Assembly (NCBI RefSeq): GCF_965208355.1 | Contig: NZ_CBDBOM010000003.1 | Location: forward strand, 1,217,394 to 1,281,393 | Reading direction: 5' to 3' | Source: Candidatus Poriferisocius sp. | GTDB taxonomy: Bacteria; Actinomycetota; Acidimicrobiia; Acidimicrobiales; Bin134 | Length of the DNA stretch: 64,000 bases | Shown here: positions 1-64,000 of the stretch, piece after piece | Layout of the letters: each line of letters starts with the position of its first letter | Numbering within the stretch: position 1 is the first letter of the stretch | Position numbers and translations under genes: made by a program | Notes under the pieces: model-generated | The model's input: the letters and a program-made list of their open reading frames with translations, nothing else | Told to the model about the DNA's origin: nothing | The model's database searches: none

Positions 1-121
1 CGCCGCCTCCACCGGTGATCCCCGGCGTGTCAGCAGAATCAGACGAACAGGCCGCGGCCAGCGGGGCCAGGGATACGACCGTCGCAACCAGGACAAGTGC
101 GGTTTTTCGGATCTTCAGCAT
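1..121 (-). CDS. lipoprotein, N-terminal ~40 codons only (gene runs off the left edge)
   Basis: A minus-strand ATG at 121-119 is followed by MLKIRKTALVLVATVVSLAPLAAACSSDS. This has a basic n-region, a hydrophobic core and a LAAAC lipobox. It is absent from the ORF track because no stop lies in the window. Confidence 0.5.
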   Translation of the reverse strand, partial: MLKIRKTALVLVATVVSLAPLAAACSSDSADTPGITGGGG

Positions 122-191
122 GCAACTAAGACGGTCTGATCCGACAGGTTGGTTCCCAGCAATTCGAAAAAAGTTTTTCGATGGGATCAAT

Positions 192-785
192 CTAGGCCAG
201 CGACGGCATCCAGGCGGGGCGGGTGGCCTCGAAGGCGTCGATGGCGTCGGTGTGGGCCAAGGTGAGGCCGATGTCGTCGAGGCCCTCCAACAGGCGGTGC
301 TGAACGGCGCCGTCGAGGGGGAAGTCGGCGCTCACACCGACGGCCGGGGCTGACACGGTGAGCTGTTCGACGTCGACAGTAATCTCAGTCGAGGGGTCGT
401 CGGCCACTGCGTCGAGCAGCGTGCGGGCCACGTCTTCGCTCACCTGTACGGGAACCAGGCCGTTCTTGGTGGAGTTGTTGCGGAAGATGTCGCCGAATCG
501 GGGGGAGATGACCGCCTCGAAGCCGTACTGCTGGATGGCCCACACCGCGTGCTCCCGGGAGGAGCCGGTGCCGAAGTTGGGCCCGGCCACCAGGATGCGG
601 GCATTGGCGAAGCGGGAATCGTTGAGGACGAACTCGGGATCCTCGCGCCACTCCGAGAACAGTCCTTGCTCGAAGCCGGTGCGCTCAACTCGCTTGAGCC
701 AGTCGCTGGGGATGATCTGGTCGGTGTCCACGTCGCTTCGGTCCAGCGGCAGCGCGGTGGCGGTGATCGTTCGCACCGGCCTCAT
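192..785 (-). CDS. leuD: 3-isopropylmalate dehydratase small subunit
   Basis: From the internal ATG at 785 the product is [33 protein letters not shown]...[13 protein letters not shown], a typical LeuD swivel domain. There is an ATGA stop-start overlap with leuC at 782-785. The ORF-track start at 914 lies inside leuC and is not used. Confidence 0.93.
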
Positions 786-2182
786 GACAGATCCCCTGGG
801 GTGGCGAAGGTGCCGGCCACGGCGGTGGCGGCGGCCACTGCGGGCGACACCAGATGGGTGCGTCCGCCCTTGCCCTGGCGACCCTCGAAGTTGCGGTTGG
901 AAGTGCTGGCACACCGCTCACCGGGGGCCAGCTTGTCGGGGTTCATGGCCAAACACATGGAGCAACCCGGCTCCCGCCAGTCGAACCCGGCGGCTTTGAA
1001 CACCTCGTGGAGGCCCTCGGCCTCGGCTTGGGCCTTGACTGCGCCCGAGCCGGGAACCACGAAGGTGCGCACGCCGGAACGCACCCGGCGGCCCTCTACC
1101 ACCGAGGCGGCGATGCGCAGGTCTTCGATGCGGCTGTTGGTGCACGAGCCGATGAACACGGTGTCCACCGGGATCTCCTTCAGCGGAGTACCGGGGGCCA
1201 AGTCCATGTAGTCGAGCGCCCGGGCGGCTGCATCCCGCCCGCTGGCCTCGGCGAAGCTGTCGGGGTGGGGCACGGTCCCGTCGATGGGGGCGACTTGGCC
1301 AGGGTTGGTTCCCCACGACACATGGGGCACCAGCTCCGATCCGTTTATCACCACTTCCTTGTCGAAAGCGGCGTCATCGTCGGTTGCCAGGCTGCGCCAG
1401 TCGTCCACCGCGGCCTCCCACGCCGTTCCCTTCGGAGCGCCTGGTCGACCCTGAAGGTATTCGAAGGTGGTGTCGTCTGGAGCGATCAACCCGGCCCGGG
1501 CGCCGGCTTCAATGGACATGTTGCACACCGTCATGCGTCCCTCCATCGACAACGAGCGGATGACCGAGCCCCGGTATTCGATCACCGAGCCGATGCCCCC
1601 GCCGGTGCCGATGCGCCCGATGATGGCCAAGATCACGTCCTTTGCCGTGCAAGTTACGGGCAGCGTGCCGTCCACGGTCACCGACATCGTGCCGGGCCGC
1701 TGCTGGGGGAGGGTTTGGGTGGCCAGCACGTGCTCCACCTCGCTGGTGCCGATGCCGAAGGCCAGCGCCCCGAACGCCCCGTGGGTGGAGGTGTGGCTGT
1801 CGCCGCACACGATGGTCATGCCCGGCTGGGTGAGGCCCATCTCCGGGCCGATCACATGCACGATCCCCTGGCCGGGGCTTCCCATCGGATACAGGGTGAT
1901 GCCGAATTCCTCGCAGTTGGTCCGCAGCGTCTCCACCTGCTGGCGGGAGATGGGATCGGCGATGGGCCAAGCGATGTTGTCGGTGGGGACGTTGTGATCC
2001 TCGGTGGCCACCGTGAGGTCGGGTCGGCGCACGTTCCGGCCGTTCATCCGGAGGCCGTCGAAGGCCTGCGGGGAGGTCACCTCGTGGATGAGGTGCAGGT
2101 CGATGAACAGCAGGTCGGGCTCGCCGTCCGCTTGGTGAACGACGTGTCGGTCCCAGACCTTTTCGCTGAGGGTTCGGCCCAT
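782..2182 (-). CDS. leuC: 3-isopropylmalate dehydratase large subunit
   Basis: 466 aa, aconitase family. Cluster-ligand motifs [23 protein letters not shown] and [11 protein letters not shown] are present, and the gene is coupled to leuD. Confidence 0.95.
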
Positions 2183-2223
2183 GTGCGCTCCGGTTTCTTG
2201 CGTTGTAGGCGGTAGATCTGAGG

Positions 2224-3177
2224 CTATCGGCTGGTCTCAGAAGACGATGGATCGGGGGCAATAGTGCTCCCAGTTTCTGAGCTGGCCGGCACCCCCACAG
2301 AGTCCAGCGCCTTGCTCAGGCAGTCCCAAAAGCTGTCGAAGTCGGTGACCACCGACGCGTGGCCCCCCCGGTAGGAGAAGACGCTGATGTCGGACACGGC
2401 GTCGCCCAGCTCTTGTTGGAGATAGTCGGGCACCACGTTGTCGCCCAGGGTGCGGATTTGGGCGATGGGCATGGGCAGCTCGATGATCCAGTCCGAGGAG
2501 TCGAAGTTGAACAGCTCGGTGCCGGCATCGAGCATCGCTTGAGGGTCGCCTTTGAGCACCTCGGTCTGGGCCCATCGGCCGATGTTGGTGCCGATCACGT
2601 TGAACACGGTCTGCTCCCAGCCCCAGTAGCGCAGCTTCACGGGAGCCAGGCGAGAAGCGGCGGCCACCACCGGAAGAAGCGAGAAGCGGATGGCCCTCAG
2701 TCCCCGGCCCCGGAAGCTGGTGGAGGTGGCGCCCAGAACCAGGCCGGTGACCCGGTCGGGCGCAGATCGAGCAGCCAGTTGCGCGATGGCACCGCCCATG
2801 GAGTAGCCCACGCACACGAAGCGGTCGATGTCCAGGGCGTCGGCCACGGCCAAAACGTCGGAGGCGCAGTCGTCGAACCTGAAACGCCGGGTGGGGAGGC
2901 CATCGCCGTGGCCCCGGTGGTCGAAAGCCACTACGGAGGCCCGCTGTGAAATGGGTTGGAAGGCCGGGTACCAGTTCAGGTCAGCGGTCACCGTCCAGCC
3001 GTGCAGCAGCATGACGGTGGGCGAGCCCGGGGGTCCCTCGGATTGTCGAACGAACACTTGCCCCCGTCCGGGCAGGTCGATTGACTCGCCCCGCGGCAAG
3101 CTGGGGCCGATGGGCGCTCCGCTACTGCTCAAGGGACACGATTTGAACGGACAGAGTCCCGCCGGCGGGGCTCTCAA
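2224..3177 (-). CDS. alpha/beta-fold hydrolase
   Basis: Contains the MLLHGWTV oxyanion region, the GYSMGG nucleophile elbow and a C-terminal GGHAS His region. The start is uncertain. ATG 3177 would overlap greA by 56 nt, and an in-frame TTG at 3099 is an alternative. Confidence 0.7.
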
Positions 3178-3595
3178 AGGACACGGTGTCGCCGACGTCA
3201 GCCCCGATAATGGCCGCTCCCATCGGAGAGGCCGGGGAGATCACGTCGAGTCCGTCGTGGCGCTCTTCGATCGATCCCACTAGATAGGTCTCGACGTCAT
3301 CGGGGTCGCCGTCGAGGGCCACGGTGACCACCGATCCCACCGTGACCGTGGTCCCGTCTCCGGCCTCAACAATTCGACAGTTCCTCAGCATGGCGCCGAT
3401 CTGGGCGATGCGGGTCTCCATCTTGCCCTGCTCGTCTTTGGCCGCGTGGTAGTCGCCGTTCTCGCTCAGGTCTCCCAGCTCGCGGGCCGCTTCGATCTTT
3501 CGGGCGATTTCAACCCGTCCGACCGTGGTGAGCTGTTCGAATTCAGCGCTCAGACGGTCGTGGGCCGTCTGAGACAGCTCATGGGTTTCTGGCAT
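3122..3595 (-). CDS. greA: transcription elongation factor GreA
   Basis: From ATG 3595 the product is MPETHELSQTAHDRLSAEFEQL...GDLSENGDYHAAKDEQ, 157 aa, typical GreA length and signature. The longer ORF-track start at 3778 is Arg/Pro-rich junk. Confidence 0.9.
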   Translation of the reverse strand: MPETHELSQTAHDRLSAEFEQLTTVGRVEIARKIEAARELGDLSENGDYHAAKDEQGKMETRIAQIGAMLRNCRIVEAGDGTTVTVGSVVTVALDGDPDDVETYLVGSIEERHDGLDVISPASPMGAAIIGADVGDTVSFESPAGGTLSVQIVSLEQ

Positions 3596-3651
3596 AGCGG
3601 ACAAGTTTAGTGTTCGCCTTGGGGGGCGCTGTATTCGTATTCTGATGGGCC

Positions 3652-4632
3652 ATGGCCCACGTGATCGGAGTACTAGGCGGCGACGGCATCGGGCCCGAGG
3701 TTGTAACCGAGGGCCTGAAGGTGCTGGACGCGGCCGGCGTGGAGCTGGACACGGTGCCCTACGACCTCGGAGGAGCACGCTACCTGCGGGACGGCATCGT
3801 GCTGACCGACGAGATCATGGACGAGTGGAGGGGGTTGGACGCCCTGTATGTGGGCGCGGTGGGCACTCCCGACGTGCCCCCCGGCGTGATCGAGCGGGGG
3901 CTGCTGCTGCGGATGCGCTTCGAACTCGACCTCTACGTGAACCGCCGCCCTTTCCGAGCCCCCGACGGCTCCTTCGAGTTCGAGGTGATCAGGGAGAACA
4001 CCGAGGGCACCTACGCCGGCGAGGGCGGGTTCCTGCGCCGCAATACCCCCATGGAGGTGGCCACGCAGGGGTCGGTGAACACCCGGTTCGGCGTTGAGCG
4101 CTGCGTCCGCTACGCCTTCGAGCTGGCCCGCAGCCGTCCAGGGCGCCACCTCACCCTGGTGCATAAGACCAACGTCTTGACCTTCGCCGGCGACTTGTGG
4201 GAGCGGGCGTTCAACGAGGTGGCCGAGGAATATCCCGACGTGGCCACCGCCTACAACCACGTGGACGCGGCCTGCATCTACTTCGTGGAAGACCCCAAGA
4301 GCTATGACGTCATCGTGACCGACAACCTGTTCGGCGACATCCTCACCGACTTGGGCGGCGCCGTCTCCGGGGGCATCGGGCTGGCCGCCTCGGCCAATCT
4401 GAACCCCGATCGCACCGGGCCGTCGATGTTTGAGCCGGTCCACGGCTCAGCACCCGATATTGTGGGGACCGGCCGGGCCAACCCCACCGCCGCGATTTTG
4501 TCGGCCGCAATGATGGTTGAATTCCTCGGCGAGGTCGATGCCGCCAACCGGATTCGGGCCGCCTGCGCCGACCCCACAACTCAATACGGGACCACCACCG
4601 AAATCGGCGACTCCATTGCGGAGAGGATGTGA
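3652..4632 (+). CDS. leuB: 3-isopropylmalate dehydrogenase
   Basis: 326 aa with N-terminal GVLGGDGIGPEV and the DNLFGDILTDLGG motif of the isocitrate/isopropylmalate dehydrogenase family. It sits in a leu/ilv gene context. Confidence 0.88.
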   Translation: MAHVIGVLGGDGIGPEVVTEGLKVLDAAGVELDTVPYDLGGARYLRDGIVLTDEIMDEWRGLDALYVGAVGTPDVPPGVIERGLLLRMRFELDLYVNRRPFRAPDGSFEFEVIRENTEGTYAGEGGFLRRNTPMEVATQGSVNTRFGVERCVRYAFELARSRPGRHLTLVHKTNVLTFAGDLWERAFNEVAEEYPDVATAYNHVDAACIYFVEDPKSYDVIVTDNLFGDILTDLGGAVSGGIGLAASANLNPDRTGPSMFEPVHGSAPDIVGTGRANPTAAILSAAMMVEFLGEVDAANRIRAACADPTTQYGTTTEIGDSIAERM

Positions 4633-4677
4633 GCCCCGAATGATCGAGGCGATGCCCGCAGAAAGGAACTGAGCACG

Positions 4678-5598
4678 ATGCCAATCGAGACCACGGAGAA
4701 GGTGTGGATGGACGGCGAGCTGGTGGACTGGGCGGACGCCACCGTGCACGTGCTCACCCACACGCTTCACTACGGCAACGGCGTTTTCGAGGGCATCAGG
4801 GCCTATGAGACCGATGAGGGCCCGGCAGTGTTCCGCCTCACCCCTCACATTCGCCGGCTGTTCGCCAGTGCCAAGATCCTCCAGATCGACATTCCATTTA
4901 CGGTGGATGAGCTGGTGGCGGCCACCAAGGAGACCGTGCGGGTCAACAATTTGAAGAGCGGCTACATCCGTCCTCTGGCCTATCTGGGCTACGGCGAGAT
5001 GGGGCTGAACCCGCTGCCGTGCAAGGTGAACGTGGCCATCGCGGTGTGGCCGTGGGGCACATATCTGGGTGATGAGGGGATTCGCAACGGGGTGCGCCTC
5101 ATGGTCAGCTCCTGGCAGCGCCACGACCCCAACTCCATGCCCACCGCGGCCAAGGGCTGTGGGCACTACATCAACAGCCAGCTGGCCAAGGTGCAGGCGG
5201 TGAAGGCTGGCTACGACGAGGCTGTCCTGTTGTCGCCCCAAGGCTATGTGAGCGAGTGCACCGGGGAGAACCTGTTCGTGGTGCGCGACGGCACCATCGT
5301 CACCCCGCCCACCTCGGTGGGGGCGTTGGAGGGCATCACCCAGGACGCCATCCGCACCATGGCCTCCGACCTGGGTATCCCCTATGTGGCCGACAACCTG
5401 CTGCGCAGCGATCTGTATTTGGCCGACGAGGCTTTCTTGTCGGGCACCGCGGCCGAGGTGGTTCCCATCCGGTCGGTGGACGACCGCGAGATCGGCGACC
5501 CCGGTCCGATCACCCGCAAGATCCAAGAGGTGTTCCAGGACGCGGTGAGGGGCCGACAAGCCCAGTATCGGCACTGGAACGAGCATGTCGACCGCTGA
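4678..5598 (+). CDS. ilvE: branched-chain amino acid aminotransferase
   Basis: 306 aa, class IV aminotransferase. Recognised regions are HYGNGVFEGIRAY, YIRPLAYLG and ECTGENLFVV. Confidence 0.9.
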   Translation: MPIETTEKVWMDGELVDWADATVHVLTHTLHYGNGVFEGIRAYETDEGPAVFRLTPHIRRLFASAKILQIDIPFTVDELVAATKETVRVNNLKSGYIRPLAYLGYGEMGLNPLPCKVNVAIAVWPWGTYLGDEGIRNGVRLMVSSWQRHDPNSMPTAAKGCGHYINSQLAKVQAVKAGYDEAVLLSPQGYVSECTGENLFVVRDGTIVTPPTSVGALEGITQDAIRTMASDLGIPYVADNLLRSDLYLADEAFLSGTAAEVVPIRSVDDREIGDPGPITRKIQEVFQDAVRGRQAQYRHWNEHVDR

Positions 5599-7228
5599 GG
5601 CGACCGGACCCCGGCCTCTGCCCGCCTTCGTAGAGATCTACGACACCACCCTTCGCGACGGGAGCCAGCTCGAGGGGATCTCCCTCACCGTGGAAGACAA
5701 GCTCCGCATCGCCCGCCAACTCGACTATCTCGGCGTCCACTACATCGAGGGCGGTTGGCCCGGCTCCAACCCCAAAGACGACGAGTTCTTCGCCCGGGCC
5801 CGTGACGAGCTGAACCTGGAGACCAGCACACTGGTGTCCTTCGGCTCCACCCGCAAGGTGAAGGGACGCACCGACGAGGATCTCACGCTGGCCAACTTGG
5901 CGGCGTCGGGCACCCAGGTGGCCTGCATCGTGGGCAAGTGCTGGGACTACCACGTGCTCGAGGCCCTGCGCACCTCCCTCGACGAAGGGGTGGCCATGGT
6001 GGCCGAATCGGTGCGGTTCCTGAAGGACAGTGGAATGCAGGTGTTCTTCGACGCCGAGCACTTCTTCGACGGCTATCACCACAACCGGGAATACAGCCTG
6101 GCGGTGCTGGAAGCGGCCGCGGTGGCCGGAGCCGACCGCCTGGTGCTGTGCGACACCAACGGGGGCACGCTGCCCGCCCGGGTGGAGGACACAGTGGGCG
6201 CAGTAGTCGACTACCTTGACATCCCGGTGGGGGTCCACCTCCACAACGACACCGGTTGCGGCGTGGCCAACGCCCTGGCCGGGGTGCGGGCCGGGGCCAC
6301 TCAGGTGCAGGGCACTATCAACGGCTACGGCGAGCGCACCGGCAACTGCAACCTGGTGCCCATCATCGCCAACCTCAGCCTGAAAATGGGAGTGGAGACC
6401 GTTCCCCCCGACAGGCTCGGTCGGCTCACCGCGGTGTCGCACCACGTGGCCGAGCTGGTGAATTTCCCGCCCGACCCCCAGCAGGCCTATGTGGGGTCTT
6501 CGGCCTTCGCCCACAAGGCCGGCCTGCACACCAGTGCCATCGCCCGCCGACCCGACGCCTATGAGCACGTCGACCCGGCCGCGGTGGGCAACGGAACCCG
6601 TTTCGTGGTGTCGGAGATGGCCGGGCGCTCAACGGTGGAGCTCAAGTGCGAGGAGCTGGGCCTCGAAATCGACGGCAAGGCCGTGGGCGAGATCGTGGAC
6701 ACCCTCAAGAAGCTGGAGCACGCCGGGTACCACTTCGAGGTGGCCGACGCCTCTCTGGAACTGCTGATGCGGGGGGCATCGGGATGGAAGCAGCCGTACT
6801 TTGAACTGGAGTCGTTCAAGGTGGCGACCGAGCACCGGTCGGGCACGGGGGCCCGGGCCTGGAACGAGGTGGCGGTGGACATGGAGACCGAGGCCACCGT
6901 GAAGCTCCACGTGGAGGGCGAGCGCATTGTGGCCACCGGGGAGGGCAACGGCCCGGTCAACGCGTTGCACGCCGCATTGATGATGGCCCTGGGCGATCGC
7001 TATCCGGCGTTCCGTTCGATCTCGCTTATCGACTACAAGGTGCGGGTGCTCGACACCGCGGCGGGGACCGCGGCGGTCACCCGGGTGATCATCGACTCCA
7101 CCAACGGCGACCGGGTTTGGACCACCATTGGGGTGTCCACCAACATCGTGGAGGCCAGCTGGCAGGCCCTGGTGGACAGCCTGGTGTTCGGACTCTTGCA
7201 CAGCGAGGATGACAATGGCCGCACCTGA
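5585..7228 (+). CDS. cimA: citramalate synthase / LeuA-family 2-alkylmalate synthase
   Basis: 547 aa with YDTTLRDGSQ, IEGGWPGSNPKD and HLHNDTG, plus a C-terminal LeuA-dimer type regulatory domain. The N-terminal pattern fits the CimA-type subfamily better than LeuA. Confidence 0.8.
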   Translation: MSTAEATGPRPLPAFVEIYDTTLRDGSQLEGISLTVEDKLRIARQLDYLGVHYIEGGWPGSNPKDDEFFARARDELNLETSTLVSFGSTRKVKGRTDEDLTLANLAASGTQVACIVGKCWDYHVLEALRTSLDEGVAMVAESVRFLKDSGMQVFFDAEHFFDGYHHNREYSLAVLEAAAVAGADRLVLCDTNGGTLPARVEDTVGAVVDYLDIPVGVHLHNDTGCGVANALAGVRAGATQVQGTINGYGERTGNCNLVPIIANLSLKMGVETVPPDRLGRLTAVSHHVAELVNFPPDPQQAYVGSSAFAHKAGLHTSAIARRPDAYEHVDPAAVGNGTRFVVSEMAGRSTVELKCEELGLEIDGKAVGEIVDTLKKLEHAGYHFEVADASLELLMRGASGWKQPYFELESFKVATEHRSGTGARAWNEVAVDMETEATVKLHVEGERIVATGEGNGPVNALHAALMMALGDRYPAFRSISLIDYKVRVLDTAAGTAAVTRVIIDSTNGDRVWTTIGVSTNIVEASWQALVDSLVFGLLHSEDDNGRT

Positions 7229-7748
7229 CTACGTCCCCAACAAGACCGCAGCGGCTGATCGGCACTATGTGTCGCCGCCCCGGCGCCCCCAGCCGTGGTT
7301 GGCCGATCGGCCCGCCGAGCTGATCGATGGCCAGCCGATGGGTGCAGGCCTGGGTGTGCCCGGTCCCGACCAGGGGTACGCTCTGCGGCTGGCTCGTCGA
7401 TTCGAAGGCGACTTGCTGCTGGCCCCCGGCGAGCACGTCGACGATGCGGCCGCCGGCTGTGTGGGCGTTGCTTTGAAGCGGGCGGCCTTGTTCGGGCGGG
7501 CGCCGGTGTCAGCTGATCTGGAGGTTGCCTTCCGGGTGTTCGGCTACCTGCCCCCTGCCCCCGAAGAGGCACTGGTGGCGTGGCGCAAGGAGCTGTTCGC
7601 CGGCGTCAGCCATCCCCACCACTACGCCGAGGCCCGGCAATTGGTCGACCTGGTTTCCGAAGCGGCTCTGCGGATGACGCCCAGCGAGGTGGAGGCCGCC
7701 TGTCTCAACAACAGAGATGAGTTGCTCGCGGTCAGCATCAGCCGGTGA
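7209..7748 (+). CDS. hypothetical protein
   Basis: In-frame ATG at 7209 (MTMAAPDYVPNK...) overlaps the cimA end by 20 nt. The stop forms a GTGA overlap with the gltX start. Coding-like composition; no motif recognised. Confidence 0.55.
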   Translation: MTMAAPDYVPNKTAAADRHYVSPPRRPQPWLADRPAELIDGQPMGAGLGVPGPDQGYALRLARRFEGDLLLAPGEHVDDAAAGCVGVALKRAALFGRAPVSADLEVAFRVFGYLPPAPEEALVAWRKELFAGVSHPHHYAEARQLVDLVSEAALRMTPSEVEAACLNNRDELLAVSISR

Positions 7749-9097
7749 GTCCGGCTGACTTGCCGAGGGTTCGGTTCGCCCCGTCGCCCACCGGATATCT
7801 CCACGTCGGCTCGGCTCGGACTGCTCTGTTCAACTGGCTGTACGCCCGCTCTGTCGGCGGGACCATGGTGTTGCGGATAGAGGACACCGATGAGAGCCGC
7901 AATCGCCCCGAGCTAACCGACGCCATCTTCGAGTATCTGGAGTGGCTGGGCATCGACTTCGACGAGGGGCCGTTCTACCAATCGGAGCGTCGGGACCGTC
8001 ACCGGGAGGTGGTGCAGCAACTGCTGGACAACGGCCAGGCCTATCTGTGCGACGCCGACGACAACGAACTGGCCGGCACCGAGATGGCCGACGGCCGGGC
8101 GGTGCGGTTCAGAACCCCAGAGGGCACCACGGTGATCGACGACGTGGTTCGGGGCGAGGTGGCCGTGGACCACGCCCAGCTGGGGGATTTCGTGATCTGG
8201 CGCTCCGACGGGTCGCCCACGTTTGTGCTGGCCAACTCGGTGGACGACGCCGACATGGCCATCACCCACGCCATCCGGGGCGAAGACCTGCTGTCGAGCA
8301 CGCCGCGGGCCGTGCTGGTGGCCGAGGCGCTGGGGGCGACCCCGCCGATCTACGCCCATCTGCCCCTGCTGGTGAACGAGCAGCGCAAAAAGCTGTCCAA
8401 GCGCCGCGACGACGTGTCGCTGGAGAGCTACCGCCAGCGGGGCTTTTTGGCCCCGGCTATGGCCAACTACCTGGCCCTATTGGGCTGGGGGCCGCGTGAC
8501 GGGGTGGAGATCCGACCCATGGCTGAGATCATCGGGCAATTCCGGCTGGAGGACGTGAACAAGGCGCCGGCGTTCTTCGACATCGCCAAGCTGGAGCACT
8601 TCAATGGGGTGTACATCCGGGAGCTCGGGGCCGAGGAATTGCTGGAAGCGCTGGCCCCCTATCTGGTATCCGACCAAGCGCCCTGGCCCCCCGAGCATTA
8701 CCGCCCCGACGTGGTAGCTGCCATGGTTCCGCTGGTGCAGGAGAAGCTGCGCACGCTGTCGGACATCGAGCGCCAAGTGGACTGGCTGTTCTGTCCCGAG
8801 GTGTCCATGGACGAGGCGTCGTGGGACAAGGCAGTGGTGAGGGGCAAGGCTGCCGCCGAAATCCTCGACGGCACCATCGCTGCATTGGCCGACTGCCCCT
8901 GGGACCCCGACACCGTCAAAGACTCCGTGTTCGCGGTAGGGGAGGCCCTTGGCGTCAACCGCTCCAAGTCGCAGGCCCCTGTCCGAGTAGCCGTCACCGG
9001 CCGCTCAATAGGTCCCCCGCTCTTCGAGCCCATGGTGCATTACCTCACCCGCGAAGAAGTCCTCCGCCGCCTCCGCAATGCCCGCTCCCGTCTCTAA
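7745..9097 (+). CDS. gltX: glutamate--tRNA ligase
   Basis: 450 aa, GTG start. HIGH-type region PSPTGYLHVGSART and KMSKS-type KLSKR are present. Confidence 0.95.
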   Translation: MSPADLPRVRFAPSPTGYLHVGSARTALFNWLYARSVGGTMVLRIEDTDESRNRPELTDAIFEYLEWLGIDFDEGPFYQSERRDRHREVVQQLLDNGQAYLCDADDNELAGTEMADGRAVRFRTPEGTTVIDDVVRGEVAVDHAQLGDFVIWRSDGSPTFVLANSVDDADMAITHAIRGEDLLSSTPRAVLVAEALGATPPIYAHLPLLVNEQRKKLSKRRDDVSLESYRQRGFLAPAMANYLALLGWGPRDGVEIRPMAEIIGQFRLEDVNKAPAFFDIAKLEHFNGVYIRELGAEELLEALAPYLVSDQAPWPPEHYRPDVVAAMVPLVQEKLRTLSDIERQVDWLFCPEVSMDEASWDKAVVRGKAAAEILDGTIAALADCPWDPDTVKDSVFAVGEALGVNRSKSQAPVRVAVTGRSIGPPLFEPMVHYLTREEVLRRLRNARSRL

Positions 9098-9156
9098 ATG
9101 AAATAGCTCGCCATCCCCCCGAACAGGTTGGGGAGGCCTGGGTAGCAGACGGGGCT

Positions 9157-10152
9157 TCAGTCAGAGCCGGCTTCGATCGTTCCGGTGATTGAACCTGATC
9201 CGGTGCCAGGCAGGTTGCGGCCTGAGCAGGCTTCGAGGGCAGTAGTCAGAGCGGCTTTCTCGTCTTGGTCTACTGAGAGGGAGTAGGCGGCTTTGACAAG
9301 CACCATCCTCTGAGCCAGGAAGCACCGCCCGTCAACGGTGGTCTCTGTGCCTTCGCACACGCCGCTACCGATCCGTCCTGACCATTCGGCCATGTCACGC
9401 GCGCCCTTAGATCGGTTGACGCAATCGCGTGTCGCTATCAGGTTCTCGGCATCGTTCCCGAACGCCATGCGCCGTGCGGTGTCCCACGCCCAAGCTCCGG
9501 ACTCGAATGCCTCCTGGGCGGCCACGATGTGATCCACGTCACAGGTAGACGGATCGAACGAGATGCCCGTATAAGGGTCGGTGCCCGCGTTGTCGCACAG
9601 GTAGCGCCGATCGTGCTCAAATTCGGCGCGCACATAGCCTGACCCCTCGTACTCGGGTTCAACGGTCAACCCGTTGAGAACGCCGATAGCAGCTGATTCA
9701 GCCGGCGGGGCAATTGACGAGGTGCCTTCTGTTACCTCTGTTGACGGAGTGTCGTCTGTCTGTTGGGAGCACCCACCGGGCACGAGCTGGGTGTCGACGT
9801 CGAATTGGCATCGATAGACGTTCAACAGGGCCTCTTGGCTCTGGATGAGCGTGTCGCGCACGTCGATGTCTTGCTGGGTGGGGTTCGGGGGAGCAGGACC
9901 GGGGGAGACCTGATAGGGCCCCGGGCAGCCGCCAGGAACCACGTCGGTGTCCACTCCGAACAGGCACCGGTAGGTGTTCAGGAGGTTCTCCTGGTTGGCG
10001 ATCAGCTGGTCCCGAACCTCCACGTCGGCCACCGATTGGGCCGAGGCCGCGGGCGCAACGAGAGCCGAGGGCAGAAGGAGCATCGCAACCAGCGCTGCGA
10101 TGGCCGCCAATCTGCGAGTGAATCGAGAGCGGTACACATTGGGGGAAGCCAT
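9157..10152 (-). CDS. secreted protein: signal peptide, 2x Cys-pair module, C-terminal DUF1524/HNH-like nuclease domain
   Basis: Signal peptide ...LVAPAASAQS. Two copies of RDxLIxxQExLLNxYRCxFxVDxxxVPGGC. The C-terminus DVDHIVAAQEAFESGAW...NLIATRDCVNRSKGARDMAEW fits the His-Me finger pattern of DUF1524 (GmrSD C-terminal type). Confidence 0.7.
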   Translation of the reverse strand: MASPNVYRSRFTRRLAAIAALVAMLLLPSALVAPAASAQSVADVEVRDQLIANQENLLNTYRCLFGVDTDVVPGGCPGPYQVSPGPAPPNPTQQDIDVRDTLIQSQEALLNVYRCQFDVDTQLVPGGCSQQTDDTPSTEVTEGTSSIAPPAESAAIGVLNGLTVEPEYEGSGYVRAEFEHDRRYLCDNAGTDPYTGISFDPSTCDVDHIVAAQEAFESGAWAWDTARRMAFGNDAENLIATRDCVNRSKGARDMAEWSGRIGSGVCEGTETTVDGRCFLAQRMVLVKAAYSLSVDQDEKAALTTALEACSGRNLPGTGSGSITGTIEAGSD

Positions 10153-10243
10153 AGGCTTCCAATGATAATAAGCATGATGATTTAGAATTCACCCTGAATA
10201 ACGCATGGCGATTTGCGCTCGTCCGGTACACTGGACGCTGCTT

Positions 10244-10318
10244 TCGGGAGTGGTGTAATTGGCAACACACCGGGTTCTGGTCCCGATATTGGGGGTTCGA
10301 GTCCTCCCTCCCGAGCCA
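10244..10318 (+). tRNA. tRNA-Gln (anticodon CTG), CCA encoded
   Basis: The cloverleaf was folded by hand. Acceptor stem is TCGGGAG/CTCCCGA and D arm is GTGT-AATTGGCA-ACAC. Anticodon stem is CCGGG/CCCGA with loop TTCTGGT. T arm is GGGGG-TTCGAGT-CCTCC, with discriminator G and then CCA. Confidence 0.85.
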
Positions 10319-10345
10319 ACCGAGTGTGATTGAAGTCGTAGATCC

Positions 10346-11485
10346 TCAGATACTCCAGATTTGGAGCAGGTCGGGGGCGGTGAACCAGTGGCGGGTGCGT
10401 CCGGGGCTGGAGGATGGGACGTCGATGGGCGACAGGATGCCGCGGGAGGCGAGCGCAGATAGGGCGGTGCGGGCGCTGCGCTCGCTGGTGCCCAGTAGAT
10501 CGGCGACGTCGCCAGCACTCAACAGCGGCTGGGCGGGAAGATGGGGGAGTAGGGCTAGCGCCGAGTGGTCGGCTCGCAGATCGCTGACTGCCTCTTCCCA
10601 TTGAGTCAACAGCGCGCTGGTTTGATCGATGATCTGTTGGGCGGTGGCAGCGGCCCTTTCAGTGTTTTCGGCGAACCACGTGACCCACGGTTCGAGGTCC
10701 CCCTGCTCGAAGAGGCGAAGGCCGGATAAGTAGCCGCCGGGGTCGCGGGCGATGGCCATGCTGATGGGGGCGGTGGATCGGGAGGTCACTCCTTGTCGCC
10801 GCAGGGTTCGGCTGACCAACGCACGACCGAGGCGGCCGTTGCCATCGCCATAGGGGTGGATGGCCTCGAATTGGGCGTGGATCACCGCCGCGTGGGAGAC
10901 CGGGTCGATGTCTTCGGGGTCGGTGTTGGCGAAGGCGATCAGGTCGTCAACCAGCCGAGATATATCCGCGTGCGGCGGGGGAACGTAGGCCGCGTCGAGC
11001 GGCGAACTGCCTCCCACCCACCCCACTGCGGGGCGGAACACTCCGATCATGTCGGGGGGAAGACTCCCATGCTGCATGAGCTGTCGATGCCATCGGTGCA
11101 GCGCGTCGACGGTCAGCGGCTCGTGAGCGGTTTCCAAAGCCCAGTCGATCACGATGAGATTGCCAGCCACCCAGCCAGCGGTGCCGCCTGCGCCGGTTCG
11201 CTCCGCAATCAGGACCGACTCAATGGGCTCGCGCAGTCCCTCGATTCCCGAGGATGCCACCCCCTCATTGCGCAGAAGGAGCCTGGCCATGGCCTCCCAA
11301 CGGTCGGGCAGCCGGGCGTCGGCGAGCCGCAAAGCAGCACATGCCCGCTCGCAAGCCCGCGCCGCAGAGGCAGACAGCTCCGCGGGGCGCTCTCGAAGAA
11401 GGGCCGGGACCCACGCCTGGACCGGTCGGCCATTCCAGTCGACCTCAACCGAATATCCCGAATAGTCTTCCGAATCCGGCTCCAT
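10346..11485 (-). CDS. Fic family protein (AMPylase-type) with C-terminal winged-helix region
   Basis: 379 aa. Fic motif HPYGDGNGRLGR is intact. An N-terminal SSGIEG fits the (S/T)xxxE(G/N) inhibitory helix of class II Fic proteins. Confidence 0.85.
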   Translation of the reverse strand: MEPDSEDYSGYSVEVDWNGRPVQAWVPALLRERPAELSASAARACERACAALRLADARLPDRWEAMARLLLRNEGVASSGIEGLREPIESVLIAERTGAGGTAGWVAGNLIVIDWALETAHEPLTVDALHRWHRQLMQHGSLPPDMIGVFRPAVGWVGGSSPLDAAYVPPPHADISRLVDDLIAFANTDPEDIDPVSHAAVIHAQFEAIHPYGDGNGRLGRALVSRTLRRQGVTSRSTAPISMAIARDPGGYLSGLRLFEQGDLEPWVTWFAENTERAAATAQQIIDQTSALLTQWEEAVSDLRADHSALALLPHLPAQPLLSAGDVADLLGTSERSARTALSALASRGILSPIDVPSSSPGRTRHWFTAPDLLQIWSI

Positions 11486-11537
11486 TTCGGAAGACTACCA
11501 TCTAGTCTTCCGAATCCAGCTCCATTTCGGAAGACTA
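11463..11537. promoter_or_regulatory. two tandem copies (period 40 bp) of a 35-bp palindromic element spanning the fic start codon
   Basis: The sequence TAGTCTTCCGAA-N11-TTCGGAAGACTA occurs at 11463-11497 and again at 11503-11537, with one mismatch. It lies between the divergent fic and RCC1-like genes. Confidence 0.6.
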
Positions 11538-11636
11538 TTGACCTATTATTCTGAAACTAGTGGCGGCGCGGGAGTCAGATACCGAAGCGGACTCAGCGTG
11601 CCACAACTACCGCAGGCCTTTACACTCGGCGCTCAC

Positions 11637-13997
11637 ATGTTGGTCCTGGCAAGAATCCGTGTTCGAACCGGCCTCGCGCTCGCAGTGGTGCCAGCCGTGC
11701 TTGCGGTGTCGGTGTTGGTGGCAGAGTCTGGGGTGTTGGCTCAGTCGGCGGCCGATGTGGAGACGCGAGATCGATTGATCGCCGATCAGGAGAACCTTTT
11801 GAACACCTATCGGTGCCGGTTCAGTGTGGACGTGCAAGCGGTTCCGGGCGGTTGTCCAGAGCCAGATGTTGTGTCGCCAGGGGTAGCACCCCAGAGCCCG
11901 TCGCAGCATGACATCGACGTGCGTGACGGGCTGATCCAGAACCAAGAGGCGCTGTTGAATACCTATCGGTGTCGGTTCAACATCGACACCGAGGTGGTCC
12001 CTGGCGGCTGTGGCGAGTCGACAGTTGACCACGCTGCCTCTGGCATCGAGGCTAGATGGCTTCGTGATCCGACTTGCCGCAACGTCTATCGCTGGTGGAA
12101 CGGTGAGCAATGGACAGACAAGGTGGCGAACGACGGGATTGCGAGCACTGATCCTCTCCGAAACGACGACAATTTGTTGCCTCCCAGGACGACTAGCGAT
12201 GAGCGAGACTGCATCGGGCCGGACTGGCTGCCAGACCCCACCTGCAGAAACACGTATCGGTGGTGGGACGGCCAGCAGTGGACTGACAGGGTGTGGAACG
12301 ACGGGGCTAGGGGCACTGACCCGCTTCAAAGCGGAGAGAACCCGTCGCCGCCTGTCATGGGCGAGACACCTGACTGCACCGATGACCAGACCAGCGAATC
12401 CGAATCGATAACTCCCTCTACCGACCCTCTAGCCAAGGCACCAGCAGAAGTAGGCATCTCGGCCGGCGCTACCAATTCGTGCGCGTTACGGGCCAATGGG
12501 AAGGCGGTTTGCTGGGGTGGCAACGATGTCGGTCAGATAGATGCCCCTGAGGGTACTTTCATTGCCATTTCCACCAAATACAGACTCTCGTGTGGGCTGC
12601 GCGAAGACGGCACCGTGGAGTGTTGGGGCGACAATACCTACGGACAGCTGGAAGTTCCGACGGGCAGCTACAGCACAATCTCCGCAGGCTATAGCCACGC
12701 TTGCGGGCTGCGAATGGACGGATCAGCCATTTGCTGGGGCCGCAACAACCACGGTCAGCTGGACGCCCCCAAAGGAGCATTCATCGCATTGTCAGTTGGC
12801 AGTATCCACGCTTGCGGGCTGCGAATCGACGGATCAGCTATTTGCTGGGGCAGTAACAAATTTGGCAAGTTGGACGCCCCCAAAGGAGCATTCACTGCTG
12901 TATCTGCCGGATGGACGTATTCGTGTGGGCTGCGCGATGACGGCACCGCCGTATGCTGGGGGAGCAATAGCGATGGTCAGCTCGACGTGCCGGAAGGCCA
13001 TTACAACAGCCTCTCATCCGGCGGCAACCACGCTTGCGGATTGCGGGAAGACGGCACCGCCGTATGCTGGGGCCGCAACAGAGATGGCCAGGCCGACCCT
13101 CCCAAGGGAACATATGCCGGAGTTTCGGCTGGCACTGTTCATTCTTGCGCCAAAACCGCCGATGGCGGAATCACGTGCTGGGGCGGGAACGGATTCGGCC
13201 AAGCCGACACCCCCGGCGCCAAATACACGGCGGTTTACGCAGGTTCTCAACACTCATGTGGATTGAGAGACGACGGTGCTCTCATTTGCTTTGGATTCGA
13301 TTTTGCTGGCGAAACCAAGCCTCCCAGTGGCAGCTTCAAAGCCGTCTCGGCTGGCAGCCAGTACACCTGCGGTTTGCGTACCAATGGAACTGCCGTGTGT
13401 TGGGGTAGCGAAGTCTCAGGCCGAACCCGTGCTCGCGGTGGGACCTTTACGGCGATCTCTGCCGGAAGTGTCCACGTATGCGGATTGAGGGCCAGTGGGA
13501 CTGTGGTTTGCTGGGGTGGGAACAGATCCGGCCAAGCCGACGCGCCTGCGGGCCTTTATTCCGCGATTTCCGCTGGCGGGGCACACTCTTGTGCATTGAG
13601 GGCCAGTGGGACTGTGGTTTGCTGGGGCGAAAACAATTTTGGCCAGCTCGACGTGCCCGAAGGAGCCTATACGGCGATCGCTGCTGGCTCTTCTCATACA
13701 TGCGGGTTGAGGATGGATGGGACCATCACCTGCTGGGGCAAAGACGGGGACGATGCCATTGCCTCTGGATCACCTGAAGGTATATTCACCGACGTTTCGG
13801 CCAGATGGTCCCATGCATGCGGGTTGAGGACGGATGGGACCATCACCTGTTGGGGCGAAGACGGACATGGAGAGATTGTCACTAGAACACCTAGGGGAAC
13901 CTTTGCGGCGATCTCTGCCGGGGGTATGCACGTATGCGGGTTGAAGGCGGATGGGACCATCACCTGCTGGGGTATTCCGAGCTACCAGACAAGATAG
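11637..13997 (+). CDS. secreted RCC1-like beta-propeller repeat protein (14 blades) with N-terminal Cys-pair modules and two DUF2510-like WW motifs
   Basis: ATG 11637 gives the signal peptide MLVLARIRVRTGLALAVVPAVLAVSVLVAESGVLAQS. This is followed by 2x the RDxLI..YRC..VPGGC module and 2x WLxDPTCRNxYRWWxGxQWTD. Fourteen units of the SAGxxHxCGLRxDGTxxCWGxNxxGQxDxP type follow. The ORF-track TTG start at 11538 is rejected. Confidence 0.8.
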   Translation: MLVLARIRVRTGLALAVVPAVLAVSVLVAESGVLAQSAADVETRDRLIADQENLLNTYRCRFSVDVQAVPGGCPEPDVVSPGVAPQSPSQHDIDVRDGLIQNQEALLNTYRCRFNIDTEVVPGGCGESTVDHAASGIEARWLRDPTCRNVYRWWNGEQWTDKVANDGIASTDPLRNDDNLLPPRTTSDERDCIGPDWLPDPTCRNTYRWWDGQQWTDRVWNDGARGTDPLQSGENPSPPVMGETPDCTDDQTSESESITPSTDPLAKAPAEVGISAGATNSCALRANGKAVCWGGNDVGQIDAPEGTFIAISTKYRLSCGLREDGTVECWGDNTYGQLEVPTGSYSTISAGYSHACGLRMDGSAICWGRNNHGQLDAPKGAFIALSVGSIHACGLRIDGSAICWGSNKFGKLDAPKGAFTAVSAGWTYSCGLRDDGTAVCWGSNSDGQLDVPEGHYNSLSSGGNHACGLREDGTAVCWGRNRDGQADPPKGTYAGVSAGTVHSCAKTADGGITCWGGNGFGQADTPGAKYTAVYAGSQHSCGLRDDGALICFGFDFAGETKPPSGSFKAVSAGSQYTCGLRTNGTAVCWGSEVSGRTRARGGTFTAISAGSVHVCGLRASGTVVCWGGNRSGQADAPAGLYSAISAGGAHSCALRASGTVVCWGENNFGQLDVPEGAYTAIAAGSSHTCGLRMDGTITCWGKDGDDAIASGSPEGIFTDVSARWSHACGLRTDGTITCWGEDGHGEIVTRTPRGTFAAISAGGMHVCGLKADGTITCWGIPSYQTR

Positions 13998-14110
13998 ATG
14001 GCAAGAACGAATTCTCGGGATAGATGAACCCCAGTGGAATCAAGTCAATGGCCGGATGGGAAAAGAGCCATGCGGTGAGATTCTCATCTGTTCTGAAGGC
14101 TCAGTAACCT

Positions 14111-14482
14111 CTGCGCATCCTGATCTCGTTTGACATCGACGGCACGCTGGAGTGCGGTGATCCGCCGGGGCCGATACTGCTGGAAGCGATGCGGCAGGCC
14201 AAGGCCAGGGGCTTTGTGATCGGCAGCGGCTCCGATCGGGTGCGCTCCGACCAGCAGCGACTGTGGGATATCCACGGGATCGACGTGGACTTCGTGGGCG
14301 GCAAGCACCATTTGGACGAGGTGCGGAACCAGTTCGAGGCCAGCCGCTACATTCACATCGGCGACACCGACGTCGACCGGTACTACGCCGAGGCGGCTGG
14401 ATTTGAGTTCCTGCACGTGGAGGAACTGGAAGGCGTCTCCAACGCGCTGGCCGGATCAGATTTCTTCGACTGGCTGGGTTAG
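14111..14482 (+). CDS. small HAD-superfamily hydrolase (start codon unresolved)
   Basis: The frame reads LRILISFDIDGTLECGD... (HAD motif I DxDGT) and later HIGDTDVD (motif IV-like). The first ATG at 14189 is downstream of motif I. Only CTG 14111/14120 or ATC 14117 lie between the in-frame stop (14105-14107) and the motif. Confidence 0.55.
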   Translation: MRILISFDIDGTLECGDPPGPILLEAMRQAKARGFVIGSGSDRVRSDQQRLWDIHGIDVDFVGGKHHLDEVRNQFEASRYIHIGDTDVDRYYAEAAGFEFLHVEELEGVSNALAGSDFFDWLG

Positions 14483-15615
14483 CCCCGCAGTTTGCGCAAC
14501 TCAGCTAGCGCTTGTTCGAGAGCGCTGGCCGCGGCGTCCACGTCTGCATCCGTAGTCGACCACCCCACCGACAGGCGCAGCGAGTGGTGGGCATCCACCC
14601 CCATGGCTTCGAGCACCGGCGACGGCTCCAGCGACTCCGAGGCGCACGAGCTGCCGGAGTGGGCGGCCACCCCGGCCCGGTCCAATGCGATCAGCACGGC
14701 TTGGGGCTCCACGTCGTCGATGCCCAGGCACACCAGATGGGGGAGGCACTCGGTGGGGTGGCCATAGAGCTCGACACCCTCAATGCTCTGAGCCAGGTCG
14801 CGCAGCTTGTCGGTGTGGAATTGGGCTCGGCTGGCCTCCTGCTCCAAGCCGCCGTCCTCGAGCACAGCGCATGCCGCGGCAAAGCCGGCGATGGCCGCGC
14901 CGTTCTCCAGACCGGCCCGGCGAGCCCGTTCCTGGTCGCCGCCCTCCAAGAGAGGCACTAGGCGCAGGCCGCGGCGCACCAGCAAGGCACCGATGCCCGG
15001 CGGTCCCCCAAACTTGTGGGCGCTGATGGACATCAAATCGGCGCCGGTCTCGGCAAAATCGATCGGAACCTGGCCCGCGGCCGCGGCGGCATCTATATGG
15101 ATGAGCACTTCCGGCGATCGCTCACGGCAAGCCGCCACCATCTCGGCCACCGGCTGCGCCGTGCCCACCTCGTGGTTGGCCCACTGGCAGTGGACGGCGG
15201 CGGTGTCGGGCCCGATGGCCGCGGCCATCTCGGCGGGGTCCACCCTCCCGGTGCTGTCCACTCCCACCACAGTGGCCTGGTAGTCGTTCGCTTCCAGCCG
15301 CTCAACCGACAGCCGCACCGCCGAATGCTCTACCGCGCTGAGCACCTGATGGGTTCCCCGGTACGACGATCCCCGCACCGCGGCGGCGATCGACTCGGTA
15401 GCACCGCTAGTGAACACCACCTCCCGCGAGCGGGCGCCGAAGCAATCGGCCACCTGCTGGCGGGCCTGCTCGATCTCATAGCGGGCGGTGAGCGCCTCGG
15501 CGTGCATACGGGAGGGGTCGCCGTGGCCGGCGGCCCACCACTGGTTCATGGCCGACAGCGCCTCGGGTCGGAGGGGAGAGGTGGACGCGTGGTCGAGATA
15601 GTGGCGTCGGGTCAC
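14479..15615 (-). CDS. cysteine desulfurase (class V aminotransferase, NifS/IscS-like)
   Basis: 378 aa, GTG start. PLP-lysine region SISAHKFGGPPGIG and catalytic-Cys region HSGSSCAS are present. Confidence 0.88.
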   Translation of the reverse strand: MTRRHYLDHASTSPLRPEALSAMNQWWAAGHGDPSRMHAEALTARYEIEQARQQVADCFGARSREVVFTSGATESIAAAVRGSSYRGTHQVLSAVEHSAVRLSVERLEANDYQATVVGVDSTGRVDPAEMAAAIGPDTAAVHCQWANHEVGTAQPVAEMVAACRERSPEVLIHIDAAAAAGQVPIDFAETGADLMSISAHKFGGPPGIGALLVRRGLRLVPLLEGGDQERARRAGLENGAAIAGFAAACAVLEDGGLEQEASRAQFHTDKLRDLAQSIEGVELYGHPTECLPHLVCLGIDDVEPQAVLIALDRAGVAAHSGSSCASESLEPSPVLEAMGVDAHHSLRLSVGWSTTDADVDAAASALEQALAELRKLRG

Positions 15616-15688
15616 GGCACTTGAGGGGTCATAGCGCGGGGTTGGTCACGGCACAGGGATTTCTGAGTCGATGCCGTAATCTACCGGC

Positions 15689-16531
15689 ATGGCTCCCGCA
15701 GGCGACACCCCCGCCCCGCCGCGCCGGACCATTCCCTTCACCGAGCCGACGTCAACCACCCGGGTGTTGCTGATCGCCTCGGGCAAGGGCGGTGTGGGCA
15801 AGTCGTCGGTCACGGTCAATCTGGGGGTGGCATTGGCCGCCGCCGGGCATCGCACCGCGGTGGTGGATGCCGACGTTTGGGGCTTCTCGGTGCCCCGGAT
15901 GCTGGGCATCAACCAAGAACCGCAAATGGTGGGCGAGATGATCGTGCCCCCCGAGGCACACGGCGTGCGGTGCATCTCCATGGGTTTCTTCGCCGAGGAA
16001 GATCAGGCGGTGATCTGGCGGGGGCCCATGCTCCACAAAGCACTGGAGCAGTTCCTCACCGACGTGGCCTGGGACGACCCCGACTATCTCCTGGTGGACC
16101 TGCCGCCGGGCACCGGCGACATCTCCATCTCGTTGGCCCAGTTCCTGCCCCGCTCCGAGGTCTATGTGGTTACCACCCCCCAGCCCGCCGCCCAGCGAGT
16201 GGCTCAGCGGGCCGCGTTCATGGCCGAGAAGGTGAACCTCACCGTGCGAGGGGTGATCGAGAACATGAGCTGGTTCACCGGAGACGACGGCAAGCGGTAC
16301 GAGCTGTTCGGCGCCGGGGGAGGCCAAGAACTGGCCGACCGGCTCGAAGTGCCGCTGATCGGGCGGGTGCCGCTGATTCCCGCCCTACGGGAGGGTGCCG
16401 ACAGCGGCCGGCCGATTGCCGCCGAGGCCCCGGACTCCGAAGCCGGCCAGGCCTTTGCCGCCATGGCCGCCCATCTGGTGGACAACCCGCCGCCCCGGCG
16501 CATCTACAGCCCAGAGCTGAAGATCAACTAG
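15689..16531 (+). CDS. Mrp/ApbC-type Fe-S cluster carrier ATPase
   Basis: 280 aa with the deviant Walker A ASGKGGVGKSS and a MinD/Mrp-family body. It lacks the N-terminal DUF59 extension seen in many actinobacterial Mrp proteins. Confidence 0.85.
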   Translation: MAPAGDTPAPPRRTIPFTEPTSTTRVLLIASGKGGVGKSSVTVNLGVALAAAGHRTAVVDADVWGFSVPRMLGINQEPQMVGEMIVPPEAHGVRCISMGFFAEEDQAVIWRGPMLHKALEQFLTDVAWDDPDYLLVDLPPGTGDISISLAQFLPRSEVYVVTTPQPAAQRVAQRAAFMAEKVNLTVRGVIENMSWFTGDDGKRYELFGAGGGQELADRLEVPLIGRVPLIPALREGADSGRPIAAEAPDSEAGQAFAAMAAHLVDNPPPRRIYSPELKIN

Positions 16532-16554
16532 GTCAAATTCAAGGAGAGCAGTCA

Positions 16555-16785
16555 ATGCATGTTCGAATCGGCGTCATCCGCAGCCAAAAGGAGATCGAGG
16601 TGGAATTGGACCCCGACTCCGAGATGGAGACGGTGAAGAAAGCCATCACCGCGGGCCTGGCGTCGGGCGAGATGCTGTGGCTCACCGACCACCGGGGCCG
16701 CGAGGTGGGCGTCCCGGCCGCCAGCGTGGCTTACGTGGAACTCGACCCTTCAGCCTCCGGTCGATCCATCGGCTTCGGGAGCTAG
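16555..16785 (+). CDS. DUF3107-family small protein
   Basis: 76 aa, MHVRIGVIRSQKEIEVELDP...LWLTDHRGREVGVPAASVAYVEL, preceded by AAGGAG. It matches my recollection of the conserved actinobacterial DUF3107 protein. Confidence 0.7.
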   Translation: MHVRIGVIRSQKEIEVELDPDSEMETVKKAITAGLASGEMLWLTDHRGREVGVPAASVAYVELDPSASGRSIGFGS

Positions 16786-16811
16786 TCGATTCCCAGCCAT
16801 AAACTTGGCTG

Positions 16812-18317
16812 ATGGCGAGCCTGGAGGAATTGGCCCCCGGTCTAGCCAAGTCGCGCCTGAACCACCTCCAGCGGCTCATGCGGACGTGGGCGCCGCTGGC
16901 TGACATCTCCTTTGCCGATTTGCTGTTGTATGTGCCCGCCAGCCAGTCCACCGCCAGCCCGGCGAGCTCCAGTCCGGCGAGCTACGCCATAGCAGGGCAG
17001 ATCCGGCCCACCACAGCCCGCTCCATCCATCGCAACAACTTGGTGGGAGCGGTGTTCACCCCCGAGCAGCGTCCGCTGGTGGACGTGGCCTATCGGGAGG
17101 GGCGGATAACCGACGGCGGGCGGATCGCCCACACCGACCAGCCCCGCATCCGCACGCTGACTGTGCCGGTGAACTGCCACGGCGAGGTGGTGGCGGTGAT
17201 GGCCCGGGAGTTCGATCCCGACACCCAGCGAAACCCCGGTGAGCTGGAGATGAGCTACTTCAAGCTGTTTAGGCGGCTGGCGACCATGATCGCCGAGGGG
17301 GAGTACCCGTTCCCGGTGGACGACATCGAGACCGAGGAGTCTCCCCGGGTGGGCGACGGGCTGATGCTGCTCGATGCCTCAGGCCGGGTTCAGCTCATTT
17401 CGCCCAACGCCGCCTCGGCGCTGCATCGCATTGGCCTCCACAGCGATGTGGAGGGCCGCCGGCTGGTGGACATCGGCCTGGAGCAGCGGGCCATCCGGGC
17501 CGCGTTCGCCTCGCGCCTGCCCCAGACAGAGGAGATTCAGCACGGAGATCGGGGCACTGTGGTGCTGCGCTGTTTGCCGCTGATCGGGCGGGGAGAGGTC
17601 ACCGGCGCATTGGTGCTGATGCGCGACATCTCTGAGCTGCGCCGCCGGGACCGGCTGTTGATGTCCAAAGACGCCACCATCGCCGAGATCCACCACCGGG
17701 TGAAGAACAACCTCCAGACGGTGTCGTCGCTATTGCGCCTGCAGGGGCGCCGGGCCGTCGCCGCCGAGGCCCGCGATGCCATCGAGGAGTCGGTGAGGCG
17801 CATCCGGGCGATCGCCATCGTCCATGAGATTCTGTCGCGCGACGCCAGCAGCGACGTTCCGTTTGTGGAGATCGTGCGGTCGCTGGTGCGCATGGTGGAG
17901 GAGGGGCTGACCGGCCCGGACCGGCCGGTTGAGTTCAAGGTGAGCGGCGATGCCGGAGAGCTGGCGGCCGACGTGGCCACGCCGCTGGCGGTGGTGCTGA
18001 ACGAGTGCTTGCAGAACGTGATGGACCACGCCTACCCCGAGCCCCCTGGCGGGCAGGTGCGCATCGAGTTGGACAACGACGGCGATCAGGTGAAGGTGCG
18101 GGTGACTGACGACGGTGTCGGGCTGCCGCCCGGCTTCGACGTGGACAGCGCCGATGGATTGGGTATCGCCATCGTGAGAAATCTGGTGAGCGCCGACCTA
18201 CGGGGCAGCATCACTATGAGCAACGGCGAGGGGGATCAGCCGCGTCGCGGCACTGTTGTAGAAGTGGCCATTCCCCTGTTAGGGGTCGCTCCCCGCCAGA
18301 GCGCTAAGCCAAGATGA
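16812..18317 (+). CDS. pdtaS: PdtaS-like soluble sensor histidine kinase (GAF/PAS + HisKA_2 + HATPase)
   Basis: 501 aa. H-box EIHHRVKNNLQTVSSLLRLQ and ATPase region NECLQNVMDHAY...DDGVGLP are present. It is convergent with a whiB gene, as in the Mycobacterium pdtaS-whiB1 arrangement. Confidence 0.8.
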   Translation: MASLEELAPGLAKSRLNHLQRLMRTWAPLADISFADLLLYVPASQSTASPASSSPASYAIAGQIRPTTARSIHRNNLVGAVFTPEQRPLVDVAYREGRITDGGRIAHTDQPRIRTLTVPVNCHGEVVAVMAREFDPDTQRNPGELEMSYFKLFRRLATMIAEGEYPFPVDDIETEESPRVGDGLMLLDASGRVQLISPNAASALHRIGLHSDVEGRRLVDIGLEQRAIRAAFASRLPQTEEIQHGDRGTVVLRCLPLIGRGEVTGALVLMRDISELRRRDRLLMSKDATIAEIHHRVKNNLQTVSSLLRLQGRRAVAAEARDAIEESVRRIRAIAIVHEILSRDASSDVPFVEIVRSLVRMVEEGLTGPDRPVEFKVSGDAGELAADVATPLAVVLNECLQNVMDHAYPEPPGGQVRIELDNDGDQVKVRVTDDGVGLPPGFDVDSADGLGIAIVRNLVSADLRGSITMSNGEGDQPRRGTVVEVAIPLLGVAPRQSAKPR

Positions 18318-18609
18318 TGGCTGCCTCGCGCTGCTCGGCCACCCAGCGGCGACGGAGCAAGCGGCGCTCATCCTCAGAGGTGCCGCCCCAGATACCCGAG
18401 TCCTGGTTGGTGGCCAAGGCGAACTCCAGGCAGTCGCTTTGGGCGTCGCAGGCCTGGCACACCACCTTGGCCGACTCGATCTGCTCAAGGGCCAATCCCG
18501 TGCTTCCCACCGGGAAGAACAGGTCGGGATCGGTATCACGGCAGGCCGCTTGGCACCGCCAATCGTCCGCACCGTTTTCGAATTTCTCCAGCAAGGTCTT
18601 CGTAATCAC
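18304..18609 (-). CDS. whiB: WhiB-family redox-sensing transcription factor
   Basis: Four Cys in WRCQAACRDTDPDLFFP...AKVVCQACDAQSDCLEFAL, then GIWGGTSEDERR, the classic WhiB layout. GTG start; the exact start is uncertain. Confidence 0.88.
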   Translation of the reverse strand: MITKTLLEKFENGADDWRCQAACRDTDPDLFFPVGSTGLALEQIESAKVVCQACDAQSDCLEFALATNQDSGIWGGTSEDERRLLRRRWVAEQREAAIILA

Positions 18610-18709
18610 GCGGGCACAAGGATAGGGGTGGTCTACTGATGTGGCAAGAGGGGCTTATGGTGAACATGTTTATTTCTGATAATCGTGTTGTGATTGTGGG
18701 GGGTTTCTC

Positions 18710-19423
18710 ATGCGGGTGATCGCCCATCGGGGAGCTTCGCAGGCCGAGCGGGAGAACACGCTGGAGGCGTTTCGAGTCGCGGTCGCGCTCAACGCCGACG
18801 GGGTGGAGCTGGACGTGAGGCGCACGGCCAACGACGTTTTGGTGGTACACCACGACGCCCATCTGGCCGACGGTCGAGCAATCATCGATCTGCATGACGA
18901 CGAGCTGCCCGACTGGGTGCCGACGCTGGCCGAGGTGATGGATGTGTGTTTGGACCCGGCCTCAGAGCGGGAGTTCGTGATCAACATCGAGATCAAGAGC
19001 GCGCCCAATGATCCCGACTACGACGCCGAGCACCAAGTGTCGGCCGCAGTGGCCGGTCTGGTGATGGGGTGGGGGATTGGCGAGCACCGCGGAGAGGTGA
19101 TCGTCTCGTCATTCGACATTGAGGCCCTCAATCGGATCAGGGCCATCGATCCCGGCATTCCCACCGCCTACCTGACCTTCGAGGTGCTGGCTCCCGAATT
19201 GCTGGTGAACCGGGTGGTAGCCGCCGGCCACAGCGCCATCCACCCCTACTTCGCCTCCACCAGCAAGGCCCTCATAGACGCCGCCCACGCTGCCGGCCTC
19301 GAAGTCAACGTGTGGACCGTCAACGAGCCCGACCAGATCGCCCAACTGGCCGCTATAGGCGCCGACGCCGTCATCACCGACGTCCCCGACATAGCCCGCG
19401 CGGCAATAAATGAAAAAGACTGA
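18710..19423 (+). CDS. glycerophosphodiester phosphodiesterase
   Basis: 237 aa with IAHRGASQAERENTLEAF, GVELDVRRT and NIEIK, typical GDPD-family motifs. Confidence 0.85.
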   Translation: MRVIAHRGASQAERENTLEAFRVAVALNADGVELDVRRTANDVLVVHHDAHLADGRAIIDLHDDELPDWVPTLAEVMDVCLDPASEREFVINIEIKSAPNDPDYDAEHQVSAAVAGLVMGWGIGEHRGEVIVSSFDIEALNRIRAIDPGIPTAYLTFEVLAPELLVNRVVAAGHSAIHPYFASTSKALIDAAHAAGLEVNVWTVNEPDQIAQLAAIGADAVITDVPDIARAAINEKD

Positions 19424-19438
19424 AATCTATCTAAAGAC

Positions 19439-19533
19439 GGTAAGGTGACCGGAGGGTGGGCTTGGCCCACCCGATTCGGTCCTTCAACTGAAAACTCGGC
19501 ACCGAACCGGGATGAGGCCGAGTCCACCTTACC
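19439..19533. other. candidate structured RNA or complex bidirectional terminator (closed three-way fold)
   Basis: A 9-bp closing helix pairs GGTAAGGTG (19439-19447) with CACCTTACC (19525-19533). It encloses hairpin 19448-19480 (13 bp in two segments, including GGGTGGGC/GCCCACCC) and hairpin CTCGGC/GCCGAG (19495-19522). Confidence 0.25.
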
Positions 19534-19580
19534 CCTTCTGCACAGTTCTCTCCAGGGTTGGATGCTCTGTTGAGTTTCAG

Positions 19581-20552
19581 TCAACCCAACGGCAGGGCCA
19601 GGGCGAGGGCGTTGGCGGCGTGGTGGAACTCGAGGCGGGTGGTTTCGCCGATGTAGTCGCCGTCGAGTTGGTAGGGGAAGGGGGCGTCGCTGGCCACCAC
19701 GACGCTGGTCACGCCAGTGCGAGAGTGGACGTGGCGGTGGGCGGTGACCGGGGGGCCGTAGCCCAGGGCGCCGGCCGCTACCCGCAGGAGCCGGTTGGCT
19801 CGCAGTGACCGCAGCGTGACCATCGACAAGGGCACATCCAAGGTGGTGTCGGGTATGACGTCGAAGGGGCGGGACCCCAGGTAGGTGTAGGGGTTGGTGT
19901 TCAGGCAGATGGCGAACTGGCCGGTCACCGCCTCGCCGTCTGAGTGGTAGACGGTAAACCGGGGACGCGACCGGTCGTAGTGGCGCAGCCAGGTGTCCAC
20001 CGCGGCAAAGGCGAACAGCGCGTGGTTGGCGTATCGCTTCAGACCGGCCCTGCGCTCCACTTGCTGAACCACGGCCGCGTCGTACCCCACGCCGGCGTGG
20101 AATAGGAAATACCGCCCGTTCACCTGCCCCAGCCCTACCCGTTTGATGTGGCCGGCGGCCAGCGTCTCCAACAGCATGGCGGCCGCCTCCACCGGGTCGT
20201 CGGGCAGCCCGATGGTGCGGGCGAAAACGTTGGTCGATCCCCCCGGAAGCGGGGCAAGGGCCACATCCGACCCGGCCAGTCCGTTGATGGCCTCGTTCAG
20301 AGTCCCGTCGCCCCCCAGAACCGCCACCGCATCGCAGCCGTCGGCCACCGCTCCGTGGGCCAGGCGCGAGGCGTGGCCCCGGCGATGGGTGATGGCCAAC
20401 GTCACGTCGTGGTCGGCGGCCAGCGCCTTCTCGATGACCACCTGGGTCCGGGCGGTGACCGACGAAGCGTGGGGGTTGACCAAAAGCAGGACTTTCAGAC
20501 CTTCTACGCTACCGCTTCTAGCCAGAAGTCCATAAAGCATCATTGGCGGCAA
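19581..20552 (-). CDS. diacylglycerol/lipid kinase family protein
   Basis: 323 aa with LLLVNPHASS and GGDGTLNEAINGL, the DAGK catalytic-domain signature. Confidence 0.82.
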   Translation of the reverse strand: MPPMMLYGLLARSGSVEGLKVLLLVNPHASSVTARTQVVIEKALAADHDVTLAITHRRGHASRLAHGAVADGCDAVAVLGGDGTLNEAINGLAGSDVALAPLPGGSTNVFARTIGLPDDPVEAAAMLLETLAAGHIKRVGLGQVNGRYFLFHAGVGYDAAVVQQVERRAGLKRYANHALFAFAAVDTWLRHYDRSRPRFTVYHSDGEAVTGQFAICLNTNPYTYLGSRPFDVIPDTTLDVPLSMVTLRSLRANRLLRVAAGALGYGPPVTAHRHVHSRTGVTSVVVASDAPFPYQLDGDYIGETTRLEFHHAANALALALPLG

Positions 20553-20617
20553 ATTGCTCCATTCTCCGCCCTCGTTTGGTTTTGCACCGTTTGGGGCGAG
20601 TGGGAGACTTGCACGCT

Positions 20618-21397
20618 ATGGACATTGTCGTCTGCGTGAAACAAATCCCCGATCCGGCCGATCCCGGGGAGCTCGACCCGGAGACCAAGACCCTCAAGCG
20701 GGATATGAAGCTCATCATGGACGAGTCGGACTCTTACGGGGTGGAGATGGCCCTCCAGCTGCGCGATGCCGCTGGTGAGGGCGAGGTGACTCTGGTGTCG
20801 ATGGCCCCCAACGAAGAGGTGAACGGTCTGCGCTCCGCGCTGGCCATGGGAGCCGACAAGGCCATCCTGGTCAGCGACGAGGCTTTGGCCGGAACCGATG
20901 CCCTGGGCACCGCCCGGGTCCTAGCCGCGGCCATCGGCCGGGCTCAGGCCGATCTGATCCTGGCCGCCACCGAGTCGTCCGACGGCTATACCGGCACTGT
21001 TCCCGAGCAGGTGGCCGAGCTGCTGGGCCTGCCATCGGTGACCTTCGCCAAGGAGATCCAAGCCGACGGCGGCGAGGTGGTGGTGAAGCGCCAGACCGAG
21101 GACGGCTACGACGAGGTGCGGTGTCCTCTGCCTGCGGTGGTGTCGGTAACCGCCGGGGTGGTGGAGCCCCGGTACCCGTCGTTCAAGGGCATCATGGCGG
21201 CCAAGTCCAAGCCGATGGATCAGGTGGGTGTGGCCGACTTGGGCATCAGCGCTGACCAGGTGGGCTGGGCCGGCGGCGGCCAGGAGATCACCGACGTCAG
21301 CCCCGCACCCGAGCGGGAAGCCGGCGAGATCGTCACTGACGAGGGCGACGCCCACGAGGCCATCATCGCCCTGCTCGAAGAGCTTCGGATCGTCTAG
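20618..21397 (+). CDS. etfB: electron transfer flavoprotein beta subunit
   Basis: From ATG 20618 the product is MDIVVCVKQIPDPADPGELD..., a typical EtfB N-terminus. It is followed by etfA. Confidence 0.92.
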   Translation: MDIVVCVKQIPDPADPGELDPETKTLKRDMKLIMDESDSYGVEMALQLRDAAGEGEVTLVSMAPNEEVNGLRSALAMGADKAILVSDEALAGTDALGTARVLAAAIGRAQADLILAATESSDGYTGTVPEQVAELLGLPSVTFAKEIQADGGEVVVKRQTEDGYDEVRCPLPAVVSVTAGVVEPRYPSFKGIMAAKSKPMDQVGVADLGISADQVGWAGGGQEITDVSPAPEREAGEIVTDEGDAHEAIIALLEELRIV

Positions 21398-21420
21398 GAG
21401 CAAGGACGCTAGGAGACAGC

Positions 21421-22383
21421 ATGGGAACCATTTGGGTTTATGCAGAGGCCTCGGGCGGCAAGGTCGCCTCGATCAGCCTGGAGTTGTTGACCAGAGCCCG
21501 CCAGCTTGCCGACACCGTGGAAGCGGTTGTGGGCGGCGATGGCGAGCAGGTGGCCGCAGAGCTCGGTGCCCACGGGGCGACCACGGTTCACGCCACCGGC
21601 GACCTGGGCGAGGGTCTGGCCGGCCCGGCCGTGGCCTCGGCCATTGCTTCTGCCATCGAGGCCGGTGCCGCACCAGACGCGGTGTTGTTCGGCACCACCT
21701 ACGATGGTCGGGACGTGGCCGGTCGGCTCTCAGTAAAGCTGAACGCCCCGGTCATCACCAACATCGTCGAGCTGGAGCAGGCCGACAGCGCTCTGGTCGG
21801 AACCGAGCCGGTCTTCGGCGGCACCGTCAACGTGAGCACCCGATTCAACGGATCGGGCGTCGGCCTGTTCTTGGTCCGCCCCAAGTCGTTCGCCGCGGAG
21901 GAGTCCGGCGGTGGACCGGCGGCGGTGTCAGCTCTGCCGGTGCCGGAGTTGGGCGCCACCGGGGCGGCCCGAGTGGTGGACCGTTTCGCCGAAGAGTCCT
22001 CAGGGCCCAAGCTGGACGAGGCCGGCGTGGTGGTCTCGGGCGGCCGGGGTCTGGGCGAGGCTGATAAGTACTCCATGATCGAGGACCTGGCCAACCTCCT
22101 GGGCGGGGCGGCGGGCGCGTCGCGCGCCATTGTGGACGCCGGCTGGGTTCCCTACTCCCATCAGGTGGGACAGACCGGCAAAGTGGTCAAGCCCGACGTG
22201 TACGTGGCCTGCGGCATCTCCGGGGCCACCCAGCATATGGTGGGCATGAAGGGCTCCAAGAACATCATCGCCATCAACAAGGATGCCGAGGCGCCCATCT
22301 TTGGGATCGCCGACCTCGGCGTGGTCGGCGATGTTCACAAGGTGCTGCCCAAACTGATCGAAGCCCTGCAAGCTCGGGGCTGA
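21421..22383 (+). CDS. etfA: electron transfer flavoprotein alpha subunit
   Basis: 320 aa. The C-terminal FAD-binding region is [39 protein letters not shown]. Confidence 0.92.
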
Positions 22384-22432
22384 GCTGGACTCGGCGACGT
22401 TGCGGCGCCCCGGCCCTGCGCCTTATGCGTCG

Positions 22433-23188
22433 TTAAACCAAGGGCCAGGGATGGCGGCGGCCGCTGGGGTCGACCGGGAATCGGCCCTCGTCGGCCAGGG
22501 CGTTGGCTCGCGTTTGCAGAGCATCTTGTTCGAACAAGGTAAGCAGGTCGCGCACTTCGGGTGGCAGGCCTTCGTCCAACAGGCGGGCCACGTCTTCGGC
22601 TAAGTCGTCGGGCAGCGGCTCCCCGGCCCATTCCCAGATCACCGTGCGCAATTTGAACTCGCAATGGAACGACAGCCCGTTGTCGATGCCGTAGAGCCGC
22701 CCGTCGTGGCCGAGCAGGATGTGGCCGCCCTTGCGGTCGGTGCTGTTGATGATGAAGTCGAACGCACACAGCCGTTGGAACCACCGATGGTGGGCGGGTT
22801 CCTCCCGCAGGGTGAAGTAGTGCTCGTCGTAGTCGGTGGGCACATAGAGCTGCACCGAGCCCTCGCCTAGCGGCCCGTCTCTGAGCACAGTGGGCGGTAT
22901 CAGATCCCACCCCAGGGCACGGGACAGCTCGAAGGCGGCGGTCTCCCGCTTGTGGAGCCCGGCGGGGAAGTCCCACAGGGGCCGCTCACCCTGCACCGGC
23001 TTGTACACCCCTTGGACGATGGGGGATTCAGGGGTGTGGACATCCACCAGGAACGTCATGTTGGAGCTCCAGGGCATCCGACCGAGCACGTCCAGCTCAC
23101 CGGCGGTGAGGATTTCAAAGGCGTCAGCGTCGTCGAGCGCGGGCCGATCACGAAACGGCGACTCCGCATTCGACTGGGACTGGCTCAT
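22433..23188 (-). CDS. SCO1664-family protein (PI3/4-kinase-like fold, function unknown)
   Basis: From ATG 23188 the product is MSQSQSNAESPF...WSSNMTFLV...INSTDRKGGHILL...GIDNGLSF. There is a TGATG overlap with the upstream DUF3090 gene. The ORF-track start at 23437 is rejected. Confidence 0.7.
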   Translation of the reverse strand: MSQSQSNAESPFRDRPALDDADAFEILTAGELDVLGRMPWSSNMTFLVDVHTPESPIVQGVYKPVQGERPLWDFPAGLHKRETAAFELSRALGWDLIPPTVLRDGPLGEGSVQLYVPTDYDEHYFTLREEPAHHRWFQRLCAFDFIINSTDRKGGHILLGHDGRLYGIDNGLSFHCEFKLRTVIWEWAGEPLPDDLAEDVARLLDEGLPPEVRDLLTLFEQDALQTRANALADEGRFPVDPSGRRHPWPLV

Positions 23189-23682
23189 CAGTTGGAGCAG
23201 GGGCACCAAGTGCCGTCGTCGTTGAGCGGAGCGCCGCAGTACCGGCATGGGGGACGGCCCGCGGCCACCACCTGTCGGGCCCGGGCGACAAAGCCGGCCA
23301 CCTGGCTTTGAGTGATCCGGAACCGAGCGGTGGCCAGATCGTCGTCTTCTTCTTCCTGGGTGGGCATCTCCGTTGCCATTATGAGCATTCGGTCGGCGTC
23401 GGCGTCGTAGCCGATCCCTATGTTGCCCACCGTCCACTCGGATTCCAGAGGCTCTATCAGGCCGATGTCGGCCTCCGGCACGATGGCATCTGGGTCGTCG
23501 CTGATCTCCCTGAGGGCCCCATCCAGATACTCCGCCAGCGCGGCCACCTGCTGTTTTTCCAGCTTGAGCGACACCAGCGTGCCGGTGATGCCCGCTTGGA
23601 GATAGAACACCCGTTGGCCGGGAGGCCCGATGGTGCCCACCGTGAAATGCTCAAGATCGTTCAGGTCGAAAGAAGCGCTCAT
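23188..23682 (-). CDS. DUF3090-family protein
   Basis: 164 aa, MSASFDLNDLEHFTVGTIGPPGQRVFYLQA..., with a C-terminal CRYCGAPLNDDGTWCPC zinc-ribbon-like end. It sits between the phosphomutase-like and SCO1664-like genes, as recalled for this actinobacterial trio. Confidence 0.7.
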   Translation of the reverse strand: MSASFDLNDLEHFTVGTIGPPGQRVFYLQAGITGTLVSLKLEKQQVAALAEYLDGALREISDDPDAIVPEADIGLIEPLESEWTVGNIGIGYDADADRMLIMATEMPTQEEEDDDLATARFRITQSQVAGFVARARQVVAAGRPPCRYCGAPLNDDGTWCPCSN

Positions 23683-23726
23683 GACGGCTCAAGGTCGTTC
23701 AGGTCGAAAGAAGCGCTCATGACGGC
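23649..23726. repeat. 38-bp tandem duplication (2 copies, 1 mismatch) covering the phosphomutase stop / DUF3090 start junction
   Basis: The 40-nt string gctcaag[a/g]tcgttcaggtcgaaagaagcgctcatgacggc occurs at 23649-23688 and again at 23687-23726. Confidence 0.95.
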
Positions 23727-24361
23727 ACGAGGGCCTTCAACTCAGATGTGCTGTTGACGGCCAGCACCAGCGGGCCATCGTCGCTGTAGAGGATGGCGGT
23801 GATCGAGCAGGGCGAGACAACGATCCGCTGGAACATGTCCAGGTGGGCGCCCGAGGCGTGGGAGACCGCCGCCTTGATGGTGTCGGCATGCGACACCGCC
23901 ACCACCGTTGTGCCGGGGTGGCGGGCCACCAGGGATTGCACGGCGCCGTTCATCCGGGTCTGCATCTCGGCGAACGACTCTCCCCCCGGGAAGCGGAAAC
24001 TGCTGGGGCTGCGCTGCACCTGGCGCCAGTCGCGGCGGCGGCGCAGGTCGCTGAGTCGCCGACCGGTCCACCGGCCGAAGTCGCACTCGTTGAGGCTGTC
24101 GAGCACCCGAACTCGCCGTCCCACCGCCCGGGCAATAGGCGCGGCGGTCTCCCGGGCCCGCTCCATGGGCGAGGCGTACACCGCCGCGATTCGTTTGGGG
24201 CCCAGGGCGGCGATGCGGGCCGCAGCTTGTTCCGCCTGTTCTCGGCCCCGGTCGCTGAGGTGCAGGCCGGGCGCCCGTCCGGGCAGCACCGCGCCGGTAG
24301 TGGGGGTTTGGCCATGGCGCACGAACAACACCAAGGTGGGTTTGCGGGATTTAGCGGCCAT
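23717..24361 (-). CDS. histidine phosphatase family protein (MSMEG_4193-type putative phosphomutase)
   Basis: 214 aa with the RHGQT catalytic motif (LFVRHGQTPTT) and a distal SHADTIKA His region. Confidence 0.8.
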   Translation of the reverse strand: MAAKSRKPTLVLFVRHGQTPTTGAVLPGRAPGLHLSDRGREQAEQAAARIAALGPKRIAAVYASPMERARETAAPIARAVGRRVRVLDSLNECDFGRWTGRRLSDLRRRRDWRQVQRSPSSFRFPGGESFAEMQTRMNGAVQSLVARHPGTTVVAVSHADTIKAAVSHASGAHLDMFQRIVVSPCSITAILYSDDGPLVLAVNSTSELKALVPS

Positions 24362-24418
24362 TTGCTCTATGGAATCTGCCTCTGGGTGTCGCTGCCTCTG
24401 AACAATTCTTGACAGCCA

Positions 24419-25117
24419 TTGTCTTCTATCTTGGCGGTAGTGGGCTCAACAGACACATTTGACGAACTTTCCGCCGATGTTATCGCCTGTCGCGCCTGCC
24501 CCCGGCTGGTGGCTTGGCGCGAGGAGGTGGCTGCGGTGAAGCGGGCCGCCTATCGGGACTGGACCTATTGGGGCCGGCCGGTGCCGGGATTCGGCGACCC
24601 CGACGCTCGTATCGTGGTGGTGGGTCTGGCGCCGGCGGCCCACGGCGCCAACCGCACCGGGCGAATGTTCACCGGCGACCGGTCGGGGGACTTCTTGTAT
24701 GCCTCGCTGCATCGGATGGGGCTGGCCAACCAGCCCGACGCCACCGACCGTGACGACGGGCTGGTGCTGAGCGACGTGTACATCACCGCCCCGGTACGCT
24801 GCGCGCCGCCCCAGAACAAGCCCACCCCCGCTGAGCGGGACGCTTGTCGCCCCTTCCTGGTGAGGGAGCTGGAGCTGTTGAGTCGGGCCCGGGTGTTTGT
24901 GGCCTTGGGGGCCATCGGCTACGGGGCGGTGGCCGCAGAGTTGGGGATGCGGCCCCGGCCCAAGTTTGCCCACGGCTTGGAGGCGCCCGCTCCCGGTGGG
25001 CCAACAGTGGTGTGTTCGTATCACGTGAGCCAGCAGAACACCTTTACCGGCCGGCTCACCGAGGACATGCTCGACGGGGTGTTCGCCCGGGCCATTGCGC
25101 TGGCCGACACGGTGTAG
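24419..25117 (+). CDS. uracil-DNA glycosylase, family 5 (UdgB-like)
   Basis: Contains the CRACPRLV Fe-S region and motif A GLAPAAHGANRTGRMFTGD. Ala replaces the catalytic polar residue, as in family 5. TTG start; the exact start is uncertain. Confidence 0.78.
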   Translation: MSSILAVVGSTDTFDELSADVIACRACPRLVAWREEVAAVKRAAYRDWTYWGRPVPGFGDPDARIVVVGLAPAAHGANRTGRMFTGDRSGDFLYASLHRMGLANQPDATDRDDGLVLSDVYITAPVRCAPPQNKPTPAERDACRPFLVRELELLSRARVFVALGAIGYGAVAAELGMRPRPKFAHGLEAPAPGGPTVVCSYHVSQQNTFTGRLTEDMLDGVFARAIALADTV

Positions 25118-25125
25118 CCCCGGGA

Positions 25126-25569
25126 ATGGTTCGCGACTTCGACGGATCGGGCGATACCGTTGGGCCCGTGACGAAGACCCGTTTGCTGGCGATTGTGGCT
25201 GCGCTGATTCTGGTAGCAGCCGCCTGCGGCAGCTCCGGCGCGCCCACTTCTTGGGACGACAATGCCGAGGACTATTGCCCGAGCGGAGGTGAACCCTGTG
25301 AGTCCGATGTTGAGCCCAACGTGGGCCAGCCCGAGCGGAACTTCCGCGATGGATGCAGGGAAGCCGGCAAAGACGACCTGGACCAGCAGGTTCAAGCGAA
25401 TTTGGACGATGTGTGCAAGTGCGGCTTCGACCGGATCAGGGACAGCTTGACCTTCGAGCAGTTCAAAGAGCTTGACGACGATCTGCGCAGCAACATCAAT
25501 GCCGACTTGACCGAAGAGGTGAGCCAGATCATGCGCCAGTGCATCTTGGAGGAATCGGGGCTGGGCTAG
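25126..25569 (+). CDS. Cys-rich lipoprotein, function unknown
   Basis: TKTRLLAIVAALILVAAACGSSG carries an LVAAAC lipobox, and seven further Cys follow. The start is either ATG 25126 or GTG 25168. Confidence 0.6.
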   Translation: MVRDFDGSGDTVGPVTKTRLLAIVAALILVAAACGSSGAPTSWDDNAEDYCPSGGEPCESDVEPNVGQPERNFRDGCREAGKDDLDQQVQANLDDVCKCGFDRIRDSLTFEQFKELDDDLRSNINADLTEEVSQIMRQCILEESGLG

Positions 25570-25611
25570 CAGCCCGCTGAGGGCAGATGCCCCCTCAGAC
25601 TCCTACCCGGC

Positions 25612-26802
25612 TCAGACCCCTACTCGGACCGCGCTCTCGGCCCACTCGGGCCAGCGCTGGCGGCTCTTGGCGGCCAGCTTGTGCATCAGGGCCACCGCGC
25701 CCGGGTCGTCGTCGCCGGGGCGGGCCTGGATCACCCCGTCGTCCAGCATGGCATTGATAACGGCTCGCCCCAGTTCGGTGCGGACCACGGTGAGGGTCCA
25801 GTCGGAGAGATCTCCGATGCCCCCGGTTGAGATGTCGGCGTGCTCGGCAGCGAAATCAGGGCAGAGGTTGCAGCCCTCCCGGGTCCAGGCGTGGCACTCC
25901 TTGAGGTTGATCTCGTGGTAGTCGCCGTTCTTCATCCACACCTGGAACACGCCCTTGATGTTCATCTTGGCGATCTGGTCGGTGGGCAAGCCGTACTTGA
26001 CCCAGAACAGCTCCTCGAACATGGAGTCGTCGAAGCTCTTTGAGCACAGCAGCCCGATGTTCAACTTGATGGGACGGCCCACCTTGCCCACCTTGCGGTT
26101 CCACATCACCGGTCCGATGGAGGTCTGACAGCTCATGCCCACCAGGGCCAGGTTCTCCAGCCCTCGCTCCTTGGCCTCCCGGTAGGCCAGGGGGTTGGCC
26201 GAATACGTGTAGCGGCTGCCCGCGCCCCGCAGCACCTCTTCCCGGTTGACGGCCAGGCCCGGCACTGCCTTCCAGCCGTCGGTGTCGCCGCCCTCCAAAA
26301 ATGAGGTGAGGGCGCCGTCGATGACGTCGTTCTCCAGGCACCAGATCAAGATGGCCGACACCAGCCCGCCGTCTTGGCCCACCTCGTACACGTAGTCGTC
26401 GCTGGCTCGCACCAGCAGGATGTCGCTGTAGATGCCGGAGACCTCTTCCTCGGTGCGGATGCGCCCAAACAGGTGCTCGTCGGCCTCGGCCTCCCAGGTG
26501 CGGAACCGGGGACAGGCCCGAGTGCAGGAAGTACACCCCTTCTGGCCGTGGATGCAGTCAGACAGGCCCAGCTCCTCCTCCAGGTGGAAGGGCTTGTACT
26601 GGCCAGGCTCGTGCTTGTAGCCGATCACATCATGAGGGCAGGCGATCACGCAGCCCGCGCACCCCGTGCACAGCCCGGTGTCGATGACCTCCTCGTAGAG
26701 TTCCTTCCACTGGTGCTTCCAGCGAACCTTGGCCTCAGCCACCCTGAAACTTTGCCACGCCCAGCATGTGATTTGGTCATTCAAAACGCATTTGCCCAGC
26801 AA
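25612..26802 (-). CDS. coenzyme F420 hydrogenase/dehydrogenase beta-subunit family protein (FrhB/FdhB-like)
   Basis: Contains the ferredoxin motif CTGCAGCVIACP and a second Cys cluster CIHGQKGCTSCTRACP, followed by an FrhB_FdhB-like body. An in-frame GTG at 26742 is a plausible true start. Confidence 0.72.
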   Translation of the reverse strand: MLGKCVLNDQITCWAWQSFRVAEAKVRWKHQWKELYEEVIDTGLCTGCAGCVIACPHDVIGYKHEPGQYKPFHLEEELGLSDCIHGQKGCTSCTRACPRFRTWEAEADEHLFGRIRTEEEVSGIYSDILLVRASDDYVYEVGQDGGLVSAILIWCLENDVIDGALTSFLEGGDTDGWKAVPGLAVNREEVLRGAGSRYTYSANPLAYREAKERGLENLALVGMSCQTSIGPVMWNRKVGKVGRPIKLNIGLLCSKSFDDSMFEELFWVKYGLPTDQIAKMNIKGVFQVWMKNGDYHEINLKECHAWTREGCNLCPDFAAEHADISTGGIGDLSDWTLTVVRTELGRAVINAMLDDGVIQARPGDDDPGAVALMHKLAAKSRQRWPEWAESAVRVGV

Positions 26803-26950
26803 GGCGCCATGGAGGAGGGGCCGGGAGGCAATGGCCGGAAAAGCCGGTAGGATGGCCGTTAAGGAGGCCCAAACCGCAGGCCAGCGCCAGATTGAGCGCC
26901 AGACTGCGCTTCGGACTGCGAGATAGCGAGATAGACGGGAGGAACAACAG

Positions 26951-27505
26951 ATGGGCGACTGGTGGGACGGCCTGACCGGCGACCTACAGGTCTTCTATCT
27001 GATCGGCGTTATTGCCGGCGTCTTCCTCATTCTCCAGCTCCTGTTGTTGGGCTTCGGCGTCGGCTCCGACCTCGACATCGATCTTGACGATGAGGGCGCG
27101 GGAACGGGGTTCCTGTCCCTGCGCAGCCTGACGGCGTTTTTCTTCGCCTTCGGCTGGACCGGCGTTTTGATGAAGGAAGCAGACAGCTCGACCGCGGTCT
27201 CGGTGATCGTGGCCATTGCGGTGGGGCTGGCGGTGTTCTTCGCCGTAGCCTTCATGTGGCGCAAGTTCTCCCAAATGGAGGAGAGCGGCTCAATCGACTA
27301 CCAGAGCGCGGTGGGCGTCATCGGCACCGTATACCTGCCGATTCCGGCCAACCGCTCCATGCCCGGCAAGGTTGAAATACTCATCCAGGGGCGGCTCCGA
27401 GTGATCGACGCCTACACCAACTCGGACGGCGACCTCCCGGCTCAGACCCGCGTCACCGTGGTTTCTGTGGTGGACCAGTCCACCGTCCTCGTCAAACCCC
27501 TGTAA
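26951..27505 (+). CDS. NfeD/YqiJ-like membrane protein
   Basis: 184 aa with an N-terminal multi-TM region and a C-terminal OB-like segment GKVEILIQGRLRVIDAYT. It lies directly upstream of a flotillin gene, the classic nfeD-SPFH pairing. Confidence 0.75.
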   Translation: MGDWWDGLTGDLQVFYLIGVIAGVFLILQLLLLGFGVGSDLDIDLDDEGAGTGFLSLRSLTAFFFAFGWTGVLMKEADSSTAVSVIVAIAVGLAVFFAVAFMWRKFSQMEESGSIDYQSAVGVIGTVYLPIPANRSMPGKVEILIQGRLRVIDAYTNSDGDLPAQTRVTVVSVVDQSTVLVKPL

Positions 27506-27534
27506 CTCATCTGATTTAGACCCGAAAGGACCTT

Positions 27535-28959
27535 TTGATGGCTGCTATAGCCCTTGTTGCTGGCCTGATTGTCATTCTTCTCATCGCGCTGCTGTGGATA
27601 TCTTCCCGCTACAAGCGCTGCCCCTCCGACCGCGTGCTGGTGATCTACGGCCGGGTGGGAGGACAGGGCCAGTCGGCCCGGTGCCTCCACGGAGGCGGTG
27701 CCCTGGTGTGGCCCGTCATCCAGGGGTATGCCTTCTTGGACCTCACCCCGCTGCCGATCGAGATCAAACTCCAAGGCGCCCTGTCGCAGCAGAACATCCG
27801 GGTCAACACGCCGGCCACGTTCACGGTGGGAATCTCCACCGAGCCCGGCGTGATGCAGAACGCCGCCGAGCGGCTGTTGGGGCTGAGCCTGGAAGAGATC
27901 GAGAACCTGGCCCGAGACATCATCTTCGGCCAGATGCGGGTGGTCATCGCCACCATGCCCATCGAGGAGATCAACGCCGACCGGGAGAAGTTGATCACCA
28001 ACATCACCGAGTCGCTGGAGATCGAACTGCGCAAGGTGGGTTTGCGGCTCATCAACGTCAACATCCAGGACGTAACCGACGAGTCGGGCTACATCGACGC
28101 CCTAGGACGCGAGGCCGCCGCCCGGGCCATCAACGAGGCCAAGATCAAAGTGGCCGAACAGGAGCGCGACGGCGATATCGGCGCGGCCGAGGCCCAGCGC
28201 GAGCGGCGCATCAGGGTGGCTGAGGCAAACGCCACCGCCACCGAGGGCGAGAACGAATCGCAGGTGGTGATCGCCAACTCCGACAGCACACGCCGCCAGC
28301 AGGAGGCCGAAGCCGAGCGGGCCGCGGTCACCGCCGAGCGGGTCACGCAGGCCCGTGCGGCCGAAGAGTCGTTTGCCGCTGAAGGGCAGGCCGAGCAGGC
28401 CCGTGCTTCCCGTGACAAGGCCTCGCAGGAAGCCGACATCGTGGTGCCCGCCGAGGTGGAGCGCGAGCGGGTCCGCACGCTGGCTGAGGCCGAGGCCGAC
28501 CGCATCAGGCTGGTGAAGGGAGGCGAGGCCGACGGTCAGCGCTTGCTCATGGAAGCCGAGGCACTGGGCTTGCTGGCCCTGCTCACCCGCCGGGCCGAGG
28601 GTCTCGGTGCGCTGGTGAACAACGCCGGTGGCAATCCTCAGCTGGCTGCCCTGCTGCTGGTTGCCGAACAGATGCCCAACCTGGTGGCCGAGCAAGTGAA
28701 GGCCATCTCCAATCTGAAGATCGACCAGGTCACGGTGTGGGACTCCGGCGGCAGCGACGGCAGGACTGGCAACAGCACCGCCAACTTCCTATCCGGCCTG
28801 GCCAGCTCCCTGCCGCCGATCCACGACCTGGCCGCCCAGGTCGGCATCAAGCTGCCCGCCTACCTAGGTGAGCTCGACGATGAGTCCGCCCTCGAGCGAC
28901 TGCGTGAAATCGCCGACCAACTCGACCAGCCCAGCACCGAGGACTCACCGGGCGAGTAG
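27535..28959 (+). CDS. flotillin / SPFH-domain protein (YqiK-like)
   Basis: 474 aa with an N-terminal TM, an SPFH body and a long Ala/Glu-rich coiled-coil region (AEAQRERRIRVAEANA...). Confidence 0.85.
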   Translation: MMAAIALVAGLIVILLIALLWISSRYKRCPSDRVLVIYGRVGGQGQSARCLHGGGALVWPVIQGYAFLDLTPLPIEIKLQGALSQQNIRVNTPATFTVGISTEPGVMQNAAERLLGLSLEEIENLARDIIFGQMRVVIATMPIEEINADREKLITNITESLEIELRKVGLRLINVNIQDVTDESGYIDALGREAAARAINEAKIKVAEQERDGDIGAAEAQRERRIRVAEANATATEGENESQVVIANSDSTRRQQEAEAERAAVTAERVTQARAAEESFAAEGQAEQARASRDKASQEADIVVPAEVERERVRTLAEAEADRIRLVKGGEADGQRLLMEAEALGLLALLTRRAEGLGALVNNAGGNPQLAALLLVAEQMPNLVAEQVKAISNLKIDQVTVWDSGGSDGRTGNSTANFLSGLASSLPPIHDLAAQVGIKLPAYLGELDDESALERLREIADQLDQPSTEDSPGE

Positions 28960-28971
28960 ACCAAGCTAACT

Positions 28972-28986
28972 CTGGCGCCCACGGCA
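28972..28986. repeat. 15-nt direct repeat of the tRNA-Arg 3-prime end (att-like)
   Basis: The string ctggcgcccacggca is identical to 35698-35712. It begins 13 nt after the flotillin stop codon. Confidence 0.8.
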
Positions 28987-29093
28987 CCGGGCAGCCCTCC
29001 GCAGCCGCCCGGTTCAGTGAAGGGAATCCAATGCACTCAGCCGGGTCGCTGGAACTTTGTTGGCTGTCTGAATAGCCCTTAGCCTGCCGACCT

Positions 29094-31115
29094 ATGCCCG
29101 CCCCATACAGCCTGTTCAATCAGCGTCTTCCAATGGGCGTGGTTGCTGTGCTCGCAGTCGTGGTGGGCTTGTTGGTGTCGCATCTCGGCGTTGTTGGGGC
29201 TAGCGCGCAACCTGAACCCGAGTCCCAGCCCACTCCCCAAGATATTCAACACCGCGACCAGCTAATCGCCAACCAGGAGAACCTGCTGAACACTTACCGG
29301 TGCATGTTCGGGGTTGATGTCGACGCGGTCCCGGGGCAGTGCCCGAACCCCATGGTCGTCTCCCCCGGAGCCACGCCAGTAAGCCCCACCCAACAAGACC
29401 TGGCGGTGCGCGACCGGCTCATCGCCGATCAAGAAGATCTGCTCAACGTCTACCGCTGCCGTTTCGACGTCGACACCCAACTCGTACCCGGCGGCTGCAC
29501 TGACCAACCCGACCCCCAACCAACCGGCCAACCAGCAGCCGGATTTATCGCCATCTCAGCTGGCGGCGACCATTCGTGCGGAATCAGAATCGACCAAACC
29601 GCCGTCTGCTGGGGCCACAACGGTCTCGGGCAGGCGGACGCGCCCGCAGGCGCGTTCACTGCCATCTCCGCCGGCGGCGGCCATTCGTGCGGGATCAGGG
29701 CCGACCAAACCGCCGTCTGCTGGGGCCACAACAGTCACGGGCAGGCGGACGCGCCCGCAGGCGCGTTCACCGCCATCTCCGCCGGCAGCGGCCATTCGTG
29801 TGGGATCAGGGCCGACCGCACCGCCGTCTGCTGGGGCAATGGCAACTCCGGGCAGGCGGACGCGCCCGCAGGCGCGTTCACTGCCATCTCAGCTGGCGGC
29901 GGCCATTCGTGCGGGATCAGGGCCGACCGCACCGCCGTCTGCTGGGGCCACAACGGTCACGGGCAGGCGGACGCGCCCGCAGGCGCGTTCACCGCCATCA
30001 CAGCTGGCGGCGGCCATTCGTGCGGAATCAGAACCGACAGCGCCGCAGAATGCTGGGGCCACAACGATGACCTTGACTATGGGCAGGCGGACGCGCCCGC
30101 AGGCGCGTTCACCGCCATCTCCGCCGGTAGCGTCCACTCGTGCGGGATCAGAGCCGACAACACCGCAGAATGCTGGGGCTCCAACGCTCTCTGGCAGGCG
30201 GACGCGCCCGCAGGCGCGTTCACCGCCATCTCCGCCGCCACCGGCCATTCGTGTGGGATCAGAGCCGACCGCACCGCCGTCTGCTGGGGCCACAACGGCT
30301 TCGGGGAGGCCGATGCGCCCGCAGGCGCGTTCACTGCCATCTCCGCCGGCGGCGTCCATTCGTGCGGAATCAGAACCGACAACACCGCAGAATGCTGGGG
30401 GGACCGTTACAAACTCGATCGCTCCGAGGTAGACGCGCCCGCAGGCGCGTTCACCGCCATCTCCGCCGGCGGCAAACATGCCTGCGGGATCCGGGTCGAC
30501 AACACCGCAGAATGCTGGAGCTACAACTTTCACGGGCAGGCGGACGCGCCCGCAGGCGCGTTCACCGCCATCTCCGCCGGCGGCCATTCGTGCGGGATCA
30601 GAGCCGACAACACCGCAGAATGCTGGGGCTCCAACGCTGTCGGGCAGGCGGACGCGCCCGCAGGCGCGTTCACCGCCATCTCCGCCGCCACCGGCCATTC
30701 GTGTGGGATCAGAGCCGACAACACCGCCGTCTGCTGGGGCCACAACTTTCACGGGCAGGCGGACGCGCCCGCAGGCGCGTTCACTGCCATCTCCGCCGGC
30801 GGCAACCATGCCTGCGGGATCAGGGCCGACCGCACCGCCGTCTGCTGGGGCCACAACAGTCACGGGCAGGCGGACGCGCCCGCAGGCGCGTTCACCGCCA
30901 TCTCCGCCGGCGGCGGCCATTCGTGCGGGATCAGGGCCGACCGCACCGCCGTCTGCTGGGGCAATGGCAACTCCGGGCAGGCGGACGCGCCCGCAGGCGC
31001 GTTCACTGCCATCTCAGCTGGCGGCGGCCATTCGTGTGGGATCAGGGCCGACCGCACCGCCGTCTGCTGGAACTGGACGACGAACCTTCCGGCAGGCGTT
31101 TCCTGGGTGTTTTGA
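29094..31115 (+). CDS. secreted RCC1-like beta-propeller repeat protein (14 near-identical blades) with N-terminal Cys-pair modules
   Basis: Signal peptide MGVVAVLAVVVGLLVSHLGVVGASAQP. This is followed by 2x the RDxLI..YRC..VPGxC module and a Pro/Gln linker. Fourteen units GQADAPAGAFTAISAGGGHSCGIRADRTAVCWGHNxH follow. Confidence 0.82.
   Translation: MPAPYSLFNQRLPMGVVAVLAVVVGLLVSHLGVVGASAQPEPESQPTPQDIQHRDQLIANQENLLNTYRCMFGVDVDAVPGQCPNPMVVSPGATPVSPTQQDLAVRDRLIADQEDLLNVYRCRFDVDTQLVPGGCTDQPDPQPTGQPAAGFIAISAGGDHSCGIRIDQTAVCWGHNGLGQADAPAGAFTAISAGGGHSCGIRADQTAVCWGHNSHGQADAPAGAFTAISAGSGHSCGIRADRTAVCWGNGNSGQADAPAGAFTAISAGGGHSCGIRADRTAVCWGHNGHGQADAPAGAFTAITAGGGHSCGIRTDSAAECWGHNDDLDYGQADAPAGAFTAISAGSVHSCGIRADNTAECWGSNALWQADAPAGAFTAISAATGHSCGIRADRTAVCWGHNGFGEADAPAGAFTAISAGGVHSCGIRTDNTAECWGDRYKLDRSEVDAPAGAFTAISAGGKHACGIRVDNTAECWSYNFHGQADAPAGAFTAISAGGHSCGIRADNTAECWGSNAVGQADAPAGAFTAISAATGHSCGIRADNTAVCWGHNFHGQADAPAGAFTAISAGGNHACGIRADRTAVCWGHNSHGQADAPAGAFTAISAGGGHSCGIRADRTAVCWGNGNSGQADAPAGAFTAISAGGGHSCGIRADRTAVCWNWTTNLPAGVSWVF
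29530..31075 (+). repeat. in-frame tandem array of ~111-bp units (108-123 bp) inside the RCC1-like gene
   Basis: The motif caggcggacgcgcccgcaggcgcgttcac recurs at 29631, 29742, 29853, 29964, 30084 and onward. Blades 1-3 are nearly identical to blades 11-13, and blades 5-6 to blades 9-10. Confidence 0.9.
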
Positions 31116-31344
31116 GCCCAGAAGCGTCGGCGGGGATGAGGCCCCGAGAGCGAGTCGAGAATTTGGAGCGCACGCGGATTGAACCTCGCCGGGCATTGCG
31201 CAGGCTCTCAAGATCCCTGGGTTTGGTGGAGTGGCGATGTTGGAGTCACGCTGCCATTTCCGACGCTCACATGAGAAGGCCATTGTGGGGTTGACCTGGG
31301 AAGTTCGGGGGGAATGTGTCACTGGGGCCGGTATAATTTCATCC

Positions 31345-32583
31345 ATGGAAGTTGCGTTGAACCCCGGTGCAAAGCCTGGAACGAACGGCGCTGGTGCGGG
31401 TTTTGGTTTCCCGGATTTCTCTGAGGCAGGCGCTTCGGAGTTGTTGGGGTTGATGGGCGAGGCTGATCTGTTTCGCCGCCGGGCCGAGGGCTATCTGGTC
31501 GGCCTTGTGGTCCGCTACGGCGAGTTGGAGGGCCCGGGCGCGGCGGCGACGGTGTGCCATCAGCTCGGTATCAGCGCCTACCGGGCCCGCCGGCTGGCCA
31601 AGACGGCCCAGGGTGTCGCGGTCATGCCCCAGTTACTGGACGCCGTGCAAGACGGGCGCATCTCCGCCGACCATGCCGGGCTGGTGGCCGAGTCGCACAA
31701 GCGGGCGCCGATGAGCAAACAAGACCAACAAGAGCTGTTGGCGCTGGGTGGCTGGCAGGGCCACGACAATTTCAAGAAGACAGTCGCTGCCCGCGAAGAC
31801 CAGCGCCGCGCCGACGACGGGATGGGACGCACCGAGCGCCAGCGGGCTCGCCGCAGCGCCAAGGTGTTCGACGGGGCCGGTGGCATGGTTGTGCTGCACG
31901 CCGAGTTGGACCAGGAATCCGGAGAGCGGGTCAAGATCGCCCTTGGCGCCATGAGCACCAAGATGCTCGGCAACGACATCGCCTTCGACCCCATCCGCAC
32001 CTTCGAGCAGCGCAACGCCGACGCGCTGGTCGCGCTCATCACCCAACAACCCGCCGACTCCCCAAGCACAGCAGCGGCGGGCGGGCCCGGCTGCGGGATC
32101 CGACCGCAAAAGACGGTGCTGGTGATCTCCGCCGACTACGACGCCATCAACGGCCAGCTCCAAAACGCCGGGCTGATCGACGGGACGCCCATCGAGCTCG
32201 ACGAAATCCGCCGCCTCGCCTGCGACGCGCACATCGTGCCGATGATCTTCGCAGCCGACGGACAGCCCCTCTATATCGGCAGAGCCCAAAGAGCTGTCAC
32301 TAAGGCCCAAAAGCTGGCCCTGTACCGCAGAGACCGCGGCTGCGTCGGCTGCGGCATCAGACCCCAGGCCTGCGACGCCCACCACATCCAACCCTGGGAT
32401 CACAACGGGCCCACCGACATCACCAACCTCGTGCTGCTGTGCCCTCGCTGCCACACCAAAGTCCACAAACTCGGCCACACCGTCGAACACGACATCGAAA
32501 CAGGCCGATACCGCCTCCAACCCCCACCCCGACCCAGCCCCAAAACCCACCCGCCACCCGCTGAACAACTAAGAGCCGCCTAA
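31345..32583 (+). CDS. DUF222-type HNH endonuclease (REP13E12-like)
   Basis: The C-terminal motif is CVGCGIRPQACDAHHIQPWDHNGPTDITNLVLLCPRCHTKVH, with a DUF222-like N-terminal body. ATG 31345 lies 7 nt after a TATAAT (31332-31337), so the transcript may be leaderless. The ORF-track start at 31231 is less likely. Confidence 0.8.
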   Translation: MEVALNPGAKPGTNGAGAGFGFPDFSEAGASELLGLMGEADLFRRRAEGYLVGLVVRYGELEGPGAAATVCHQLGISAYRARRLAKTAQGVAVMPQLLDAVQDGRISADHAGLVAESHKRAPMSKQDQQELLALGGWQGHDNFKKTVAAREDQRRADDGMGRTERQRARRSAKVFDGAGGMVVLHAELDQESGERVKIALGAMSTKMLGNDIAFDPIRTFEQRNADALVALITQQPADSPSTAAAGGPGCGIRPQKTVLVISADYDAINGQLQNAGLIDGTPIELDEIRRLACDAHIVPMIFAADGQPLYIGRAQRAVTKAQKLALYRRDRGCVGCGIRPQACDAHHIQPWDHNGPTDITNLVLLCPRCHTKVHKLGHTVEHDIETGRYRLQPPPRPSPKTHPPPAEQLRAA

Positions 32584-32621
32584 TCACCCGCCCCGACACG
32601 GCCACGATTGATTGCAGCTGA

Positions 32622-32773
32622 GGACCAACGAATTCGCGATCCAGCCCCGCCAATTTCCTCTCTGGCCTGGCCATCTCTCTGACACCCATCCACGACCTTG
32701 TCGCCCAAGTGGGGGTCAAGTTGCCCGCCTACTTCGGCGAGGCGCCCGACTCAGTGGCGGACCTTCACGTCTA
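32622..32773 (+). pseudogene. 3-prime remnant of a flotillin paralogue
   Basis: The frame reads ...ANFLSGLAISLTPIHDLVAQVGVKLPAYFGE...; flotillin residues encoded at 28779-28872 read ANFLSGLASSLPPIHDLAAQVGIKLPAYLGE. A ~93-nt DNA alignment is roughly 75-80% identical by eye. An in-frame stop lies at 32619-32621 and there is no upstream body. Confidence 0.75.
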
Positions 32774-32820
32774 GCCAAGACGCAAAGGCCCTCCGATAGG
32801 GGCGTGATACCGTCGCTTGC

Positions 32821-33291
32821 GTGGGGTCTCCTTTGAACAGACGCATGGCTGTCGTCATGTGCTGGTTAGCGGGGCTGTCCGCCCTGCTTGCTGCCATCGG
32901 AGCACTTCTGCCCTGGGCGACTGTTGAGGGTCCCATATCCGACTTCTTCGTTGAGGACTCCGACACGCCGGAGACCACAGTGCTGGTCGGCGCGGCGGTT
33001 GGCGCTGTGTCTGCGGCCGCGTTCGCGCAGTGGAGAAAGAGGATGATCGCCGCGCTGGGCCTGCTGGCTGGGCTGGTGATCACTTTGGTCGGCGCGATCA
33101 ATCTCGCCGAGGGCGGGGTTGACGCCCCGGACTTCATGGACACATCGCCGGAGCCGGGGCTCTATATGGTCGTGGTCGGCGGTGCCGTCTTGGCCGTTTC
33201 CTCGGGGTATCTCACCATCAAGAGGCAATCGAGTAAGCCGGTAGGCGAAGGCGGCGAACACTTGATCGGCGGCGAAGGCTCAGACGGCTAG
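32821..33291 (+). CDS. hypothetical membrane protein (about 4 TM segments)
   Basis: 156 aa with hydrophobic stretches WLAGLSALLAAIGALL, VLVGAAVGAVSAAAF, AALGLLAGLVITLVGAI and MVVVGGAVLAVSSGYL. The start is GTG 32821 or ATG 32845. Confidence 0.5.
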   Translation: MGSPLNRRMAVVMCWLAGLSALLAAIGALLPWATVEGPISDFFVEDSDTPETTVLVGAAVGAVSAAAFAQWRKRMIAALGLLAGLVITLVGAINLAEGGVDAPDFMDTSPEPGLYMVVVGGAVLAVSSGYLTIKRQSSKPVGEGGEHLIGGEGSDG

Positions 33292-33337
33292 CTCTGCGGC
33301 TGATTCGGACTCGCTGGGAGTCCGGAGTCGGGCTGTC

Positions 33338-34372
33338 TCAACTGCATTCAGGCAAGTACTCGTGCCACTCTTGGGTGCGGTCGTCGGCTGTTGGCGGAGG
33401 CGGGGGCACCTCAAGGTCGGCGTTGGGTTCATAGGCGACCCGAGTTGCCAAGATCATTTCGGCGGATCCAAATATCTCCATTGCTTCTTGGCGTTCTTGT
33501 TCGCTGAATTCGGCGCTGAAGCTCTCGGACTCGGCAAGGCCGGCAAAGATGCCCGAGTAGTCTTCCGTGGTCCACAGAACGCTCAGCAGACCCTGCCGGT
33601 CAAGCTCGATCACCACCTCAGCGGTGTTGGTCTCAAAGACCCGGATAAAGAGCTCGGTCAGCTCATCGAGATCTTCTGGGGAGGAAGCCATCTCCAGAGA
33701 GGCGGCTTCGCAACGAGCCTCATTTTCAACGTTGCCGCCCAATGCCTCGATGAGCTTCGCCGACGTGGTTGTGCCGACAAAGGTGGGGGGATCATCAGAC
33801 GTCTGCTCAATCGTGATCAACGCCGCGGGAAGGCTCACCGCCATCTCGCTCAAATCGGGACTTGAAGAACCCGCAACTGCATGCATGAGTTCAGAGCCTT
33901 CTGCCTCAAGGGAGGCCAGGTCGACGAAGAACACCCCCGGCTCCATGTACCCCATATCGGCATCAGGTTCTGCGTCGGCCAGCGGCTGAAGGGCCGTGGT
34001 GTCCATCACGATCCGATCTTGGTCGAGCCACATCTCAAATTCGAGATCGTCCCATTCACCTAGCGGGAATCCGAACACCGACTCAAGCAACGTCGATAGA
34101 TCGATCCTGCAGTATTCCCTATCGGAGCTCACCTCACACACAAATGCGGGACTCCCCTCGTCGAGTCCAGAGGAAAGCTCGACTCCCGCAATCTTCAACT
34201 GCAGACCGACTGATAAAGACTCCCTATAACTGGACGCCTCCGCGGTATCAGCCAGCGCCGCGCTCAGCAACCCGATTGTGGTCACGCTGGTGTCGTCGGT
34301 GCCCCTACCGCATCCCGCGGCGAGCAGCCCAACGGCAATCACCCCGGCCAGCGTCCTCCGAATCCAAATCAT
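33338..34372 (-). CDS. acidic lipoprotein, function unknown
   Basis: 344 aa, MIWIRRTLAGVIAVGLLAAGCG with an LAAGC lipobox. The gene has lower GC (single-line counts ~52%). Confidence 0.6.
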   Translation of the reverse strand: MIWIRRTLAGVIAVGLLAAGCGRGTDDTSVTTIGLLSAALADTAEASSYRESLSVGLQLKIAGVELSSGLDEGSPAFVCEVSSDREYCRIDLSTLLESVFGFPLGEWDDLEFEMWLDQDRIVMDTTALQPLADAEPDADMGYMEPGVFFVDLASLEAEGSELMHAVAGSSSPDLSEMAVSLPAALITIEQTSDDPPTFVGTTTSAKLIEALGGNVENEARCEAASLEMASSPEDLDELTELFIRVFETNTAEVVIELDRQGLLSVLWTTEDYSGIFAGLAESESFSAEFSEQERQEAMEIFGSAEMILATRVAYEPNADLEVPPPPPTADDRTQEWHEYLPECS

Positions 34373-34398
34373 CTACGCAGACGCTACTACCGCCTAAA

Positions 34399-34411
34399 GC
34401 GCCCACGGCAG
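34399..34411. repeat. 13-nt copy of the tRNA-Arg 3-prime end; left target-site duplication of the IS element
   Basis: The string gcgcccacggcag is identical to 35701-35713. Confidence 0.8.
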
Positions 34412-35700
34412 TGTGTTGGTTCAGGACATAGGAACCTTATGTCGCGAGACATAGGAACATCGCGGCGGCGGTCCAGGGTGGGGGATGTCGAGGGCCCGCT
34501 TGGTGATCACCGCTGTCGTTGTCGAGGGGCGCACGCACGCCGATGTCGCCGCCCAGTACGGCCTTTCGAGGTCATGGGTCACCCGTTTGGTCGCCCGGTA
34601 CCGCGCCGAGGGGCCTGCCGCGTTCGAGGCCCGGTCCCGGCGCCCCAACACCACACCGACAGCGATTTCGCCCGAGGTTGTGGAGCTGGTCGTGAACCTG
34701 CGCTCAGAGCTCGCCGCACAAGGGCTCGACGCCGGGCCGCACACCATCTGCTGGCACCTCGCCCAGCGCCACCAGATCACCGTGTCGCCGGCCACGGTCC
34801 GGCGCCGCCTCGTCGAGCTCGGCCTCGTCGAGGCCAACCCCAAAAAGCGGCCCCGATCGTCCTACACACGCTTCGAAGCCGATCTGCCCAACGAGTGCTG
34901 GCAGTCCGACTTCTGCCGCTGGGCGCTCGCCGACGGCTCGACTGTCGAGGTCATCACCTGGCTCGACGACTGCTCCCGCTACGCCCTGTCGGTCACCGCC
35001 CACCGGCGCATCACCGGCCCCATCGCGGCGGCCACATTCGACCACACGTGCGCTGACCACGGCATTCCCGCCTCCACGCTCACCGACAACGCCATGGTCT
35101 ACACCACCCGCCTCTCCGGCGGGAAAGGCGGCCGCAACGCCCTGGAGTCCCGCCTCGCGGCCCTCGGCGTCGCCCAGAAGAACTCCAAGCCCAACTGCCC
35201 CACCACCTGCGGCAAAGTCGAGCGATTCCAGCAAACCCTCAAGAAATGGCTCAAAGCCCGAACCCCGCCCCACAGCCTCGACCAGCTCCAAACCCAGATC
35301 GACGAATTCACCCGCACCTACAACCACCACCGCCCCCACCGATCCCTCGGACGCTCAACCCCAGCCGCCGCCTACACCCGACTCCCCAAAGCCACACCCC
35401 ACCAAAACAGCGACAGAACCCACTACCGCGTCCGACGCGACCGCATCGACAAATCCGGCACCGTCACCATCCGCCACAACGGCAAACTCCACCACATCGG
35501 CATCGGCCGAGCCCACAAACACACCCCCGTCATCCTCCTAGTCGACGGCACCCACACCAGAGTCATCGACCACACCACCGGCGAACTCCTACGACAACCC
35601 CACCTCGACCCCACACGCGACCACCAACCCCGCCACAAGAACTGACAAACACCCCGCCGCGCAGGTTCACAAGGTTCCTATGTCTCGCGACATCACACTG
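34409..35700 (+). mobile_element. IS481-family insertion sequence (~1.29 kb)
   Basis: The termini are CAGTGTG...CACACTG. The right-end 27-nt inverted repeat is cagtgtgatgtcgcgagacataggaac (reverse complement of 35674-35700). The left copy matches it but is interrupted by a 23-nt internal duplication at 34416-34438. A single DDE transposase ORF is present, and gcgcccacgg flanks both ends. Confidence 0.8.
34485..35645 (+). CDS. IS481-family transposase (HTH + DDE integrase core)
   Basis: 386 aa with an N-terminal HTH (HADVAAQYGLSRSWVTRLVARYR) and an rve-like core (WQSDFCRW...TDNAMVYT...KPNCPTTCGKVERF). Confidence 0.88.
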   Translation: MSRARLVITAVVVEGRTHADVAAQYGLSRSWVTRLVARYRAEGPAAFEARSRRPNTTPTAISPEVVELVVNLRSELAAQGLDAGPHTICWHLAQRHQITVSPATVRRRLVELGLVEANPKKRPRSSYTRFEADLPNECWQSDFCRWALADGSTVEVITWLDDCSRYALSVTAHRRITGPIAAATFDHTCADHGIPASTLTDNAMVYTTRLSGGKGGRNALESRLAALGVAQKNSKPNCPTTCGKVERFQQTLKKWLKARTPPHSLDQLQTQIDEFTRTYNHHRPHRSLGRSTPAAAYTRLPKATPHQNSDRTHYRVRRDRIDKSGTVTIRHNGKLHHIGIGRAHKHTPVILLVDGTHTRVIDHTTGELLRQPHLDPTRDHQPRHKN

Positions 35701-35774
35701 GCGCCCACGGCAGGATTCGAACCTGCGACCCCTTGCTCCGGAGGCAAGTGCTCTATCCCCTGAGCTACGTGGGC
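35699..35774 (-). tRNA. tRNA-Arg (anticodon CCG)
   Basis: The reverse complement is GCCCACGTAGCTCAGGGGATAGAGCACTTGCCTCCGGAGCAAGGGGTCGCAGGTTCGAATCCTGCCGTGGGCGCCA. It folds as a standard cloverleaf. The terminal CA of the CCA is contributed by the abutting IS end. Confidence 0.9.
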
Positions 35775-35824
35775 AGTAACTGGGTGAGTATAGCTAGCGG
35801 GTGGCCTCTACCATTGTTGAGTTC

Positions 35825-37447
35825 ATGGCCGACATCCGCACCTCCCTCTCTGATGCGCTACGCGCCGCGCTCGTGGCCACCGGCATCGACCTACCTGGCG
35901 ACTTTCAGGTCGGGTTGGAGCGACCGGCGCGGCGTGAGCACGGCGATTGGTCGTCCAACGCCGCGCTGGCCATCGCCAAGGGCGTCGGGCGCAATCCCCG
36001 GGAGCTGGCGGGGGAGCTAGCCGCTTGGCTGGAGGAGAACCGGCCTGAGCACGTGGCCGAGGTGAGCGTGGCTGGCCCCGGATTCGTCAATTTCAAGCTG
36101 GCGCCGAGTTGGCTGCACAGCGTCGTGCTCGATGCGGTGGCGCTCGGCACCGAGAGCTACGGGCGTAAGAACCTGGGCCAGGGTCGCGCCGTGATCGTGG
36201 AGTTTGTCAGCGCCAACCCCACCGGACCGGTTCACGCCGGCCACGGCCGGGGAGCGGCCTATGGCGACGCGGTGGCCCGGCTGCTGGAGTGGTGCGGTTA
36301 CGCGGTGCAACGGGAGTTCTACATCAACGATCGGGGCACGCAGATGGATCTGTACGGTGCCTCGCTAGCTGCCGTCCGGGCCGACGAACCTGTGCCCGAG
36401 GACGGCTACAACGGCCAGTACATCGCCGAATGGGCTTCGGAGATGCCTGCCGATGCCGATACCCGCCTGTGGGGGAGGGAGCGGGCGCTGGCCGATCAGC
36501 GGGAGGTTTTGGGTGAGATGGCGGTGGCGTTCGACACGTGGTCGAGCGAGCAGGCGCTGGTGGACTCGGGGGTCATCGACACCGCGCTGGCCGCCCTTGA
36601 CGCCGCCGGGGCTTCATACGAGGCCGAGGGGGCTCTGTGGCTGCGCTCCAGCGACCACGGCGACGACAAAGACCGGGTGTTGATCAAGTCCGATGGCGAG
36701 TACACCTATCTGCTGCCCGACATCGCCTATCACCGCGACAAACTTGATCGGGTCGGCTCTGATGGCCTGCTCATCAACGTGTGGGGGGCCGACCACCACG
36801 GGTATGTGGCCCGCATGAAGGCGGCCATGGCCGCGCTGGGCTGCGATCCCGCCAGTTTGGAGGTGGTGGTGACCCAGCTGGTGCGCCTGGAGTGCGACGG
36901 GGAGGAAGTGCGGCTGTCCAAGCGCACCGGCGACATCATCGAGCTGCGCGAGGTGATCGATGAGGTGGGGGCCGACGCCGCCCGGTTCACCTATCTCCTC
37001 CAGTCGATGGACACCGCGCCGACCTTCGATCTGGCCAAGGCGGCCGCCCAGGTGATGGAGAATCCGGTGTTCTACGTGCAGATGGCCCACGCCCGGGTGT
37101 GCTCTATCGCGGCCCGGGCCCAAGCCGACGGGGTGGAGCGGCTGAGCGTCGACCAGGTGGATCTGGGCGTGCTGGTCCACGAACGGGAGCTGGAGATGAT
37201 GCGCCAGCTCTCCACGCTGGGCGAAGTGATCGCCGCCGCGGCCGAAGAGCGGGCCCCGCATCGGGTCACCGCGTGGCTGCGGGACTTCGCCGCTGCGGTT
37301 CACAGCTTCTACCACGACTGCTACGTGGTGGGCACCGGCATCGCCCCCGAGCTGACCCAAGCTCGCCTCGTGCTGATTGACGCCGCCCGGGTGGGACTGG
37401 CCGTCGGCCTCGGCACCCTGGGCGTTAGCGCACCGGAGTCGATGTAG
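35825..37447 (+). CDS. argS: arginine--tRNA ligase
   Basis: From ATG 35825 (MADIRTSLSDALRAAL), with the HIGH-type region SANPTGPVHAGHGRG and a class I DALR anticodon-binding C-terminus. An in-frame GTG at 35801 is an alternative start. Confidence 0.93.
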   Translation: MADIRTSLSDALRAALVATGIDLPGDFQVGLERPARREHGDWSSNAALAIAKGVGRNPRELAGELAAWLEENRPEHVAEVSVAGPGFVNFKLAPSWLHSVVLDAVALGTESYGRKNLGQGRAVIVEFVSANPTGPVHAGHGRGAAYGDAVARLLEWCGYAVQREFYINDRGTQMDLYGASLAAVRADEPVPEDGYNGQYIAEWASEMPADADTRLWGRERALADQREVLGEMAVAFDTWSSEQALVDSGVIDTALAALDAAGASYEAEGALWLRSSDHGDDKDRVLIKSDGEYTYLLPDIAYHRDKLDRVGSDGLLINVWGADHHGYVARMKAAMAALGCDPASLEVVVTQLVRLECDGEEVRLSKRTGDIIELREVIDEVGADAARFTYLLQSMDTAPTFDLAKAAAQVMENPVFYVQMAHARVCSIAARAQADGVERLSVDQVDLGVLVHERELEMMRQLSTLGEVIAAAAEERAPHRVTAWLRDFAAAVHSFYHDCYVVGTGIAPELTQARLVLIDAARVGLAVGLGTLGVSAPESM

Positions 37448-37456
37448 GGAGTAGTT

Positions 37457-38725
37457 GTGTCAGCCTTGCCCCCGTACCTTCTGCCCGACAACGCCTCGGT
37501 GGGCGACGACGGGCGTTTGTCTATCGCCGGGTGCGATGCGCTCGAGTTGGCCGGGGAATTCGGCACGCCGCTGTTCGTCTACGACGAAGACCACATGCGG
37601 GAGCGGTGCCGCCAAGCCCGGGCGGCTTTCGGCGGATCGGTGGCGTATGCCTCCAAGGCGTTCCTGTGCTTGGCCATGGCTCGCCTGGTTCACGAGGAGG
37701 GGCTCGATCTGGACGTGGCCACCGGGGGAGAGCTGCGTGTGGCCCAGGCCGCGGGCTTGCCCGGTGATCGGCTGGTGATGCACGGCAACAACAAGTCGGC
37801 CGCCGAGCTGGCTGCTGCGGTCGAGGCCGGGGTGGGTCGCATTGTGGTGGACTCGTTTGACGAGCTCGACCGGCTCGACGAACTCCATGCCTCCACCGGG
37901 GCCCGCCCCCAGGTGCTGTTGCGGATCACTCCGGGGGTGGAGGCTCACACCCACGAGTACGTGACCACCGGGGTGGACGACACCAAGTTCGGATTCACCG
38001 CGTCCACCGGATTAGCCGACGCCGCCATTCGCCGAGCCCGGGAGGCCGACTCGGTGGAGCTTTTGGGATTGCACGCCCACATTGGCAGCCAGGTTTTCGA
38101 GCTGCGCTCCTTCCAACGGGCGGTGGAAGTGATTGCTGGCTTCGCCCATCCCTACGGGCTGCCGGAGCTGTCGCTGGGCGGCGGTTTGGGCGTGGCCTAC
38201 GTGGAAGGGGAGTCGGCCCCCACCATTGCCGAGTGGGCGGCGGCCATTGGCGAGGCCTGTGCGTCGGCCGGCTTCACGGCTCCAGTGAGCGTGGAGCCGG
38301 GCCGATCCTTGGTGGCCGCGGCGGCAATCACCCTCTATGAGGTGGGAACCATCAAAGAGCTACCCGGCATTCGCACCTACGTTTCGGTTGACGGAGGGAT
38401 GAGCGACAATCCCCGTCCGGTGCTCTACGACAGCGGCTACGAGACGTTTCTTCCCCGGGCCACCGGCCGCGACCGCGACAAGACGGTGCGAGTGGTGGGC
38501 AAGCACTGCGAGTCGGGCGACCTGTTGGTGCGTGACGGCCGAGTGCCCGGTGACATCGCGGTGGGCGACATCCTGGCCACCCCGGTGACCGGTGCCTATG
38601 GCCACTCCATGGGCTCCAACTACAACAAGGTTCTCCGCCCCGCCGTGGTGTTCGCCCGCAACGGCGATGCCCGCCTAGTCGTCCGCCGCGAGACATACGA
38701 AGACCTCCTCCGCAACGACGTCTAG
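37457..38725 (+). CDS. lysA: diaminopimelate decarboxylase
   Basis: 422 aa, GTG start. The PLP-Lys region AYASKAF, HIGSQ and CESGD motifs are present. Confidence 0.93.
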   Translation: MSALPPYLLPDNASVGDDGRLSIAGCDALELAGEFGTPLFVYDEDHMRERCRQARAAFGGSVAYASKAFLCLAMARLVHEEGLDLDVATGGELRVAQAAGLPGDRLVMHGNNKSAAELAAAVEAGVGRIVVDSFDELDRLDELHASTGARPQVLLRITPGVEAHTHEYVTTGVDDTKFGFTASTGLADAAIRRAREADSVELLGLHAHIGSQVFELRSFQRAVEVIAGFAHPYGLPELSLGGGLGVAYVEGESAPTIAEWAAAIGEACASAGFTAPVSVEPGRSLVAAAAITLYEVGTIKELPGIRTYVSVDGGMSDNPRPVLYDSGYETFLPRATGRDRDKTVRVVGKHCESGDLLVRDGRVPGDIAVGDILATPVTGAYGHSMGSNYNKVLRPAVVFARNGDARLVVRRETYEDLLRNDV

Positions 38726-41700
38726 CGCTCTTCTCCGGCGGATACATCGGCGATCTGGATGATGGAGGGTTGGCCGTTTTGGATGAGGTAGCCGCGTCCG
38801 GGGAGTGATGGGAGTGCGGGGCGAGTGGGGAGTTGGATGGTGAACAGGTCGCCGTCAAGAGGAGTGGGTTGGAGGAGGACGCCGGTGCGGGAAAAGCGGA
38901 TCTCGGCTGTCCAGTGGCCGTAGGCGGTGCGGAGGCGGTCGGCTCGGCCGGCGGCCACGATGTGCAGGCCGGGGCCGCTTTCGGTGGCCAGTGCCTTCAA
39001 GTCGCCGTCAGGGTCGTCCACCGTCTCGGCGCCGTCGATCAGCACGAGGGTCGGGGGATCGGCTGTTGCTGCCGCGGAGAGGAGTTCATCGACGTTACTG
39101 GCCGCTACATGGATGTCGGGGCAGTCGGCTAGCGGTGTCCCCGGTTGGGCCAATGCGGCAATCCGCCCTCCCGCGCGGGCTGCGGCTGCGGCCAGCAACA
39201 CCAGTGCCGAAGACCGTCCTGACCGGGGTGGCCCCAGGATGAGAGCGTGCTCGCCGGCGTAGAGGGTGAGGCCGACGGGGGCCAGGGTGTCGTCGCTCAA
39301 CCCCAGGGGCAGATACCAAGGGGAACCGCTCAAGCGGGCCTTGTCCAGCCGGGCGGAGTCGACTGATGCGGGCAAGCTCTCCACCGGCGGTGGGCCACCG
39401 GATTGGGGGCAAGTCGCAGCGATAACGGCAATTGCAGCAACCAGTCCGCCGACGGGAATCGCCACTTGGATCTCAAGGCCCGACGGGACGGCGAACCCCC
39501 GACCCGGAGGCAGGGTGGCCGGGTCGTCCACGGACACACCCCACTGGCGATACAGGGCAGGGTCGCCCAGGCGGAAGACGAAAGTCTGAGGGGTGGCGGC
39601 CTGGATGGCCCGGCTCGCCTTGGACAGTTGGTCGACGGCTGCGGCCAAGAACACTCCGACAGCCGGGCCTTCGGCCCACACCCGCTCCAACGTGGCCAGC
39701 AGGGCGTGGTCGGCCACGGTGTCCAAGCTCTTGGTAAGGCCGCCCCAGTTGTCGATCAAGCCCAGTACCAGCGGGAGCGACGGCTGCTCCCCGCCTGCCT
39801 CCGATCTGCTTCGGCCCAGCCGCCGGTCGAGGTCGTCTTCCAGCCGGCGGATGAGCCGCCGGATGCGGTCGCGTTCGTCGGGGCCCACCACCGCCCCGCA
39901 GTGGGGTAGGGCTTCCAAAGGGGCCAGTTGCCCTGTACCGGAATCTATGGCGTAGAGGTGGCACTCGCTGGGCTGGTAGCGAGTAGCCAGGGAAACGGAC
40001 AGCGATTCCAGCGCGGTGGTGGTGCCGCTGCCGGGATTGCCCGCGAAGAGGACATTGCCCTGGTCAGGATCCCAAGTGGCAGGGTATTGACACTGCCGAT
40101 TGGGGTCGTCGGCCAAGGCGAAAGCCACGCCGGTGCTGACAGCCGGCATGTCCAGTGCCAACTCGTTGAGCGAGACCACCGATGGCAGGGGATCGGGCCA
40201 GGGCCGACGAGGCGGGACGCCTTTCCAGCTTTCCCAGGCCAAGTTCGCTGCTGCGGCCAGCCGGGCCAGATCGCTGGGGGCTTCATCATCAGAGACGGGC
40301 GCGGGCGGGAGCGAGGGAATGCCGTCGGGGGCCGGGATGACCCGTGGGCCCCGCTGGGCGGCGGTGACCCCGGTCACCAGGGCGCATTGGAACTCCACCA
40401 ACTCGCCGGGTCCGAAGCGGGCGAAGGCGCGACCGGGTTGGTGTCGGCCGATGGCGGCGGCTTCGGGGCTGTCGAGCACGTCGACCGAGTCGGCGGCATC
40501 TAGCACTCGAAGGGCGATCCGCAGCGCAGTGTTGGTGCGGATGTTGGCGCTGACCGCCCCGGCGGGGCGCTGGGTGGCCAGCACGAGGTGCATGCCCAGG
40601 CTGCGTCCCCGCTGGGCCACGTTTACCAGCGAGTCCATGAATCCGGGCAGCTCCGCGGCCAGGGCGGCAAACTCGTCGATGATCACCACCAGCCGGGGCA
40701 GTGGCGGCCAGGGCTGACCTGTCTCCGTCTTGGCCCGGGACCGATAGTGGGCCAAGTCGGTGGCTCCCCGATCCCGGAGCACTTGTTCTCGGTGGCGGAG
40801 TTCGGCCTCCAGACACCGCAGAGCCCGCTCGGCCAAGCGGTCGTCAAGATCAGTCACCAGCCCGACTACGTGAGGCAAAGAGGCGCATTGGTCGAAGGCG
40901 CTGCCGCCCTTGTAGTCCACCAGGACGAAGTTCACCTGTTCTGGCGAGTAGGTGGCGGCCAAAGAGGCCACCATCGTTCGCAAGAGCTCGCTTTTGCCCG
41001 ACCCGGTGGTTCCGCCGATAAGGGCGTGGGGCCCGTCGGCGGCCAGGTCGGCCAGCACGGGACCGTGTCCATCGGCGCCGATGGGGGCGGCCAGGCTGTC
41101 GGCGAGGCAATTGGCCTGCCAGCGATCGGCAACCGCCTCAGCCAGGGCTGTCGATGCTGGCTCCTCTTCGCGGCCAACAATTTCGAGCATTTCCAGGAGC
41201 GATGTGTTGTCGGGGATGGCGGAGTCGGCGCCGAACTGCTCGGGATCTTCGAAGCGGGCCAGCTTCTGAGCCGTATCGCGGGCCAGCCTCAAGCTCATTC
41301 CGGAGGCCAGCACCGAGGGGTGAACATGGGCAGCCTGAGTCACATCGACCACACCGGAGGAATCGCGGGCCACGATGACGACCGTGGCAGTAGCGGGGAG
41401 TTGGTCCACGCTGGGAGCCAGAACGATGGCTGAGACCGGCCCGGCGGATTTCTGAAACAGGGGACGCATCGGAGCGCCTCGTCCGGTGGCCAGGTTCTCC
41501 CCGTCAGCGATCACCAGCAGTTGCGGCCAATGGGCGTGGCCTTGATGGTTCCAGGCTTCGGCAAGCTCGGATGCCATCTCTGCGGCGGCCGAGCGGCTGT
41601 TGGCGATCAGCCGGGCGCTGCCGATGGCGGGGTGGGCGGTATGGGGGAGCCAGGCGGTCCAAGACCAAACGGGGAAGGTCACCTCGTCGGCGGCCACTAG

Positions 41701-42912
41701 GACCGCGAGGTCGGCGGGACCATGCCCGGCGGCTGCCTGGAGGAGCAGCCCCCGGGCCATGGCGGTGGTGGCTGACCGAGGTCCCACCAAGCCGAGCAAA
41801 CGGCCGGGTCCCAGGTCCGCGGCGATGGGTACGTCGGGCAGCGGACCGAGCTCATTGAGCGCAGCAGCAGCACCATCGGCGATGTGCGCTCCATCGGCTG
41901 CCAACTCGGGATCGAAAGTCCGGGGACCATGAGCGATAACCAGCGACATGAAGTCTTCGTCGGCCGGCCTGCGCTCCCATAGCCGCACGCTGGGCAGGCA
42001 GACCCTCCTGACCGCTTCGGCGAGATGGGAATGCAACTCGCGAAGACGGGTGATCTCCGCCGAATGAGCCGCTTGGGCCGCAGCTTGGAATTCGACCAAC
42101 GAGGCTTGAGCTCTTCGCTGGGAGCGTCCGTGCTCAGAGCGGTCCCGGCGACGGCCATCAACCCAACTCGCTCCCATCATCACCGGACTGAGCAGGGCGA
42201 ACAGTGCCATATAGGGGCTGTAGAGCGCAGCCATCAGCAAACCGACCAACAGTGGGCTGGCTAGGGCCGCCCAGCCGAACACCGCCCTCCGGGGCGATCT
42301 GGTCGGCTCGCTTGATGGCGTTGCCAGGGGGTCGGGCTGTTGGGGGAGTGGCGTTCGGGGAGGACGGTTGAAGGCAATGCGGCCTGAGGCGGTGCGCCCC
42401 AAGACGACAGCTAGTCGATTCGGCCGATCGTCGGGTGACTCGGACACTTGGACCAGGGCATTGCCCAGCCGGAACGGCTTGGACACCTCTTCTGTTGTCG
42501 GCGGGTCTTCTCCCCGCCGAACAAAAACCTGTTGGTCTTGTCGCTCGACCCGGACATGTTGGGGACGCAGTCCGATACCCGACAGGGTCACGTCGGCTTC
42601 GGGGGACCGCCCAACAGACACGCCCTCCGGGGCCATGGGGAATCTCTCACCCGAGCACAACCCGCCGATAACCTCCAGCGTCCACCCCGGCTGGTCGGGC
42701 TCTCGACCGGGGAGCACTCCCACTCGGGCGCCGTCCACTATCTCTGTTTCGTCAAGGCGGCTGTCGGCGGAAAACCATTGGTCGCCGACCCACAGGCCAG
42801 AACATGGCTCATGCAACCCCAAGGACTCGGCCAATTCACCGACAGTGGCTATCGGCGGACCAGAGACCAATACCTCTTGGTTGCCCTCTGGTCCCTCGAA
42901 GAGCAGGCGCAC
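38722..42912 (-). CDS. EssC/EccC-like type VII secretion FtsK/SpoIIIE ATPase with N-terminal FHA domain
   Basis: 1396 aa. The N-terminal soluble region contains an FHA-like segment (VSVGRSPEADVTLSGIGLRPQHVRVERQ). Two TM segments follow (FGWAALASPLLVGLLMAAL.., LFALLSPVMMGASWV). Three P-loop domains follow (GGTTGSGKSELL, GNPGSGTTTAL, GPPRSGRSSAL). Confidence 0.85.
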   Translation of the reverse strand: MRLLFEGPEGNQEVLVSGPPIATVGELAESLGLHEPCSGLWVGDQWFSADSRLDETEIVDGARVGVLPGREPDQPGWTLEVIGGLCSGERFPMAPEGVSVGRSPEADVTLSGIGLRPQHVRVERQDQQVFVRRGEDPPTTEEVSKPFRLGNALVQVSESPDDRPNRLAVVLGRTASGRIAFNRPPRTPLPQQPDPLATPSSEPTRSPRRAVFGWAALASPLLVGLLMAALYSPYMALFALLSPVMMGASWVDGRRRDRSEHGRSQRRAQASLVEFQAAAQAAHSAEITRLRELHSHLAEAVRRVCLPSVRLWERRPADEDFMSLVIAHGPRTFDPELAADGAHIADGAAAALNELGPLPDVPIAADLGPGRLLGLVGPRSATTAMARGLLLQAAAGHGPADLAVLVAADEVTFPVWSWTAWLPHTAHPAIGSARLIANSRSAAAEMASELAEAWNHQGHAHWPQLLVIADGENLATGRGAPMRPLFQKSAGPVSAIVLAPSVDQLPATATVVIVARDSSGVVDVTQAAHVHPSVLASGMSLRLARDTAQKLARFEDPEQFGADSAIPDNTSLLEMLEIVGREEEPASTALAEAVADRWQANCLADSLAAPIGADGHGPVLADLAADGPHALIGGTTGSGKSELLRTMVASLAATYSPEQVNFVLVDYKGGSAFDQCASLPHVVGLVTDLDDRLAERALRCLEAELRHREQVLRDRGATDLAHYRSRAKTETGQPWPPLPRLVVIIDEFAALAAELPGFMDSLVNVAQRGRSLGMHLVLATQRPAGAVSANIRTNTALRIALRVLDAADSVDVLDSPEAAAIGRHQPGRAFARFGPGELVEFQCALVTGVTAAQRGPRVIPAPDGIPSLPPAPVSDDEAPSDLARLAAAANLAWESWKGVPPRRPWPDPLPSVVSLNELALDMPAVSTGVAFALADDPNRQCQYPATWDPDQGNVLFAGNPGSGTTTALESLSVSLATRYQPSECHLYAIDSGTGQLAPLEALPHCGAVVGPDERDRIRRLIRRLEDDLDRRLGRSRSEAGGEQPSLPLVLGLIDNWGGLTKSLDTVADHALLATLERVWAEGPAVGVFLAAAVDQLSKASRAIQAATPQTFVFRLGDPALYRQWGVSVDDPATLPPGRGFAVPSGLEIQVAIPVGGLVAAIAVIAATCPQSGGPPPVESLPASVDSARLDKARLSGSPWYLPLGLSDDTLAPVGLTLYAGEHALILGPPRSGRSSALVLLAAAAARAGGRIAALAQPGTPLADCPDIHVAASNVDELLSAAATADPPTLVLIDGAETVDDPDGDLKALATESGPGLHIVAAGRADRLRTAYGHWTAEIRFSRTGVLLQPTPLDGDLFTIQLPTRPALPSLPGRGYLIQNGQPSIIQIADVSAGEER

Positions 42913-42969
42913 GGGTGGAGCGATGCGGGGTCAGCCAGGGCAGCCCCGGATTGTCGACGGGCCGGTCCG

Positions 42970-43239
42970 TCAGATCGAGTCGAGGGCCGTGATGGTGTTT
43001 TGGCGTTCGAGGCTCACCGCGGTGGACAGTTCGACGAGCGCCTCCTGCAACTGTCCGAGGGAGGGAGACCACTGCTCATGCCACGCGCCCCGGAACCGCT
43101 CGGAGCGACTACCCGTCCAGGTGGTGCCCTCCAGGGTGGCGGTCAAGCGGGTGCGGAGATCTTCCACTTGGCCGGCGAAAGCGGTGAATTGCTGCTGGAG
43201 GTGGTCCATTTCCTCTGTGTTCATGGTCAAAACAGACAC
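42970..43239 (-). CDS. WXG100-family (ESAT-6-like) protein
   Basis: 89 aa with a predicted helix-turn-helix and a central W-T-G (LEGTTWTGSRSERFRGAWHEQW). This parallels the EsxA-type W-x-G...F....W..W pattern. It lies immediately upstream of the EssC-like gene. Confidence 0.8.
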   Translation of the reverse strand: MSVLTMNTEEMDHLQQQFTAFAGQVEDLRTRLTATLEGTTWTGSRSERFRGAWHEQWSPSLGQLQEALVELSTAVSLERQNTITALDSI

Positions 43240-43332
43240 GCTGGGGCCTTTCTGTCGGCTGATCCCTCGGACGGATCAGTTCCGGGCCCTTGTTAGTCGG
43301 TATTTATTGAAATATCAAGAGATATATGGAGA

Positions 43333-44676
43333 CTACTGAAAGCCACCGTTGGCGGTGTGCTCGTCGAAGGCGGCCTTGACCCAAGAGAGGTCATCTGCGG
43401 CGACCCGCCTGCGGATCAGGTCGGCGTCGATTCCGTAGACCCGGGCGGCATTCAGCCCGAGGATCTTCTCTTTGATGTGGTCGGTGAGTTCCGGATAGCC
43501 GTGACGTTGCCGTAACTCCTCGGGTATCTGAAAGGCCCGGAAGGCGTCGATGAGGGGTTGGGGCGATCCGTACCAAATCGAGTCGCTGCCCCACAGCACA
43601 TTGTCCTCGCCAACCGCGTTGAGCAGTTTGCCGATCACGTGGGCCGCCTCCCGAGGCCGACGCGACAGCACATACCAGGTGCTCCCCAACTCGGCGTAGA
43701 CGTTGGCGCCGGGCCCTATTCCGGCTTCGTGCAGGCTCTTGATCAAGCGGTCGGTGCCGGCGGGTGTCTGCTCGTCGTAGGGGCCTTCTTCAGAGTCTCC
43801 GATCGGTGTCTCATAACCCGAGTGGTAGACGAGGAAATCAATGTCGGGGAAGCTGGCTGCGGCCGGGCCGATGTCGGCCGGCGACCCGGCCCGAGCCAGG
43901 GCGCTCAGCCCCTTGTGGGCACAAACAATGCCCACCCCCAGTTCCCGGCTCCTTTCCAGGAACGGCAGTCCGCACTCTTCGTCGTCGAGGCGCCATCCCG
44001 GCTGATCCCCCCACCCGGCAATGGTGTAGACCTTCCATCCCGCTGGCTTGCTATGCGCCATCAGCGATTCCATCTGATCCAACTCGCCCGGTGCATTGGG
44101 ATGGACGATGGAGTGGTTGATCAGCCGACCGGTGCCCGCCAATCGATCGATCAGCTCGCGGGTGGCGGCGATTTCGGGATTGGTGAGGATGCTGTGGCGG
44201 TCGTCGCCGGGCGTGCAGGTGAGCACCGCGACAGCGGTCTCGCTCTCCAGAAAGACGTGACGCAAGTAGTTGCCCAGATCGAGATGGATGGCCGGATCGA
44301 GCCCTTGCCAGCGATCGGGGACCACGTCGCGAATGAACCCCATGATTCCCTCGACGCCGGGGGCCTCGGCCCGATGGCGGGCGACGTAGTGCGTCTGGAC
44401 ATCGATCACCAGCTCGCTGCCCCCGAACACCGCTTCGGCCGCTTCCGGATCGGTCTCGGCTTGCGGGTCGATCTTGTAGTAGCCCCCGCCCCAGGCCTCG
44501 TCGATGGCCCTCAGCGCCGTGGCCGTGCCCCTTCGGCTGGCTGAGAAGTCGTGCTGCTCCCAGAGTGTGTCTCCAGCAGCCTCGGCCCGCTCCACTGCTC
44601 GTCCCACGGCCCAGAGATCGCGCCTGGACCAAGCCAGGGGCCAGTACTCGTCGTTGCTTCGACGCTGCAAGAGCAC
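43333..44676 (-). CDS. amidohydrolase-2 family (TIM-barrel metal-dependent hydrolase) protein
   Basis: 447 aa, GTG start. The pattern VIDVQTHY...HSIVHPN...VCAHKG...LVYHSGY...WGSDS is consistent with PF04909-type hydrolases. Confidence 0.65.
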   Translation of the reverse strand: MLLQRRSNDEYWPLAWSRRDLWAVGRAVERAEAAGDTLWEQHDFSASRRGTATALRAIDEAWGGGYYKIDPQAETDPEAAEAVFGGSELVIDVQTHYVARHRAEAPGVEGIMGFIRDVVPDRWQGLDPAIHLDLGNYLRHVFLESETAVAVLTCTPGDDRHSILTNPEIAATRELIDRLAGTGRLINHSIVHPNAPGELDQMESLMAHSKPAGWKVYTIAGWGDQPGWRLDDEECGLPFLERSRELGVGIVCAHKGLSALARAGSPADIGPAAASFPDIDFLVYHSGYETPIGDSEEGPYDEQTPAGTDRLIKSLHEAGIGPGANVYAELGSTWYVLSRRPREAAHVIGKLLNAVGEDNVLWGSDSIWYGSPQPLIDAFRAFQIPEELRQRHGYPELTDHIKEKILGLNAARVYGIDADLIRRRVAADDLSWVKAAFDEHTANGGFQ

Positions 44677-44708
44677 CGGGATCGGCAGGAATCGGACAGG
44701 CGGGATAG

Positions 44709-45071
44709 CTATTGAAAATAGCTCACTTGCAGCTCGAGTTCGCGGGCTTCCTCCCGCAAGGCGGCCTCAGCGGCCATCTCAACCCGAGCGGCGTCGGCAT
44801 ACAGCTCATCGGCTCGGGCCAGGAGTCGGCGGGCCACCTGCTCGATCTCGTAGCGCAACCGGAGCAGGTGGCTGTGCTGCTGACGAAGACGGAGGCGGCT
44901 GGCGTCGGCAACGGCCGAGAGCCAAACGTCCGGCCCGTGTCGGGCCACTGGGCCATCGAGCACATGGTCGAGTCCCCGCCAGACCCTGTCGACGTCGGCC
45001 CGGACCTGCTCGCAGGCGATCGCCTGGCGTCGCAGATCATCGGCCAGGGAAAACAACTCGTAGGAAGACAT
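44709..45071 (-). CDS. small all-helical hypothetical protein
   Basis: 120 aa, Arg/Ala/Glu-rich with heptad-like helices. A W-R-G occurs at residues 31-33. It is the first gene of the minus-strand block that ends with the EssC-like gene. Confidence 0.45.
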   Translation of the reverse strand: MSSYELFSLADDLRRQAIACEQVRADVDRVWRGLDHVLDGPVARHGPDVWLSAVADASRLRLRQQHSHLLRLRYEIEQVARRLLARADELYADAARVEMAAEAALREEARELELQVSYFQ

Positions 45072-45213
45072 GTGTCATCTAAAATACATTGTTTAGATTG
45101 AAAAGCAATGAAGACTCTTCGGTCGGGGAAATCTGGTTAGATTGACCAGATCCACCCGGTACGGTGGAGAAGGTGAGCGACCCTTCCAAGACGCGAATCG
45201 GCGTGGTGAAGCG

Positions 45214-46527
45214 ATGAACGATTCTCCTCGCAAACGAATCGGCGTAGGCGTTCTGGGCTGTGGAAACGTCGGCTCGGCGTTTGTCGGACTGCTTGAGGAG
45301 CAGCGGTCGGCGATCGCGGAACGCACCGGAATGGAATTGGACGTGGTGCGGGTGGCAGTGCGAAGTACGTCGCGCGACCGCGACGTGGTCTTGGCCGATG
45401 GGGTGCTGACCACCGACGCCGCCTCCGTGGTGAACGACCCCGAAGTGGACGTGGTGGTGGAGCTGATCGGAGGCATCGAGCCCGCCCGTGAGCTGCTGGC
45501 CGCCGCGCTGAAGCTGGGCAAGCCGGTGGTCACCGGAAACAAGGAGCTGCTGGCCAACTATGGCGCCGAGCTATATGCCGCCGCTGACGCCGCCGGAGTG
45601 GATCTGCTGTTCGAGGCCGCCGTCGGCGGTGGGATTCCCCTGATTCGCCCCCTCCGGGAGTCTTTGGCCGCAGAGCCATTGCGGCGGGTGATGGGCATTG
45701 TCAACGGCACCACCAACTACATCTTGAGCCAGATGACCGAGCACGGCACCAGCTATCACGACGCCCTGGCCGACGCGCAGTCACTGGGATTCGCCGAGCG
45801 CGACCCCACTGCCGACGTGGAGGGGTTCGACGCCGCGGCCAAAGCATCCATCATCGCCACAGTGGCCTTCGGGGCCCGGGTGCTGGCCGGCAGCGTGTAC
45901 CGGGAGGGCATCTCCGGCATCAGCTCCGCCGATATCGCCCACGCCCACCGGCTGGGTTATGTGGTCAAGCTGCTGGCCATTGCCGAGCAGGTTGGCCAGG
46001 TCGAGGGCAAGCCCGAGCTAGCCGTGCGGGTTCATCCGGCGATGGTGCCGGTCGGCCATCCGCTGGCCTCGGTGCGCGATTCGTTCAACGCGGTCTTCGT
46101 GGAGGGCGACGCAGTGGGAGAGCTGATGCTCTACGGACGAGGTGCTGGCGGCCGTCCAACGGCCAGCGCCGTGCTGGGCGACCTCATCGACGCGGCCGGC
46201 AACCGGTGCCGAGGCACTTGGACCCCGATCGGTGATTTGGGCGAGGCGGTTGTCTGCTCAATCGATGACCTGGAGTCGGAGTACTACATCATCATGGAGG
46301 TGCTCGACCGGCCGGGCGTGCTGGCCGCAGTGGCCGGGGTATTCGGACGCCACGGGGTGAGCATCCGCTCCATGGAGCAGGAGGGCTTGGGCGACCAGGC
46401 TCGACTGGTGTTCATCACCCACGAGGCCACCGAGCGAGATGTGCAGGCCACATTGGGCGACCTTCGAGAGCTGGACTCTGTGCGGGGAATGCCCGCGCTG
46501 TTGCGGGTGGTCAGCCAGGGCTCATGA
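45214..46527 (+). CDS. hom: homoserine dehydrogenase
   Basis: From ATG 45214 the product is MNDSPRKRIGVGVLGCGNVGSAF (Rossmann motif). The catalytic domain and a C-terminal ACT domain follow. There is an ATGA overlap with thrC. Confidence 0.92.
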   Translation: MNDSPRKRIGVGVLGCGNVGSAFVGLLEEQRSAIAERTGMELDVVRVAVRSTSRDRDVVLADGVLTTDAASVVNDPEVDVVVELIGGIEPARELLAAALKLGKPVVTGNKELLANYGAELYAAADAAGVDLLFEAAVGGGIPLIRPLRESLAAEPLRRVMGIVNGTTNYILSQMTEHGTSYHDALADAQSLGFAERDPTADVEGFDAAAKASIIATVAFGARVLAGSVYREGISGISSADIAHAHRLGYVVKLLAIAEQVGQVEGKPELAVRVHPAMVPVGHPLASVRDSFNAVFVEGDAVGELMLYGRGAGGRPTASAVLGDLIDAAGNRCRGTWTPIGDLGEAVVCSIDDLESEYYIIMEVLDRPGVLAAVAGVFGRHGVSIRSMEQEGLGDQARLVFITHEATERDVQATLGDLRELDSVRGMPALLRVVSQGS

Positions 46528-47924
46528 AGTACATCAGCACTCGGGGCCGTGCCCCGGTTCTGGATTTCGGCGATGTGCTGTTGGCTGGCCTGGCGGCTGA
46601 CGGAGGGCTGTATGTGCCCGACCGCTGGCCGGAGCTCTCTGTAGAGGCGCTGAGCGGCCATCCCGGCCGAGGCGACTACGCCGACTTGGCCGCCGAGGTG
46701 ATGTGGCCGTTTGTGGACGGCGCCTACACCCGAGACCGATTCGACGAGCTGGTGAGAGATGCCTACGCAGGGTTCGACCATCCCGATGTGGTGCCGATGG
46801 TGGAGTTGGGCGACGGACTGTGGCTCATGGAGCTGTTCCACGGCCCGACGCTGGCCTTCAAGGACATCGCCCTACAGCTAGTGGGGCGCCTGTTTGACGA
46901 AGAGCTGTCTCGGCGGAGCGAACGGGTGACCATCGTGGGGGCCACATCGGGTGATACGGGAGCGGCGGCCATCGAGGCAGTGCGCGACCGGGAGAACATC
47001 CAAATCGTGATCCTGCACCCCCATGGGCGGGTCTCAGAGATGCAGCGGCGGCAGATGACCACCGTCGACAGCGCCAACGTCCACAACGTGGCCATCGAGG
47101 GTACGTTCGACGACTGCCAAGACCTGGTTAAGGCCATGTTCGGCGACGCCGAATTCCGGGCCAAACAGCGGCTTTCGGCCGTCAACTCCATCAACTGGGC
47201 CCGGGTAATGGCTCAAACCGTGTATTACGTGGCCGCCGCCACCCGATATGGCCTGGAGCGGGTGTCGTTCTCGGTGCCCACCGGCAACTTCGGAAATGTG
47301 CTGGCCGGCCATGTCGCCCGCCAGATGGGCCTGCCGGTGGACCGCTTCATCGTGGCCAGCAACCGCAACGACATCTTGACGCAGTTCTTCACCACCGGCT
47401 CGATGGCCATTTCCGAAGTGCACCCCACGATGTCGCCCAGCATGGACATCCAGGTGTCGTCCAACCTTGAGCGGCTGCTGTTCGAGCTGCTGGATCGGGA
47501 CGGGATTCGCACTGCCAAACTGCTAGAGGACTTCCGGGCCACCGGTGAGATGAGGATCGATCCCCGCATCTCCGTGGAGTTGAATCAGAACTGGTCGGGA
47601 GTACGGGTGGACGAGGATGAGACCACCGCCGCCATCGCCGAGCTTTTTCGGGACACCGGCATGATCGTCGATCCCCACACTGCGGTGGGTCTGGCCGCCG
47701 CCCGTCACACCCGACGCGACGCCGACGGGGCCATGGTGGTGATGGCCACCGCCCACCCGGCCAAATTCGGTGATGCAGTGGAGGCCGCCATCGGTTCGCC
47801 CGCACCGCTGCCTCCCGCGCTGGCTGAGTTGGCCGACCGCACCGAGCGATGCGAACGCCTTCCCAACGACTTGAGGGCGGTGAAGGCCCATGTCGCCCAG
47901 TGTTCGGCACGAGCTTTCGGATAG
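46524..47924 (+). CDS. thrC: threonine synthase
   Basis: 466 aa with the PLP-Lys region GPTLAFKDIALQ and TSGDTGAAA. Confidence 0.93.
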   Translation: MKYISTRGRAPVLDFGDVLLAGLAADGGLYVPDRWPELSVEALSGHPGRGDYADLAAEVMWPFVDGAYTRDRFDELVRDAYAGFDHPDVVPMVELGDGLWLMELFHGPTLAFKDIALQLVGRLFDEELSRRSERVTIVGATSGDTGAAAIEAVRDRENIQIVILHPHGRVSEMQRRQMTTVDSANVHNVAIEGTFDDCQDLVKAMFGDAEFRAKQRLSAVNSINWARVMAQTVYYVAAATRYGLERVSFSVPTGNFGNVLAGHVARQMGLPVDRFIVASNRNDILTQFFTTGSMAISEVHPTMSPSMDIQVSSNLERLLFELLDRDGIRTAKLLEDFRATGEMRIDPRISVELNQNWSGVRVDEDETTAAIAELFRDTGMIVDPHTAVGLAAARHTRRDADGAMVVMATAHPAKFGDAVEAAIGSPAPLPPALAELADRTERCERLPNDLRAVKAHVAQCSARAFG

Positions 47925-48025
47925 CGGCTGACCACAATTGATCTGGCAGAATCGAGCATCGTGAAGTTCGTGGTGTGTGTAGCCAGCCTGCGGTGCTGTC
48001 GAACAGAGCAAGAGAGTCGTTCATC

Positions 48026-49174
48026 GTGAAATACGTGGTGTGCATACCCGACGGGTGCTCGGATCTGCCGGTACCTGAGCTTGACGGGGCCACCCCATTG
48101 GAAGCGGCTCGCACTCCGGTGCTCGACGCCCTGGCTGCCCGGGGACAGGTGGGATTGGCCCAGGTCATCCCTCCGGGAATGCCGCCGGGTAGCGACGTGG
48201 GCAACATGTCCATCTTCGGGTACGACCCCACCCGCTACCACACGGGGCGCTCGCCCATTGAAGCTGCCGCACTAGGCCTCACCCTCACCCCCGACCAGGT
48301 GGCCTACCGCTGCAATCTGGTAACGGTGACCGAAGACGGCATCATGGCCGACTTCTCCGGAGGCCACCCCGACTCTGCTCGGGCCGCCGAGGTCATAGCC
48401 GCACTGGACGCGGAATTGGGGGGCGAGGTCAGCTTTCATGCCGGGGTTCAGTACCGCCACACGATGATTGCTCCGGCCGAGTGGGCCGACGCGATCTGCA
48501 CTCCGCCCCACGAGCTCTCCGATCTGCCGGTGGTGGGACCCCAGGGCCCAGCCGGGCCCAAGCTCGCCTCTTTGGAGGAGGCTTCCCGGTCGGTGGTGCC
48601 CAGATTCGGATTGAAGGCCAACCGGATTTGGCTGTGGGGTCAGGGATTCCAGCCGGAGATGCCCTCCTTCCGGGAGATGCACGGCGTGGAAGCTGGGATG
48701 GTCAGCGCAGTCGACTTGGTGCGAGGGATCGGGGCGCTCACCGGCATGACGGTGGCCAATGTGCCGGGAGCCACCGCCTGGTACGACACCAATTACGAGG
48801 GGAAGCGAGATGCAGCTCTGGCCGGTTTGGCCGATGGCGCAGACCTGTATGCAATCCACGTGGAGGCCAGTGACGAGGCCGGGCATGAGGGCAATGTGGC
48901 CGAGAAGGTCAGATGCCTGGAGAACTGGGACCGTCGCATCCTGGCCGGTTTGATTGACGGCTTGGATCAATTGGGCCCTTGGCGGCTGCTGCTGCTGCCC
49001 GACCACGCCACACCGCTCACCACCAGGAGCCACATCGATGATCCAGTTCCCTATCTGATTGTCGACTCAGAGGTCGACGGCCCCGGCGGCGTCTACACCG
49101 AACAGGGGGCGGCCTCAGCTGAGGTGGTACCCGGCCATCACCTGATGGGGAGGCTCCTGGCCCGGGCCAGCTAG
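48026..49174 (+). CDS. archaeal-type cofactor-independent phosphoglycerate mutase (ApgM) family protein; candidate non-orthologous homoserine kinase
   Basis: From GTG 48026 the product is VKYVVCIPDGCSDLP..., with the metal-site motif HVEASDEAGHEGN of the alkaline-phosphatase superfamily. It occupies the thrB slot after hom-thrC. Confidence 0.7.
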   Translation: MKYVVCIPDGCSDLPVPELDGATPLEAARTPVLDALAARGQVGLAQVIPPGMPPGSDVGNMSIFGYDPTRYHTGRSPIEAAALGLTLTPDQVAYRCNLVTVTEDGIMADFSGGHPDSARAAEVIAALDAELGGEVSFHAGVQYRHTMIAPAEWADAICTPPHELSDLPVVGPQGPAGPKLASLEEASRSVVPRFGLKANRIWLWGQGFQPEMPSFREMHGVEAGMVSAVDLVRGIGALTGMTVANVPGATAWYDTNYEGKRDAALAGLADGADLYAIHVEASDEAGHEGNVAEKVRCLENWDRRILAGLIDGLDQLGPWRLLLLPDHATPLTTRSHIDDPVPYLIVDSEVDGPGGVYTEQGAASAEVVPGHHLMGRLLARAS

Positions 49175-49451
49175 GCCAAAAAAAGCCTGGAATGTTGCCA
49201 CTGGTGGGCGATTACGGTATTCTTTCGGGCGTTGGAACTGCGGTGTTTCTAGCGGTTCTACGGGAAGCCTTCTGACCACTCGGTCGATTTCGACATTCCT
49301 TTTGTCAGCGTCCCGGTGGTTAATGGCTGCCTAATTCATGCCTTCTGCACTCGCGGATGGCGTGCCGAACAACACGAAGTGCACTCACAAAGCTGTGGCA
49401 CTTCAAGGGAGTAACAAATGCCCTCCAGTTGTGGCGTATCAAGGGAGAAAT

Positions 49452-51200
49452 GTGAGCGTAGAGACCACTGAGCTGTCTCGGTCGAAACTTCAGCGCAAAG
49501 ACCGGGCGCAGCTTCAGATAATTGCAAGGGCCATGGGCGGACGCCCAGAGCCCAAAGCCCGAAAAGCAGACATCGTGGACATGATCCTCGAGCTCGCCGG
49601 CGTCGACGGCGACGGCCAAGCTGCAGCCGATTCCGCTGGCAATGGGGCCGCCCCCGCTCAGGCGGAGTCCATCGAGGAATCCAAAGAAGAGCAGGGCGAA
49701 GAGCCCGTTTCTGAGGGCGAGTCGCCCGACACCCAGCAGGACGAGGCTCAGCAGGACGACGCTCCCGAGGCGCGGCAAGACGCACCGGCCGAAGAAGCCG
49801 GAGAGGAAGAGAAGACGGACCGCAGCCGCTCCGATAAAGACCGCGATAATCGCGGTGACGACGACCGTCCCCGCCAGGACCGCGATCGCCAAGACCGCTC
49901 CCGCCAAGAGGGGGATCGCCAGGATCGCTCCCGTCAGGATCGGGATCGCCAAGACCGTCCCCGCCAACAGGATGACCAGCCCGAGATCGGCAACCGTCGC
50001 CGGCGGCGTCGGGGCCGCAATGACCGGGATCGGCCCGAGGAACCCTGGGAGGGCGATCCCATCGCCATCTCAGGCCACTTGGACCTGAGAGACGACGGCT
50101 ATGGATTCCTGCGGATAAAGGGCTTTCAGCCCAGCAAGGAAGATGCCTACGTATCGGTCAAGCAAGTCCGCCAGTTCGGGTTGCGCAAGGGAGACTTTCT
50201 GGCCGGAGGCTGCCGCCCGGCCACCAGAAACGAGAAGAACCCCGCCCTTCTGCACATCGACAGCGTTAACGGGGTGGCCCCCGAGTCGGTCAAGCAGCGG
50301 CCCAAGTTCGAGGATCTGACTCCTCTATTCCCCGACGAGCAACTCCGACTGGAGCGCGACGACGATCCGGCCAACATGACCTGCCGCATCATCGACCTCT
50401 TGTCGCCCATCGGCAAGGGTCAACGCGGTCTGATCGTGTCACCACCCAAAGCGGGCAAGACCACGATCATGAAGGAGATCGCCCGATCCATCGAGCTGAA
50501 CAACCCCGAAGTGCATCTCCTGGTGCTACTAGTGGACGAGCGCCCTGAAGAGGTCACCGACATGCGGCGCTGGCTGCTGCGGGGTGAGGTGGCGGCATCC
50601 ACCTTCGACCGCCCGGCCGAAGAGCACACCCACGTGGCCGAGATGACCATCGAGCGGGCCAAGCGCATGGTGGAGCGGGGCGAAGACGTTGTGATCGTCC
50701 TCGACGGCATCACCCGCCTGTCCAGGGCCTACAACTTGGCCGCACCGGCCACCGGGCGAATTATGTCCGGCGGCATCGACACCGGTGCGTTGTATCCCCC
50801 CAAGAAGTTCTTCGGCGCGGCCCGCAACGTGGAGGAGGGCGGCTCGCTCACCATCCTGGCCACCGCGCTGGTGGAGACCGGATCCCGGATGGACGAGGTC
50901 ATCTTCGAGGAGTTCAAGGGCACCGGCAATATGGAGCTGCGCCTGGACCGGCACATCGCCGAGCGGCGCATCTACCCGGCCATCAACGTGGACGCCTCCT
51001 CCACCCGTCACGAGGAGCTGCTCTTCGAGCGCCGTCAGCTCCAGCAGGTCTGGAAGCTGCGCCGGGTGCTCAACGGCCTCTCCAGCGACGGCAACGGGGG
51101 CGGGGCAGCCGGCTTGGAGTTGCTGATGGATCGACTGCGCACTTTCCCCAACAACGCCGCATTCCTAGAGGAAGTGGCGAAAGGCCCCGCTGGGGTGTGA
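49452..51200 (+). CDS. rho: transcription termination factor Rho (with Arg/Asp/Gln-rich N-terminal insertion)
   Basis: GTG 49452 follows AAGGGAG. The Rho_N region is [20 protein letters not shown] low-complexity [10 protein letters not shown] insert is followed by a cold-shock-like RNA-binding domain and Walker [10 protein letters not shown]. Confidence 0.92.
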
Positions 51201-51213
51201 GGCTAGGAGCGAC

Positions 51214-51480
51214 ATGAAGCCCGAAATCCATCCCGAGTACCGCTTGGTGGTGTTTCAGGACACCTCCGCGGGCACGTCCTTTCTCACCCGGTCCACCATT
51301 GAGACCTCCGAGTCGGTGGTGTGGGAGGACGGCAACGAGTACCCCCTGGCCAAGGTGGGGATCTCCAGCGCCAGCCACCCATTCTTCACCGGCCAGATGA
51401 CCATCGTGGACACGGCCGGCCGGGTGGAGCGCTTTGAGCGCCGCTACGGGCATCGCAAGCGGTCGTCCAAAGAGAGCTGA
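51214..51480 (+). CDS. rpmE: 50S ribosomal protein L31, type B (no CxxC zinc motif)
   Basis: 88 aa, [18 protein letters not shown]...[10 protein letters not shown]. Confidence 0.9.
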
Positions 51481-51540
51481 CCCGGCCCAACCTCGCATTC
51501 TGTTCCCGTCGGCAACTCGGCCCCCGGGTAGTTTGGAAGC

Positions 51541-52608
51541 ATGGAGGAGAACGCCGCCTACGAAGAGATTGAGGCGGAGTTCGTCGCGCTTGAGGGACAG
51601 CTAGCCGATCCGGAGTTGCTGGCCGATCGTGATACATATGCCGCCACAGCCCGTCGCTACAAGGAATTGGAGGCCAAGGCTGTCCGAATCCGGGAACTGC
51701 GGGGCCATCGAGAGGACATAGAGACCGCCACCGAGATGCTGGTTGACGCCGACGCGGCTGAGCAGAGCCTGCTGGAGGCCGAGATCGAAGCTGCTTCCGC
51801 GGCGGCCGAGGGGTTGGAAGCCGAGCTGGTCGAATTGATGGTTCCCCGGGATCCCAACGACGGCAAGAACGTGATCGTGGAGATCAAAGGGGCCGAAGGG
51901 GGCGAGGAGGCCAACTTGTTCGCTCGCGACCTCTTCGACATGTACTCGGCCTTCGCAGGCCAGCAGCGCTGGAAACTGGAGATGATGAACGCCCAGAACT
52001 CCGACATGGGGGGCTACACCGACGTGGTGTTCATGCTGCGGGGCGATGACGTGTGGCGCAAGATGAAGTACGAGGGCGGTCCCCACCGGGTTCAGCGGGT
52101 GCCGGTGACCGAGTCTCAGGGCCGGGTACACACCTCGTCCGCCACCGTGTCGGTGCTGCCCGAGGCCGAGGAGGTGGAGGTGCACATCGAGGAGAAGGAC
52201 CTCCAGGTGGACGTGTACCGGTCGTCGGGTCCGGGCGGCCAGTCGGTGAACACCACCGACTCGGCGGTGCGCATCACCCACAAGCCCACCGGGATGGTGG
52301 TCTCGATGCAGGACGAGAAAAGCCAGCTCCAGAACCGCAACAAGGCCATGGCCGTTCTCAGGGCCCGGCTGTTGCAAGCCGAACAGCAGCGCCGACAAGA
52401 CGAGCTCTCCGAACAGCGCAGGGGCCAGGTGGGCGGCGGCGGTCGCTCGGAGAAGATCCGGACCTACAACTTCAAGGAGAACCGGGTCTCCGACCACCGC
52501 ATCGGACTGACCCTCTACAAGCTCGATCGCATCTTGGCCGGGGCCTTGGACGAGGTGGTGGACGCCCTGGCCGAGGCTGAGCGCCACGAACACACCGCCG
52601 GATCGTGA
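51541..52608 (+). CDS. prfA: peptide chain release factor 1
   Basis: 355 aa with the GGQ motif SSGPGGQSVNTTDSAV and a PVT-type tripeptide region RVPVTESQGRVHTS. Confidence 0.95.
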   Translation: MEENAAYEEIEAEFVALEGQLADPELLADRDTYAATARRYKELEAKAVRIRELRGHREDIETATEMLVDADAAEQSLLEAEIEAASAAAEGLEAELVELMVPRDPNDGKNVIVEIKGAEGGEEANLFARDLFDMYSAFAGQQRWKLEMMNAQNSDMGGYTDVVFMLRGDDVWRKMKYEGGPHRVQRVPVTESQGRVHTSSATVSVLPEAEEVEVHIEEKDLQVDVYRSSGPGGQSVNTTDSAVRITHKPTGMVVSMQDEKSQLQNRNKAMAVLRARLLQAEQQRRQDELSEQRRGQVGGGGRSEKIRTYNFKENRVSDHRIGLTLYKLDRILAGALDEVVDALAEAERHEHTAGS

Positions 52609-53483
52609 GCTTGGCGGCCCAGACAGTGACCTGGGGCGATGTGGCGATGGACGCCGCTCGCCGACTGGGCGATGCGGGGGTGGCCGACGCGGAGGTGCAG
52701 GCCCGCCGCCTGGTGGAGCAGGCTTCGGGATTTGAGGGCGGGGAGTACTACGTAGGGCTGACCCGGGGGGCCTCCCAGCGGCAATTGGCCCATTTGGACT
52801 CCATGCTGGGCCGTCGCCTGGCTGGTGAGCCGTTGCAGTATGTGCTGGGGCGATGGGGCTTCCGGGGCTTGGACTTGATGGTTAGCCCCGCGGTGCTCAT
52901 CCCCCGTCCCGAGACAGAGACCCTCGCCGGGTTGGCGGTTGCCGAGTTGTCCCGCCGCCACCCGCCGGGCGGCCTAGTGGTGGACCTGGGCACCGGCAGC
53001 GGGGCAGTGGGGCTGGCGGTGGCGGCCGAGTGCGACACAGCCCGGGTGGTGCTCACCGACTCATCAGCCGAGGCACTGGCGGTGGCCCGGGCCAACCTGG
53101 CCGGACTGGGCCGGGCCGCGGTGCGGGTGTCGGCTTCCCAGGGGTCGTGGTATGAAGCCCTGCCCGAGTCGATGGTGGGGACGGTTGACGTGGTTGTGAG
53201 CAATCCTCCGTACGTGCGCGACGACGAGACGCTGCCCCCCGACGTGGCTGACTGGGAGCCGGCGATGGCACTGAGGGGCGGGGCCGACGGGTTGGACGGT
53301 GCCCGTCGCATCTTGGCCGATGCCCGGGGCTGGCTGAGGCCTGAGGGCTCGGTGCTGCTGGAGCTATCGCCCGACCAGATGGAGGCTGCCGCAGCAATGG
53401 CCCAAGCCGGCGGGCTGGTCGTCGAAGCCGTACACCCCGACCTGGCCGGTCGCGAGCGGGTGCTGCACTGCCGGAGGGCTTAG
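52605..53483 (+). CDS. prmC: release factor glutamine methyltransferase
   Basis: 292 aa with the SAM motif VVDLGTGSGAVGL and catalytic VSNPPYV. It overlaps the prfA stop. Confidence 0.9.
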   Translation: MSLAAQTVTWGDVAMDAARRLGDAGVADAEVQARRLVEQASGFEGGEYYVGLTRGASQRQLAHLDSMLGRRLAGEPLQYVLGRWGFRGLDLMVSPAVLIPRPETETLAGLAVAELSRRHPPGGLVVDLGTGSGAVGLAVAAECDTARVVLTDSSAEALAVARANLAGLGRAAVRVSASQGSWYEALPESMVGTVDVVVSNPPYVRDDETLPPDVADWEPAMALRGGADGLDGARRILADARGWLRPEGSVLLELSPDQMEAAAAMAQAGGLVVEAVHPDLAGRERVLHCRRA

Positions 53484-53488
53484 TAGGC

Positions 53489-54022
53489 ATGGGCGACGCA
53501 GCCGGACTGGTGGAGATGGCTGTCGCCGAGTTGCGGGCGGGCCGAGCGGTGATCATTCCCACCGACACGGTGTACGGGCTGGCCGCCTTGCCCGAGAACG
53601 TGGACCTGCTGTTCGAGCTCAAGCAGCGCCCTCCGGACAAGGCGGTGGCCATCCTGGTGGCCCATCCCGCCGATGCCGAACAGCTCTTCGACCCGCTGCC
53701 CGCCACTCGGCGGCTCATGGAGGCCTGCTGGCCGGGAGCGCTAACCATCGTCCAAGACGGCCATGGCGTGCGCTGTCCCGACCACCCGCTGGTGCAGACC
53801 CTGGCTGCCGCGGTTGGACCGATCGCCACCACCAGCGCCAATCTGAGCGGCCAGCCCACCCCCCACACCGCGGCGGAAGCTGCCGACGCCTTTCCAGCCG
53901 TGCAGCTGGTAATCGACGGCGGCCGACTCCAAGCTCCCGCGTCCACGGTTGTGGAGGTGACCGAAGACGGGCTCAACATCCTTCGCCAAGGGGCCGTTGA
54001 CGTGGAGGGGATCGTGGGATGA
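53489..54022 (+). CDS. tsaC: L-threonylcarbamoyladenylate synthase (YrdC-domain only, TsaC/Sua5 family)
   Basis: 177 aa with IIPTDTVYGLAA and TTSANLSGQP motifs. It occupies the position equivalent to Mycobacterium Rv1301. Confidence 0.85.
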   Translation: MGDAAGLVEMAVAELRAGRAVIIPTDTVYGLAALPENVDLLFELKQRPPDKAVAILVAHPADAEQLFDPLPATRRLMEACWPGALTIVQDGHGVRCPDHPLVQTLAAAVGPIATTSANLSGQPTPHTAAEAADAFPAVQLVIDGGRLQAPASTVVEVTEDGLNILRQGAVDVEGIVG

Positions 54023-55029
54023 GCCGTCCCGAAAGCCCTGCCTCGCGAGGCCGCAAGACCAACTTGGCCCTGCTGATCACGTTGAATTTGGCCTTGATCA
54101 CCGGTGGTGCCTCCTTCTTGCTCGGGAGTTCCTCCACGGCGTGGCTGGTGACCTTGCACGGTGTGCTTGGATTTGTGGTGCTAGTTCTGGCCCGCCCCAA
54201 GTCGCCGGTGGTGCAGCGGGGCCTCAGCCGTCGCCGACCCAATCGCTTTGCGTCGATTGCGCTGGCCACCGTTGTCACCGGCGCGCTGATCACCGGGGTG
54301 ATCCACACTCTCGACGTCTGGGGGCCGTTCGGGGTGTGGTCGCCCATTGGCCTGCATGTCATATTCGCCCTTGCGGCAGTGCCCTTGGCGATTCTGCATG
54401 TGGTGACCCGCCCCCAGCGGATCCGCCCCATAGACCTCTCCCGACGCACGTGGCTTCAGGCCCTGGGAGTGGTCGGGATCGCGTTTGGGTTCCGCACCGT
54501 TTTCGATAGATGGGCTTCATCGGATCGGCGCTTCACCGGCTCCCACGAGGTGGGGTCGGGAGACCCCCGGCAGATGCCGGTGGTGCAGTGGTTCAACGAT
54601 TCGCCCCCAAGAATCAATCCCGACGACTGGGTGCTGCGCCTGCGGGGATCGGTGGAGCGCGACGTGGACTATCAGGAGCTTGCTGCCCACACCACCACCA
54701 AGGAGGCAACGCTGGACTGCACCAACGGGTGGTTCAGCACGCAGCGCTGGACCGGAGTCCTGCTGTCCGAGCTTCTCGGTCCCGGCATCACTGGGCGCAG
54801 CCTGGAGGTGCGCTCGGCCACCGGCTACACCCGCCGCTTTCCACTCGGCGATGCCGACAAGATGATGTTGGCCCATGAATTGGGCGGGAAACCGCTGTCG
54901 CGGGGCCACGGTGCTCCCGCTCGCTTGGTGGCCCCCGGGCGGCGGGGGCTGTGGTGGGTGAAGTGGGTGGTTGAGATCAGAACCAGCGACCGGCCTTGGT
55001 GGCTGCAATCGCCGATTTCGTTCACATAG
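54019..55029 (+). CDS. membrane-anchored molybdopterin-dependent oxidoreductase (sulfite-oxidase/YedY fold)
   Basis: The N-terminal ~5 TM region is followed by LDCTNGW...ELGGKPLSRGHGAPARLVAPGRRGLWWVKWV, typical of the Moco-binding oxidoreductase domain. Confidence 0.7.
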   Translation: MSRPESPASRGRKTNLALLITLNLALITGGASFLLGSSSTAWLVTLHGVLGFVVLVLARPKSPVVQRGLSRRRPNRFASIALATVVTGALITGVIHTLDVWGPFGVWSPIGLHVIFALAAVPLAILHVVTRPQRIRPIDLSRRTWLQALGVVGIAFGFRTVFDRWASSDRRFTGSHEVGSGDPRQMPVVQWFNDSPPRINPDDWVLRLRGSVERDVDYQELAAHTTTKEATLDCTNGWFSTQRWTGVLLSELLGPGITGRSLEVRSATGYTRRFPLGDADKMMLAHELGGKPLSRGHGAPARLVAPGRRGLWWVKWVVEIRTSDRPWWLQSPISFT

Positions 55030-55089
55030 AAGGACAAGATCGCCGTAAAGAGTCATCAATCAGGACGCAGGCTGGGTAGATTGACCCCT

Positions 55090-55545
55090 ATGGCGCGAAT
55101 CGCCGCCGGGGCCGACCACGCTGGGGTGCAGTTGAAGGACGTGCTGGTGTCCCATTTGCGGGAGTTGGGCCACGACGTCGTTGATTGCGGCACCCATGGT
55201 CTCGACCGGGTGGACTATCCCGACTACGGCGAGGCGGTGGCCCGCAAGGTAACTGCTGGCGAGGCCGAGTTGGGTCTGTGCGTGTGCGGCACCGGCATTG
55301 GGATCGCCATGGCGGCCAACAAGGTGCCTGGTGTGCGTGCGGCCACCGTGCACGATGTGACCTCAGCCCGGCTGACCCGAGAGCACAATGATGCCAACGT
55401 GATCTGCTTGGGCGAGCGGCTGGTTGGTACCGAGTTGGCCAAGGAAGCCTTGGAGGCATTTCTCGAGGCAACCTTCGAGGAGGGCCGCCACGTTGCTCGG
55501 GTGGCCAAGATCGACGCCCTATTGCCCAATCAGGATGCCCAATGA
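55090..55545 (+). CDS. rpiB: ribose-5-phosphate isomerase B
   Basis: MARIAAGADHAGVQLKD plus the GLCVCGTGIGIAMAANK catalytic Cys region. The ORF-track TTG at 55081 is an alternative start. Confidence 0.9.
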   Translation: MARIAAGADHAGVQLKDVLVSHLRELGHDVVDCGTHGLDRVDYPDYGEAVARKVTAGEAELGLCVCGTGIGIAMAANKVPGVRAATVHDVTSARLTREHNDANVICLGERLVGTELAKEALEAFLEATFEEGRHVARVAKIDALLPNQDAQ

Positions 55546-55573
55546 GAATGCCCGATGAAAAGGTAGCGCCTTG

Positions 55574-56821
55574 ATGTGGCCGGATAGCAGTAAAGACCCG
55601 GTGTTCGACATGGTCCGCCGGGAGGTGGAGCGCCAGAACACCACCGTGCAGCTCATTGCCTCGGAGAACTTCGCCTCGCCCGCGGTGTTGAGCGCCACCG
55701 GATCGGTGCTCACCAACAAGTACAGCGAGGGGTACCCCGGTCGCCGCTACTACGGCGGCAACATGGTGATCGACGAGGTGGAGTCCATCGCCCGGGAGCG
55801 GGCCACCGCCCTGTTCGGGGCCGATCACGCCAATGTGCAGCCCCACTCGGGAGCCAACGCCAACGTGGGCGCCTACCTGGCCGTGTTGGAGCCGGGAGAC
55901 ACTGTTCTGGGCATGAGCCTGGACCATGGTGGCCACCTCACCCACGGCTCACCGGTGAACATCAGCGGGCGTACCTACCGATTCGTGGCCTATGGGGTGA
56001 CCCCCAGCGATGAGCGAATCGACTACGACCAGATACGGGATCTGGCCCTCGAGCACCAGCCCAAGCTCATCGTGGCCGGCGCCACCGCCTATCCCCGCAT
56101 CATCGATCCGGCGCCGTTCCGGGCCATCGCCGACGAGGTGGGCGCCCTGTTCATGTTCGACGCCGCCCACATTGCCGGGCTGATCGCCGGAGGCATGCAC
56201 CCCAACCCGGTGCCTCACTCCGACATCGTCACCTTCACCACCCACAAGACGCTAAGAGGCCCCCGGGGCGGGGCCATCTTGTGTACCGAGGATCTCGCCC
56301 CGGCGATAGACAAGGCTATGTTCCCCGGCCTTCAGGGCGGTCCTCTGGAGCACGTGATCGCGGCCAAGGCGGTGGCCTTCGGCGAAGCCGCCACCCCGGA
56401 GTTCGCCGACTATGCCGCTCGAATCGTGGAGAACAGCGGCGCGTTGGCCAAGGGTCTGGCCGAGGAGGGGTTCCGCATGGTGTCGGGCGGCAGCGACAAC
56501 CACCTGCTGCTGGTGGATCTGCGGACCTTTGACGACGACCTGACCGGCAAGGTGGCCCAGGAGGTGCTCGACCGGGCGGGAATCACCCTCAATAAGAACA
56601 CCGTGCCCGATGACCCTCGTTCCCCCTTCGTGGCCAGCGGGGTGCGGATCGGCACCCCGGCTACCACCACCCAGGGAATGGGACCGGCGGAGATGGGTCT
56701 AATCGCGGGCATGATCGGCCGCACTCTGCGCCAGCGAGACGACGAAGCTGTGGTGGCCGACGTCCGATCTGAGGTTGCCGACCTCTGTGGTCGGTTCACC
56801 CCGTATTCGCTGGCTGGCTAG
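55574..56821 (+). CDS. glyA: serine hydroxymethyltransferase
   Basis: PLP-Lys region [17 protein letters not shown] 55574 follows an in-frame TTG at 55571. Confidence 0.95.
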
Positions 56822-56848
56822 GCGTGGAAGAGGGCGCCTCGAAACGCC

Positions 56849-57955
56849 ATGGCCCCCGGTGTTGACAGCTACCTTGTCGTCTTTGCCGTAGCGGCGGGGG
56901 TCACGCTGGTGGCCACCCCGGTGCTGCGTCGTCTCAGCGAGCGATGGGGCCTGATGGTGGAGCCCGATGCCCGGCGAGTCCACGAGCGCTCCACCGCGGT
57001 GCTGGGCGGCGTGGCCATGTTCATCGGGTTTCTGTCGGCCATGGGAGTGGCCTGGCTGCTAGGCGACTTCGACGTGGTGTTTGCCACCGCATCAGAGCCG
57101 GTGGGAATAGTGATCGCTGCACTGGTGATGATCGTGTTCGGCACCTACGACGACGTGAAGGAGATGTCGGCGCCGGCCAAAGTGGCCTCCATGGTGCTGG
57201 CGGGCAGCATCTTGTCGTTCGCCGGGGTGACCGTGCTGAATCTGCGGCTGCCGGTGCTGGATGCGCTGATCTTGTCTCAAGATCTGGCCTTTGTGGTCAC
57301 GGTGCTGTGGCTGGTGGCCATCGCCAACGCCATCAACCTGATCGACGGGTTGGACGGCCTGGCCGCGGGCATCGTGGCCATCGCCGGGCTCACGTTCTTC
57401 GTGTACTCCATCAAGCTCACCGATGAAGAGGTGCTGTTGCCCAACAACATCGGGCCGCTGATCGCCATCGTCGCCGCCGGGGTGGCGGTGGGATTTCTGC
57501 CCCAGAACTTCCACCGGGCCCGCATCTTCATGGGCGACGGCGGGGCGCTGTTTCTGGGCACGCTGCTGGCCGCCTCCACCGTGTCGGTCGGCGGTCGCAG
57601 CAGCGAGCCGTTCGCGGGGCAGACCTATTTCCTGTTCGCCCCCATGCTCATTCCGCTCATCATCTTGGCGGTGCCGGTGGTGGACGTTCTGTGGGCCGTG
57701 CTGCGACGGACCCGGGCCCGCACCAGCATCACTACCCCCGACAAGGAGCACCTGCACCACCGGCTGATGAGCCTGGGCCACGGCCACCGCCGCAGCGTGC
57801 TAATCCTCTGGCTGTTCACCGCCTTGATGTCCACCCTGGTGCTTTACCCCACCTACACCGGGGAGGGCGAGGCCATCATGGTCCCGGCTGCCGCAGTGCT
57901 GGTGTTGATGCTCTACACCGTCTTCCACCCCATTTTGCGCCGTCGCACCACCTGA
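56849..57955 (+). CDS. wecA: UDP-GlcNAc:undecaprenyl-phosphate GlcNAc-1-phosphate transferase (WecA/Rfe, MraY-like family)
   Basis: 368 aa, polytopic, with the NAINLIDGLDGLA motif. The position equals rfe upstream of the atp operon in Mycobacterium. Confidence 0.85.
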   Translation: MAPGVDSYLVVFAVAAGVTLVATPVLRRLSERWGLMVEPDARRVHERSTAVLGGVAMFIGFLSAMGVAWLLGDFDVVFATASEPVGIVIAALVMIVFGTYDDVKEMSAPAKVASMVLAGSILSFAGVTVLNLRLPVLDALILSQDLAFVVTVLWLVAIANAINLIDGLDGLAAGIVAIAGLTFFVYSIKLTDEEVLLPNNIGPLIAIVAAGVAVGFLPQNFHRARIFMGDGGALFLGTLLAASTVSVGGRSSEPFAGQTYFLFAPMLIPLIILAVPVVDVLWAVLRRTRARTSITTPDKEHLHHRLMSLGHGHRRSVLILWLFTALMSTLVLYPTYTGEGEAIMVPAAAVLVLMLYTVFHPILRRRTT

Positions 57956-58053
57956 ACTCCTTCACTGGCAGCCAGTCTGATGATTTGGCCCCGTAGCCTG
58001 GTACGCGAAACCATTTCGGCGAGGCCAATCCGCTTGCCATAGGGGCCCAATTC

Positions 58054-58344
58054 GTGCCAACTGCAATGACGCAGAATCGCCAGCTATACAACCGCCAGAG
58101 CGCAGGAGACGCCCTCTCCATCGCCTTCGAGTTGGTGGCCACCCCGGCGCTGTTTGCCTTCTTCGGATGGCTCATCGACGGAGCTGTGGGCACCAGGCCG
58201 GTCTTCACACTGGTCTTGTGCTTGTTGACTGCGGTTTACGCAGGATGGAAGGCCGTCAAGGCCTATAGCGACCGCATGGACGCCTACGACCGGAAACTGC
58301 CCAGTCGGCGGGTTGATAATGAGCTGGAGGCCTCCGATGGCTGA
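58054..58344 (+). CDS. AtpZ/AtpI-like small membrane protein
   Basis: 96 aa with two TM segments (LSIAFELVATPALFAFFGWLI, VFTLVLCLLTAVYAGW). It sits directly upstream of the atp operon. Confidence 0.6.
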   Translation: MPTAMTQNRQLYNRQSAGDALSIAFELVATPALFAFFGWLIDGAVGTRPVFTLVLCLLTAVYAGWKAVKAYSDRMDAYDRKLPSRRVDNELEASDG

Positions 58345-58774
58345 GCGGCCGGTGGCGACCGGCGAGGAGGCTCCCGAGAAGGCTGTGGCTCTTGACATCA
58401 TCCGCCGAGGGATGATCGGCGGGCCGGTGCTGGTCGGGATTTGCGCCGGTGTATGGGGGTTCGACGGATTGTGGTCCAGCGGCTACGCCCTCGGGCTGAT
58501 CCTGATCAACTTCTGGCTGGCGGCCTCGCTCATCACCTGGTCGATGCGGATTTCGCCCACCATGCTGATGGCCGGAGTGATGGGTGGGTACTTCATTCGC
58601 CTGGGCATTATCACCGGTGCCTACTTCCTGGTGAGAAATACCGGCTGGTTTGAGGCGCTGCCGTTTGTCATCACGCTGGTCTTGGCCCATATTGTTCTGC
58701 TGGTTTGGGAGACCCGATATGTCTCCATGTCCCTCGCTTATCCCGGCTTGAAGCCGCAAGGAGCTGCTCAGTGA
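58337..58774 (+). CDS. atpI: ATP synthase protein I
   Basis: From ATG 58337 (MAERPVATGEE...), four TM segments. The stop forms a GTGA overlap with the atpB start. Confidence 0.6.
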   Translation: MAERPVATGEEAPEKAVALDIIRRGMIGGPVLVGICAGVWGFDGLWSSGYALGLILINFWLAASLITWSMRISPTMLMAGVMGGYFIRLGIITGAYFLVRNTGWFEALPFVITLVLAHIVLLVWETRYVSMSLAYPGLKPQGAAQ

Positions 58775-59538
58775 ACGTGTTTGCCCTGGACTTTCCGCCG
58801 GTCACGCAGCTGTTCGATTGGCCTGACTTCTTGTTTGCCGGCAACGACTGGATAGCTCTCAACAAAACCGGATTGATCTATTTGGTCACTCTGGTTCTTA
58901 CTGCCGTGCTGTTCTGGACGGCGGCCCGACGCCGCTCGCTGGTGCCTACCGGGACGCAAACGGTGGTCGAGGCGGGGATCGAATTCATTGAAAACAACAT
59001 TGTCATGCAGACCATCGGCCCCGACGGCCGCCGGTTCTTACCTTTCTTGACCACGATCTTCTTCTTTGTGCTTTTCAGCAACATCTTCGAGGTCGTCCCG
59101 TTCATCCAGTTCCCGGCCAACTCCCGAATGGCAATCCCGTTACTGCTTGCTCTTGTGGTGTGGGGCGTCTACCACGTGGTGGGCATCCGAGCTCAGGGTT
59201 TCATTCAGTACTTCAAAAGCGCGCTGTTCCCACCCGGTGTGCCCACGTTCCTCTATGTCCTGGTAGTGCCGATCGAGTTACTCCAGATCATCCTGATCCG
59301 GCCGCTATCGCTGGCCATCCGGCTTTGGGCCAACATGGTGGCCGGCCATCTCCTGCTGGTGACCTTTGCCGTGCTATCGGCCGCACTGTGGGGAACCCTC
59401 TACGTACCCGCGGTACTGCCATTTGCAATGCTGATCTTGCTTACCGCGTTCGAGATCTTCGTGTCGGCCCTCCAAGCCTTCATCTTCACCATTCTCACCG
59501 CCGTGTACATCGGCGGATCCCTACACCCCGAGCACTAG
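58771..59538 (+). CDS. atpB: F0F1 ATP synthase subunit a
   Basis: GTG 58771. The conserved Arg region is LSLAIRLWANMVAGH. Confidence 0.9.
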   Translation: MNVFALDFPPVTQLFDWPDFLFAGNDWIALNKTGLIYLVTLVLTAVLFWTAARRRSLVPTGTQTVVEAGIEFIENNIVMQTIGPDGRRFLPFLTTIFFFVLFSNIFEVVPFIQFPANSRMAIPLLLALVVWGVYHVVGIRAQGFIQYFKSALFPPGVPTFLYVLVVPIELLQIILIRPLSLAIRLWANMVAGHLLLVTFAVLSAALWGTLYVPAVLPFAMLILLTAFEIFVSALQAFIFTILTAVYIGGSLHPEH

Positions 59539-60569
<1,031 letters not shown>

Positions 60570-60576
60570 GTTCACC

Positions 60577-61101
60577 ATGGCCGAGCGATCTGCCAGCTAC
60601 GCCGATGCCGTGGCCGCAGTGGCCCGGGCCGAGGGGAACCTCGATCTGGTGTCCGACGAGCTCTTCCGAGTCGCTCGGGCACTGGAGGGTTCCGACGAAC
60701 TCCGGATGACGCTGTCTGATCGTCAGATCCCCGCCGCTCGCCGCCAGCAGATCGTGGAAGATCTGCTGGGCGGCCATGCATCGGATACCACTACCGCCAT
60801 GGTTTCCATGATCGTGGCTGCGGGGCGGTCGTCTGATCTGGCTGGCATAGCCCAGGAGGCGGTGGAGCTCAACGCCCGCGACCGAGGCCGTTCAGTGGCC
60901 GAGGTGCGGTCTGCGGTGGCGCTGACCGATGACCAGGCCGAGAGGCTGGCTGCCGCGCTGAGCGCGGCTACCGGCCATCGGGTGGACATCAAGGTGATCG
61001 TCGATCCCAGCGTCATGGGCGGCGTGGTGGCCACCATCGGCGACGAGGTGATCGACGGGTCGGTACGCCACCGCCTGAGCCAGCTTCGGGACACCTTCTA
61101 G
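60577..61101 (+). CDS. atpH: F0F1 ATP synthase subunit delta
   Basis: From ATG 60577 (MAERSASYADAVAAV...), 174 aa, with the OSCP-family end GGVVATIGDEVIDGSVRHRL. Confidence 0.88.
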   Translation: MAERSASYADAVAAVARAEGNLDLVSDELFRVARALEGSDELRMTLSDRQIPAARRQQIVEDLLGGHASDTTTAMVSMIVAAGRSSDLAGIAQEAVELNARDRGRSVAEVRSAVALTDDQAERLAAALSAATGHRVDIKVIVDPSVMGGVVATIGDEVIDGSVRHRLSQLRDTF

Positions 61102-61146
61102 TCCCGTGGCAACAGAATCGAAGAGAGTTTCATACCGAGGAGAGCA

Positions 61147-62772
61147 ATGGCAGAGCTGACCATCGACACCGGTTCCATCGCCGAGGCCATCCGCCGCAAC
61201 CTGGAGGGCTTCCAGCCTGAGGTTGAGCTGGCCCAGGTGGGTCGGATCACCGAGGTGGGCGACGGTATCGCCCGTATCTCTGGGCTGCCCGGAGCGGCGG
61301 TGAACGAGATGCTGGAGTTTGAGAATGGGACCATCGGATTGGCCCTGAACCTCGACGAGGATTCCATCGGCGCCGTGGTACTCGGCGAGGTGGATGAGAT
61401 CGAAGAGGGCCAGGCGGTCCGCTCAACCGGCGACATCCTGTCGGTTCCGGTGGGAGACGCCCTATTGGGCCGGGTGGTGAACGCCCTCGGCGAGCCGGTG
61501 GACGGCAAAGGGCCCATCGTCGGCGCCGACACCCGCCGCATGGAGGTGCAGGCCCCCGGCATCACCGGCCGCAAACCGGTACACGAGCCCATCCAGACCG
61601 GCATTAAGGCCATCGACTCGCTCATCCCCATTGGCCGGGGCCAGCGAGAGCTGATCATCGGCGACCGCAAGACCGGCAAGACCACCGTGGCCATGGACAC
61701 GATTCTCAATCAGAAGGGCCAGGGGGTGAAGTGCATCTATGTGGCCATCGGCCAAAAGGCCTCCACCGTGGCCCAAGCGGTGGCCACGCTGGCCGAGCGG
61801 GGGGCCATGGAGTACACGGTGGTGGTGGTAGCCCCCGCCTCCGACCCGGCTCCGTTCAAGTACTTGGCCCCCTACGCCGGCTGCGCCATGGGCCAGCACT
61901 GGATGGACAACGGCGGTCACGCCCTGGCGGTGTACGACGACTTGTCGAAGCAGGCCGAGGCTTATCGCCAGATGGCGTTGCTACTGCGCCGCCCGCCCGG
62001 ACGGGAGGCCTATCCCGGCGACGTTTTCTACCTGCACAGCCGGCTGCTGGAGCGGGCCGCCAAGCTGAGCGATGATCGGGGAGCGGGATCACTTACCGCG
62101 CTGCCCATCATCGAGACCAAGGCTGGCGACGTGTCGGCCTACATCCCCACCAATGTGATCTCCATCACCGACGGGCAGATCTTCTTGCAGGACGACCTGT
62201 TCAAGTCGGGGGTGCGGCCCGCGGTGGATGTGGGCATCTCGGTATCCCGAGTGGGTTCTGCCGCCCAGATCAAAGCCATGAAGACTGCGGTGGGCACGCT
62301 CAAGGCCGATCTCCAGCAGTTCCGCGAGCTGGAGGCCTTCGCCGCATTCGGCTCTGATCTCGACGCGGTGTCCCAAGCTCAACTTGACCGGGGTTATCGC
62401 CTTACCGAGCTGCTCAAGCAGGGCATCCAGACGCCCATGCCAGTGGAAGAGCAGGTGGTGTCGCTGTACGCCGGCACCCGGGGCTACCTGGACACCATCC
62501 CTGTCGAAGACGTGGCTCGCTTCGAGTCGGAGCTCTTGGAGTGGGTCCGGACCCGCAATGCAAACCTGATGTCGGCGGTGGTCGAGACCGGTGCGGTGGA
62601 CGAGGACGGGTTAGAGGCCGCAGTGTCGGCCTTTGCCGCCCAGTTCGAGTCGTCGGCTGAACCCGAGGGCGACGAGCCCGACGCTGAGGCCCAGGCCGCA
62701 GCCGAGGCCGGGGTGGTCGATGCCGACCACACCCTGCCCGAGACCGACATTCAGCGGCCCGAAGAAGGCTGA
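61147..62772 (+). CDS. atpA: F0F1 ATP synthase subunit alpha
   Basis: 541 aa with Walker [10 protein letters not shown] and an acidic C-terminal tail. Confidence 0.96.
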
Positions 62773-62775
62773 TCT

Positions 62776-63711
62776 ATGCCGGGTGGTCAAGAGCGCGCGC
62801 TGCGCAGACGCATTTCGTCGGTGCAGTCGACCAAGAAGATCACCCGCGCCATGGAGCTCATCGCCGCCACCCGGGTGGTGAAGGCCCAACAGCGGGCCCA
62901 CGCCGCCCGGCCCTACTCCACCAAGCTAACCAGCGTCATCGAGGACGTTGCCGCCGGAGGGGCCGAGGCCTCCCACCCGCTGCTGGAGCGCCGGGAGCCG
63001 GTGCGCCGGGTGGGCTTTGTGGTCATCACCTCTGACCGGGGTCTGGCCGGGCCGTACAACAGCTCGGTGATCAAGGCTGCCGAACGGGAGCTGATGGACG
63101 CCCAGACCAGGGGGCGGGACTATTCGCTCATGCTCATCGGCAAGAAGGGCCAGGACTACTTCCAGTTCCGCAACTACCGGATCGACGAGGCCTTCACCGG
63201 CATGAGCGACACCCCCACCTACGACGACGCCCGCCAAGTGGCCGAGATCGTGGCCGACCGGTTCGAATCAGGCCACATCGACGAGGTGATCCTGGCCTAC
63301 ATGGAGTTCTTCACCATCGGTACCCAGCGGGTTGCGGTGCGCCGCTTTTTGCCGCTGGAGAGCATCGACGTGATCGCCGCGGCCGGAACGGGCGAACTGC
63401 GAGCCGCCTTCGAGTTCGAGCCCTCTCCCGAGGGGGTGCTGGAGTCGCTGTTGCCCCGCTATGTGGAGTCGAGGCTGTTCTCGGCGCTGTTGGATGCGGC
63501 CGCCTCTGAGCACGCCAACCGCCAGCGGGCCATGAAAGCGGCCACCGACAACGCCGAGGAGCTAATCACCAAGCTCACCCGGGCCATGAACCGGGCCCGA
63601 CAAGACGCCATCACCACCGAGATCATGGAGATCGTCGGCGGTGCCGAAGCCCTAAAGGACGAGGACGATGACGGTGAAATCGCCGACCTCCTCGCCACCG
63701 CCAACCAGTAG
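62776..63711 (+). CDS. atpG: F0F1 ATP synthase subunit gamma
   Basis: 311 aa with N-terminal RRRISSVQSTKKITRAMELIAATR and C-terminal ITTEIMEIVGGAEAL. Confidence 0.95.
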   Translation: MPGGQERALRRRISSVQSTKKITRAMELIAATRVVKAQQRAHAARPYSTKLTSVIEDVAAGGAEASHPLLERREPVRRVGFVVITSDRGLAGPYNSSVIKAAERELMDAQTRGRDYSLMLIGKKGQDYFQFRNYRIDEAFTGMSDTPTYDDARQVAEIVADRFESGHIDEVILAYMEFFTIGTQRVAVRRFLPLESIDVIAAAGTGELRAAFEFEPSPEGVLESLLPRYVESRLFSALLDAAASEHANRQRAMKAATDNAEELITKLTRAMNRARQDAITTEIMEIVGGAEALKDEDDDGEIADLLATANQ

Positions 63712-63725
63712 GAGAAGAAGTTCAG

Positions 63726-64000
63726 ATGTCGGAGAACCTCAAAGACGGGCGAGTCGTGGGAATCGCCGGCCCGGTGATCGACGCCGAGTTCCCCCCGGAT
63801 GCCCTGCCGGAGATCAACACCGCCCTCGAGTTCGACGTAAACGTCGACGGCGAGATCATCACCGTGAAGGCCGAGGTGGCCCAGCAGATCGGCGATGGTC
63901 GAGTGAGAGCCATTGCCCTGAAGCCCACCGACGGCCTCACCCGGGGCACGGTGGTGCGCAACACCGGCCAGGGCATGACCGTGCCGGTGGGCGACGTGAC
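63726..64000 (+). CDS. atpD: F0F1 ATP synthase subunit beta (5-prime part; runs off the right edge)
   Basis: ATG 63726 gives MSENLKDGRVVGIAGPVIDAEFPPDALPEINTAL...VAQQIGDGRVRAIALKPTDGLTRG, the beta-barrel N-domain. There is no stop before the window end. Confidence 0.9.
   Translation, partial: MSENLKDGRVVGIAGPVIDAEFPPDALPEINTALEFDVNVDGEIITVKAEVAQQIGDGRVRAIALKPTDGLTRGTVVRNTGQGMTVPVGDV

Follow-up and report, generated by a model that had tools for sequence, protein, structure and literature searches.

Three exported proteins and their shared tandem

The window, by which we mean the whole 64,000-nucleotide stretch of Candidatus Poriferisocius sp. DNA analysed here, holds three genes, A, B, and C, whose features are collected in Table 1. 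The motif RD.LI..QE.LLN.YRC.F.[VI]D...VPG.C occurs six times in the window, two copies per ORF in these genes, and a scan of all six frames found it nowhere else in the window. This agrees with the preliminary description, in which each of three proteins starts with a signal peptide and continues with two module copies; the tandems lie within about 10-30 nt of the DNA positions given there. The signal-like hydrophobic segments of A, B, and C end in (A/L)(S/A)AQ just upstream of the module.

Table 1. Coordinates of genes A, B, and C and of their parts in the window
Feature	Positions	Strand	Evidence or remark
Gene A, exported nuclease, 331 aa: signal peptide, tandem, flexible linker, His-Me finger nuclease	9157..10152	-	ORF, translation
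A signal peptide, aa 1-39, ends AASAQ	10036..10152	-	Hydrophobic h-region, then A-x-A-Q
A tandem module, aa 40-131; repeat 1 9916-10035, repeat 2 9760-9879	9760..10035	-	Motif, alignment, AlphaFold
A flexible linker, module to nuclease, aa 132-148	9709..9759	-	Block-mean pLDDT 47-56 in the full-length model, several segments <50
A His-Me finger nuclease domain (GmrSD_C/DUF1524-type), aa ~150-315	9208..9705	-	Pfam, pLDDT, Foldseek
Gene B, exported DUF2510 and RCC1-repeat protein, 786 aa from ATG at 11637	11637..13997	+	ORF open from TTG at 11538
B signal peptide, aa 1-36, ends VLAQ	11637..11744	+	Hydrophobic segment
B tandem module, aa 37-128; repeat 1 11745-11864, repeat 2 11901-12020	11745..12020	+	Motif, alignment
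B two DUF2510 units; core motifs 12066-12119 and 12234-12287	12057..12287	+	PF10708 E 7.8e-11, two stretches
B RCC1_2 region, 14 repeats	12414..13994	+	PF13540 E 2.3e-107; WD40_RLD E 1.4e-54
Gene C, exported RCC1-repeat protein, 673 aa	29094..31115	+	ORF, Pfam
C signal peptide, aa 1-38, then 8-residue spacer	29094..29207	+	Hydrophobic segment
C tandem module, aa 47-138; repeat 1 29232-29351, repeat 2 29388-29507	29232..29507	+	Motif, alignment
C RCC1_2 region, 14 repeats	29532..31088	+	PF13540 E 3.7e-85

The repeated unit has 40 residues, with the consensus RDxLIxxQExLLNxYRCxFxVDxxxVPGGC, and two copies form a tandem of 92 residues, in which the copy starts of A, B, and C are spaced 52 residues apart. 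The linker joining the copies, PxPxxVSPGxxPxxP(T/S), is likewise conserved. Single copies score 70-90 bits each against the six-copy profile, far beyond chance. Amino acid identity between tandems is 70% for A-B, 72% for A-C, and 64% for B-C, which bears out the earlier estimate of ~70%, and the two cysteines of each copy, thought to be about 13 residues apart, are separated by exactly 13 positions (columns 24 and 37). At the DNA level, the tandems have 62-72% nucleotide identity and only 33-57% identity at third codon positions, and their conserved residues use the same codon at only 41-65%. Thus, the special DNA-level conservation that had been proposed amounts to what protein conservation implies. 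Since synonymous sites are largely randomised, the modules of A, B, and C are old paralogues under purifying selection, not recent copies or products of gene conversion.

The conserved columns of the module are R8, D9, L11, Q15, E16, L18, L19, N20, Y22, R23, C24, D29, V33, and C37, and 13 columns are ~100% conserved in both repeats among 207 proteins. The module helices are amphipathic and heptad patterned, with constraint at five of the seven heptad positions. The helix stripe of lowest entropy is polar: R8/D9, Q15/E16, and Y22/R23 lie at 0.06-0.07 bits, below the hydrophobic a/g positions. This is the pattern that would be expected of a conserved binding surface.

Each unit is predicted to form one amphipathic helix of ~25 residues, followed by a 12-residue loop; between the two units runs a conserved Pro-rich connector whose length does not vary. 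The AlphaFold model of the A tandem alone has a pLDDT of 93.3 and a pTM of 0.82; its helices span residues 2-26 and 54-77, and its connector is also confidently modelled. Of the five models that AlphaFold made of the tandem, three reach a pLDDT of only 66-73. A disulfide between Cys24 and Cys37 probably closes each loop onto the helix end. Foldseek searches with the tandem model found no similar fold in the PDB (best E 1.9, TM <=0.32), and the best match in BFVD, which holds predicted viral structures, had E 3.6 with a query-normalised TM <=0.43. In the full-length model of A, the pLDDT is 74-81 for the module and 88-98 for the nuclease, and it is low for the linker at aa 131-148. Because this poorly defined linker lies between module and nuclease, the module is predicted to fold independently of its cargo.

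As had been described, the C-terminal parts of the three proteins differ. The cargo of A matches PF07510 at aa 182-303 (E 3e-6; 27.6 bits, cut-off 23) and is modelled with a pLDDT of 88-98 over aa ~150-310. Its top Foldseek matches are Vvn and Vibrio endonuclease I (prob 0.92-1.00, E 7e-3 to 8e-2) and Cas9 HNH domains. Among 60 homologues of the nuclease, D207 is invariant, and D205, H208, N233, N246, R247, S248, and K249 are near-invariant. The A cargo is therefore of the GmrSD_C/DUF1524 type, with a score above gathering, a DH...N...NRSK core, and a beta-beta-alpha-Me fold. An orthologue (P0315) with 92% identity to A over the cargo is named 'HNH endonuclease' by NCBI. Gene A is syntenic with one of the other module loci (L001), and gltX lies downstream of it in convergent orientation. 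The RCC1 region of C is also an array at the DNA level (TRF period 111, 13.6 copies, 83% matches, 29549-31070).

Distribution, cargo, and placement of the module

The module is not a named domain; the preliminary description had not recognised it as one either. The module regions of A, B, and C gave no match in Pfam-A (2025) or NCBIfam 20.0 even at E <=1, and an hmmsearch of PDB sequences with the module profile gave none at E <=10. Scans of 80 and of 107 family members showed, cargo domains aside, no common curated family.

An exhaustive HMMER search of 1.84 billion representative proteins found 407 clusters that match the module, 381 of them at E <=1e-10, and a scan of species genomes found 293 module loci. 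The 80 best of these 293 loci were inspected; all 80 are in Acidimicrobiia MAGs, 27 in number, which belong, judged by genome names, to sponge or coral-reef microbiome series. Within these 80 of 293 loci, the module is limited to the Acidimicrobiia lineage. A single chromosome contributes up to 7 of the best 80, and module genes are gained and lost one by one between close relatives.

Among the profile-matching proteins and ORFs, 223 of 288 have exactly two full copies, and the distance between repeats takes discrete values, 52 (n=121) or 56 (n=132) residues. The identity of the two repeats within a protein is 0.630, compared with 0.593 when permuted, and none of 2000 permutations reached the observed value. 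The prevalence of two copies, the discrete spacing, the within-protein repeat identity, and the confident tandem model indicate that the module functions as a tandem.

The 190 cargo regions fall into at least 41 clusters that are unrelated to one another, in line with the variable cargo that had been noted in the window. The cargo Pfam families include RCC1_2 (in 38 of the 80 genomic members), GmrSD_C, CAP, PD40, Calx-beta, cadherin, PKD, LRR, and Ank, as well as fn3, pentapeptide, Trypsin_2, Peptidase_M60, SBP_bac_5, OpuAC, LytR_C, and SLH. The enzymes among the cargo include the nuclease, proteases, and CAP; solute-binding proteins and binding repeats make up most of the cargo, and Pfam has no match for many of the regions. 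Proteins that consist of the module only (L059/P0016) or of a double tandem (P0069) also occur. With 407 clusters, 293 loci, and this range of cargo, the module is an autonomous, shuffled unit. The two simpler accounts that the preliminary description had named against itself, a characterised Pfam domain (2025 copy) or a family with no cargo variation, both fail.

What surrounds the module genes? An all-versus-all comparison of the ORFs within +/-4 kb at the 80 loci found no recurrent genuine neighbour family in more than 10 loci, and the biggest neighbour clusters consist of RCC1 repeats read in alternative frames.

The module follows the signal h-region at a distance of 1-16 aa in 220 of 230 proteins. 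The signal ends in A-S-A-Q or A-x-A-Q, which is of the signal peptidase I type, and the module proteins have no lipobox ([LVI][ASTVI][GAS]C) at the signal end and no Cys there. In eight proteins, the placement is C-terminal: the tandem ends within 32 aa of the stop, and in five of the eight within about 7 aa. One module that seems internal (L063) has a signal peptide directly upstream. Thus, the conserved N-terminal address proposed earlier holds for most members, but it is not strictly N-terminal; the position of the tandem is always terminal, as with anchors and docking modules. Other anchors are scarce in module proteins, with a TM-like cargo segment in 1 of 160 and an LPxTG near the C-terminus in 1 of 160. 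These counts led us to reject a sortase substrate. A type VII substrate (WXG100/LXG) was likewise rejected, since 220 of 230 proteins have a Sec-type signal and the conserved columns have no WxG or LxG.

Exchange of the module with membrane anchors

Two unrelated cargo families could be compared with their relatives. The N-terminus was readable in 42 OpuAC solute-binding proteins; the module is present in 9 of these, a lipobox in 25-27, and an N-terminal TM anchor in 6. It was also readable in 23 nuclease homologues, where the module is present in 5, a lipobox in 13, a TM anchor in 1, and some other signal-like N-terminus in 4. The module-bearing members of both families have a plain cleavable signal peptide, whereas a lipobox or TM anchor is found in almost every one of the closest relatives that lack the module and whose N-terminus is readable. 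These N-terminal sequences show that the module swaps with a membrane anchor in two unrelated cargo families.

On the strength of this comparison, our best reading, which we hold with about even confidence, is that the module is a non-covalent cell-surface tether or docking module. The cargo also bears on this. Two distinct families of ABC-type solute-binding proteins, OpuAC and SBP_bac_5, bear the module. Solute-binding proteins of monoderm bacteria must be tethered to the cell, so this cargo would need retention, and other anchors are scarce in module proteins. However, the module-bearing solute-binding protein genes are orphans, with no ABC permease or ATPase gene within 7-8 kb in the three informative contexts (a fourth contig was too short), and their transport role, hence the need for tethering, is therefore an assumption.

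In a tether mechanism, the module protein would be exported by the Sec pathway, and the signal peptide would be cut at A-x-A just before Gln, so that the mature protein would begin with the module; a minority of module proteins would carry it at the extreme C-terminus instead. The module would fold alone and bind non-covalently to a common component of the symbiont envelope, perhaps a wall polymer or a surface receptor, with the cargo hanging off it by a flexible linker. It would take the job of the lipid or transmembrane anchor found in related proteins. In the window, the putative DNase A and the two RCC1 beta-propeller proteins B and C would be held at the cell surface. We infer the binding activity, as well as the identity and location of the ligand. 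All module-bearing organisms are uncultured, and the tether reading is based on sequence and models.

Points that speak against a tether are the module-only proteins, the lack of a conserved neighbour at the 80 loci, the low-pLDDT tandem models, and the co-occurrence of SLH. An SLH domain stands alongside the module in L072 and one other protein (one or two proteins in all), and this looks redundant if both are wall anchors.

Known systems and alternative readings

The module is a new, previously undescribed, lineage-restricted family of extracytoplasmic domains that does a familiar kind of job. It resembles the type I dockerin (PF00404) in being a terminal module of ~70-90 aa in which a segment containing a helix is duplicated in tandem, in its flexible Pro/Thr-rich linkers to diverse cargo, in its many paralogues per genome, and in acting after Sec export. 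As with dockerin, a single genome encodes many different secreted proteins that carry the duplicated module at one end. However, it has no PF00404 match, no sequence or profile similarity, and no Foldseek match to dockerin. Dockerin has Ca-binding DxDxDG F-hand loops in two ~22-aa segments, whereas the module has no DxDxDG loop and has one Cys pair per repeat; dockerin is C-terminal, whereas the module is mostly N-terminal. Furthermore, dockerin is found on cellulosomal enzymes and pairs with cohesin, whereas the module occurs in Acidimicrobiia symbionts on cargo that is not cellulolytic, and no cohesin-like partner is known for it.

The wall-binding repeats of Gram-positive bacteria, SLH (PF00395), LysM, CWB2, LGFP, and choline-binding repeats, are likewise tandem terminal units that retain unrelated exported proteins non-covalently, as we propose for the module, and homologous proteins may have anchors of other types in their place. 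The module is matched by none of these profiles, SLH being present only as a separate extra domain, and the predicted fold of the module differs, with two long helices and loops presumably closed by disulfides. The lipobox and signal-anchor tethers of direct homologues occupy the same place, the mature N-terminus followed by a Pro/Thr/acidic spacer, and the function proposed for the module, to keep the protein at the cell, is equivalent to theirs. The module proteins differ in having no lipobox Cys and a signal that ends in A-x-A-Q, and the tether would be a folded protein domain rather than a lipid or membrane helix.

The anchor swap could also be read in reverse, with the module marking a form that is released or directed to the host in families whose other members are cell bound. 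The tandem would then bind the sponge matrix, a glycan, or a cell-surface receptor and deliver released symbiont proteins (eukaryotic-like repeat proteins, nuclease, proteases, and CAP) to the host or concentrate them there. This fits the sponge or coral-reef microbiome series to which the MAGs of all 80 inspected loci belong, and Peptidase_M60 (of mucin-degrading type) and CAP are plausible host-facing cargo. The cargo is also rich in cadherin, LRR, Ank, fn3, Calx-beta, and propeller repeats, classes reported to be enriched in sponge-symbiotic Actinobacteriota (PMC11706023). Nevertheless, OpuAC, SBP_bac_5, and LytR_C make little sense away from the cell, and 13 nearly invariant columns across the symbionts of many hosts fit a bacterial ligand better than host ligands that vary from host to host, although an ancient, conserved sponge ligand is possible. 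We consider host targeting unlikely.

Less probable still is that the two-helix units of separate polypeptides bundle into homo- or hetero-oligomers, giving multivalent cargo or a protein surface layer of which only a few members, such as those with SLH, need be wall anchored. The heptad-patterned helices, the module-only and double-tandem proteins, SLH together with the module in L072, and a near-identical module on dozens of paralogues per genome would fit such bundling. However, the AlphaFold monomer is confident and its repeats satisfy each other, and nucleases and solute-binding proteins have no obvious need for oligomerisation. Oligomerisation is compatible with the tether, not exclusive of it.

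We think it improbable that the module is a pro-domain, cleaved off once it has helped with Sec export, disulfide formation, or folding. It does directly follow the signal peptidase site in most members, and both it and much of the cargo (RCC1_2 blades, nuclease) contain cysteines. However, the tandem of eight proteins is at the extreme C-terminus, where it is unusable as an export leader; the cargo varies greatly in kind, and for much of it there are homologues that fold with no such leader; and the linkers after the module are variable, with no conserved cleavage motif.

The preliminary description had likened the architecture to polymorphic effectors or surface display. The second likeness is supported, since surface display fits the anchor swap. 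The first, a conserved trafficking domain with interchangeable toxin domains and immunity genes, is disfavoured, and we regard it as very improbable. The module does share a conserved terminus, swapped C-terminal domains, and strain-variable gene content, with single genes gained or lost between close relatives, with the trafficking domains of polymorphic toxins (LXG and the N-termini of MafB and Rhs), and some cargo could be harmful (the His-Me nuclease, a trypsin-like protease, M60, CAP, and weak NIP_1 matches). However, the 80 loci have no conserved small downstream gene, immunity-like gene, secretion-system neighbour, or recurrent neighbour, and gene A is followed by the convergent gltX. 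Export relies on ordinary Sec-type signal peptides before the module, not on a dedicated secretion system, and most cargo appears to be of the binding-repeat or solute-binding kind rather than toxins, with many regions lacking a Pfam match. The trivial account, in which A, B, and C merely retain the N-terminus of one recently duplicated family or have undergone gene conversion, could point to the module and RCC1 repeats common to B and C and to the frequency of RCC1_2 among the genomic members, but it is already refuted by the randomised synonymous sites, the many unrelated cargo clusters, the C-terminal tandems, and the occurrence of the same cargo families with other N-termini.

The tandem module of genes A, B and C

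A scan of all six frames with the regular expression RD.LI..QE.LLN.YRC.F.[VI]D...VPG.C found exactly six copies of the repeat in the window, two in each of the ORFs of genes A, B and C, and no copies outside these ORFs. Alignments of the three products show a common layout, in which a hydrophobic signal-like segment ending in (A/L)(S/A)AQ is followed by a 92-residue tandem, consisting of repeat 1, a conserved Pro-rich connector of 12 residues, and repeat 2. The tandem follows the signal segment directly in A and B, and after an 8-residue spacer in C. The amino acid identity among the tandems is 64–72%, and the remainder of each protein, the cargo, differs. A carries a GmrSD_C/DUF1524 nuclease domain (27.6 bits in Pfam, cut-off 23), B carries two DUF2510 units and 14 RCC1_2 repeats, and C carries 14 RCC1_2 repeats. 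Therefore, the preliminary description of a shared module with differing C-terminal parts in three ORFs was correct, as confirmed by translation, the motif scan, alignments, and Pfam.

Coordinates of the module genes, their tandems and the features of the 10321–14104 segment in the window
Feature	Position	Strand	Basis or remark
Gene A	9157–10152	minus	331 aa; ORF listing and translation
Tandem of A	9760–10035	minus	alignment
tRNA-Gln(CTG)	10244–10318		beside the 10321–14104 segment
Fic/DOC-family gene	10346–11485	minus	Pfam E 2.6e-15
Gene B	11637–13997	plus	786 aa from ATG; ORF listing and translation
Tandem of B	11745–12020	plus	alignment
Gene C	29094–31115	plus	673 aa; ORF listing and translation
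Tandem of C	29232–29507	plus	alignment

The further statement that the module is conserved at the DNA level was too strong. The nucleotide identity among the tandems is 62–72%, only 33–57% at third codon positions, and the same codon is used at only 41–65% of the conserved residues. The similarity of the three modules is kept by protein-level selection in old paralogues. Recent duplication or gene conversion as its source was rejected on the third-position identity.

The RCC1 region of gene C (29549–31070) is a tandem array at the DNA level, with a period of 111 bp, 13.6 copies, 83% matches, and a 342-bp super-period. The array creates long spurious ORFs, both in other reading frames and on the opposite strand, such as 29889–30920 (minus) and 30140–31294 (plus), and its blade number is probably easily altered by recombination. 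Directly downstream is a DUF222 + HNH endonuclease gene (31231–32583; Pfam E 1e-24 and 3.6e-12), of a type that is common and repeated across actinobacterial genomes. Elsewhere in the window, a near-perfect 38-bp tandem duplication (23649–23726; 2.1 copies, 97% matches) spans an intergenic gap, together with the start of ORF 23188–23682 and the stop of ORF 23717–24361, both on the minus strand.

The module as a domain family

No Pfam-A or NCBIfam model matches the module region of A, B, or C, even at E ≤ 1. A database search with an HMM of the module copies and AlphaFold modelling of the tandem had both been proposed as checks. A profile (A4) built from 57 module copies gave no match at E ≤ 10 among 177,635 PDB sequences, and HMMER, run exhaustively over 1.84 billion representative proteins, returned 407 clusters at E ≤ 1e-3 and 381 at E ≤ 1e-10. 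The family is tight, and this search showed no tail of distant relatives. AlphaFold2 modelling with a 20-sequence tandem alignment gave a mean pLDDT of 93.3 and a pTM of 0.82, with three of the five models weaker (pLDDT 66–73). The model has helices at residues 2–26 and 54–77, each followed by a loop, and the connector between the repeats is modelled at pLDDT 85–90. Foldseek found no similar fold for it in the PDB (best E 1.9, TM ≤ 0.32) or in BFVD (best E 3.6).

No published description of the module was found in the literature, where 'Poriferisocius' was met only in two coral papers and no paper joining Acidimicrobiia, sponge and RCC1 was found. A study of the enrichment of eukaryotic-like proteins does not include the module domain in its discussion (PMC11706023). 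With Pfam-A, NCBIfam, the PDB, Foldseek, and the literature all lacking a match, the view that this is not a recognised named domain holds. The module is a real, unnamed domain, best filed as a new family whose job is of a familiar kind.

In a scan of GTDB species with one genome each, 293 module loci were confirmed, and the best 80 of these fall in 27 assemblies. The assemblies are titled Acidimicrobiia, Acidimicrobiales, 'Candidatus Poriferisocius', 'Sva0996', or merely 'bacterium', and come from the MAG series SB06xx, jk18x, p16x, CAR, and OZ24xxxx, which we take to be products of sponge-microbiome projects. One ENA record is labelled ENGE20-1_SAMN12347677. Every taxon-named database match to the module is from Acidimicrobiia, and a cluster-member look-up of divergent members added one further taxon name, 'Acidimicrobiia bacterium'. 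Among the best 80 of the 293 loci, the single chromosomes OZ242341.1 and OZ220703.1 have at least seven each, and a second module gene lies within 4 kb at 11 of the 80.

Exactly two full copies are present in 223 of the 288 profile-matching proteins and ORFs, and three or four in a few. Copies start at one of two fixed distances, 52 (n = 121) or 56 (n = 132) residues, which match two connector types, PxPDxVxPGxAPxNPT and xxGxPxxxxxxPxxFxGTPT. In 207 tandem proteins, thirteen columns are conserved at about 100% in both repeats: R8, L11, Q15, E16, L18, L19, N20, Y22, R23, C24, D29, V33, and C37. Within the heptad, the polar d/e stripe (R8-D9, Q15-E16, Y22-R23) is least variable, at 0.06–0.07 bits, followed by the hydrophobic a and g positions (0.65 and 0.81 bits), and b, c, and f vary at 1.6–2.2 bits. 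The identity of repeats within a protein is 0.630, compared with 0.593 between proteins, and none of 2000 permutations reached the observed value. The two repeats of one protein, being slightly but significantly more alike than repeats across proteins, appear to co-evolve.

Cargo repertoire and turnover of module genes

The claim of variable C-terminal domains on a conserved module was borne out by single-linkage clustering, which gave 41 clusters among 190 cargo regions. RCC1_2 cargo was found by Pfam in 38 of the 80 best genomic members (of 293) and in 25 of 107 representatives. The other Pfam cargo classes include CAP, PD40/DPPIV_N, GmrSD_C, Calx-beta, cadherin, PKD/He_PIG, LRR, ankyrin, fn3, and pentapeptide repeats; proteases (Trypsin_2 with PPC, and Peptidase_M60); Polyketide_cyc2, Gmad2, LytR_C, Cyt-b5, and SLH; and two families of ABC-type solute-binding proteins, SBP_bac_5 and OpuAC. 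Many cargo regions have no Pfam match. Cadherin, LRR, fn3, Calx-beta, and WD40-like propellers, all among the module cargo classes, are 'eukaryotic-like' domains for which enrichment is reported in sponge-symbiotic Actinobacteriota (PMC11706023).

A carries a His-Me finger nuclease as its cargo. In 60 homologues, D207 is invariant and the core residues D205, H208, N233, and N246-R247-S248-K249 are nearly so. Its best Foldseek matches are the secreted/periplasmic Vvn and Vibrio endonuclease I, then Cas9 HNH domains. In three proteins (P0264, P0267, and P0272), an OpuAC solute-binding domain is fused to RCC1_2 repeats; thus, the RCC1 propellers of this lineage are combined with nutrient-binding domains. 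This combination hints that the very abundant RCC1 cargo, too, may work at the cell surface.

Module-bearing OpuAC and SBP_bac_5 genes are found side by side at loci L083 (4572–8419), L081 (3–3037), and L084 (7001–8293), and directly upstream of a PhdYeFM antitoxin/PIN toxin pair; their other neighbours are metabolic genes. No ABC permease or ATPase gene lies within 7–8 kb of the module-bearing solute-binding genes in three informative contexts, the fourth being an uninformative contig of only 1.8 kb. These genes are orphans. Around the best 80 of the 293 loci no conserved neighbour, partner, or immunity gene was found; the apparent top neighbour clusters were rejected as off-frame RCC1 ORFs.

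The closest relative found (VYEX01000068.1) lacks the 3.8-kb segment 10321–14104, on which the Fic gene and gene B lie. It is otherwise collinear to either side, with an unbroken alignment to 5839–10320 of the window at 90.8% and to 14105–17851 at 95.9%. The start of the indel coincides exactly with the 3′ end of tRNA-Gln(CTG), and no integrase or flanking direct repeat was seen at the segment. In the converse case, the related MAG JAPOSH010000028.1 has a module gene (locus L070, 3884–4882 of the locus), flanked by homologues of window 23040–25562 and 25616–26760, where the window has only about 50 bp (25562–25616). Loci L043 and L024 suggest further module genes just beyond both window ends. 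Module genes are accessory, and are gained and lost singly between relatives.

Position in the protein, the anchor swap, and function

A hydrophobic h-region lies 1–16 residues upstream of the module in 220 of 230 N-terminal cases, with the consensus A-S-A-Q just before the module. In eight proteins, including two cadherin/PKD/He_PIG giants, one RCC1 and one pentapeptide-repeat protein, the tandem is at the extreme C-terminus, ending within about 7 residues of the stop codon in five and within 32 in all eight. The sole apparently internal module (L063) has a true start and signal peptide directly upstream. Other anchors are rare in module proteins, with a TM-like cargo segment in 1 of 160 and LPxTG in 1 of 160. 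The full-length prediction for A joins the module (pLDDT 74–81) to the nuclease (88–98 over aa ~150–310) by a low-confidence linker (aa 131–148), and the two are independent domains.

We searched with two cargo families, OpuAC and the gene A nuclease, and compared the N-termini of the homologues. The N-terminus could be read in 42 OpuAC homologues. A plain signal peptide and the tandem occur in 9 of them, a lipobox in 25 (for example, ...VVAGC|GNDDDD; 27 with P0246 and P0253, which have lipobox-like N-termini not caught by the regular expression), and an N-terminal TM anchor in 6. The closest relatives of the nuclease (76–92% identical) have the tandem, and among the next tier (50–74% identical, intact N-termini) 13 carry a lipobox, 1 carries a TM anchor, and 4 have some other signal-like N-terminus. 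Pro/Thr-rich spacers come after the anchors of the module-less nucleases. So the module occupies the membrane-anchor position of nearly every readable module-less homologue. Both solutions occur on the same chromosomes; OZ246892.1, for example, has module genes together with TM-anchored and lipobox OpuAC paralogues (P0231, P0239), and the window itself also encodes a lipobox protein (24844–25569). The module is also found on solute-binding proteins, which monoderm bacteria must retain on the cell.

The Excalibur Ca-binding domain (PF05901) is found on nuclease homologues P0330, P0342, P0377, P0381, and P0383, from the same lineage as A and from Gordonia, where it replaces or accompanies the lipid anchor. 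It is a further example of extracellular accessory modules swapped on this nuclease.

What is the function of the module? The best-supported explanation, which we hold with moderate confidence, is that it tethers or docks proteins at the cell surface non-covalently, as a terminal domain; we infer its disulfides, its binding activity, and its ligand. The closest architecture is that of type I dockerins or SLH/LysM-type wall-binding repeats, which are likewise small, duplicated, terminal, and present on many unrelated exported proteins. Unlike those families, the module has no profile match to them, no Ca-binding loops, and a different predicted fold. Caveats to the tether reading are that no partner gene is linked to the module at the best 80 of the 293 loci, that the module-bearing solute-binding genes are orphans, so that the support they lend is indirect, that one or two module proteins also carry SLH, and that module-only proteins exist.

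The anchor swap could instead mean that the proteins are released or host-directed, not anchored, and targeting to the host matrix is a possible, if doubtful, role. We also consider, tentatively, that sponge-symbiotic Acidimicrobiia might have a dedicated docking system of their own, not homologous to any known system, with the tandem as its plug. Through such a dockerin-like module, dozens of interchangeable exported proteins, among them eukaryotic-like adhesins, propellers, nutrient-binding proteins, a nuclease, and proteases, would dock on a common receptor or polymer at the symbiont surface. If so, these bacteria would have a modular, rapidly re-assortable 'symbiosis surfaceome', differing in composition between close relatives. 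Oligomerisation by the module, which would be compatible with tethering, is rather unlikely. An export or folding pro-domain is improbable, and the C-terminal tandems argue against it. The suggestion of a polymorphic effector or surface-display architecture survives in its surface part, through the anchor swap; a polymorphic toxin system is very improbable, as no immunity gene neighbours the best 80 of the 293 loci and the cargo appears to consist mostly of repeats or solute-binding proteins rather than toxins. With 41 cargo clusters on one module, a trivially duplicated N-terminus is refuted.

Among the dominant symbionts of marine sponges are uncultured Acidimicrobiia, and the module bears on the means by which their 'eukaryotic-like' proteins get to the host interface and remain there. 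It is a simple sequence tag that marks multiple exported proteins per genome, up to 7, in 27 genomes (best 80 of 293 loci), including cadherin, LRR, ankyrin, Calx-beta, and RCC1 proteins, and therefore defines a testable candidate surfaceome. The tagged proteins are very probably surface-held. If the tether function is true, the module would be a new kind of non-covalent anchor in Actinomycetota, replacing lipoprotein anchoring. The ~90-aa module could also serve as a probe labelling these uncultured cells in tissue, and could become a new domain-database entry.

A few members are unusual. P0016 (L059 3860–4342) is module only: its signal peptide and tandem are followed by just an 18-aa tail. 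In P0069, which lacks cargo, a Thr/Glu-rich spacer lies between two tandems, and the L072 protein (3896–7102) has the tandem, a long acidic (DDDVG)n repeat, and an SLH domain. A simple anchor-plus-cargo model explains none of these three. Loci L010 and L011 (OZ242355.1 3800614–3808946 and 15488–23820, reversed), on opposite strands of a circular chromosome record, have identical search statistics. They are separated by about 27 kb spanning the record start and resemble an inverted duplication. A frameshift or pseudogene is suggested at each of them by a module ORF that stops within repeat 1. The ORF at L029 likewise ends early, within the first RCC1 blade.

Follow-up and report, generated by a model that had tools for sequence, protein, structure and literature searches.

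Short tandem duplications are found at the tight junctions between co-directional genes. They are polymorphic among related genomes, recur at single junctions as well as across the genome, and are biased both in their phase and in the position where the upstream open reading frames (uORFs) created by them come to a stop. These observations are probably explained by frequent slippage duplications followed by selection for termination of the uORF at the start codon, which suggests that selection acts on the passage of ribosomes from gene to gene. Both the translation of the mini-ORFs and its role in the filter are inferred.

The original prediction had described six loci of one structure in the window (the whole stretch of 64,000 nt that was analysed): fic, a NifS-like gene, DUF3090, hom, an ApgM-like gene and the rpiB/glyA junction. 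All six repeats are present in the sequence and the gene names were confirmed by Pfam. Five of them are indeed insertions of the predicted length relative to congeners, whereas the fic repeat consists of conserved palindromes and does not share this structure. That start regions are tandemly copied, with uORFs left directly next to the true start, was borne out, and the pattern recurs across the genome and the genus; in the related genomes the same loci are polymorphic for exact unit lengths.

Duplicated gene boundaries in the window and its relatives

At the junction of a His_Phos_1 stop and the DUF3090 start (23649..23724, minus strand; sequence and Pfam), a 38-bp unit is present twice in tandem, the copies at 23649-23686 and 23687-23724 being identical at 37/38 positions. 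The true DUF3090 ATG is at 23682-23680. The spare copy carries a relay uORF (MSASFDLNDLEPS*; 23720->23679, 13 codons and TGA), whose ATG is overlapped by the TGA of the upstream His_Phos_1 gene (23719-23717) and whose own TGA overlaps the true ATG (ATGA at 23679-23682). The unit is missing from 16 of the 18 aligned genus relatives, which have a single ATGA junction, and is shared only by G007. Three independent changes were observed at this junction: 38 bp (G000 and G007), 62 bp (G002) and 4x44 bp (G008), the last being four extra 44-bp units chained ATGA-to-ATGA. All of these insertions (38, 62 and 44 bp) are of the 3n+2 type, and the locus shows one, two or five units.

The hom gene has a diverged 41-bp duplication of its Shine-Dalgarno (SD) sequence, start and first 10 codons (45166..45247, plus strand; from the sequence). 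The uORF (MSDPSKTRIGVVKR*) extends from GTG 45173 to TGA 45215-45217 and overlaps the hom ATG at 45214 (MNDSPRKRIGVGV...). The insertion is present in the window, L005, L007, L011 and L013 and is missing from 14 of the 18 close relatives, where Hom begins at the GTG of copy 1; its presence is patchy on the local tree, even among near-identical strains. A diverged 65-bp duplication at the start of the ApgM-like (PhosphMutase) gene (47948..48049, plus strand; also from the sequence) has copies with 29/37 identity at offset 65. Its uORF of 22 codons, GTG 47961 to TGA 48027-48029, overlaps the true GTG at 48026 (GTGA). Ten genomes have this insertion and seven do not (7/16 relatives). In all ten carriers the unit has retained its length of exactly 65 nt, its open frame and its GTGA end; likewise, in all five hom carriers the unit is free of indels and the uORF is open and ends on the start. 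The leader adjoining these two units has large indels. Neither a conserved uORF peptide nor regulatory codon runs of the leader peptide or attenuator type were found, the peptides varying freely among the hom and ApgM-like carriers, and a Thr/Ile run is absent from the hom uORF.

The copies at hom and the ApgM-like gene are only 68–78% identical, yet strains that are 98% identical at the locus differ in the presence of the unit, and the bases right after the hom unit show more than average divergence between the window and L001/L002. These features would fit an origin in which the upstream copies at hom, the ApgM-like gene and nifS are resident starts left by homology-facilitated illegitimate recombination of a diverged allele. 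In the case of the diverged hom and ApgM-like units, such a recombination stub and a tandem duplication that later diverged are indistinguishable. As an explanation, we regard the stubs as highly improbable: the copies stand strictly head to tail at a single offset, the difference from relatives devoid of the unit is precisely one unit length, a hom pair peculiar to L011 has identical boundaries and greater self-similarity, and many other loci consist of near-identical tandem copies. Recombination may spread the alleles without creating them.

The start of the NifS-like (Aminotran_5) gene carries an old 34-bp duplication (15607..15654, minus strand; sequence and indels in relatives). The sole repeat visible in this genome is a pair of 11-mers (GTGCCGTGACC) at 15654-15644 and 15620-15610, of which about five would be expected by chance per window. 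A chance origin was overturned by an exact indel: in 8 of the 25 genus genomes the region is shorter by exactly 34 nt, and the missing 33–34 nt map to window positions ~15607-15639, between both 11-mers. Therefore, the duplication is real. The uORF, VTNPAL*, from GTG 15649 to TGA 15629, stops 13 nt short of the true GTG 15615; the 34-nt unit is 3n+1 and gives no stop/start overlap.

A 13-nt repeat is present three times across the rpiB stop (TGA 55543-55545; 55523..55576, plus strand, from the sequence). The mini-ORF from ATG 55542 to TGA 55574 overlaps the rpiB stop at its beginning (ATGA) and the glyA ATG at 55574 at its end (TGATG, 55572-55576). The commonest allele of the genus (14/25 genomes) is shorter by 26 nt (two units), and in all the alleles fall into about 10 lengths, from -26 to +100 nt; here and at nifS, the alleles of the relatives were defined by length and position.

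In addition to the six predicted loci, we observed a seventh at rho, where a 36-bp unit comprising the SD sequence (CAAGGGAG) and the start is present twice (49391..49454, plus strand, from the sequence). A uORF beginning at the upstream ATG 49418 crosses, out of frame, the rho GTG at 49452, where the Rho domains begin; the unit (36 nt, 3n) gives no stop/start overlap. One copy is found in L005, L006, L011, L014 and L016, two in the window and most relatives, and three in L012.

Genome-wide census, placement and phase

We performed a census of repeats and gene starts over the 3.7-Mb genome, with genes from a home-made caller that is wrong at some genes (hom, fic and nifS were truncated) and whose training rule was loosened for genomes of 50–54% GC. 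Repeats were detected by TRF and a +1/-2 diagonal scan, both blind to the diverged hom and nifS copies, for which comparative indels were needed. Loci in the relatives were anchored with BLAST, and G013 was sampled over 400 kb. The census gave 329 local short tandem repeat loci, as against 28–60 at control offsets, so the pattern exceeds chance. Near-identical pairs occur at C3:1528688 (34 bp, 100%) and C3:2816583 (59 bp, 98%), and junction #87 of G018 has a 35-bp duplication that G000 lacks. The period is divisible by three in 180 of the 188 intragenic repeats. Thus, where repeats survive is explained by frameshift selection, as had been proposed.

Units at co-directional junctions are 33–65 bp long. 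The size distribution of the units has a sharp mode at 38–41 nt and a trough at 23–29 nt, and their borders relative to the ATG range from -4..+34 to -40..+4. As regards microhomology, the unit borders at the single DUF3090 locus share only a 2-nt GC. Some units resemble the C-terminus of the upstream gene and not the N-terminus of the downstream one. Stop-spanning duplications are at least as common as start-spanning ones and are also present at convergent gene pairs; contrary to what had been envisaged, the process is not specific to start codons.

The geometry of the units matches the description of mycobacterial interspersed repetitive units (MIRUs) in PMC12548453, and the outgroup G029 carries a dispersed 59–62-bp repeat family between genes. 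It is nevertheless scarcely credible that the units are a MIRU-like or MITE-like mobile short repeat that inserts itself at start codons, or that they are artefacts of assembly. The units are unlike between loci and identical to the local gene sequence: an all-against-all BLAST comparison of 141 units gave no cross-locus likeness beyond CRISPR and segmental-duplication matches, and a mobile family was rejected on this basis. As the units are locus-specific, they are not a mobile element. The insertions also recur in assemblies made independently, from short or from long reads, for different samples, and frameshifting intragenic repeats are nearly absent (8/188), whereas random assembly errors would ignore the frame.

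We compared the placement of the repeats with a uniform model restricted to non-disruptive positions. The predicted enrichment at start codons was not significant for repeats that include the start only (14 versus 9.3 expected). It was found at tight co-directional junctions, where the repeat includes both start and stop (15 versus 4.5 expected, p = 7e-5; 13 versus 2.5 for periods not divisible by three), which amounts to a 3–5-fold excess over the neutral-placement model. Stop-only repeats were observed 25 times (15.7 expected), and intergenic ones 59 times (83.5 expected).

The periods of the junction class are distributed as 11:2:2 among 3n+2, 3n+1 and 3n (n = 15). In the list of start-copying repeats, 3n+2 exceeds 3n+1 by 19 to 6 (p = 0.015), and among the indels of at least 25 nt at orthologous co-directional junctions of G018 and G000 the distribution is 15:3:8 (n = 26); these phase statistics rest on 13–26 events, with p values of 0.007–0.03. 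Convergent and divergent indels of the same size in the same comparison (4:8:5) have no 3n+2 bias. Operon junctions are usually viewed as static. About 13% of the orthologous co-directional junctions differ by at least 25 nt between these two species of one genus, compared to 17% and 19% of the convergent and divergent ones. A mutational hot spot at co-directional junctions was accordingly not supported, since the other types carry such indels as often. Given the high indel turnover at all junction types, the three events at the DUF3090 junction in 19 genomes are unremarkable.

Stop geometry and a proposed translational filter

A copied start opens a mini-ORF whose stop falls in the true start's NTGA only when the phase is 3n+2. 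Among the uORFs that reach the start, 13 of the 15 with a 3n+2 period stop at +1, and all five with a 3n+1 period stop by +8 (null 9.4%, p = 7e-6). Genome-wide, 74 relay mini-ORFs run from ATGA to ATGA with -4/-4 overlaps, compared to 34.3 expected (p = 3e-9); in G018 the numbers are 12 and 5.0. At least 50% diagonal identity is kept by 24/62 (39%) of the relays with d of at least 20, versus 25/973 non-relay pairs, and 13 detectable duplications have NTGA at both ends. Intergenic gaps of 25–45 nt are also unevenly distributed by phase (123 versus 71 and 78). Genes downstream of relays have SD motifs as frequently as other genes; hence the idea that they are SD-less and depend on re-initiation was not supported, and they have no obvious need for it. 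A 6-codon relay mini-ORF, VRLGAT* (GTGA...ATGA; 51197..51217, plus strand), which links the rho stop to the rpmE (L31) start, may be a chance member of the relay class.

The repeats may, as had been suggested, be a neutral footprint. In its pure form this reading has them tolerated wherever the frame is intact, gives uORF translation no part, and would ascribe the phase bias and the stop geometry to sampling noise or to by-products of ATGA junctions. In its favour, start-only duplications are not significantly enriched, duplications at the stop side and at convergent ends are common, and NTGA is present by definition at ancestral ATGA junctions. We consider it very unlikely: three counts, in part independent of one another, contain more 3n+2 than 3n+1 units, the 3n+1 uORFs that reach the start all end close to it, and the non-co-directional controls are unbiased. 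As pure neutrality leaves the 3n+2 bias and the uORF stop positions unexplained, a translational filter is needed.

The preferred reading, duplication followed by such a filter, would operate as follows. Short tandem duplications (13–65 bp, mostly 35–41 bp) would arise often throughout these genomes, probably by replication slippage or microhomology-mediated template switching. Selection within genes would leave only periods divisible by three. At a gene boundary a duplication would spare both genes, and the copied start codon would create a short uORF, presumably translated since it keeps the original ribosome-loading context. The duplications that survive would be those with a uORF stop on the real start or only a few nt away from it; the terminating ribosomes could then re-initiate there or clear the site, and would not cross it out of frame. 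With an ancestral ATGA overlap, a 3n+2 unit would bring the uORF stop onto the true start automatically. The mini-ORF would then begin with the opening codons of gene B, continue with the closing codons of gene A, read in the frame of A, and terminate on the duplicated TGA that overlaps the ATG of B. With further slippage the number of units would vary (1–5), and some would be deleted through recombination or precise loss; with such gain and loss, alleles with and without the unit would long coexist in the genus, the spare copy decaying.

A stronger claim is that the units are a selected device, chains of coupled mini-ORFs tuning the amount of the downstream protein, where adding and removing units would work as a reversible rheostat of translation. 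Copy number does vary at single junctions (rho 1–3, DUF3090 1/2/5, rpiB/glyA about 10 alleles), the old hom and ApgM-like units hold their length and frame, and tight junctions are enriched 3–5-fold. We nevertheless consider such a device unlikely. The mini-ORF peptides are not conserved, presence is patchy even in near-identical strains, and housekeeping genes show both allelic states. Units of this size class are also seen where convergent genes end, at sites that include no start codon, the other intergenic types have an equally high indel turnover, and no link between copy number and habitat or phenotype is apparent.

The size mode at 38–41 nt and the trough at 23–29 nt lie outside the predictions of the duplication-filter model. 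That the mode reflects one complete ribosome-binding site per unit was rejected because of the variable unit borders. A more speculative and rather doubtful possibility is that unit number and the 38–41-nt size reflect a physical ruler of translation (for example, the ribosome footprint between termination and re-initiation sites), so that ATGA-linked chains would act as reversible, heritable rheostats of expression ratios. If so, the spectrum of junction lengths would record the in vivo rules of ribosome hand-over.

The individual elements are probably nearly neutral, and the value of the data therefore lies in the genome-wide rule and not in any single locus. The 3n+2 excess and the uORF stops on the true start provide comparative evidence that stop/start ribosome traffic is under selection, drawn from uncultured, sponge-associated bacteria in which experiments are impossible. 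Many short intergenic "ORFs" and odd 31–37-nt spacers are explained as decayed duplication scars, which matter for start-codon annotation because gene callers can choose the wrong copy.

Known systems and the fic and IS481 repeats

The closest known case is that of the MIRUs (Supply et al. 1997, as cited in PMC12548453 and PMC3184786), which these two sources describe as one dispersed, apparently mobile family of ~40–50 copies that share a consensus. As portrayed there, MIRUs are units of 40–100 bp, often in tandem and variable in number, located between operon genes of an actinobacterial lineage, and an ORF within the unit overlaps the flanking stop and start by -4 nt, as do the 74 mini-ORFs described above. 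The logic of an ORF-in-repeat coupled to its neighbours had thus been described already in mycobacteria, contrary to the original prediction. The junction units differ from MIRUs in that each copies its own local junction, with relatives differing by exactly one local unit, and in that the lineage is Acidimicrobiia, not Mycobacterium; they are a local-origin counterpart of the MIRUs.

Termination-reinitiation coupling at ATGA and TGATG overlaps (Huber et al. 2019, PMC6728339; PMC10666635) involves the same stop/start overlaps and the same need for an overlap or a very short distance. Such overlaps were read directly at 23679-23682, 45214-45217, 48026-48029 and 55572-55576, and the mini-ORFs restore them at both ends after an insertion of 30–60 nt. 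The known cases join two real genes, whereas here one or more non-functional spacer ORFs, in chains of up to 4–6, are interposed and the coupling is predicted from the sequence. Short leader ORFs that end overlapping the start of the main gene also occur among the uORFs "delivering" ribosomes and the synthetic bicistronic designs mentioned in PMC12548453 (refs 75 and 78 therein). By comparison, the uORFs in our case would be accidental products of a gene's own duplicated start, and their benefit is putative.

The units resemble VNTRs or minisatellites formed by slipped-strand mispairing in their head-to-tail copies, copy-number polymorphism between strains, and repeated unit gain and loss. In classical contingency loci, frameshifting switches genes on and off; the units that survive here, however, leave both genes undisturbed and are biased towards periods of 3n+2.

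The fic repeat lies in the divergent region between fic and an RCC1-repeat gene (11463..11537) and consists of two 35-nt palindromes (arms TAGTCTTCCGAA/TTCGGAAGACTA), 40 nt apart. The copies are 34/35 identical, each is a palindrome with 12-bp arms, the fic ATG (11485) sits inside the loop of the proximal one, and the pair is unique in the genome. The arrangement CTTCCGAAA-N9-11-TTTCGGAAG, twice and 40 nt apart with different loops, is conserved at the fic locus of eight relatives. As the relatives too carry two palindromes 40 nt apart, fic is not a recent start-codon duplication; judged from its sequence, the pair appears operator-like, homogenised in this genome, and outside the junction-duplication class. 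The internal duplication noted at the left end of the IS481-family element was also confirmed, the inverted-repeat core being present twice, ~23 nt apart.

Start-region duplications in the window and the genus

The source genome, G000, has 3.72 Mb, 65% GC and three contigs, and the window corresponds to G000:C3:1217394-1281393. A search with the Hom protein gave close relatives, all of them Acidimicrobiia MAGs associated with sponges and assigned to Candidatus Poriferisocius. Pfam confirmed the gene names used in the original prediction (Fic, class-V aminotransferase (NifS-like), DUF3090, hom, thrC, ApgM-like PhosphMutase, rpiB and glyA) and placed a His_Phos_1 gene before DUF3090. The duplications proposed at DUF3090, hom, the ApgM-like gene, the NifS-like gene and rpiB/glyA were borne out by repeat copies and/or unit-length differences in the relatives.

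DUF3090 carries a clean 38-bp duplication (two copies, 37/38 identity). The first ATG shares bases with the stop codon (TGA) of the upstream gene and opens an ORF of 13 codons, whose own TGA in turn overlaps the true ATG. This junction is a single ATGA overlap in 16 of the 18 aligned genus relatives, whose genomes are mutually non-independent, and among them the 38 bp are common only to G000 and its nearest relative, G007. Three independent events were observed here: the 38 bp shared by G000 and G007; a 62-bp unit in G002, whose uORF MSPSFDLSSLEHSASGGGRRR* ends in ATGA; and four additional 44-bp units in G008, each with a mini-ORF MKTNSTADLKALVPS* that mimics the upstream gene's C-terminus, chained ATGA to ATGA. 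The unit lengths 38, 62 and 44 are all 3n+2.

The hom gene starts at GTGAGCGACCCTTCC... in 14 close relatives. The window and the relatives' regions L005, L007, L013 and L011 have 41 additional bases that repeat, with divergence, the SD, the start codon and 10 further codons; for diverged cases, recombination stubs are a rival explanation. Ten genomes carry the 65 additional bp at the ApgM-like gene and 7 lack them. At the NifS-like gene the repeat visible in the window is only an 11-mer; chance was ruled out, as eight genus genomes are shorter by exactly 34 nt, the gap falling between the two 11-mers. The most frequent genus allele of rpiB/glyA is shorter by two 13-nt units, and the length differences among alleles span -26 to +100 nt. 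A seventh case is rho, whose 36-nt SD/start unit has one, two or three copies among relatives. A tree of the hom-thrC region requires at least three changes for each of the characters hom, ApgM and rho. The rho start is apparently AUGUG (window 49450-49454; ATG 49450/GTG 49452), and the N-terminal region (49863-49971) contains in-frame 15/30-bp repeats.

The inclusion of fic in this class did not hold. Each 35-nt copy (window 11463-11537) is a palindrome, and the fic region of eight relatives likewise has two palindromes 40 nt apart, with different loops. The start codon lies inside the loop of a palindrome with 12-bp arms, the second being 40 nt upstream. Judged from sequence, the pair is conserved and operator-like, with its copies homogenised in G000; it probably serves as a dual operator, or else forms a hairpin in the RNA across the start codon.

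Placement and phase in G000

Genes were called with a home-made caller (dicodon log-odds, training on high-GC3 long ORFs, iterative start refinement; starts imperfect), which yielded 3126 genes, with 87% of the sequence coding. Scanning the diagonals at offsets of 8-100 detected 329 tandem loci; control offsets gave 28-60. Inside genes, the period was divisible by 3 in 180 of 188 repeats. For non-interior loci, each observed unit was set uniformly wherever no gene would be disrupted; the ratios are upper estimates, because uncalled genes enlarge intergenic space. Tight stop+start junctions held 15 loci (4.5 expected, p = 7e-5), 13 with periods not divisible by 3 (2.5 expected, p = 2e-6). Stop-only positions held 25 (15.7 expected, p = 0.018) and start-only positions 14 (9.3 expected, p = 0.09), and pure intergenic positions showed a deficit (59 against 83.5, p = 0.003). 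The predicted enrichment at starts was thus seen at the tight junctions and fell short at starts alone. The proposed frameshift selection agrees with the interior periods; inclusion of the start is not required, as like duplications occur between convergent genes, and the process is therefore not start-specific. A mobile element or an artefact is a rival explanation; the G000 units, when compared, showed no similarity between loci, and the relatives include many complete chromosomes and come from separate short-read and long-read projects.

Phase tests rest on small event counts: junction-class periods were 11:2:2 (3n+2 : 3n+1 : 3n), and among about 25 loci keeping the start codon in both copies, in frame with the downstream gene, 19 were 3n+2 and 6 were 3n+1. 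In 13 loci the uORF stopped at +1 relative to the true start (NTGA); for the other 3n+2 loci the stop was at -2 (TGATG), -8 or +10/+13. All five 3n+1 uORFs reaching the start stopped by +8 (p = 7e-6), compared with 9.4% of genes having a stop by +8 in that frame. At an ATGA junction between genes A and B, the copied start of a 3n+2 unit opens a reading frame that passes through the initial codons of B and then, in the frame of A, through the final codons of A; this frame being open by construction, the mini-ORF runs to A's duplicated TGA. The phase and stop geometry thus have a mechanical explanation.

Relay mini-ORFs and orthologous junctions

We define a relay as a mini-ORF between two genes with NTGA stop/start overlaps at both ends. 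Among 2184 co-directional pairs, 338 had a gap of 8-150 nt and a start codon overlapping the upstream stop at -4. The ORF opened by that codon terminated in a -4 overlap with the start of the downstream gene in 74 of the 338, where a conservative null predicts 34.3 (p = 3e-9). Gaps of 25-45 nt were in the relay phase 123 times, versus 71 and 78 in the other phases. At least 50% identity on the duplication diagonal was found in 24 of 62 relays with a unit length of at least 20, versus 2.6% of other pairs. The size distribution of relay units across G000 peaks sharply at 38-41 nt (window examples, 23649-23724 and 45166-45247), with a lesser peak at 17 nt and a trough between 23 and 29 nt. Co-directional intergenic gaps in G000 peak at 13, 28, 34, 37 and 52 nt.

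We sampled 800 kb each from G018 (same genus), G029 and G024 (other families), and 400 kb from G013. Relays numbered 12 in G018 (5.0 expected, p = 0.006); the small outgroup samples gave 5 in G029 (3.3 expected) and 1 in G024 (0.7 expected), and G013 gave 1 (0.3 expected). The 800 kb of G024 held zero boundary-spanning duplications. The boundary repeats of G029 are members of a dispersed family with 59-62-bp units, distinct in kind from the local junction duplications.

The 296 orthologous G018 junctions anchored in G000 gave an indel spectrum independent of start calls. Indels of at least 25 nt were 15:3:8 (3n+2 : 3n+1 : 3n) at co-directional junctions and 4:8:5 at convergent and divergent ones combined. 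The insertions were about evenly divided between the two genomes, and most were recognisable as junction duplications. Large indels were no commoner at co-directional junctions (13%) than at the other types (17% and 19%), which speaks against a hot spot and therefore for a filter; pure neutrality is a rival explanation. G018 junction #134 (L186-L225 chunk) is a chain of six 14-20-nt mini-ORFs, ATGA to ATGA, and its G000 ortholog (G000:C3:1922185-1922262) has one 20-nt relay. An adaptive rheostat is a further rival.

We consider it rather likely that frequent slippage-type duplications are combined with selection, such that a translated start copy ends on or next to the real start. The mini-ORFs are predicted to be translated. 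Because downstream genes at relays carry SD motifs as often as other genes, this filter may serve to keep ribosomes from crossing the start out of frame, and not to maintain a re-initiation on which the downstream gene depends.

Known systems and other repeats

Termination-reinitiation at ATGA/TGATG overlaps is established, as is its requirement for overlap or a very short distance (PMC6728339, PMC10666635). Among known systems, MIRUs come closest: according to a 2025 review (PMC12548453; also PMC3184786) they insert at start codons and contain an ORF that is coupled at -4 nt, an overlap geometry also seen in junction units of G000. In full-text searches, no account of local junction duplications forming a genome-wide class turned up; the present analysis adds the census across genome and genus, with its phase signature.

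The family in G029 (Acidimicrobiales, 73% GC) forms 59-62-bp tandem arrays between genes, with some units of 68 or 83 bp, in G029:C5:1000001-1800000 (L146-L185; chunk positions ~16486, 64289, 134849, 140258, 494569 and 711759). The arrays share the core GAGGCCGACGTGGCC and a GGTGAG(T/C)GA motif, and one of them, with ~17 copies, is about 1 kb long. The family resembles a dispersed minisatellite of the MIRU type in a genus other than Mycobacterium.

In the window, imperfect 17-bp and 23-bp tandem repeats (25594-25664) lie where an unassigned 147-aa ORF (25126-25569) converges with an FrhB/FdhB-like gene on the minus strand (25612-26742). An IS481-family element (34406-35703; transposase 34485-35645; Pfam rve, rve_3 and weak LZ_Tnp_IS481) has the predicted left-end duplication: the inverted-repeat core GACATAGGAAC occurs twice, about 23 nt apart, both copies matching the one right end. 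Two RCC1-repeat genes (11538-13997 and 29094-31115) consist of near-identical 111-bp units, with an array of 13.6 copies (83% matches) at 29549-31070; that our caller missed the first gene suggests an atypical composition. Outside the window, a CRISPR array (G000:C2:188933-191833) has the 29-nt repeat GGGCATACCCCCGCGAGTGCGGGGAGAAC with a 61-nt period.

What the first reader, a model, noticed from the sequence alone, without database searches (positions are those of the whole stretch)
28972..35712. A ~6.7 kb accessory segment bounded by 15-nt direct repeats of the tRNA-Arg 3-prime end, with no integrase
The string ctggcgcccacggca occurs 13 nt after the flotillin stop (28972-28986) and again as the 3-prime end of tRNA-Arg (35698-35712). 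A third, 13-nt copy lies at 34399-34411. A specific 12-15-mer recurring by chance in 64 kb is unlikely (order 0.01 or less). The bounded segment holds the repeat-rich RCC1-like gene, a DUF222-HNH gene, a flotillin remnant, two lower-GC envelope proteins and an IS481 element. This looks like a degenerate tRNA-targeting island with attL and attR, or serial insertions at the same att core. No tyrosine or serine recombinase is present.
Basis: partly seen in the sequence, partly recalled or inferred. Interest (0 to 1): 0.65.

Follow-up and report, generated by a model that had tools for sequence, protein, structure and literature searches.

The report
tRNA-end-targeting insertion sequence makes the repeats
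The repeats of the tRNA-Arg 3' end are most likely footprints of an IS481-family jumping gene that always lands at the same spot inside tRNA genes and rebuilds the tRNA end, so a transposase, not a missing integrase, explains this 'island'.

Summary
CTGGCGCCCACGGCA is exact at 28972-28986 and 35698-35712, with 0 expected by chance. A 13-nt copy lies at 34399-34411.

I fetched 12 related IS copies from sponge-associated Acidimicrobiia and one from an Arthrobacter plasmid. In 11 of them the right IS end lies 2-4 nt from the 3' end of a tRNA gene, always in the same orientation. Seven tRNA species are used. The other two copies abut T-arm-like fragments. Nine copies have perfect 15-17 bp target duplications: the last 13 nt of the tRNA plus 2-4 nt of trailer.

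The inner copy (AAA+13 nt) abuts the left IS end. The outer pair shares a CTG trailer and ends within 1 nt of the IS-type boundary. A relative (L103) has the same architecture at the orthologous site, with its own matching trailer (GG) and different cargo.

The 5.4 kb between the outer-left copy and the IS is an accreted mosaic that includes a piece of another strain's version of this locus. How that cargo entered is unresolved. I found no published description of tRNA targeting by IS481 elements.

The parts
25612..26802 (-). FrhB/FdhB-like gene. It is the last gene of the conserved left flank; synteny with L003, L005, L082 and L100-L103 runs up to here or through the flotillin gene.
26951..28959 (+). 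Gene for a 184-aa membrane protein of unknown family (26951-27505; placed like an NfeD partner of flotillin, but no NfeD family hit) plus the flotillin/SPFH gene (27535-28959). This is the resident left neighbour of the ancestral insertion site.
   Evidence: Pfam Band_7 6e-28. Flotillin homologues of 90-99% identity are found with the same upstream genes in L081-L086 and L100-L103.
28972..28986 (+). Outer-left repeat: CTG trailer plus 12 nt of the tRNA-Arg 3' end (reverse complement). It is read as the left copy of an IS-type target duplication, made when the flotillin gene lay 12 nt from the tRNA.
   Evidence: An orthologous copy, GGGCGCCCACGGCAG, lies 13 nt after the flotillin stop in L100-L103, and a decayed copy in L082.
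28987..34395 (.). 5.4 kb of accreted non-IS cargo:
- RCC1-repeat gene 29094-31115 (+)
- DUF222-HNH gene 31231-32583 (+)
- 3' remnant of a foreign flotillin gene, about 32631-32774 (+)
- orf156 32821-33291 (+)
- lipoprotein orf344 33338-34372 (-)
   Evidence: Pfam; repeats D1-D3; remnant alignment and reading frame; lipobox; GC3 0.68-0.80. The orf156/orf344 block is 78-82% identical to blocks placed elsewhere in L082, L002 and L008.
34396..34411 (+). Inner repeat: AAA trailer plus 13 nt of the tRNA-Arg 3' end, directly abutting the left IS end. It is a canonical left junction from an insertion into a tRNA-Arg with an AAA trailer.
   Evidence: The AAA trailer is seen at tRNA-Arg(CCG) in L001, L004 and L005.
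34412..35697 (+). IS481-family insertion sequence, 1286 bp, with termini TGTG...CACA. The transposase ORF 34485-35645 (386 aa) is uninterrupted. The motif ATGTCGCGAGACATAGGAAC lies at 34439-34458 and, inverted, at 35674-35693.
   Evidence: NCBIfam NF033577 scores 240.9 bits against a cut-off of 224. Pfam rve, rve_3 and HTH_32. Inverted repeats I1 and I2.
35698..35713 (+). Right repeat: CTG trailer plus 13 nt. It is the tRNA-proximal copy of the duplication and forms the functional 3' end of the tRNA. With this trailer the gene happens to encode CCA.
35699..35774 (-). tRNA-Arg(CCG), the target of the IS. The insertion point lies between ...GGCAG and GATTCGAACC on the + strand, which is the T-stem/T-loop boundary, about tRNA positions 61/62.
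   Evidence: ARAGORN; Rfam tRNA 69.6 bits; junction alignment
35801..38725 (+). argS (35801-37447) and lysA (37457-38725), the conserved right flank.
   Evidence: Pfam; synteny in all relatives

Best explanation
The three repeats are target-site duplications (TSDs) of a tRNA-3'-end-specific IS481-family insertion sequence (34412-35697).

How the IS lineage behaves (shown by the sequences):
- It inserts in one fixed orientation at the T-stem/T-loop boundary of tRNA genes, between ...GGCAG and GATTCGAACC on the + strand here.
- Staggered cuts 15-17 nt apart duplicate the last 13 nt of the tRNA gene plus 2-4 nt of trailer.
- The tRNA therefore stays intact, and a copy of its 3' end is left at the far (left) side of the insert.

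How this applies to the window (inferred):
- The outer pair (28972-28986 and 35698-35712, trailer CTG) is one such duplication. It was made when the flotillin gene lay 12 nt from tRNA-Arg(CCG).
- The inner copy (34396-34411, trailer AAA, abutting the left IS end) is the left junction of a different insertion event. It arrived together with a piece of another strain's version of the same locus: a flotillin 3' remnant, orf156 and orf344.
- The tRNA 3' end is a recurrent landing pad, so older material is pushed towards the flotillin gene and remodelled.

What is not resolved: how the 5.4 kb of non-IS DNA entered. Candidate routes are:
- import by recombination, using the IS and tRNA-argS as portable homology, plus end-joining at a transposase-cut IS terminus;
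- co-mobilisation with the IS.
For: 1. Family and integrity. The transposase passes the NCBIfam IS481 equivalog cut-off. The element has TGT...ACA termini and inverted repeats.

2. Target specificity.
- 12 other copies were fetched through four different transposase proteins (70-83% identical), with no selection for tRNAs.
- In 11 of them the IS end ...CATCACA lies 2-4 nt from the 3' end of a tRNA on the opposite strand, always in the same orientation. The tRNAs are Thr-TGT, Arg-TCT, Arg-CCG, Arg-CCT, Ser-GCT, Ser-TGA and Met-CAT.
- The twelfth copy abuts a T-arm-like sequence.
- A 48%-identical element on an Arthrobacter plasmid also abuts a T-arm-like 3' fragment and has a perfect 15-nt duplication.

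3. Duplication length. Perfect TSDs of 15-17 nt (trailer plus 13 nt) occur in L090, L091, L093, L095, L096, L097, L098, L099 and L104.

4. Serial insertion. Tandem IS arrays separated by such TSDs stand at tRNAs in L091, L093, L096 and L100-L102.

5. Recurrence at this tRNA. IS copies or remnants abut this same tRNA-Arg in L001, L004, L006, L082, L094, L100, L102 and L103. In L002/L008 it is a left-end fragment.

6. The outer pair looks like one TSD.
- Both copies share the 3-nt trailer CTG, which no relative has at this tRNA.
- Identity ends 1 nt from the IS-type boundary.

7. Parallel case in L103. GGGCGCCCACGGCAG lies 13 nt after the flotillin stop and again at the IS-remnant/tRNA junction. 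The pair bounds 4.3 kb of different cargo, and its trailer (GG) matches within that genome while differing from the window's.

8. Foreign origin of part of the cargo.
- The flotillin remnant is 81% identical to the resident gene and runs into its own stop codon, then straight into orf156.
- The orf156/orf344 block sits on the other side of the flotillin gene in L082 and next to TetR in L002/L008.
- GC3 of the cargo genes is lower than that of core genes.
Against: - The outer-left copy is followed by cargo, not by a left IS end, and no IS-like sequence is detectable there. At least one further event is therefore needed.
- The IS's own flanks match at only 13 of 16 positions (AAA against CTG).
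- The outer repeat is 15 nt and lacks the final G of the canonical block.
- The trailer argument rests on 3 nt in the window and 2 nt in L103. Trailers in other arrays do not always agree (L093, L100-L102).
- No genome with the simple empty site, or with the simple flotillin-TSD-IS state, was found.
- Transposition and target choice are inferred from sequence only.
Confidence: 0.72

Rival explanations
1. The whole 6.7 kb (28987-35697) moved as one transposition unit. The IS transposase used its right end and some distal break or surrogate left end. It carried 5.4 kb of left-flanking DNA, including its old left TSD, from another tRNA-Arg locus into this one, and made the outer 15-nt duplication in a single step.
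For: - A perfect 15-nt repeat bounds exactly cargo plus IS, with the IS right end at the tRNA side.
- The old AAA junction sits inside the unit as baggage.
- L103 shows the same layout with different cargo and its own trailer.
- The cargo includes a fragment of another genome's version of this same locus.
Against: - Neither cargo left end (window 28987, L103 about 10454) resembles the left inverted repeat. The two ends do not resemble each other either.
- Such one-ended mobilisation is not documented for IS481-type elements, to my knowledge.
- The SnoaL-FMO-Rieske-TetR block of L103 also sits next to tRNA-Arg in L002/L008 in the same order. That fits inheritance or recombinational exchange as well as transposition.
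Confidence: 0.18
2. The outer repeats are the attL and attR of a decayed tyrosine-integrase island that integrated into the tRNA-Arg 3' end and later lost its integrase. The IS is a later, unrelated insertion into attR.
For: - Integrase-type use of this tRNA exists in the genus. A P4-type integrase gene lies directly beside the IS and tRNA-Arg(CCG) in L094.
- Truncated tRNA-Arg 3' fragments of 21-22 nt, followed by foreign DNA, occur in L081 and L101.
- The L101 island carries an RCC1-repeat gene.
Against: - There is no integrase or integrase remnant in the segment.
- The repeat holds only 12 nt of tRNA and stops at the IS-type boundary, not in the T-loop as in L081 and L101.
- The repeat includes a 3-nt trailer outside the tRNA that matches on both sides. 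The same holds for a different trailer in L103. Under this model that needs a coincidence of roughly 0.002 (my estimate from base frequencies).
- An IS landing in attR should have duplicated the same trailer on both of its sides, yet its left junction carries AAA.
Confidence: 0.08
3. The flotillin-side 15-mer is a chance match, or a conserved feature of the flotillin 3' flank unrelated to the tRNA.
For: The sequence is G+C-rich, short, and conserved downstream of the flotillin gene in L100-L103.
Against: - None of 100 shuffles gave a second copy.
- The copy is in direct orientation, on the 3' side of the tRNA.
- It matches the tRNA end plus the lineage-specific trailer in two lineages.
- The surrounding intergenic bases are poorly conserved (7 of 15), while the 13-mer equals the tRNA end.
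Confidence: 0.02

Closest known systems
IS481 family insertion sequences (IS481, IS1002; members with ~15-bp TSDs such as ISMac4 and ISA0963-1)
   Same: - Single-ORF DDE transposase that passes the NCBIfam IS481 model.
- TGT...ACA termini and terminal inverted repeats.
- A subset of the family is already known to make ~15 bp target duplications (PMC10045372, read).
   Different: - Most members make 6-bp duplications. IS481 and IS1002 prefer NCTAGN (my own knowledge).
- Here the target is the T-arm of tRNA genes, at one fixed position and in one orientation, and the duplication rebuilds the tRNA 3' end.
- I found no description of this in 8 literature searches. ISfinder itself could not be consulted.
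tRNA-integrating genomic islands and prophages with P4-type tyrosine integrases
   Same: - They use the 3' end of a tRNA gene.
- They regenerate the tRNA.
- They leave a direct repeat of the tRNA 3' end at the distal boundary.
- They allow tandem accretion at one tRNA.
   Different: - The enzyme here is a DDE transposase, not a tyrosine recombinase.
- The repeat arises by staggered cutting and gap repair, so it includes 2-4 nt of non-tRNA trailer, has a fixed 15-17 nt length and ends at a fixed position.
- The element encodes no attP and no integrase.
IS1202-family elements of the ISAjo2/ISAba32 group that target dif/pdif (XerCD) sites
   Same: - IS with transposases distantly related to the IS481 and IS3 families.
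- They are found in one orientation at a fixed distance from a specific conserved host sequence.
- Members of the wider IS1202 family include subgroups with long (15-17 bp) duplications (PMC10132070 abstract; PMC10045372).
   Different: The target there is a Xer recombination site, not a tRNA gene. Those elements insert beside the site rather than duplicating part of a gene to rebuild it.
Eukaryotic tRNA-gene-targeting mobile elements (Ty3, Dictyostelium TRE/DGLT-A retrotransposons; Dada DNA transposons)
   Same: They use tRNA genes as safe landing sites, with position and orientation specificity (PMC5006619 and PMC3706591 abstracts).
   Different: - Those are eukaryotic elements. To my knowledge they mostly recognise Pol III transcription factors rather than the DNA sequence.
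- They insert outside the tRNA gene or within other small-RNA genes.
- They have no direct relation to this IS lineage.
ISEcp1-type one-ended mobilisation of adjacent DNA
   Same: This is relevant only to the rival reading. A single IS at one end of a multi-kb unit is bounded as a whole by one target duplication.
   Different: ISEcp1 belongs to IS1380 and uses surrogate ends that resemble its inverted repeat (my own knowledge). No such surrogate end is visible here.

Membership tests
tRNA-integrated genomic island (tyrosine/serine recombinase type) | Direct repeats derived from the tRNA 3' end bound the element, with the intact tRNA at one end | tested here: met
   The 15-nt repeat at 28972 and 35698 is in direct orientation and lies on the 3' side of the minus-strand tRNA.
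tRNA-integrated genomic island (tyrosine/serine recombinase type) | The element encodes a tyrosine or serine integrase, or a recognisable remnant of one | tested here: not met
   Pfam and NCBIfam found none in any main ORF. tblastn with the L094 P4-type integrase found nothing in the window. The ORF next to the tRNA side (orf344) is a lipoprotein.
tRNA-integrated genomic island (tyrosine/serine recombinase type) | The repeat is an att core, meaning identity confined to the shared attP/attB sequence. In this genus that core runs into the T-loop. | tested here: not met
   The repeat holds only 12 nt of tRNA plus a 3-nt trailer. Integrase-type fragments in L081 and L101 are 21-22 nt and end in the T-loop.
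tRNA-integrated genomic island (tyrosine/serine recombinase type) | Presence/absence polymorphism with an empty site in relatives | tested here: inconclusive
   The interval is different in every relative. No genome with flotillin directly followed by the tRNA was found. Only relics imply such a state.
IS481 family insertion sequence | DDE transposase matching the curated family model | tested here: met
   NF033577 transpos_IS481 scores 240.9 bits against a cut-off of 224. Pfam rve, rve_3 and HTH_32 also hit.
IS481 family insertion sequence | Terminal inverted repeats beginning 5'-TGT | tested here: met
   TGTGTTGG... at 34412 and ...CATCACA at 35697. There is a 36-nt imperfect inverted repeat plus a 20-nt perfect subterminal repeat.
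IS481 family insertion sequence | A target-site duplication flanks the element | tested here: inconclusive
   In the window the immediate flanks match at 13 of 16 positions (AAA against CTG). Perfect 15-17 nt duplications are present in 9 related copies.
tRNA-end-targeting IS481 subgroup (defined here from the data) | The right IS end lies 2-4 nt from a tRNA 3' end, in fixed orientation, with the insertion point at the T-stem/T-loop boundary | tested here: met
   Met in the window and in 11 of 12 related copies, across 7 tRNA species. The twelfth copy and the Arthrobacter copy abut T-arm-like fragments.
One-ended or compound transposition unit (ISEcp1-like) | One target duplication bounds the IS plus adjacent cargo | tested here: met
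   A 15-nt repeat bounds 28987-35697. L103 shows the same layout.
One-ended or compound transposition unit (ISEcp1-like) | The distal boundary resembles the IS inverted repeat (surrogate end), or carries a second IS copy | tested here: not met
   Local alignment of 28987-29100 to the IS is no better than shuffled sequence. The L103 cargo starts 12 nt from the SnoaL stop codon.
One-ended or compound transposition unit (ISEcp1-like) | The same unit is found at a second genomic site | not tested

The most novel reading that the evidence does not exclude
This IS481 lineage is a DDE-transposase counterpart of integrase-type tRNA islands in two respects:
- It recognises the T-arm DNA of tRNA genes and rebuilds the gene through a 15-17 bp duplication.
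- It can also carry several kb of neighbouring DNA with it, creating integrase-free, repeat-bounded 'islands' at tRNA genes. Examples would be window 28987-35697 and L103 about 10454-14768. Such islands would shuttle eukaryote-like symbiosis genes between sponge-symbiont genomes.
Probability: 0.2. Interest if true: 0.8.

Novelty: new variant of a known kind. Interest (0 to 1): 0.6.

Why it matters
- **Annotation.** A tRNA gene plus direct repeats of its 3' end is the standard signature used to call integrase-type genomic islands. Here a DDE transposase of the IS481 family appears to produce the same signature. Integrase-less 'degenerate islands' at tRNA genes in Actinomycetota may therefore often be IS footprints, and island-finding software would mislabel them.
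- **Mechanism.** This is a bacterial IS with a strict, orientation-specific target inside a universally conserved gene feature (the T-arm). It leaves the gene intact. That is a clear case of convergence with phage integrases and with eukaryotic tRNA-targeting retroelements, and it offers a tractable system for asking how a DDE transposase reads a specific target.
- **Genome evolution.** The landing pad collects IS copies, island fragments and pieces of other strains' loci. It is a recombination hot spot where variable, eukaryote-like genes of sponge symbionts turn over (RCC1 repeats, serpin, Calx-beta, subtilases).

Tried and rejected
- **Exact look-ups** of the window's ArgS, flotillin and transposase proteins found nothing on record.
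- **Two metagenome scans** returned 0 hits. One was for the predicted empty site (flotillin flank joined to the tRNA). The other was for any tRNA-Arg(CCG) with a CTG trailer.
- **IS remnant after the outer-left repeat.** Local alignment of 28987-29100 to the IS scored below the mean of shuffled sequence (18 against a mean of 21.4). A GGTTCAG heptamer 24 nt inside looked suggestive by eye, but it is at the wrong distance and I dropped it.
- **Origin of the cargo's left end through RCC1 orthologues.** The best hits are only about 50% identical repeat proteins, so no context could be drawn.
- **orf344 as a cryptic recombinase.** It is an acidic lipoprotein with a lipobox and has no family hit.
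- **Integrase remnants in the window.** None were found.
- **IS remnant next to the window's other tRNA (tRNA-Gln, 10244-10318).** None was found.
- **Target recognition by mimicry.** All sponge-symbiont copies carry a conserved CGCAGGTTC motif near the right IS end that resembles the T-arm. The Arthrobacter element lacks it, so I demoted this to a passing note.
- **Hybrid left duplications.** I considered that they might mean the 13-mer is part of the IS. Four tRNA species give four different perfect duplications, so this was rejected.
- **Literature.** Eight searches and four papers were read. None describes tRNA targeting by IS481 elements.

Full report
**1. Observation**

The string CTGGCGCCCACGGCA is present exactly twice in the 64 kb, at 28972-28986 and 35698-35712. 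Both copies are on the + strand. None of 100 dinucleotide-preserving shuffles gave a match.

The shared 12-mer GCGCCCACGGCA occurs three times, against 0.03 expected. The third copy, 34399-34411, is 13 nt long (GCGCCCACGGCAG) and equals 35701-35713.

tRNA-Arg(CCG) lies on the minus strand and ends at 35699-35702, depending on whether CCA is counted. The repeats are therefore the reverse complement of its 3' end plus a short trailer. They lie on the side where an element inserted at the 3' end would sit.

- flotillin, 27535-28959;
- a 673-aa RCC1-repeat protein built from fourteen 111-nt units;
- a DUF222-HNH protein;
- a 3' remnant of a second flotillin gene (about 32631-32774, 81% identical to the resident gene, with its own stop codon);
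- two proteins with no family hit, one of them a lipoprotein;
- an IS481-family transposase.

**2. Source organism and variability of the locus**

ArgS relatives place the window in sponge-associated Acidimicrobiia ('Candidatus Poriferisocius' and allies; ArgS 79-91% identical). In all close relatives tRNA-Arg(CCG) sits just upstream of argS-lysA. The sequence on the 3' side of the tRNA differs in every genome, and it diverges from the very first bases after ...GGGCGC.

What lies there in each relative:

| Locus | Content on the 3' side of tRNA-Arg |
|---|---|
| L003 | a 107-aa ORF, then the FrhB-like gene |
| L005 | serpin, a two-component system, a trypsin-like protease |
| L002/L008 | a beta-lactamase-like gene, homologues of orf156/orf344, TetR, Rieske, FMO |
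| L007 | DUF222-HNH and two giant subtilases |
| L001 | IS3, Calx-beta, pyrimidine biosynthesis genes |
| L082 | a ChsH2-like gene, then the flotillin gene |
| L100-L103 | TetR, Rieske, FMO, SnoaL, then the flotillin gene |

This is a plasticity zone anchored on the tRNA 3' end.

**3. The inner repeat is the IS's own junction**

The IS runs from TGTG at 34412 to CACA at 35697 (1286 bp). It has imperfect 36-nt terminal inverted repeats and a perfect 20-nt subterminal repeat. Its 386-aa transposase is uninterrupted and scores above the curated NCBIfam IS481 cut-off (240.9 against 224 bits).

Immediately left of TGTG lies AAA-GCGCCCACGGCAG. Immediately right of CACA lies CTG-GCGCCCACGGCAG, followed by GATTCGAACC, which is the tRNA body.

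**4. The IS lineage targets tRNA 3' ends**

I fetched other copies through four transposase proteins that are 70-83% identical to the window's. Retrieval took no account of tRNAs.

- **Position and orientation.** In 11 of 12 places the right end ...CATCACA lies 2-4 nt from the 3' end of a tRNA on the opposite strand, always in the same relative orientation. The tRNAs are Thr(TGT) twice, Arg(TCT) twice, Arg(CCT) twice, Arg(CCG), Ser(GCT), Ser(TGA) and Met(CAT) twice.
- **The twelfth copy.** In L097 the copy abuts a sequence with a T-arm motif (CACTCGAACCCGC) that ARAGORN does not call as a tRNA.
- **All right ends.** Counting remnants and the copies seen next to flotillin homologues, 18 right IS ends lie within 0-3 nt of a tRNA 3' end as ARAGORN calls it.
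- **Duplication.** Where both flanks are undisturbed, the left flank repeats the last 13 nt of the tRNA gene plus the trailer. The lengths are L090 16 nt, L091 15, L093 15, L095 15, L096 15, L097 15, L098 17 and L099 16.
- **Insertion point.** It is always between ...G and GA(T/A)T(C/T)GAACC. That is the junction of the T-stem 3' strand and the T-loop, about tRNA positions 61/62. The gene is cut and rebuilt by the duplication.
- **Breadth.** An element only 48% identical, on a megaplasmid of Arthrobacter sp. ERGS1:01, shows the same behaviour. Its ends are TGTCTGGTTTCAGGACAT...CACATCACA and its duplication TGGTGCCCCGGGCGG is a perfect 15 nt. The target continues GAATTGAACCCACGACC, a tRNA/tmRNA-like 3' fragment. 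The property therefore spans two classes of Actinomycetota.
- **Serial landing.** Tandem arrays of two or three IS copies separated by such duplications stand at tRNAs in L091, L093, L096 and L100-L102. This directly shows repeated landing at one tRNA.

**5. The same tRNA-Arg is hit again and again**

IS copies or remnants abut tRNA-Arg(CCG) in many relatives:
- L094, L100 and L102: full copies;
- L006: a right end only, at the contig edge;
- L001: the last ~150 nt;
- L103 and, beside the full copy, L100-L102: the last ~130 nt;
- L004: ~45 nt;
- L082: ~35 nt;
- L002/L008: a left-end fragment fused exactly at the right-end/duplication boundary.

Integrase-type elements use this tRNA too.
- In L094 a P4-type integrase gene lies directly beside the IS.
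- In L081 and L101 a truncated tRNA-Arg 3' fragment is followed by foreign DNA. The fragments are 21 and 22 nt (GCGCCCACGGCAGGATTCGAA[C]).

Those fragments run into the T-loop. IS-type copies stop at ...GGCAG.

**6. The outer pair**

The flotillin-side copy has three properties that fit an IS-type duplication and fit an att core poorly.

(a) Trailer. It contains a 3-nt trailer (CTG) outside the tRNA that is identical to the trailer at the IS/tRNA junction. Relatives have AAA, AA, TT, CA, GG, TTT (L002/L008), TGA (L003) or TGG (L007) at that place.

(b) Boundary. It ends at ...GGCA, 1 nt short of the IS-type boundary.

(c) Orthologous relic.
- L100-L103 (flotillin 90-91% identical) carry GGGCGCCCACGGCAG 13 nt after their flotillin stop.
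- In L103 the same 15-16 nt, including its own trailer GG, recur at the IS-remnant/tRNA junction. The pair bounds 4.3 kb holding SnoaL, FMO, Rieske, TetR and the IS remnant.
- L082 has a decayed version at the same offset.

The trailer thus agrees within each genome and differs between genomes. That is what a duplication including the trailer predicts. An attP/attB core does not predict it; my estimate of the required coincidence from base frequencies is about 0.002.

It follows that the flotillin gene once lay 12-13 nt from tRNA-Arg.

**7. What the inner AAA junction means**

If the present IS had simply landed in situ, both of its flanks would carry the same trailer. They do not (AAA against CTG).

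- The AAA trailer is what L001, L004 and L005 have at this tRNA.
- The DNA attached to the AAA junction is a piece of another version of the same locus: the last ~45 codons of a flotillin gene with its own stop, running straight into orf156, orf344 and then the tRNA end.
- In L082 the orf156/orf344 block lies on the other side of the flotillin gene. In L002/L008 it follows TetR.
- The block is 78-82% identical to these relatives, whereas flanking core DNA is 85-92% identical.
- GC3 of the cargo genes is 0.68-0.80, against 0.85-0.89 for core genes.

This part, together with at least the left end of the IS, most likely came from a different lineage.

**8. What remains unexplained**

The outer-left copy is followed by cargo, not by a left IS end, and no IS-like sequence is detectable there. 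L103 is the same. I see three possible routes.

1. Accretion. An old IS insertion made the outer pair. Later landings and imports followed, using the IS and tRNA-argS as portable homology. The first IS was then lost by a deletion ending at its terminus. L002/L008 give a precedent for a deletion ending exactly at an IS terminus.
2. Co-mobilisation of the 5.4 kb with the IS as one unit.
3. Capture of filler DNA at a transposase-made break.

The data do not decide among these. I give the first the most weight and about 0.2 to the second.

Disagreement between trailers in other arrays (L093; L100-L102) shows that flanks are often reshuffled. So do the hybrid left copies in L092, L094 and L100-L102. 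This also limits how much weight the trailer argument can bear.

**9. Comparison with what is known**

The element is a member of the IS481 family: it meets the model cut-off and has the family's termini. Most members make 6-bp duplications. Some are recorded with ~15 bp (ISMac4, ISA0963-1), as are related eukaryotic IS481EU elements (PMC10045372).

Site- and orientation-specific insertion next to a conserved host sequence is known for IS1202-family elements at dif sites (PMC10132070; preprint 10.1101/2022.12.17.520857).

tRNA genes as landing sites are classical for tyrosine integrases and for eukaryotic retroelements and Dada transposons (abstracts).

I found no report of an IS481-family element, or any bacterial IS, that targets the tRNA T-arm and rebuilds the 3' end (eight searches). 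ISfinder could not be searched, and an Arthrobacter relative shows the trait. It may therefore be noted somewhere I could not see.

**10. Verdict**

The mechanism differs, because the recombinase is present and is a DDE transposase.

- Confidence that all three repeats are IS-type duplications: 0.72. The inner and tRNA-side pair is near certain; the outer-left copy is about 0.7-0.75.
- I class it as a new variant of a known kind.
- Interest is 0.6. It is notable to mobile-DNA specialists and matters for island annotation, but it rests on sequence inference and leaves one step unresolved.

Noticed in passing
L092 ~2383-2395; L094 ~2383-2395; L100 ~14768-14780; L102 ~6238-6250: Some left duplication copies are hybrids. 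The 7 nt nearest the left IS end read CCGGCAG (CCGGCTG in L100-L102), which is the tRNA-Arg(TCT) version. The adjacent tRNA, however, is Thr(TGT) or Arg(CCG). This could reflect carry-over of donor flank from a circle junction, or gene conversion between IS copies.
   Followed up: partly
L081 3942-3954: L081 has the closest flotillin homologue (99% aa). Seven nt after its flotillin stop lies TGCCCCCGCCACC, the sense-strand 3' end of tRNA-Met. In 1.63 Mb of fetched loci this 13-mer otherwise occurs only at the tRNA-Met of L098 and its duplication. So a relic of a different tRNA, inverted, sits at the same breakpoint.
   Followed up: partly
L081 7642-7662; L101 ~16070-16091: Truncated tRNA-Arg(CCG) 3' fragments of 21-22 nt (GCGCCCACGGCAGGATTCGAA[C]) are followed by unrelated DNA. 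These look like integrase-type attL sites. The L101 island carries an RCC1-repeat gene (17752-19422, minus strand).
   Followed up: partly
L094 817-2238: A P4-type tyrosine integrase gene (Arm-DNA-bind_3, Phage_int_M, Phage_integrase), preceded by an AbiEii gene, lies directly next to the IS at tRNA-Arg(CCG). In that genome (the same as L083) the flotillin gene is elsewhere, followed by malate synthase and isocitrate lyase.
   Followed up: no
L095 ~969-2395: An IS256-family element (Transposase_mut) has inserted into the 15-nt duplication between two tandem IS481-family copies. It has its own 8-bp duplication, AGCGCCCA.
   Followed up: no
L002 and L008 ~9816-9891: A ~70-nt left-end fragment of the IS is fused directly to the tRNA-Arg 3' end. 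It runs from the inverted-repeat-like CGTGCTGGCTCAGGACAT to the transposase start ATGAGCTT. The deletion's right endpoint falls exactly at the right IS end/duplication boundary.
   Followed up: partly
window 35698-35702: In this genome the CTG trailer makes the tRNA-Arg gene encode CCA (...GGGCGCCAG). The orthologous genes in L001, L002, L003, L005 and L008 do not encode CCA.
   Followed up: partly
window 29421-31178: The RCC1 gene consists of 14 tandem 111-120 nt units, some 83-90% identical over 300 nt, with a 25-nt core that is 96-100% identical. At 673 aa and without an SLH domain it is shorter than most homologues, which are ~800-1150 aa and often carry SLH. It may be truncated or recently homogenised.
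   Followed up: no
window 35655-35668 and the right ends of L089-L103: All sponge-symbiont copies carry CGCGCAGGTTC about 30 nt inside the right IS end. This matches the T-arm of most target tRNAs (TCGCAGGTTCGAA) but in the opposite orientation. The Arthrobacter element lacks it, so its meaning is unclear.
   Followed up: partly
window 31231-32583; L007 8218-9573; L081 4346-5958: DUF222-HNH genes recur in this plasticity zone: next to tRNA-Arg in L007 and next to the flotillin gene in L081. They are only 68-72% identical at the DNA level, which suggests separate arrivals of a possibly selfish gene.
   Followed up: no
window 38722-42912 (minus strand): A 1396-aa ORF lies downstream of lysA. Its L082 counterpart has FtsK/SpoIIIE domains and is followed by a WXG100 gene, so a type VII (ESX-like) secretion locus adjoins the region.
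   Followed up: no
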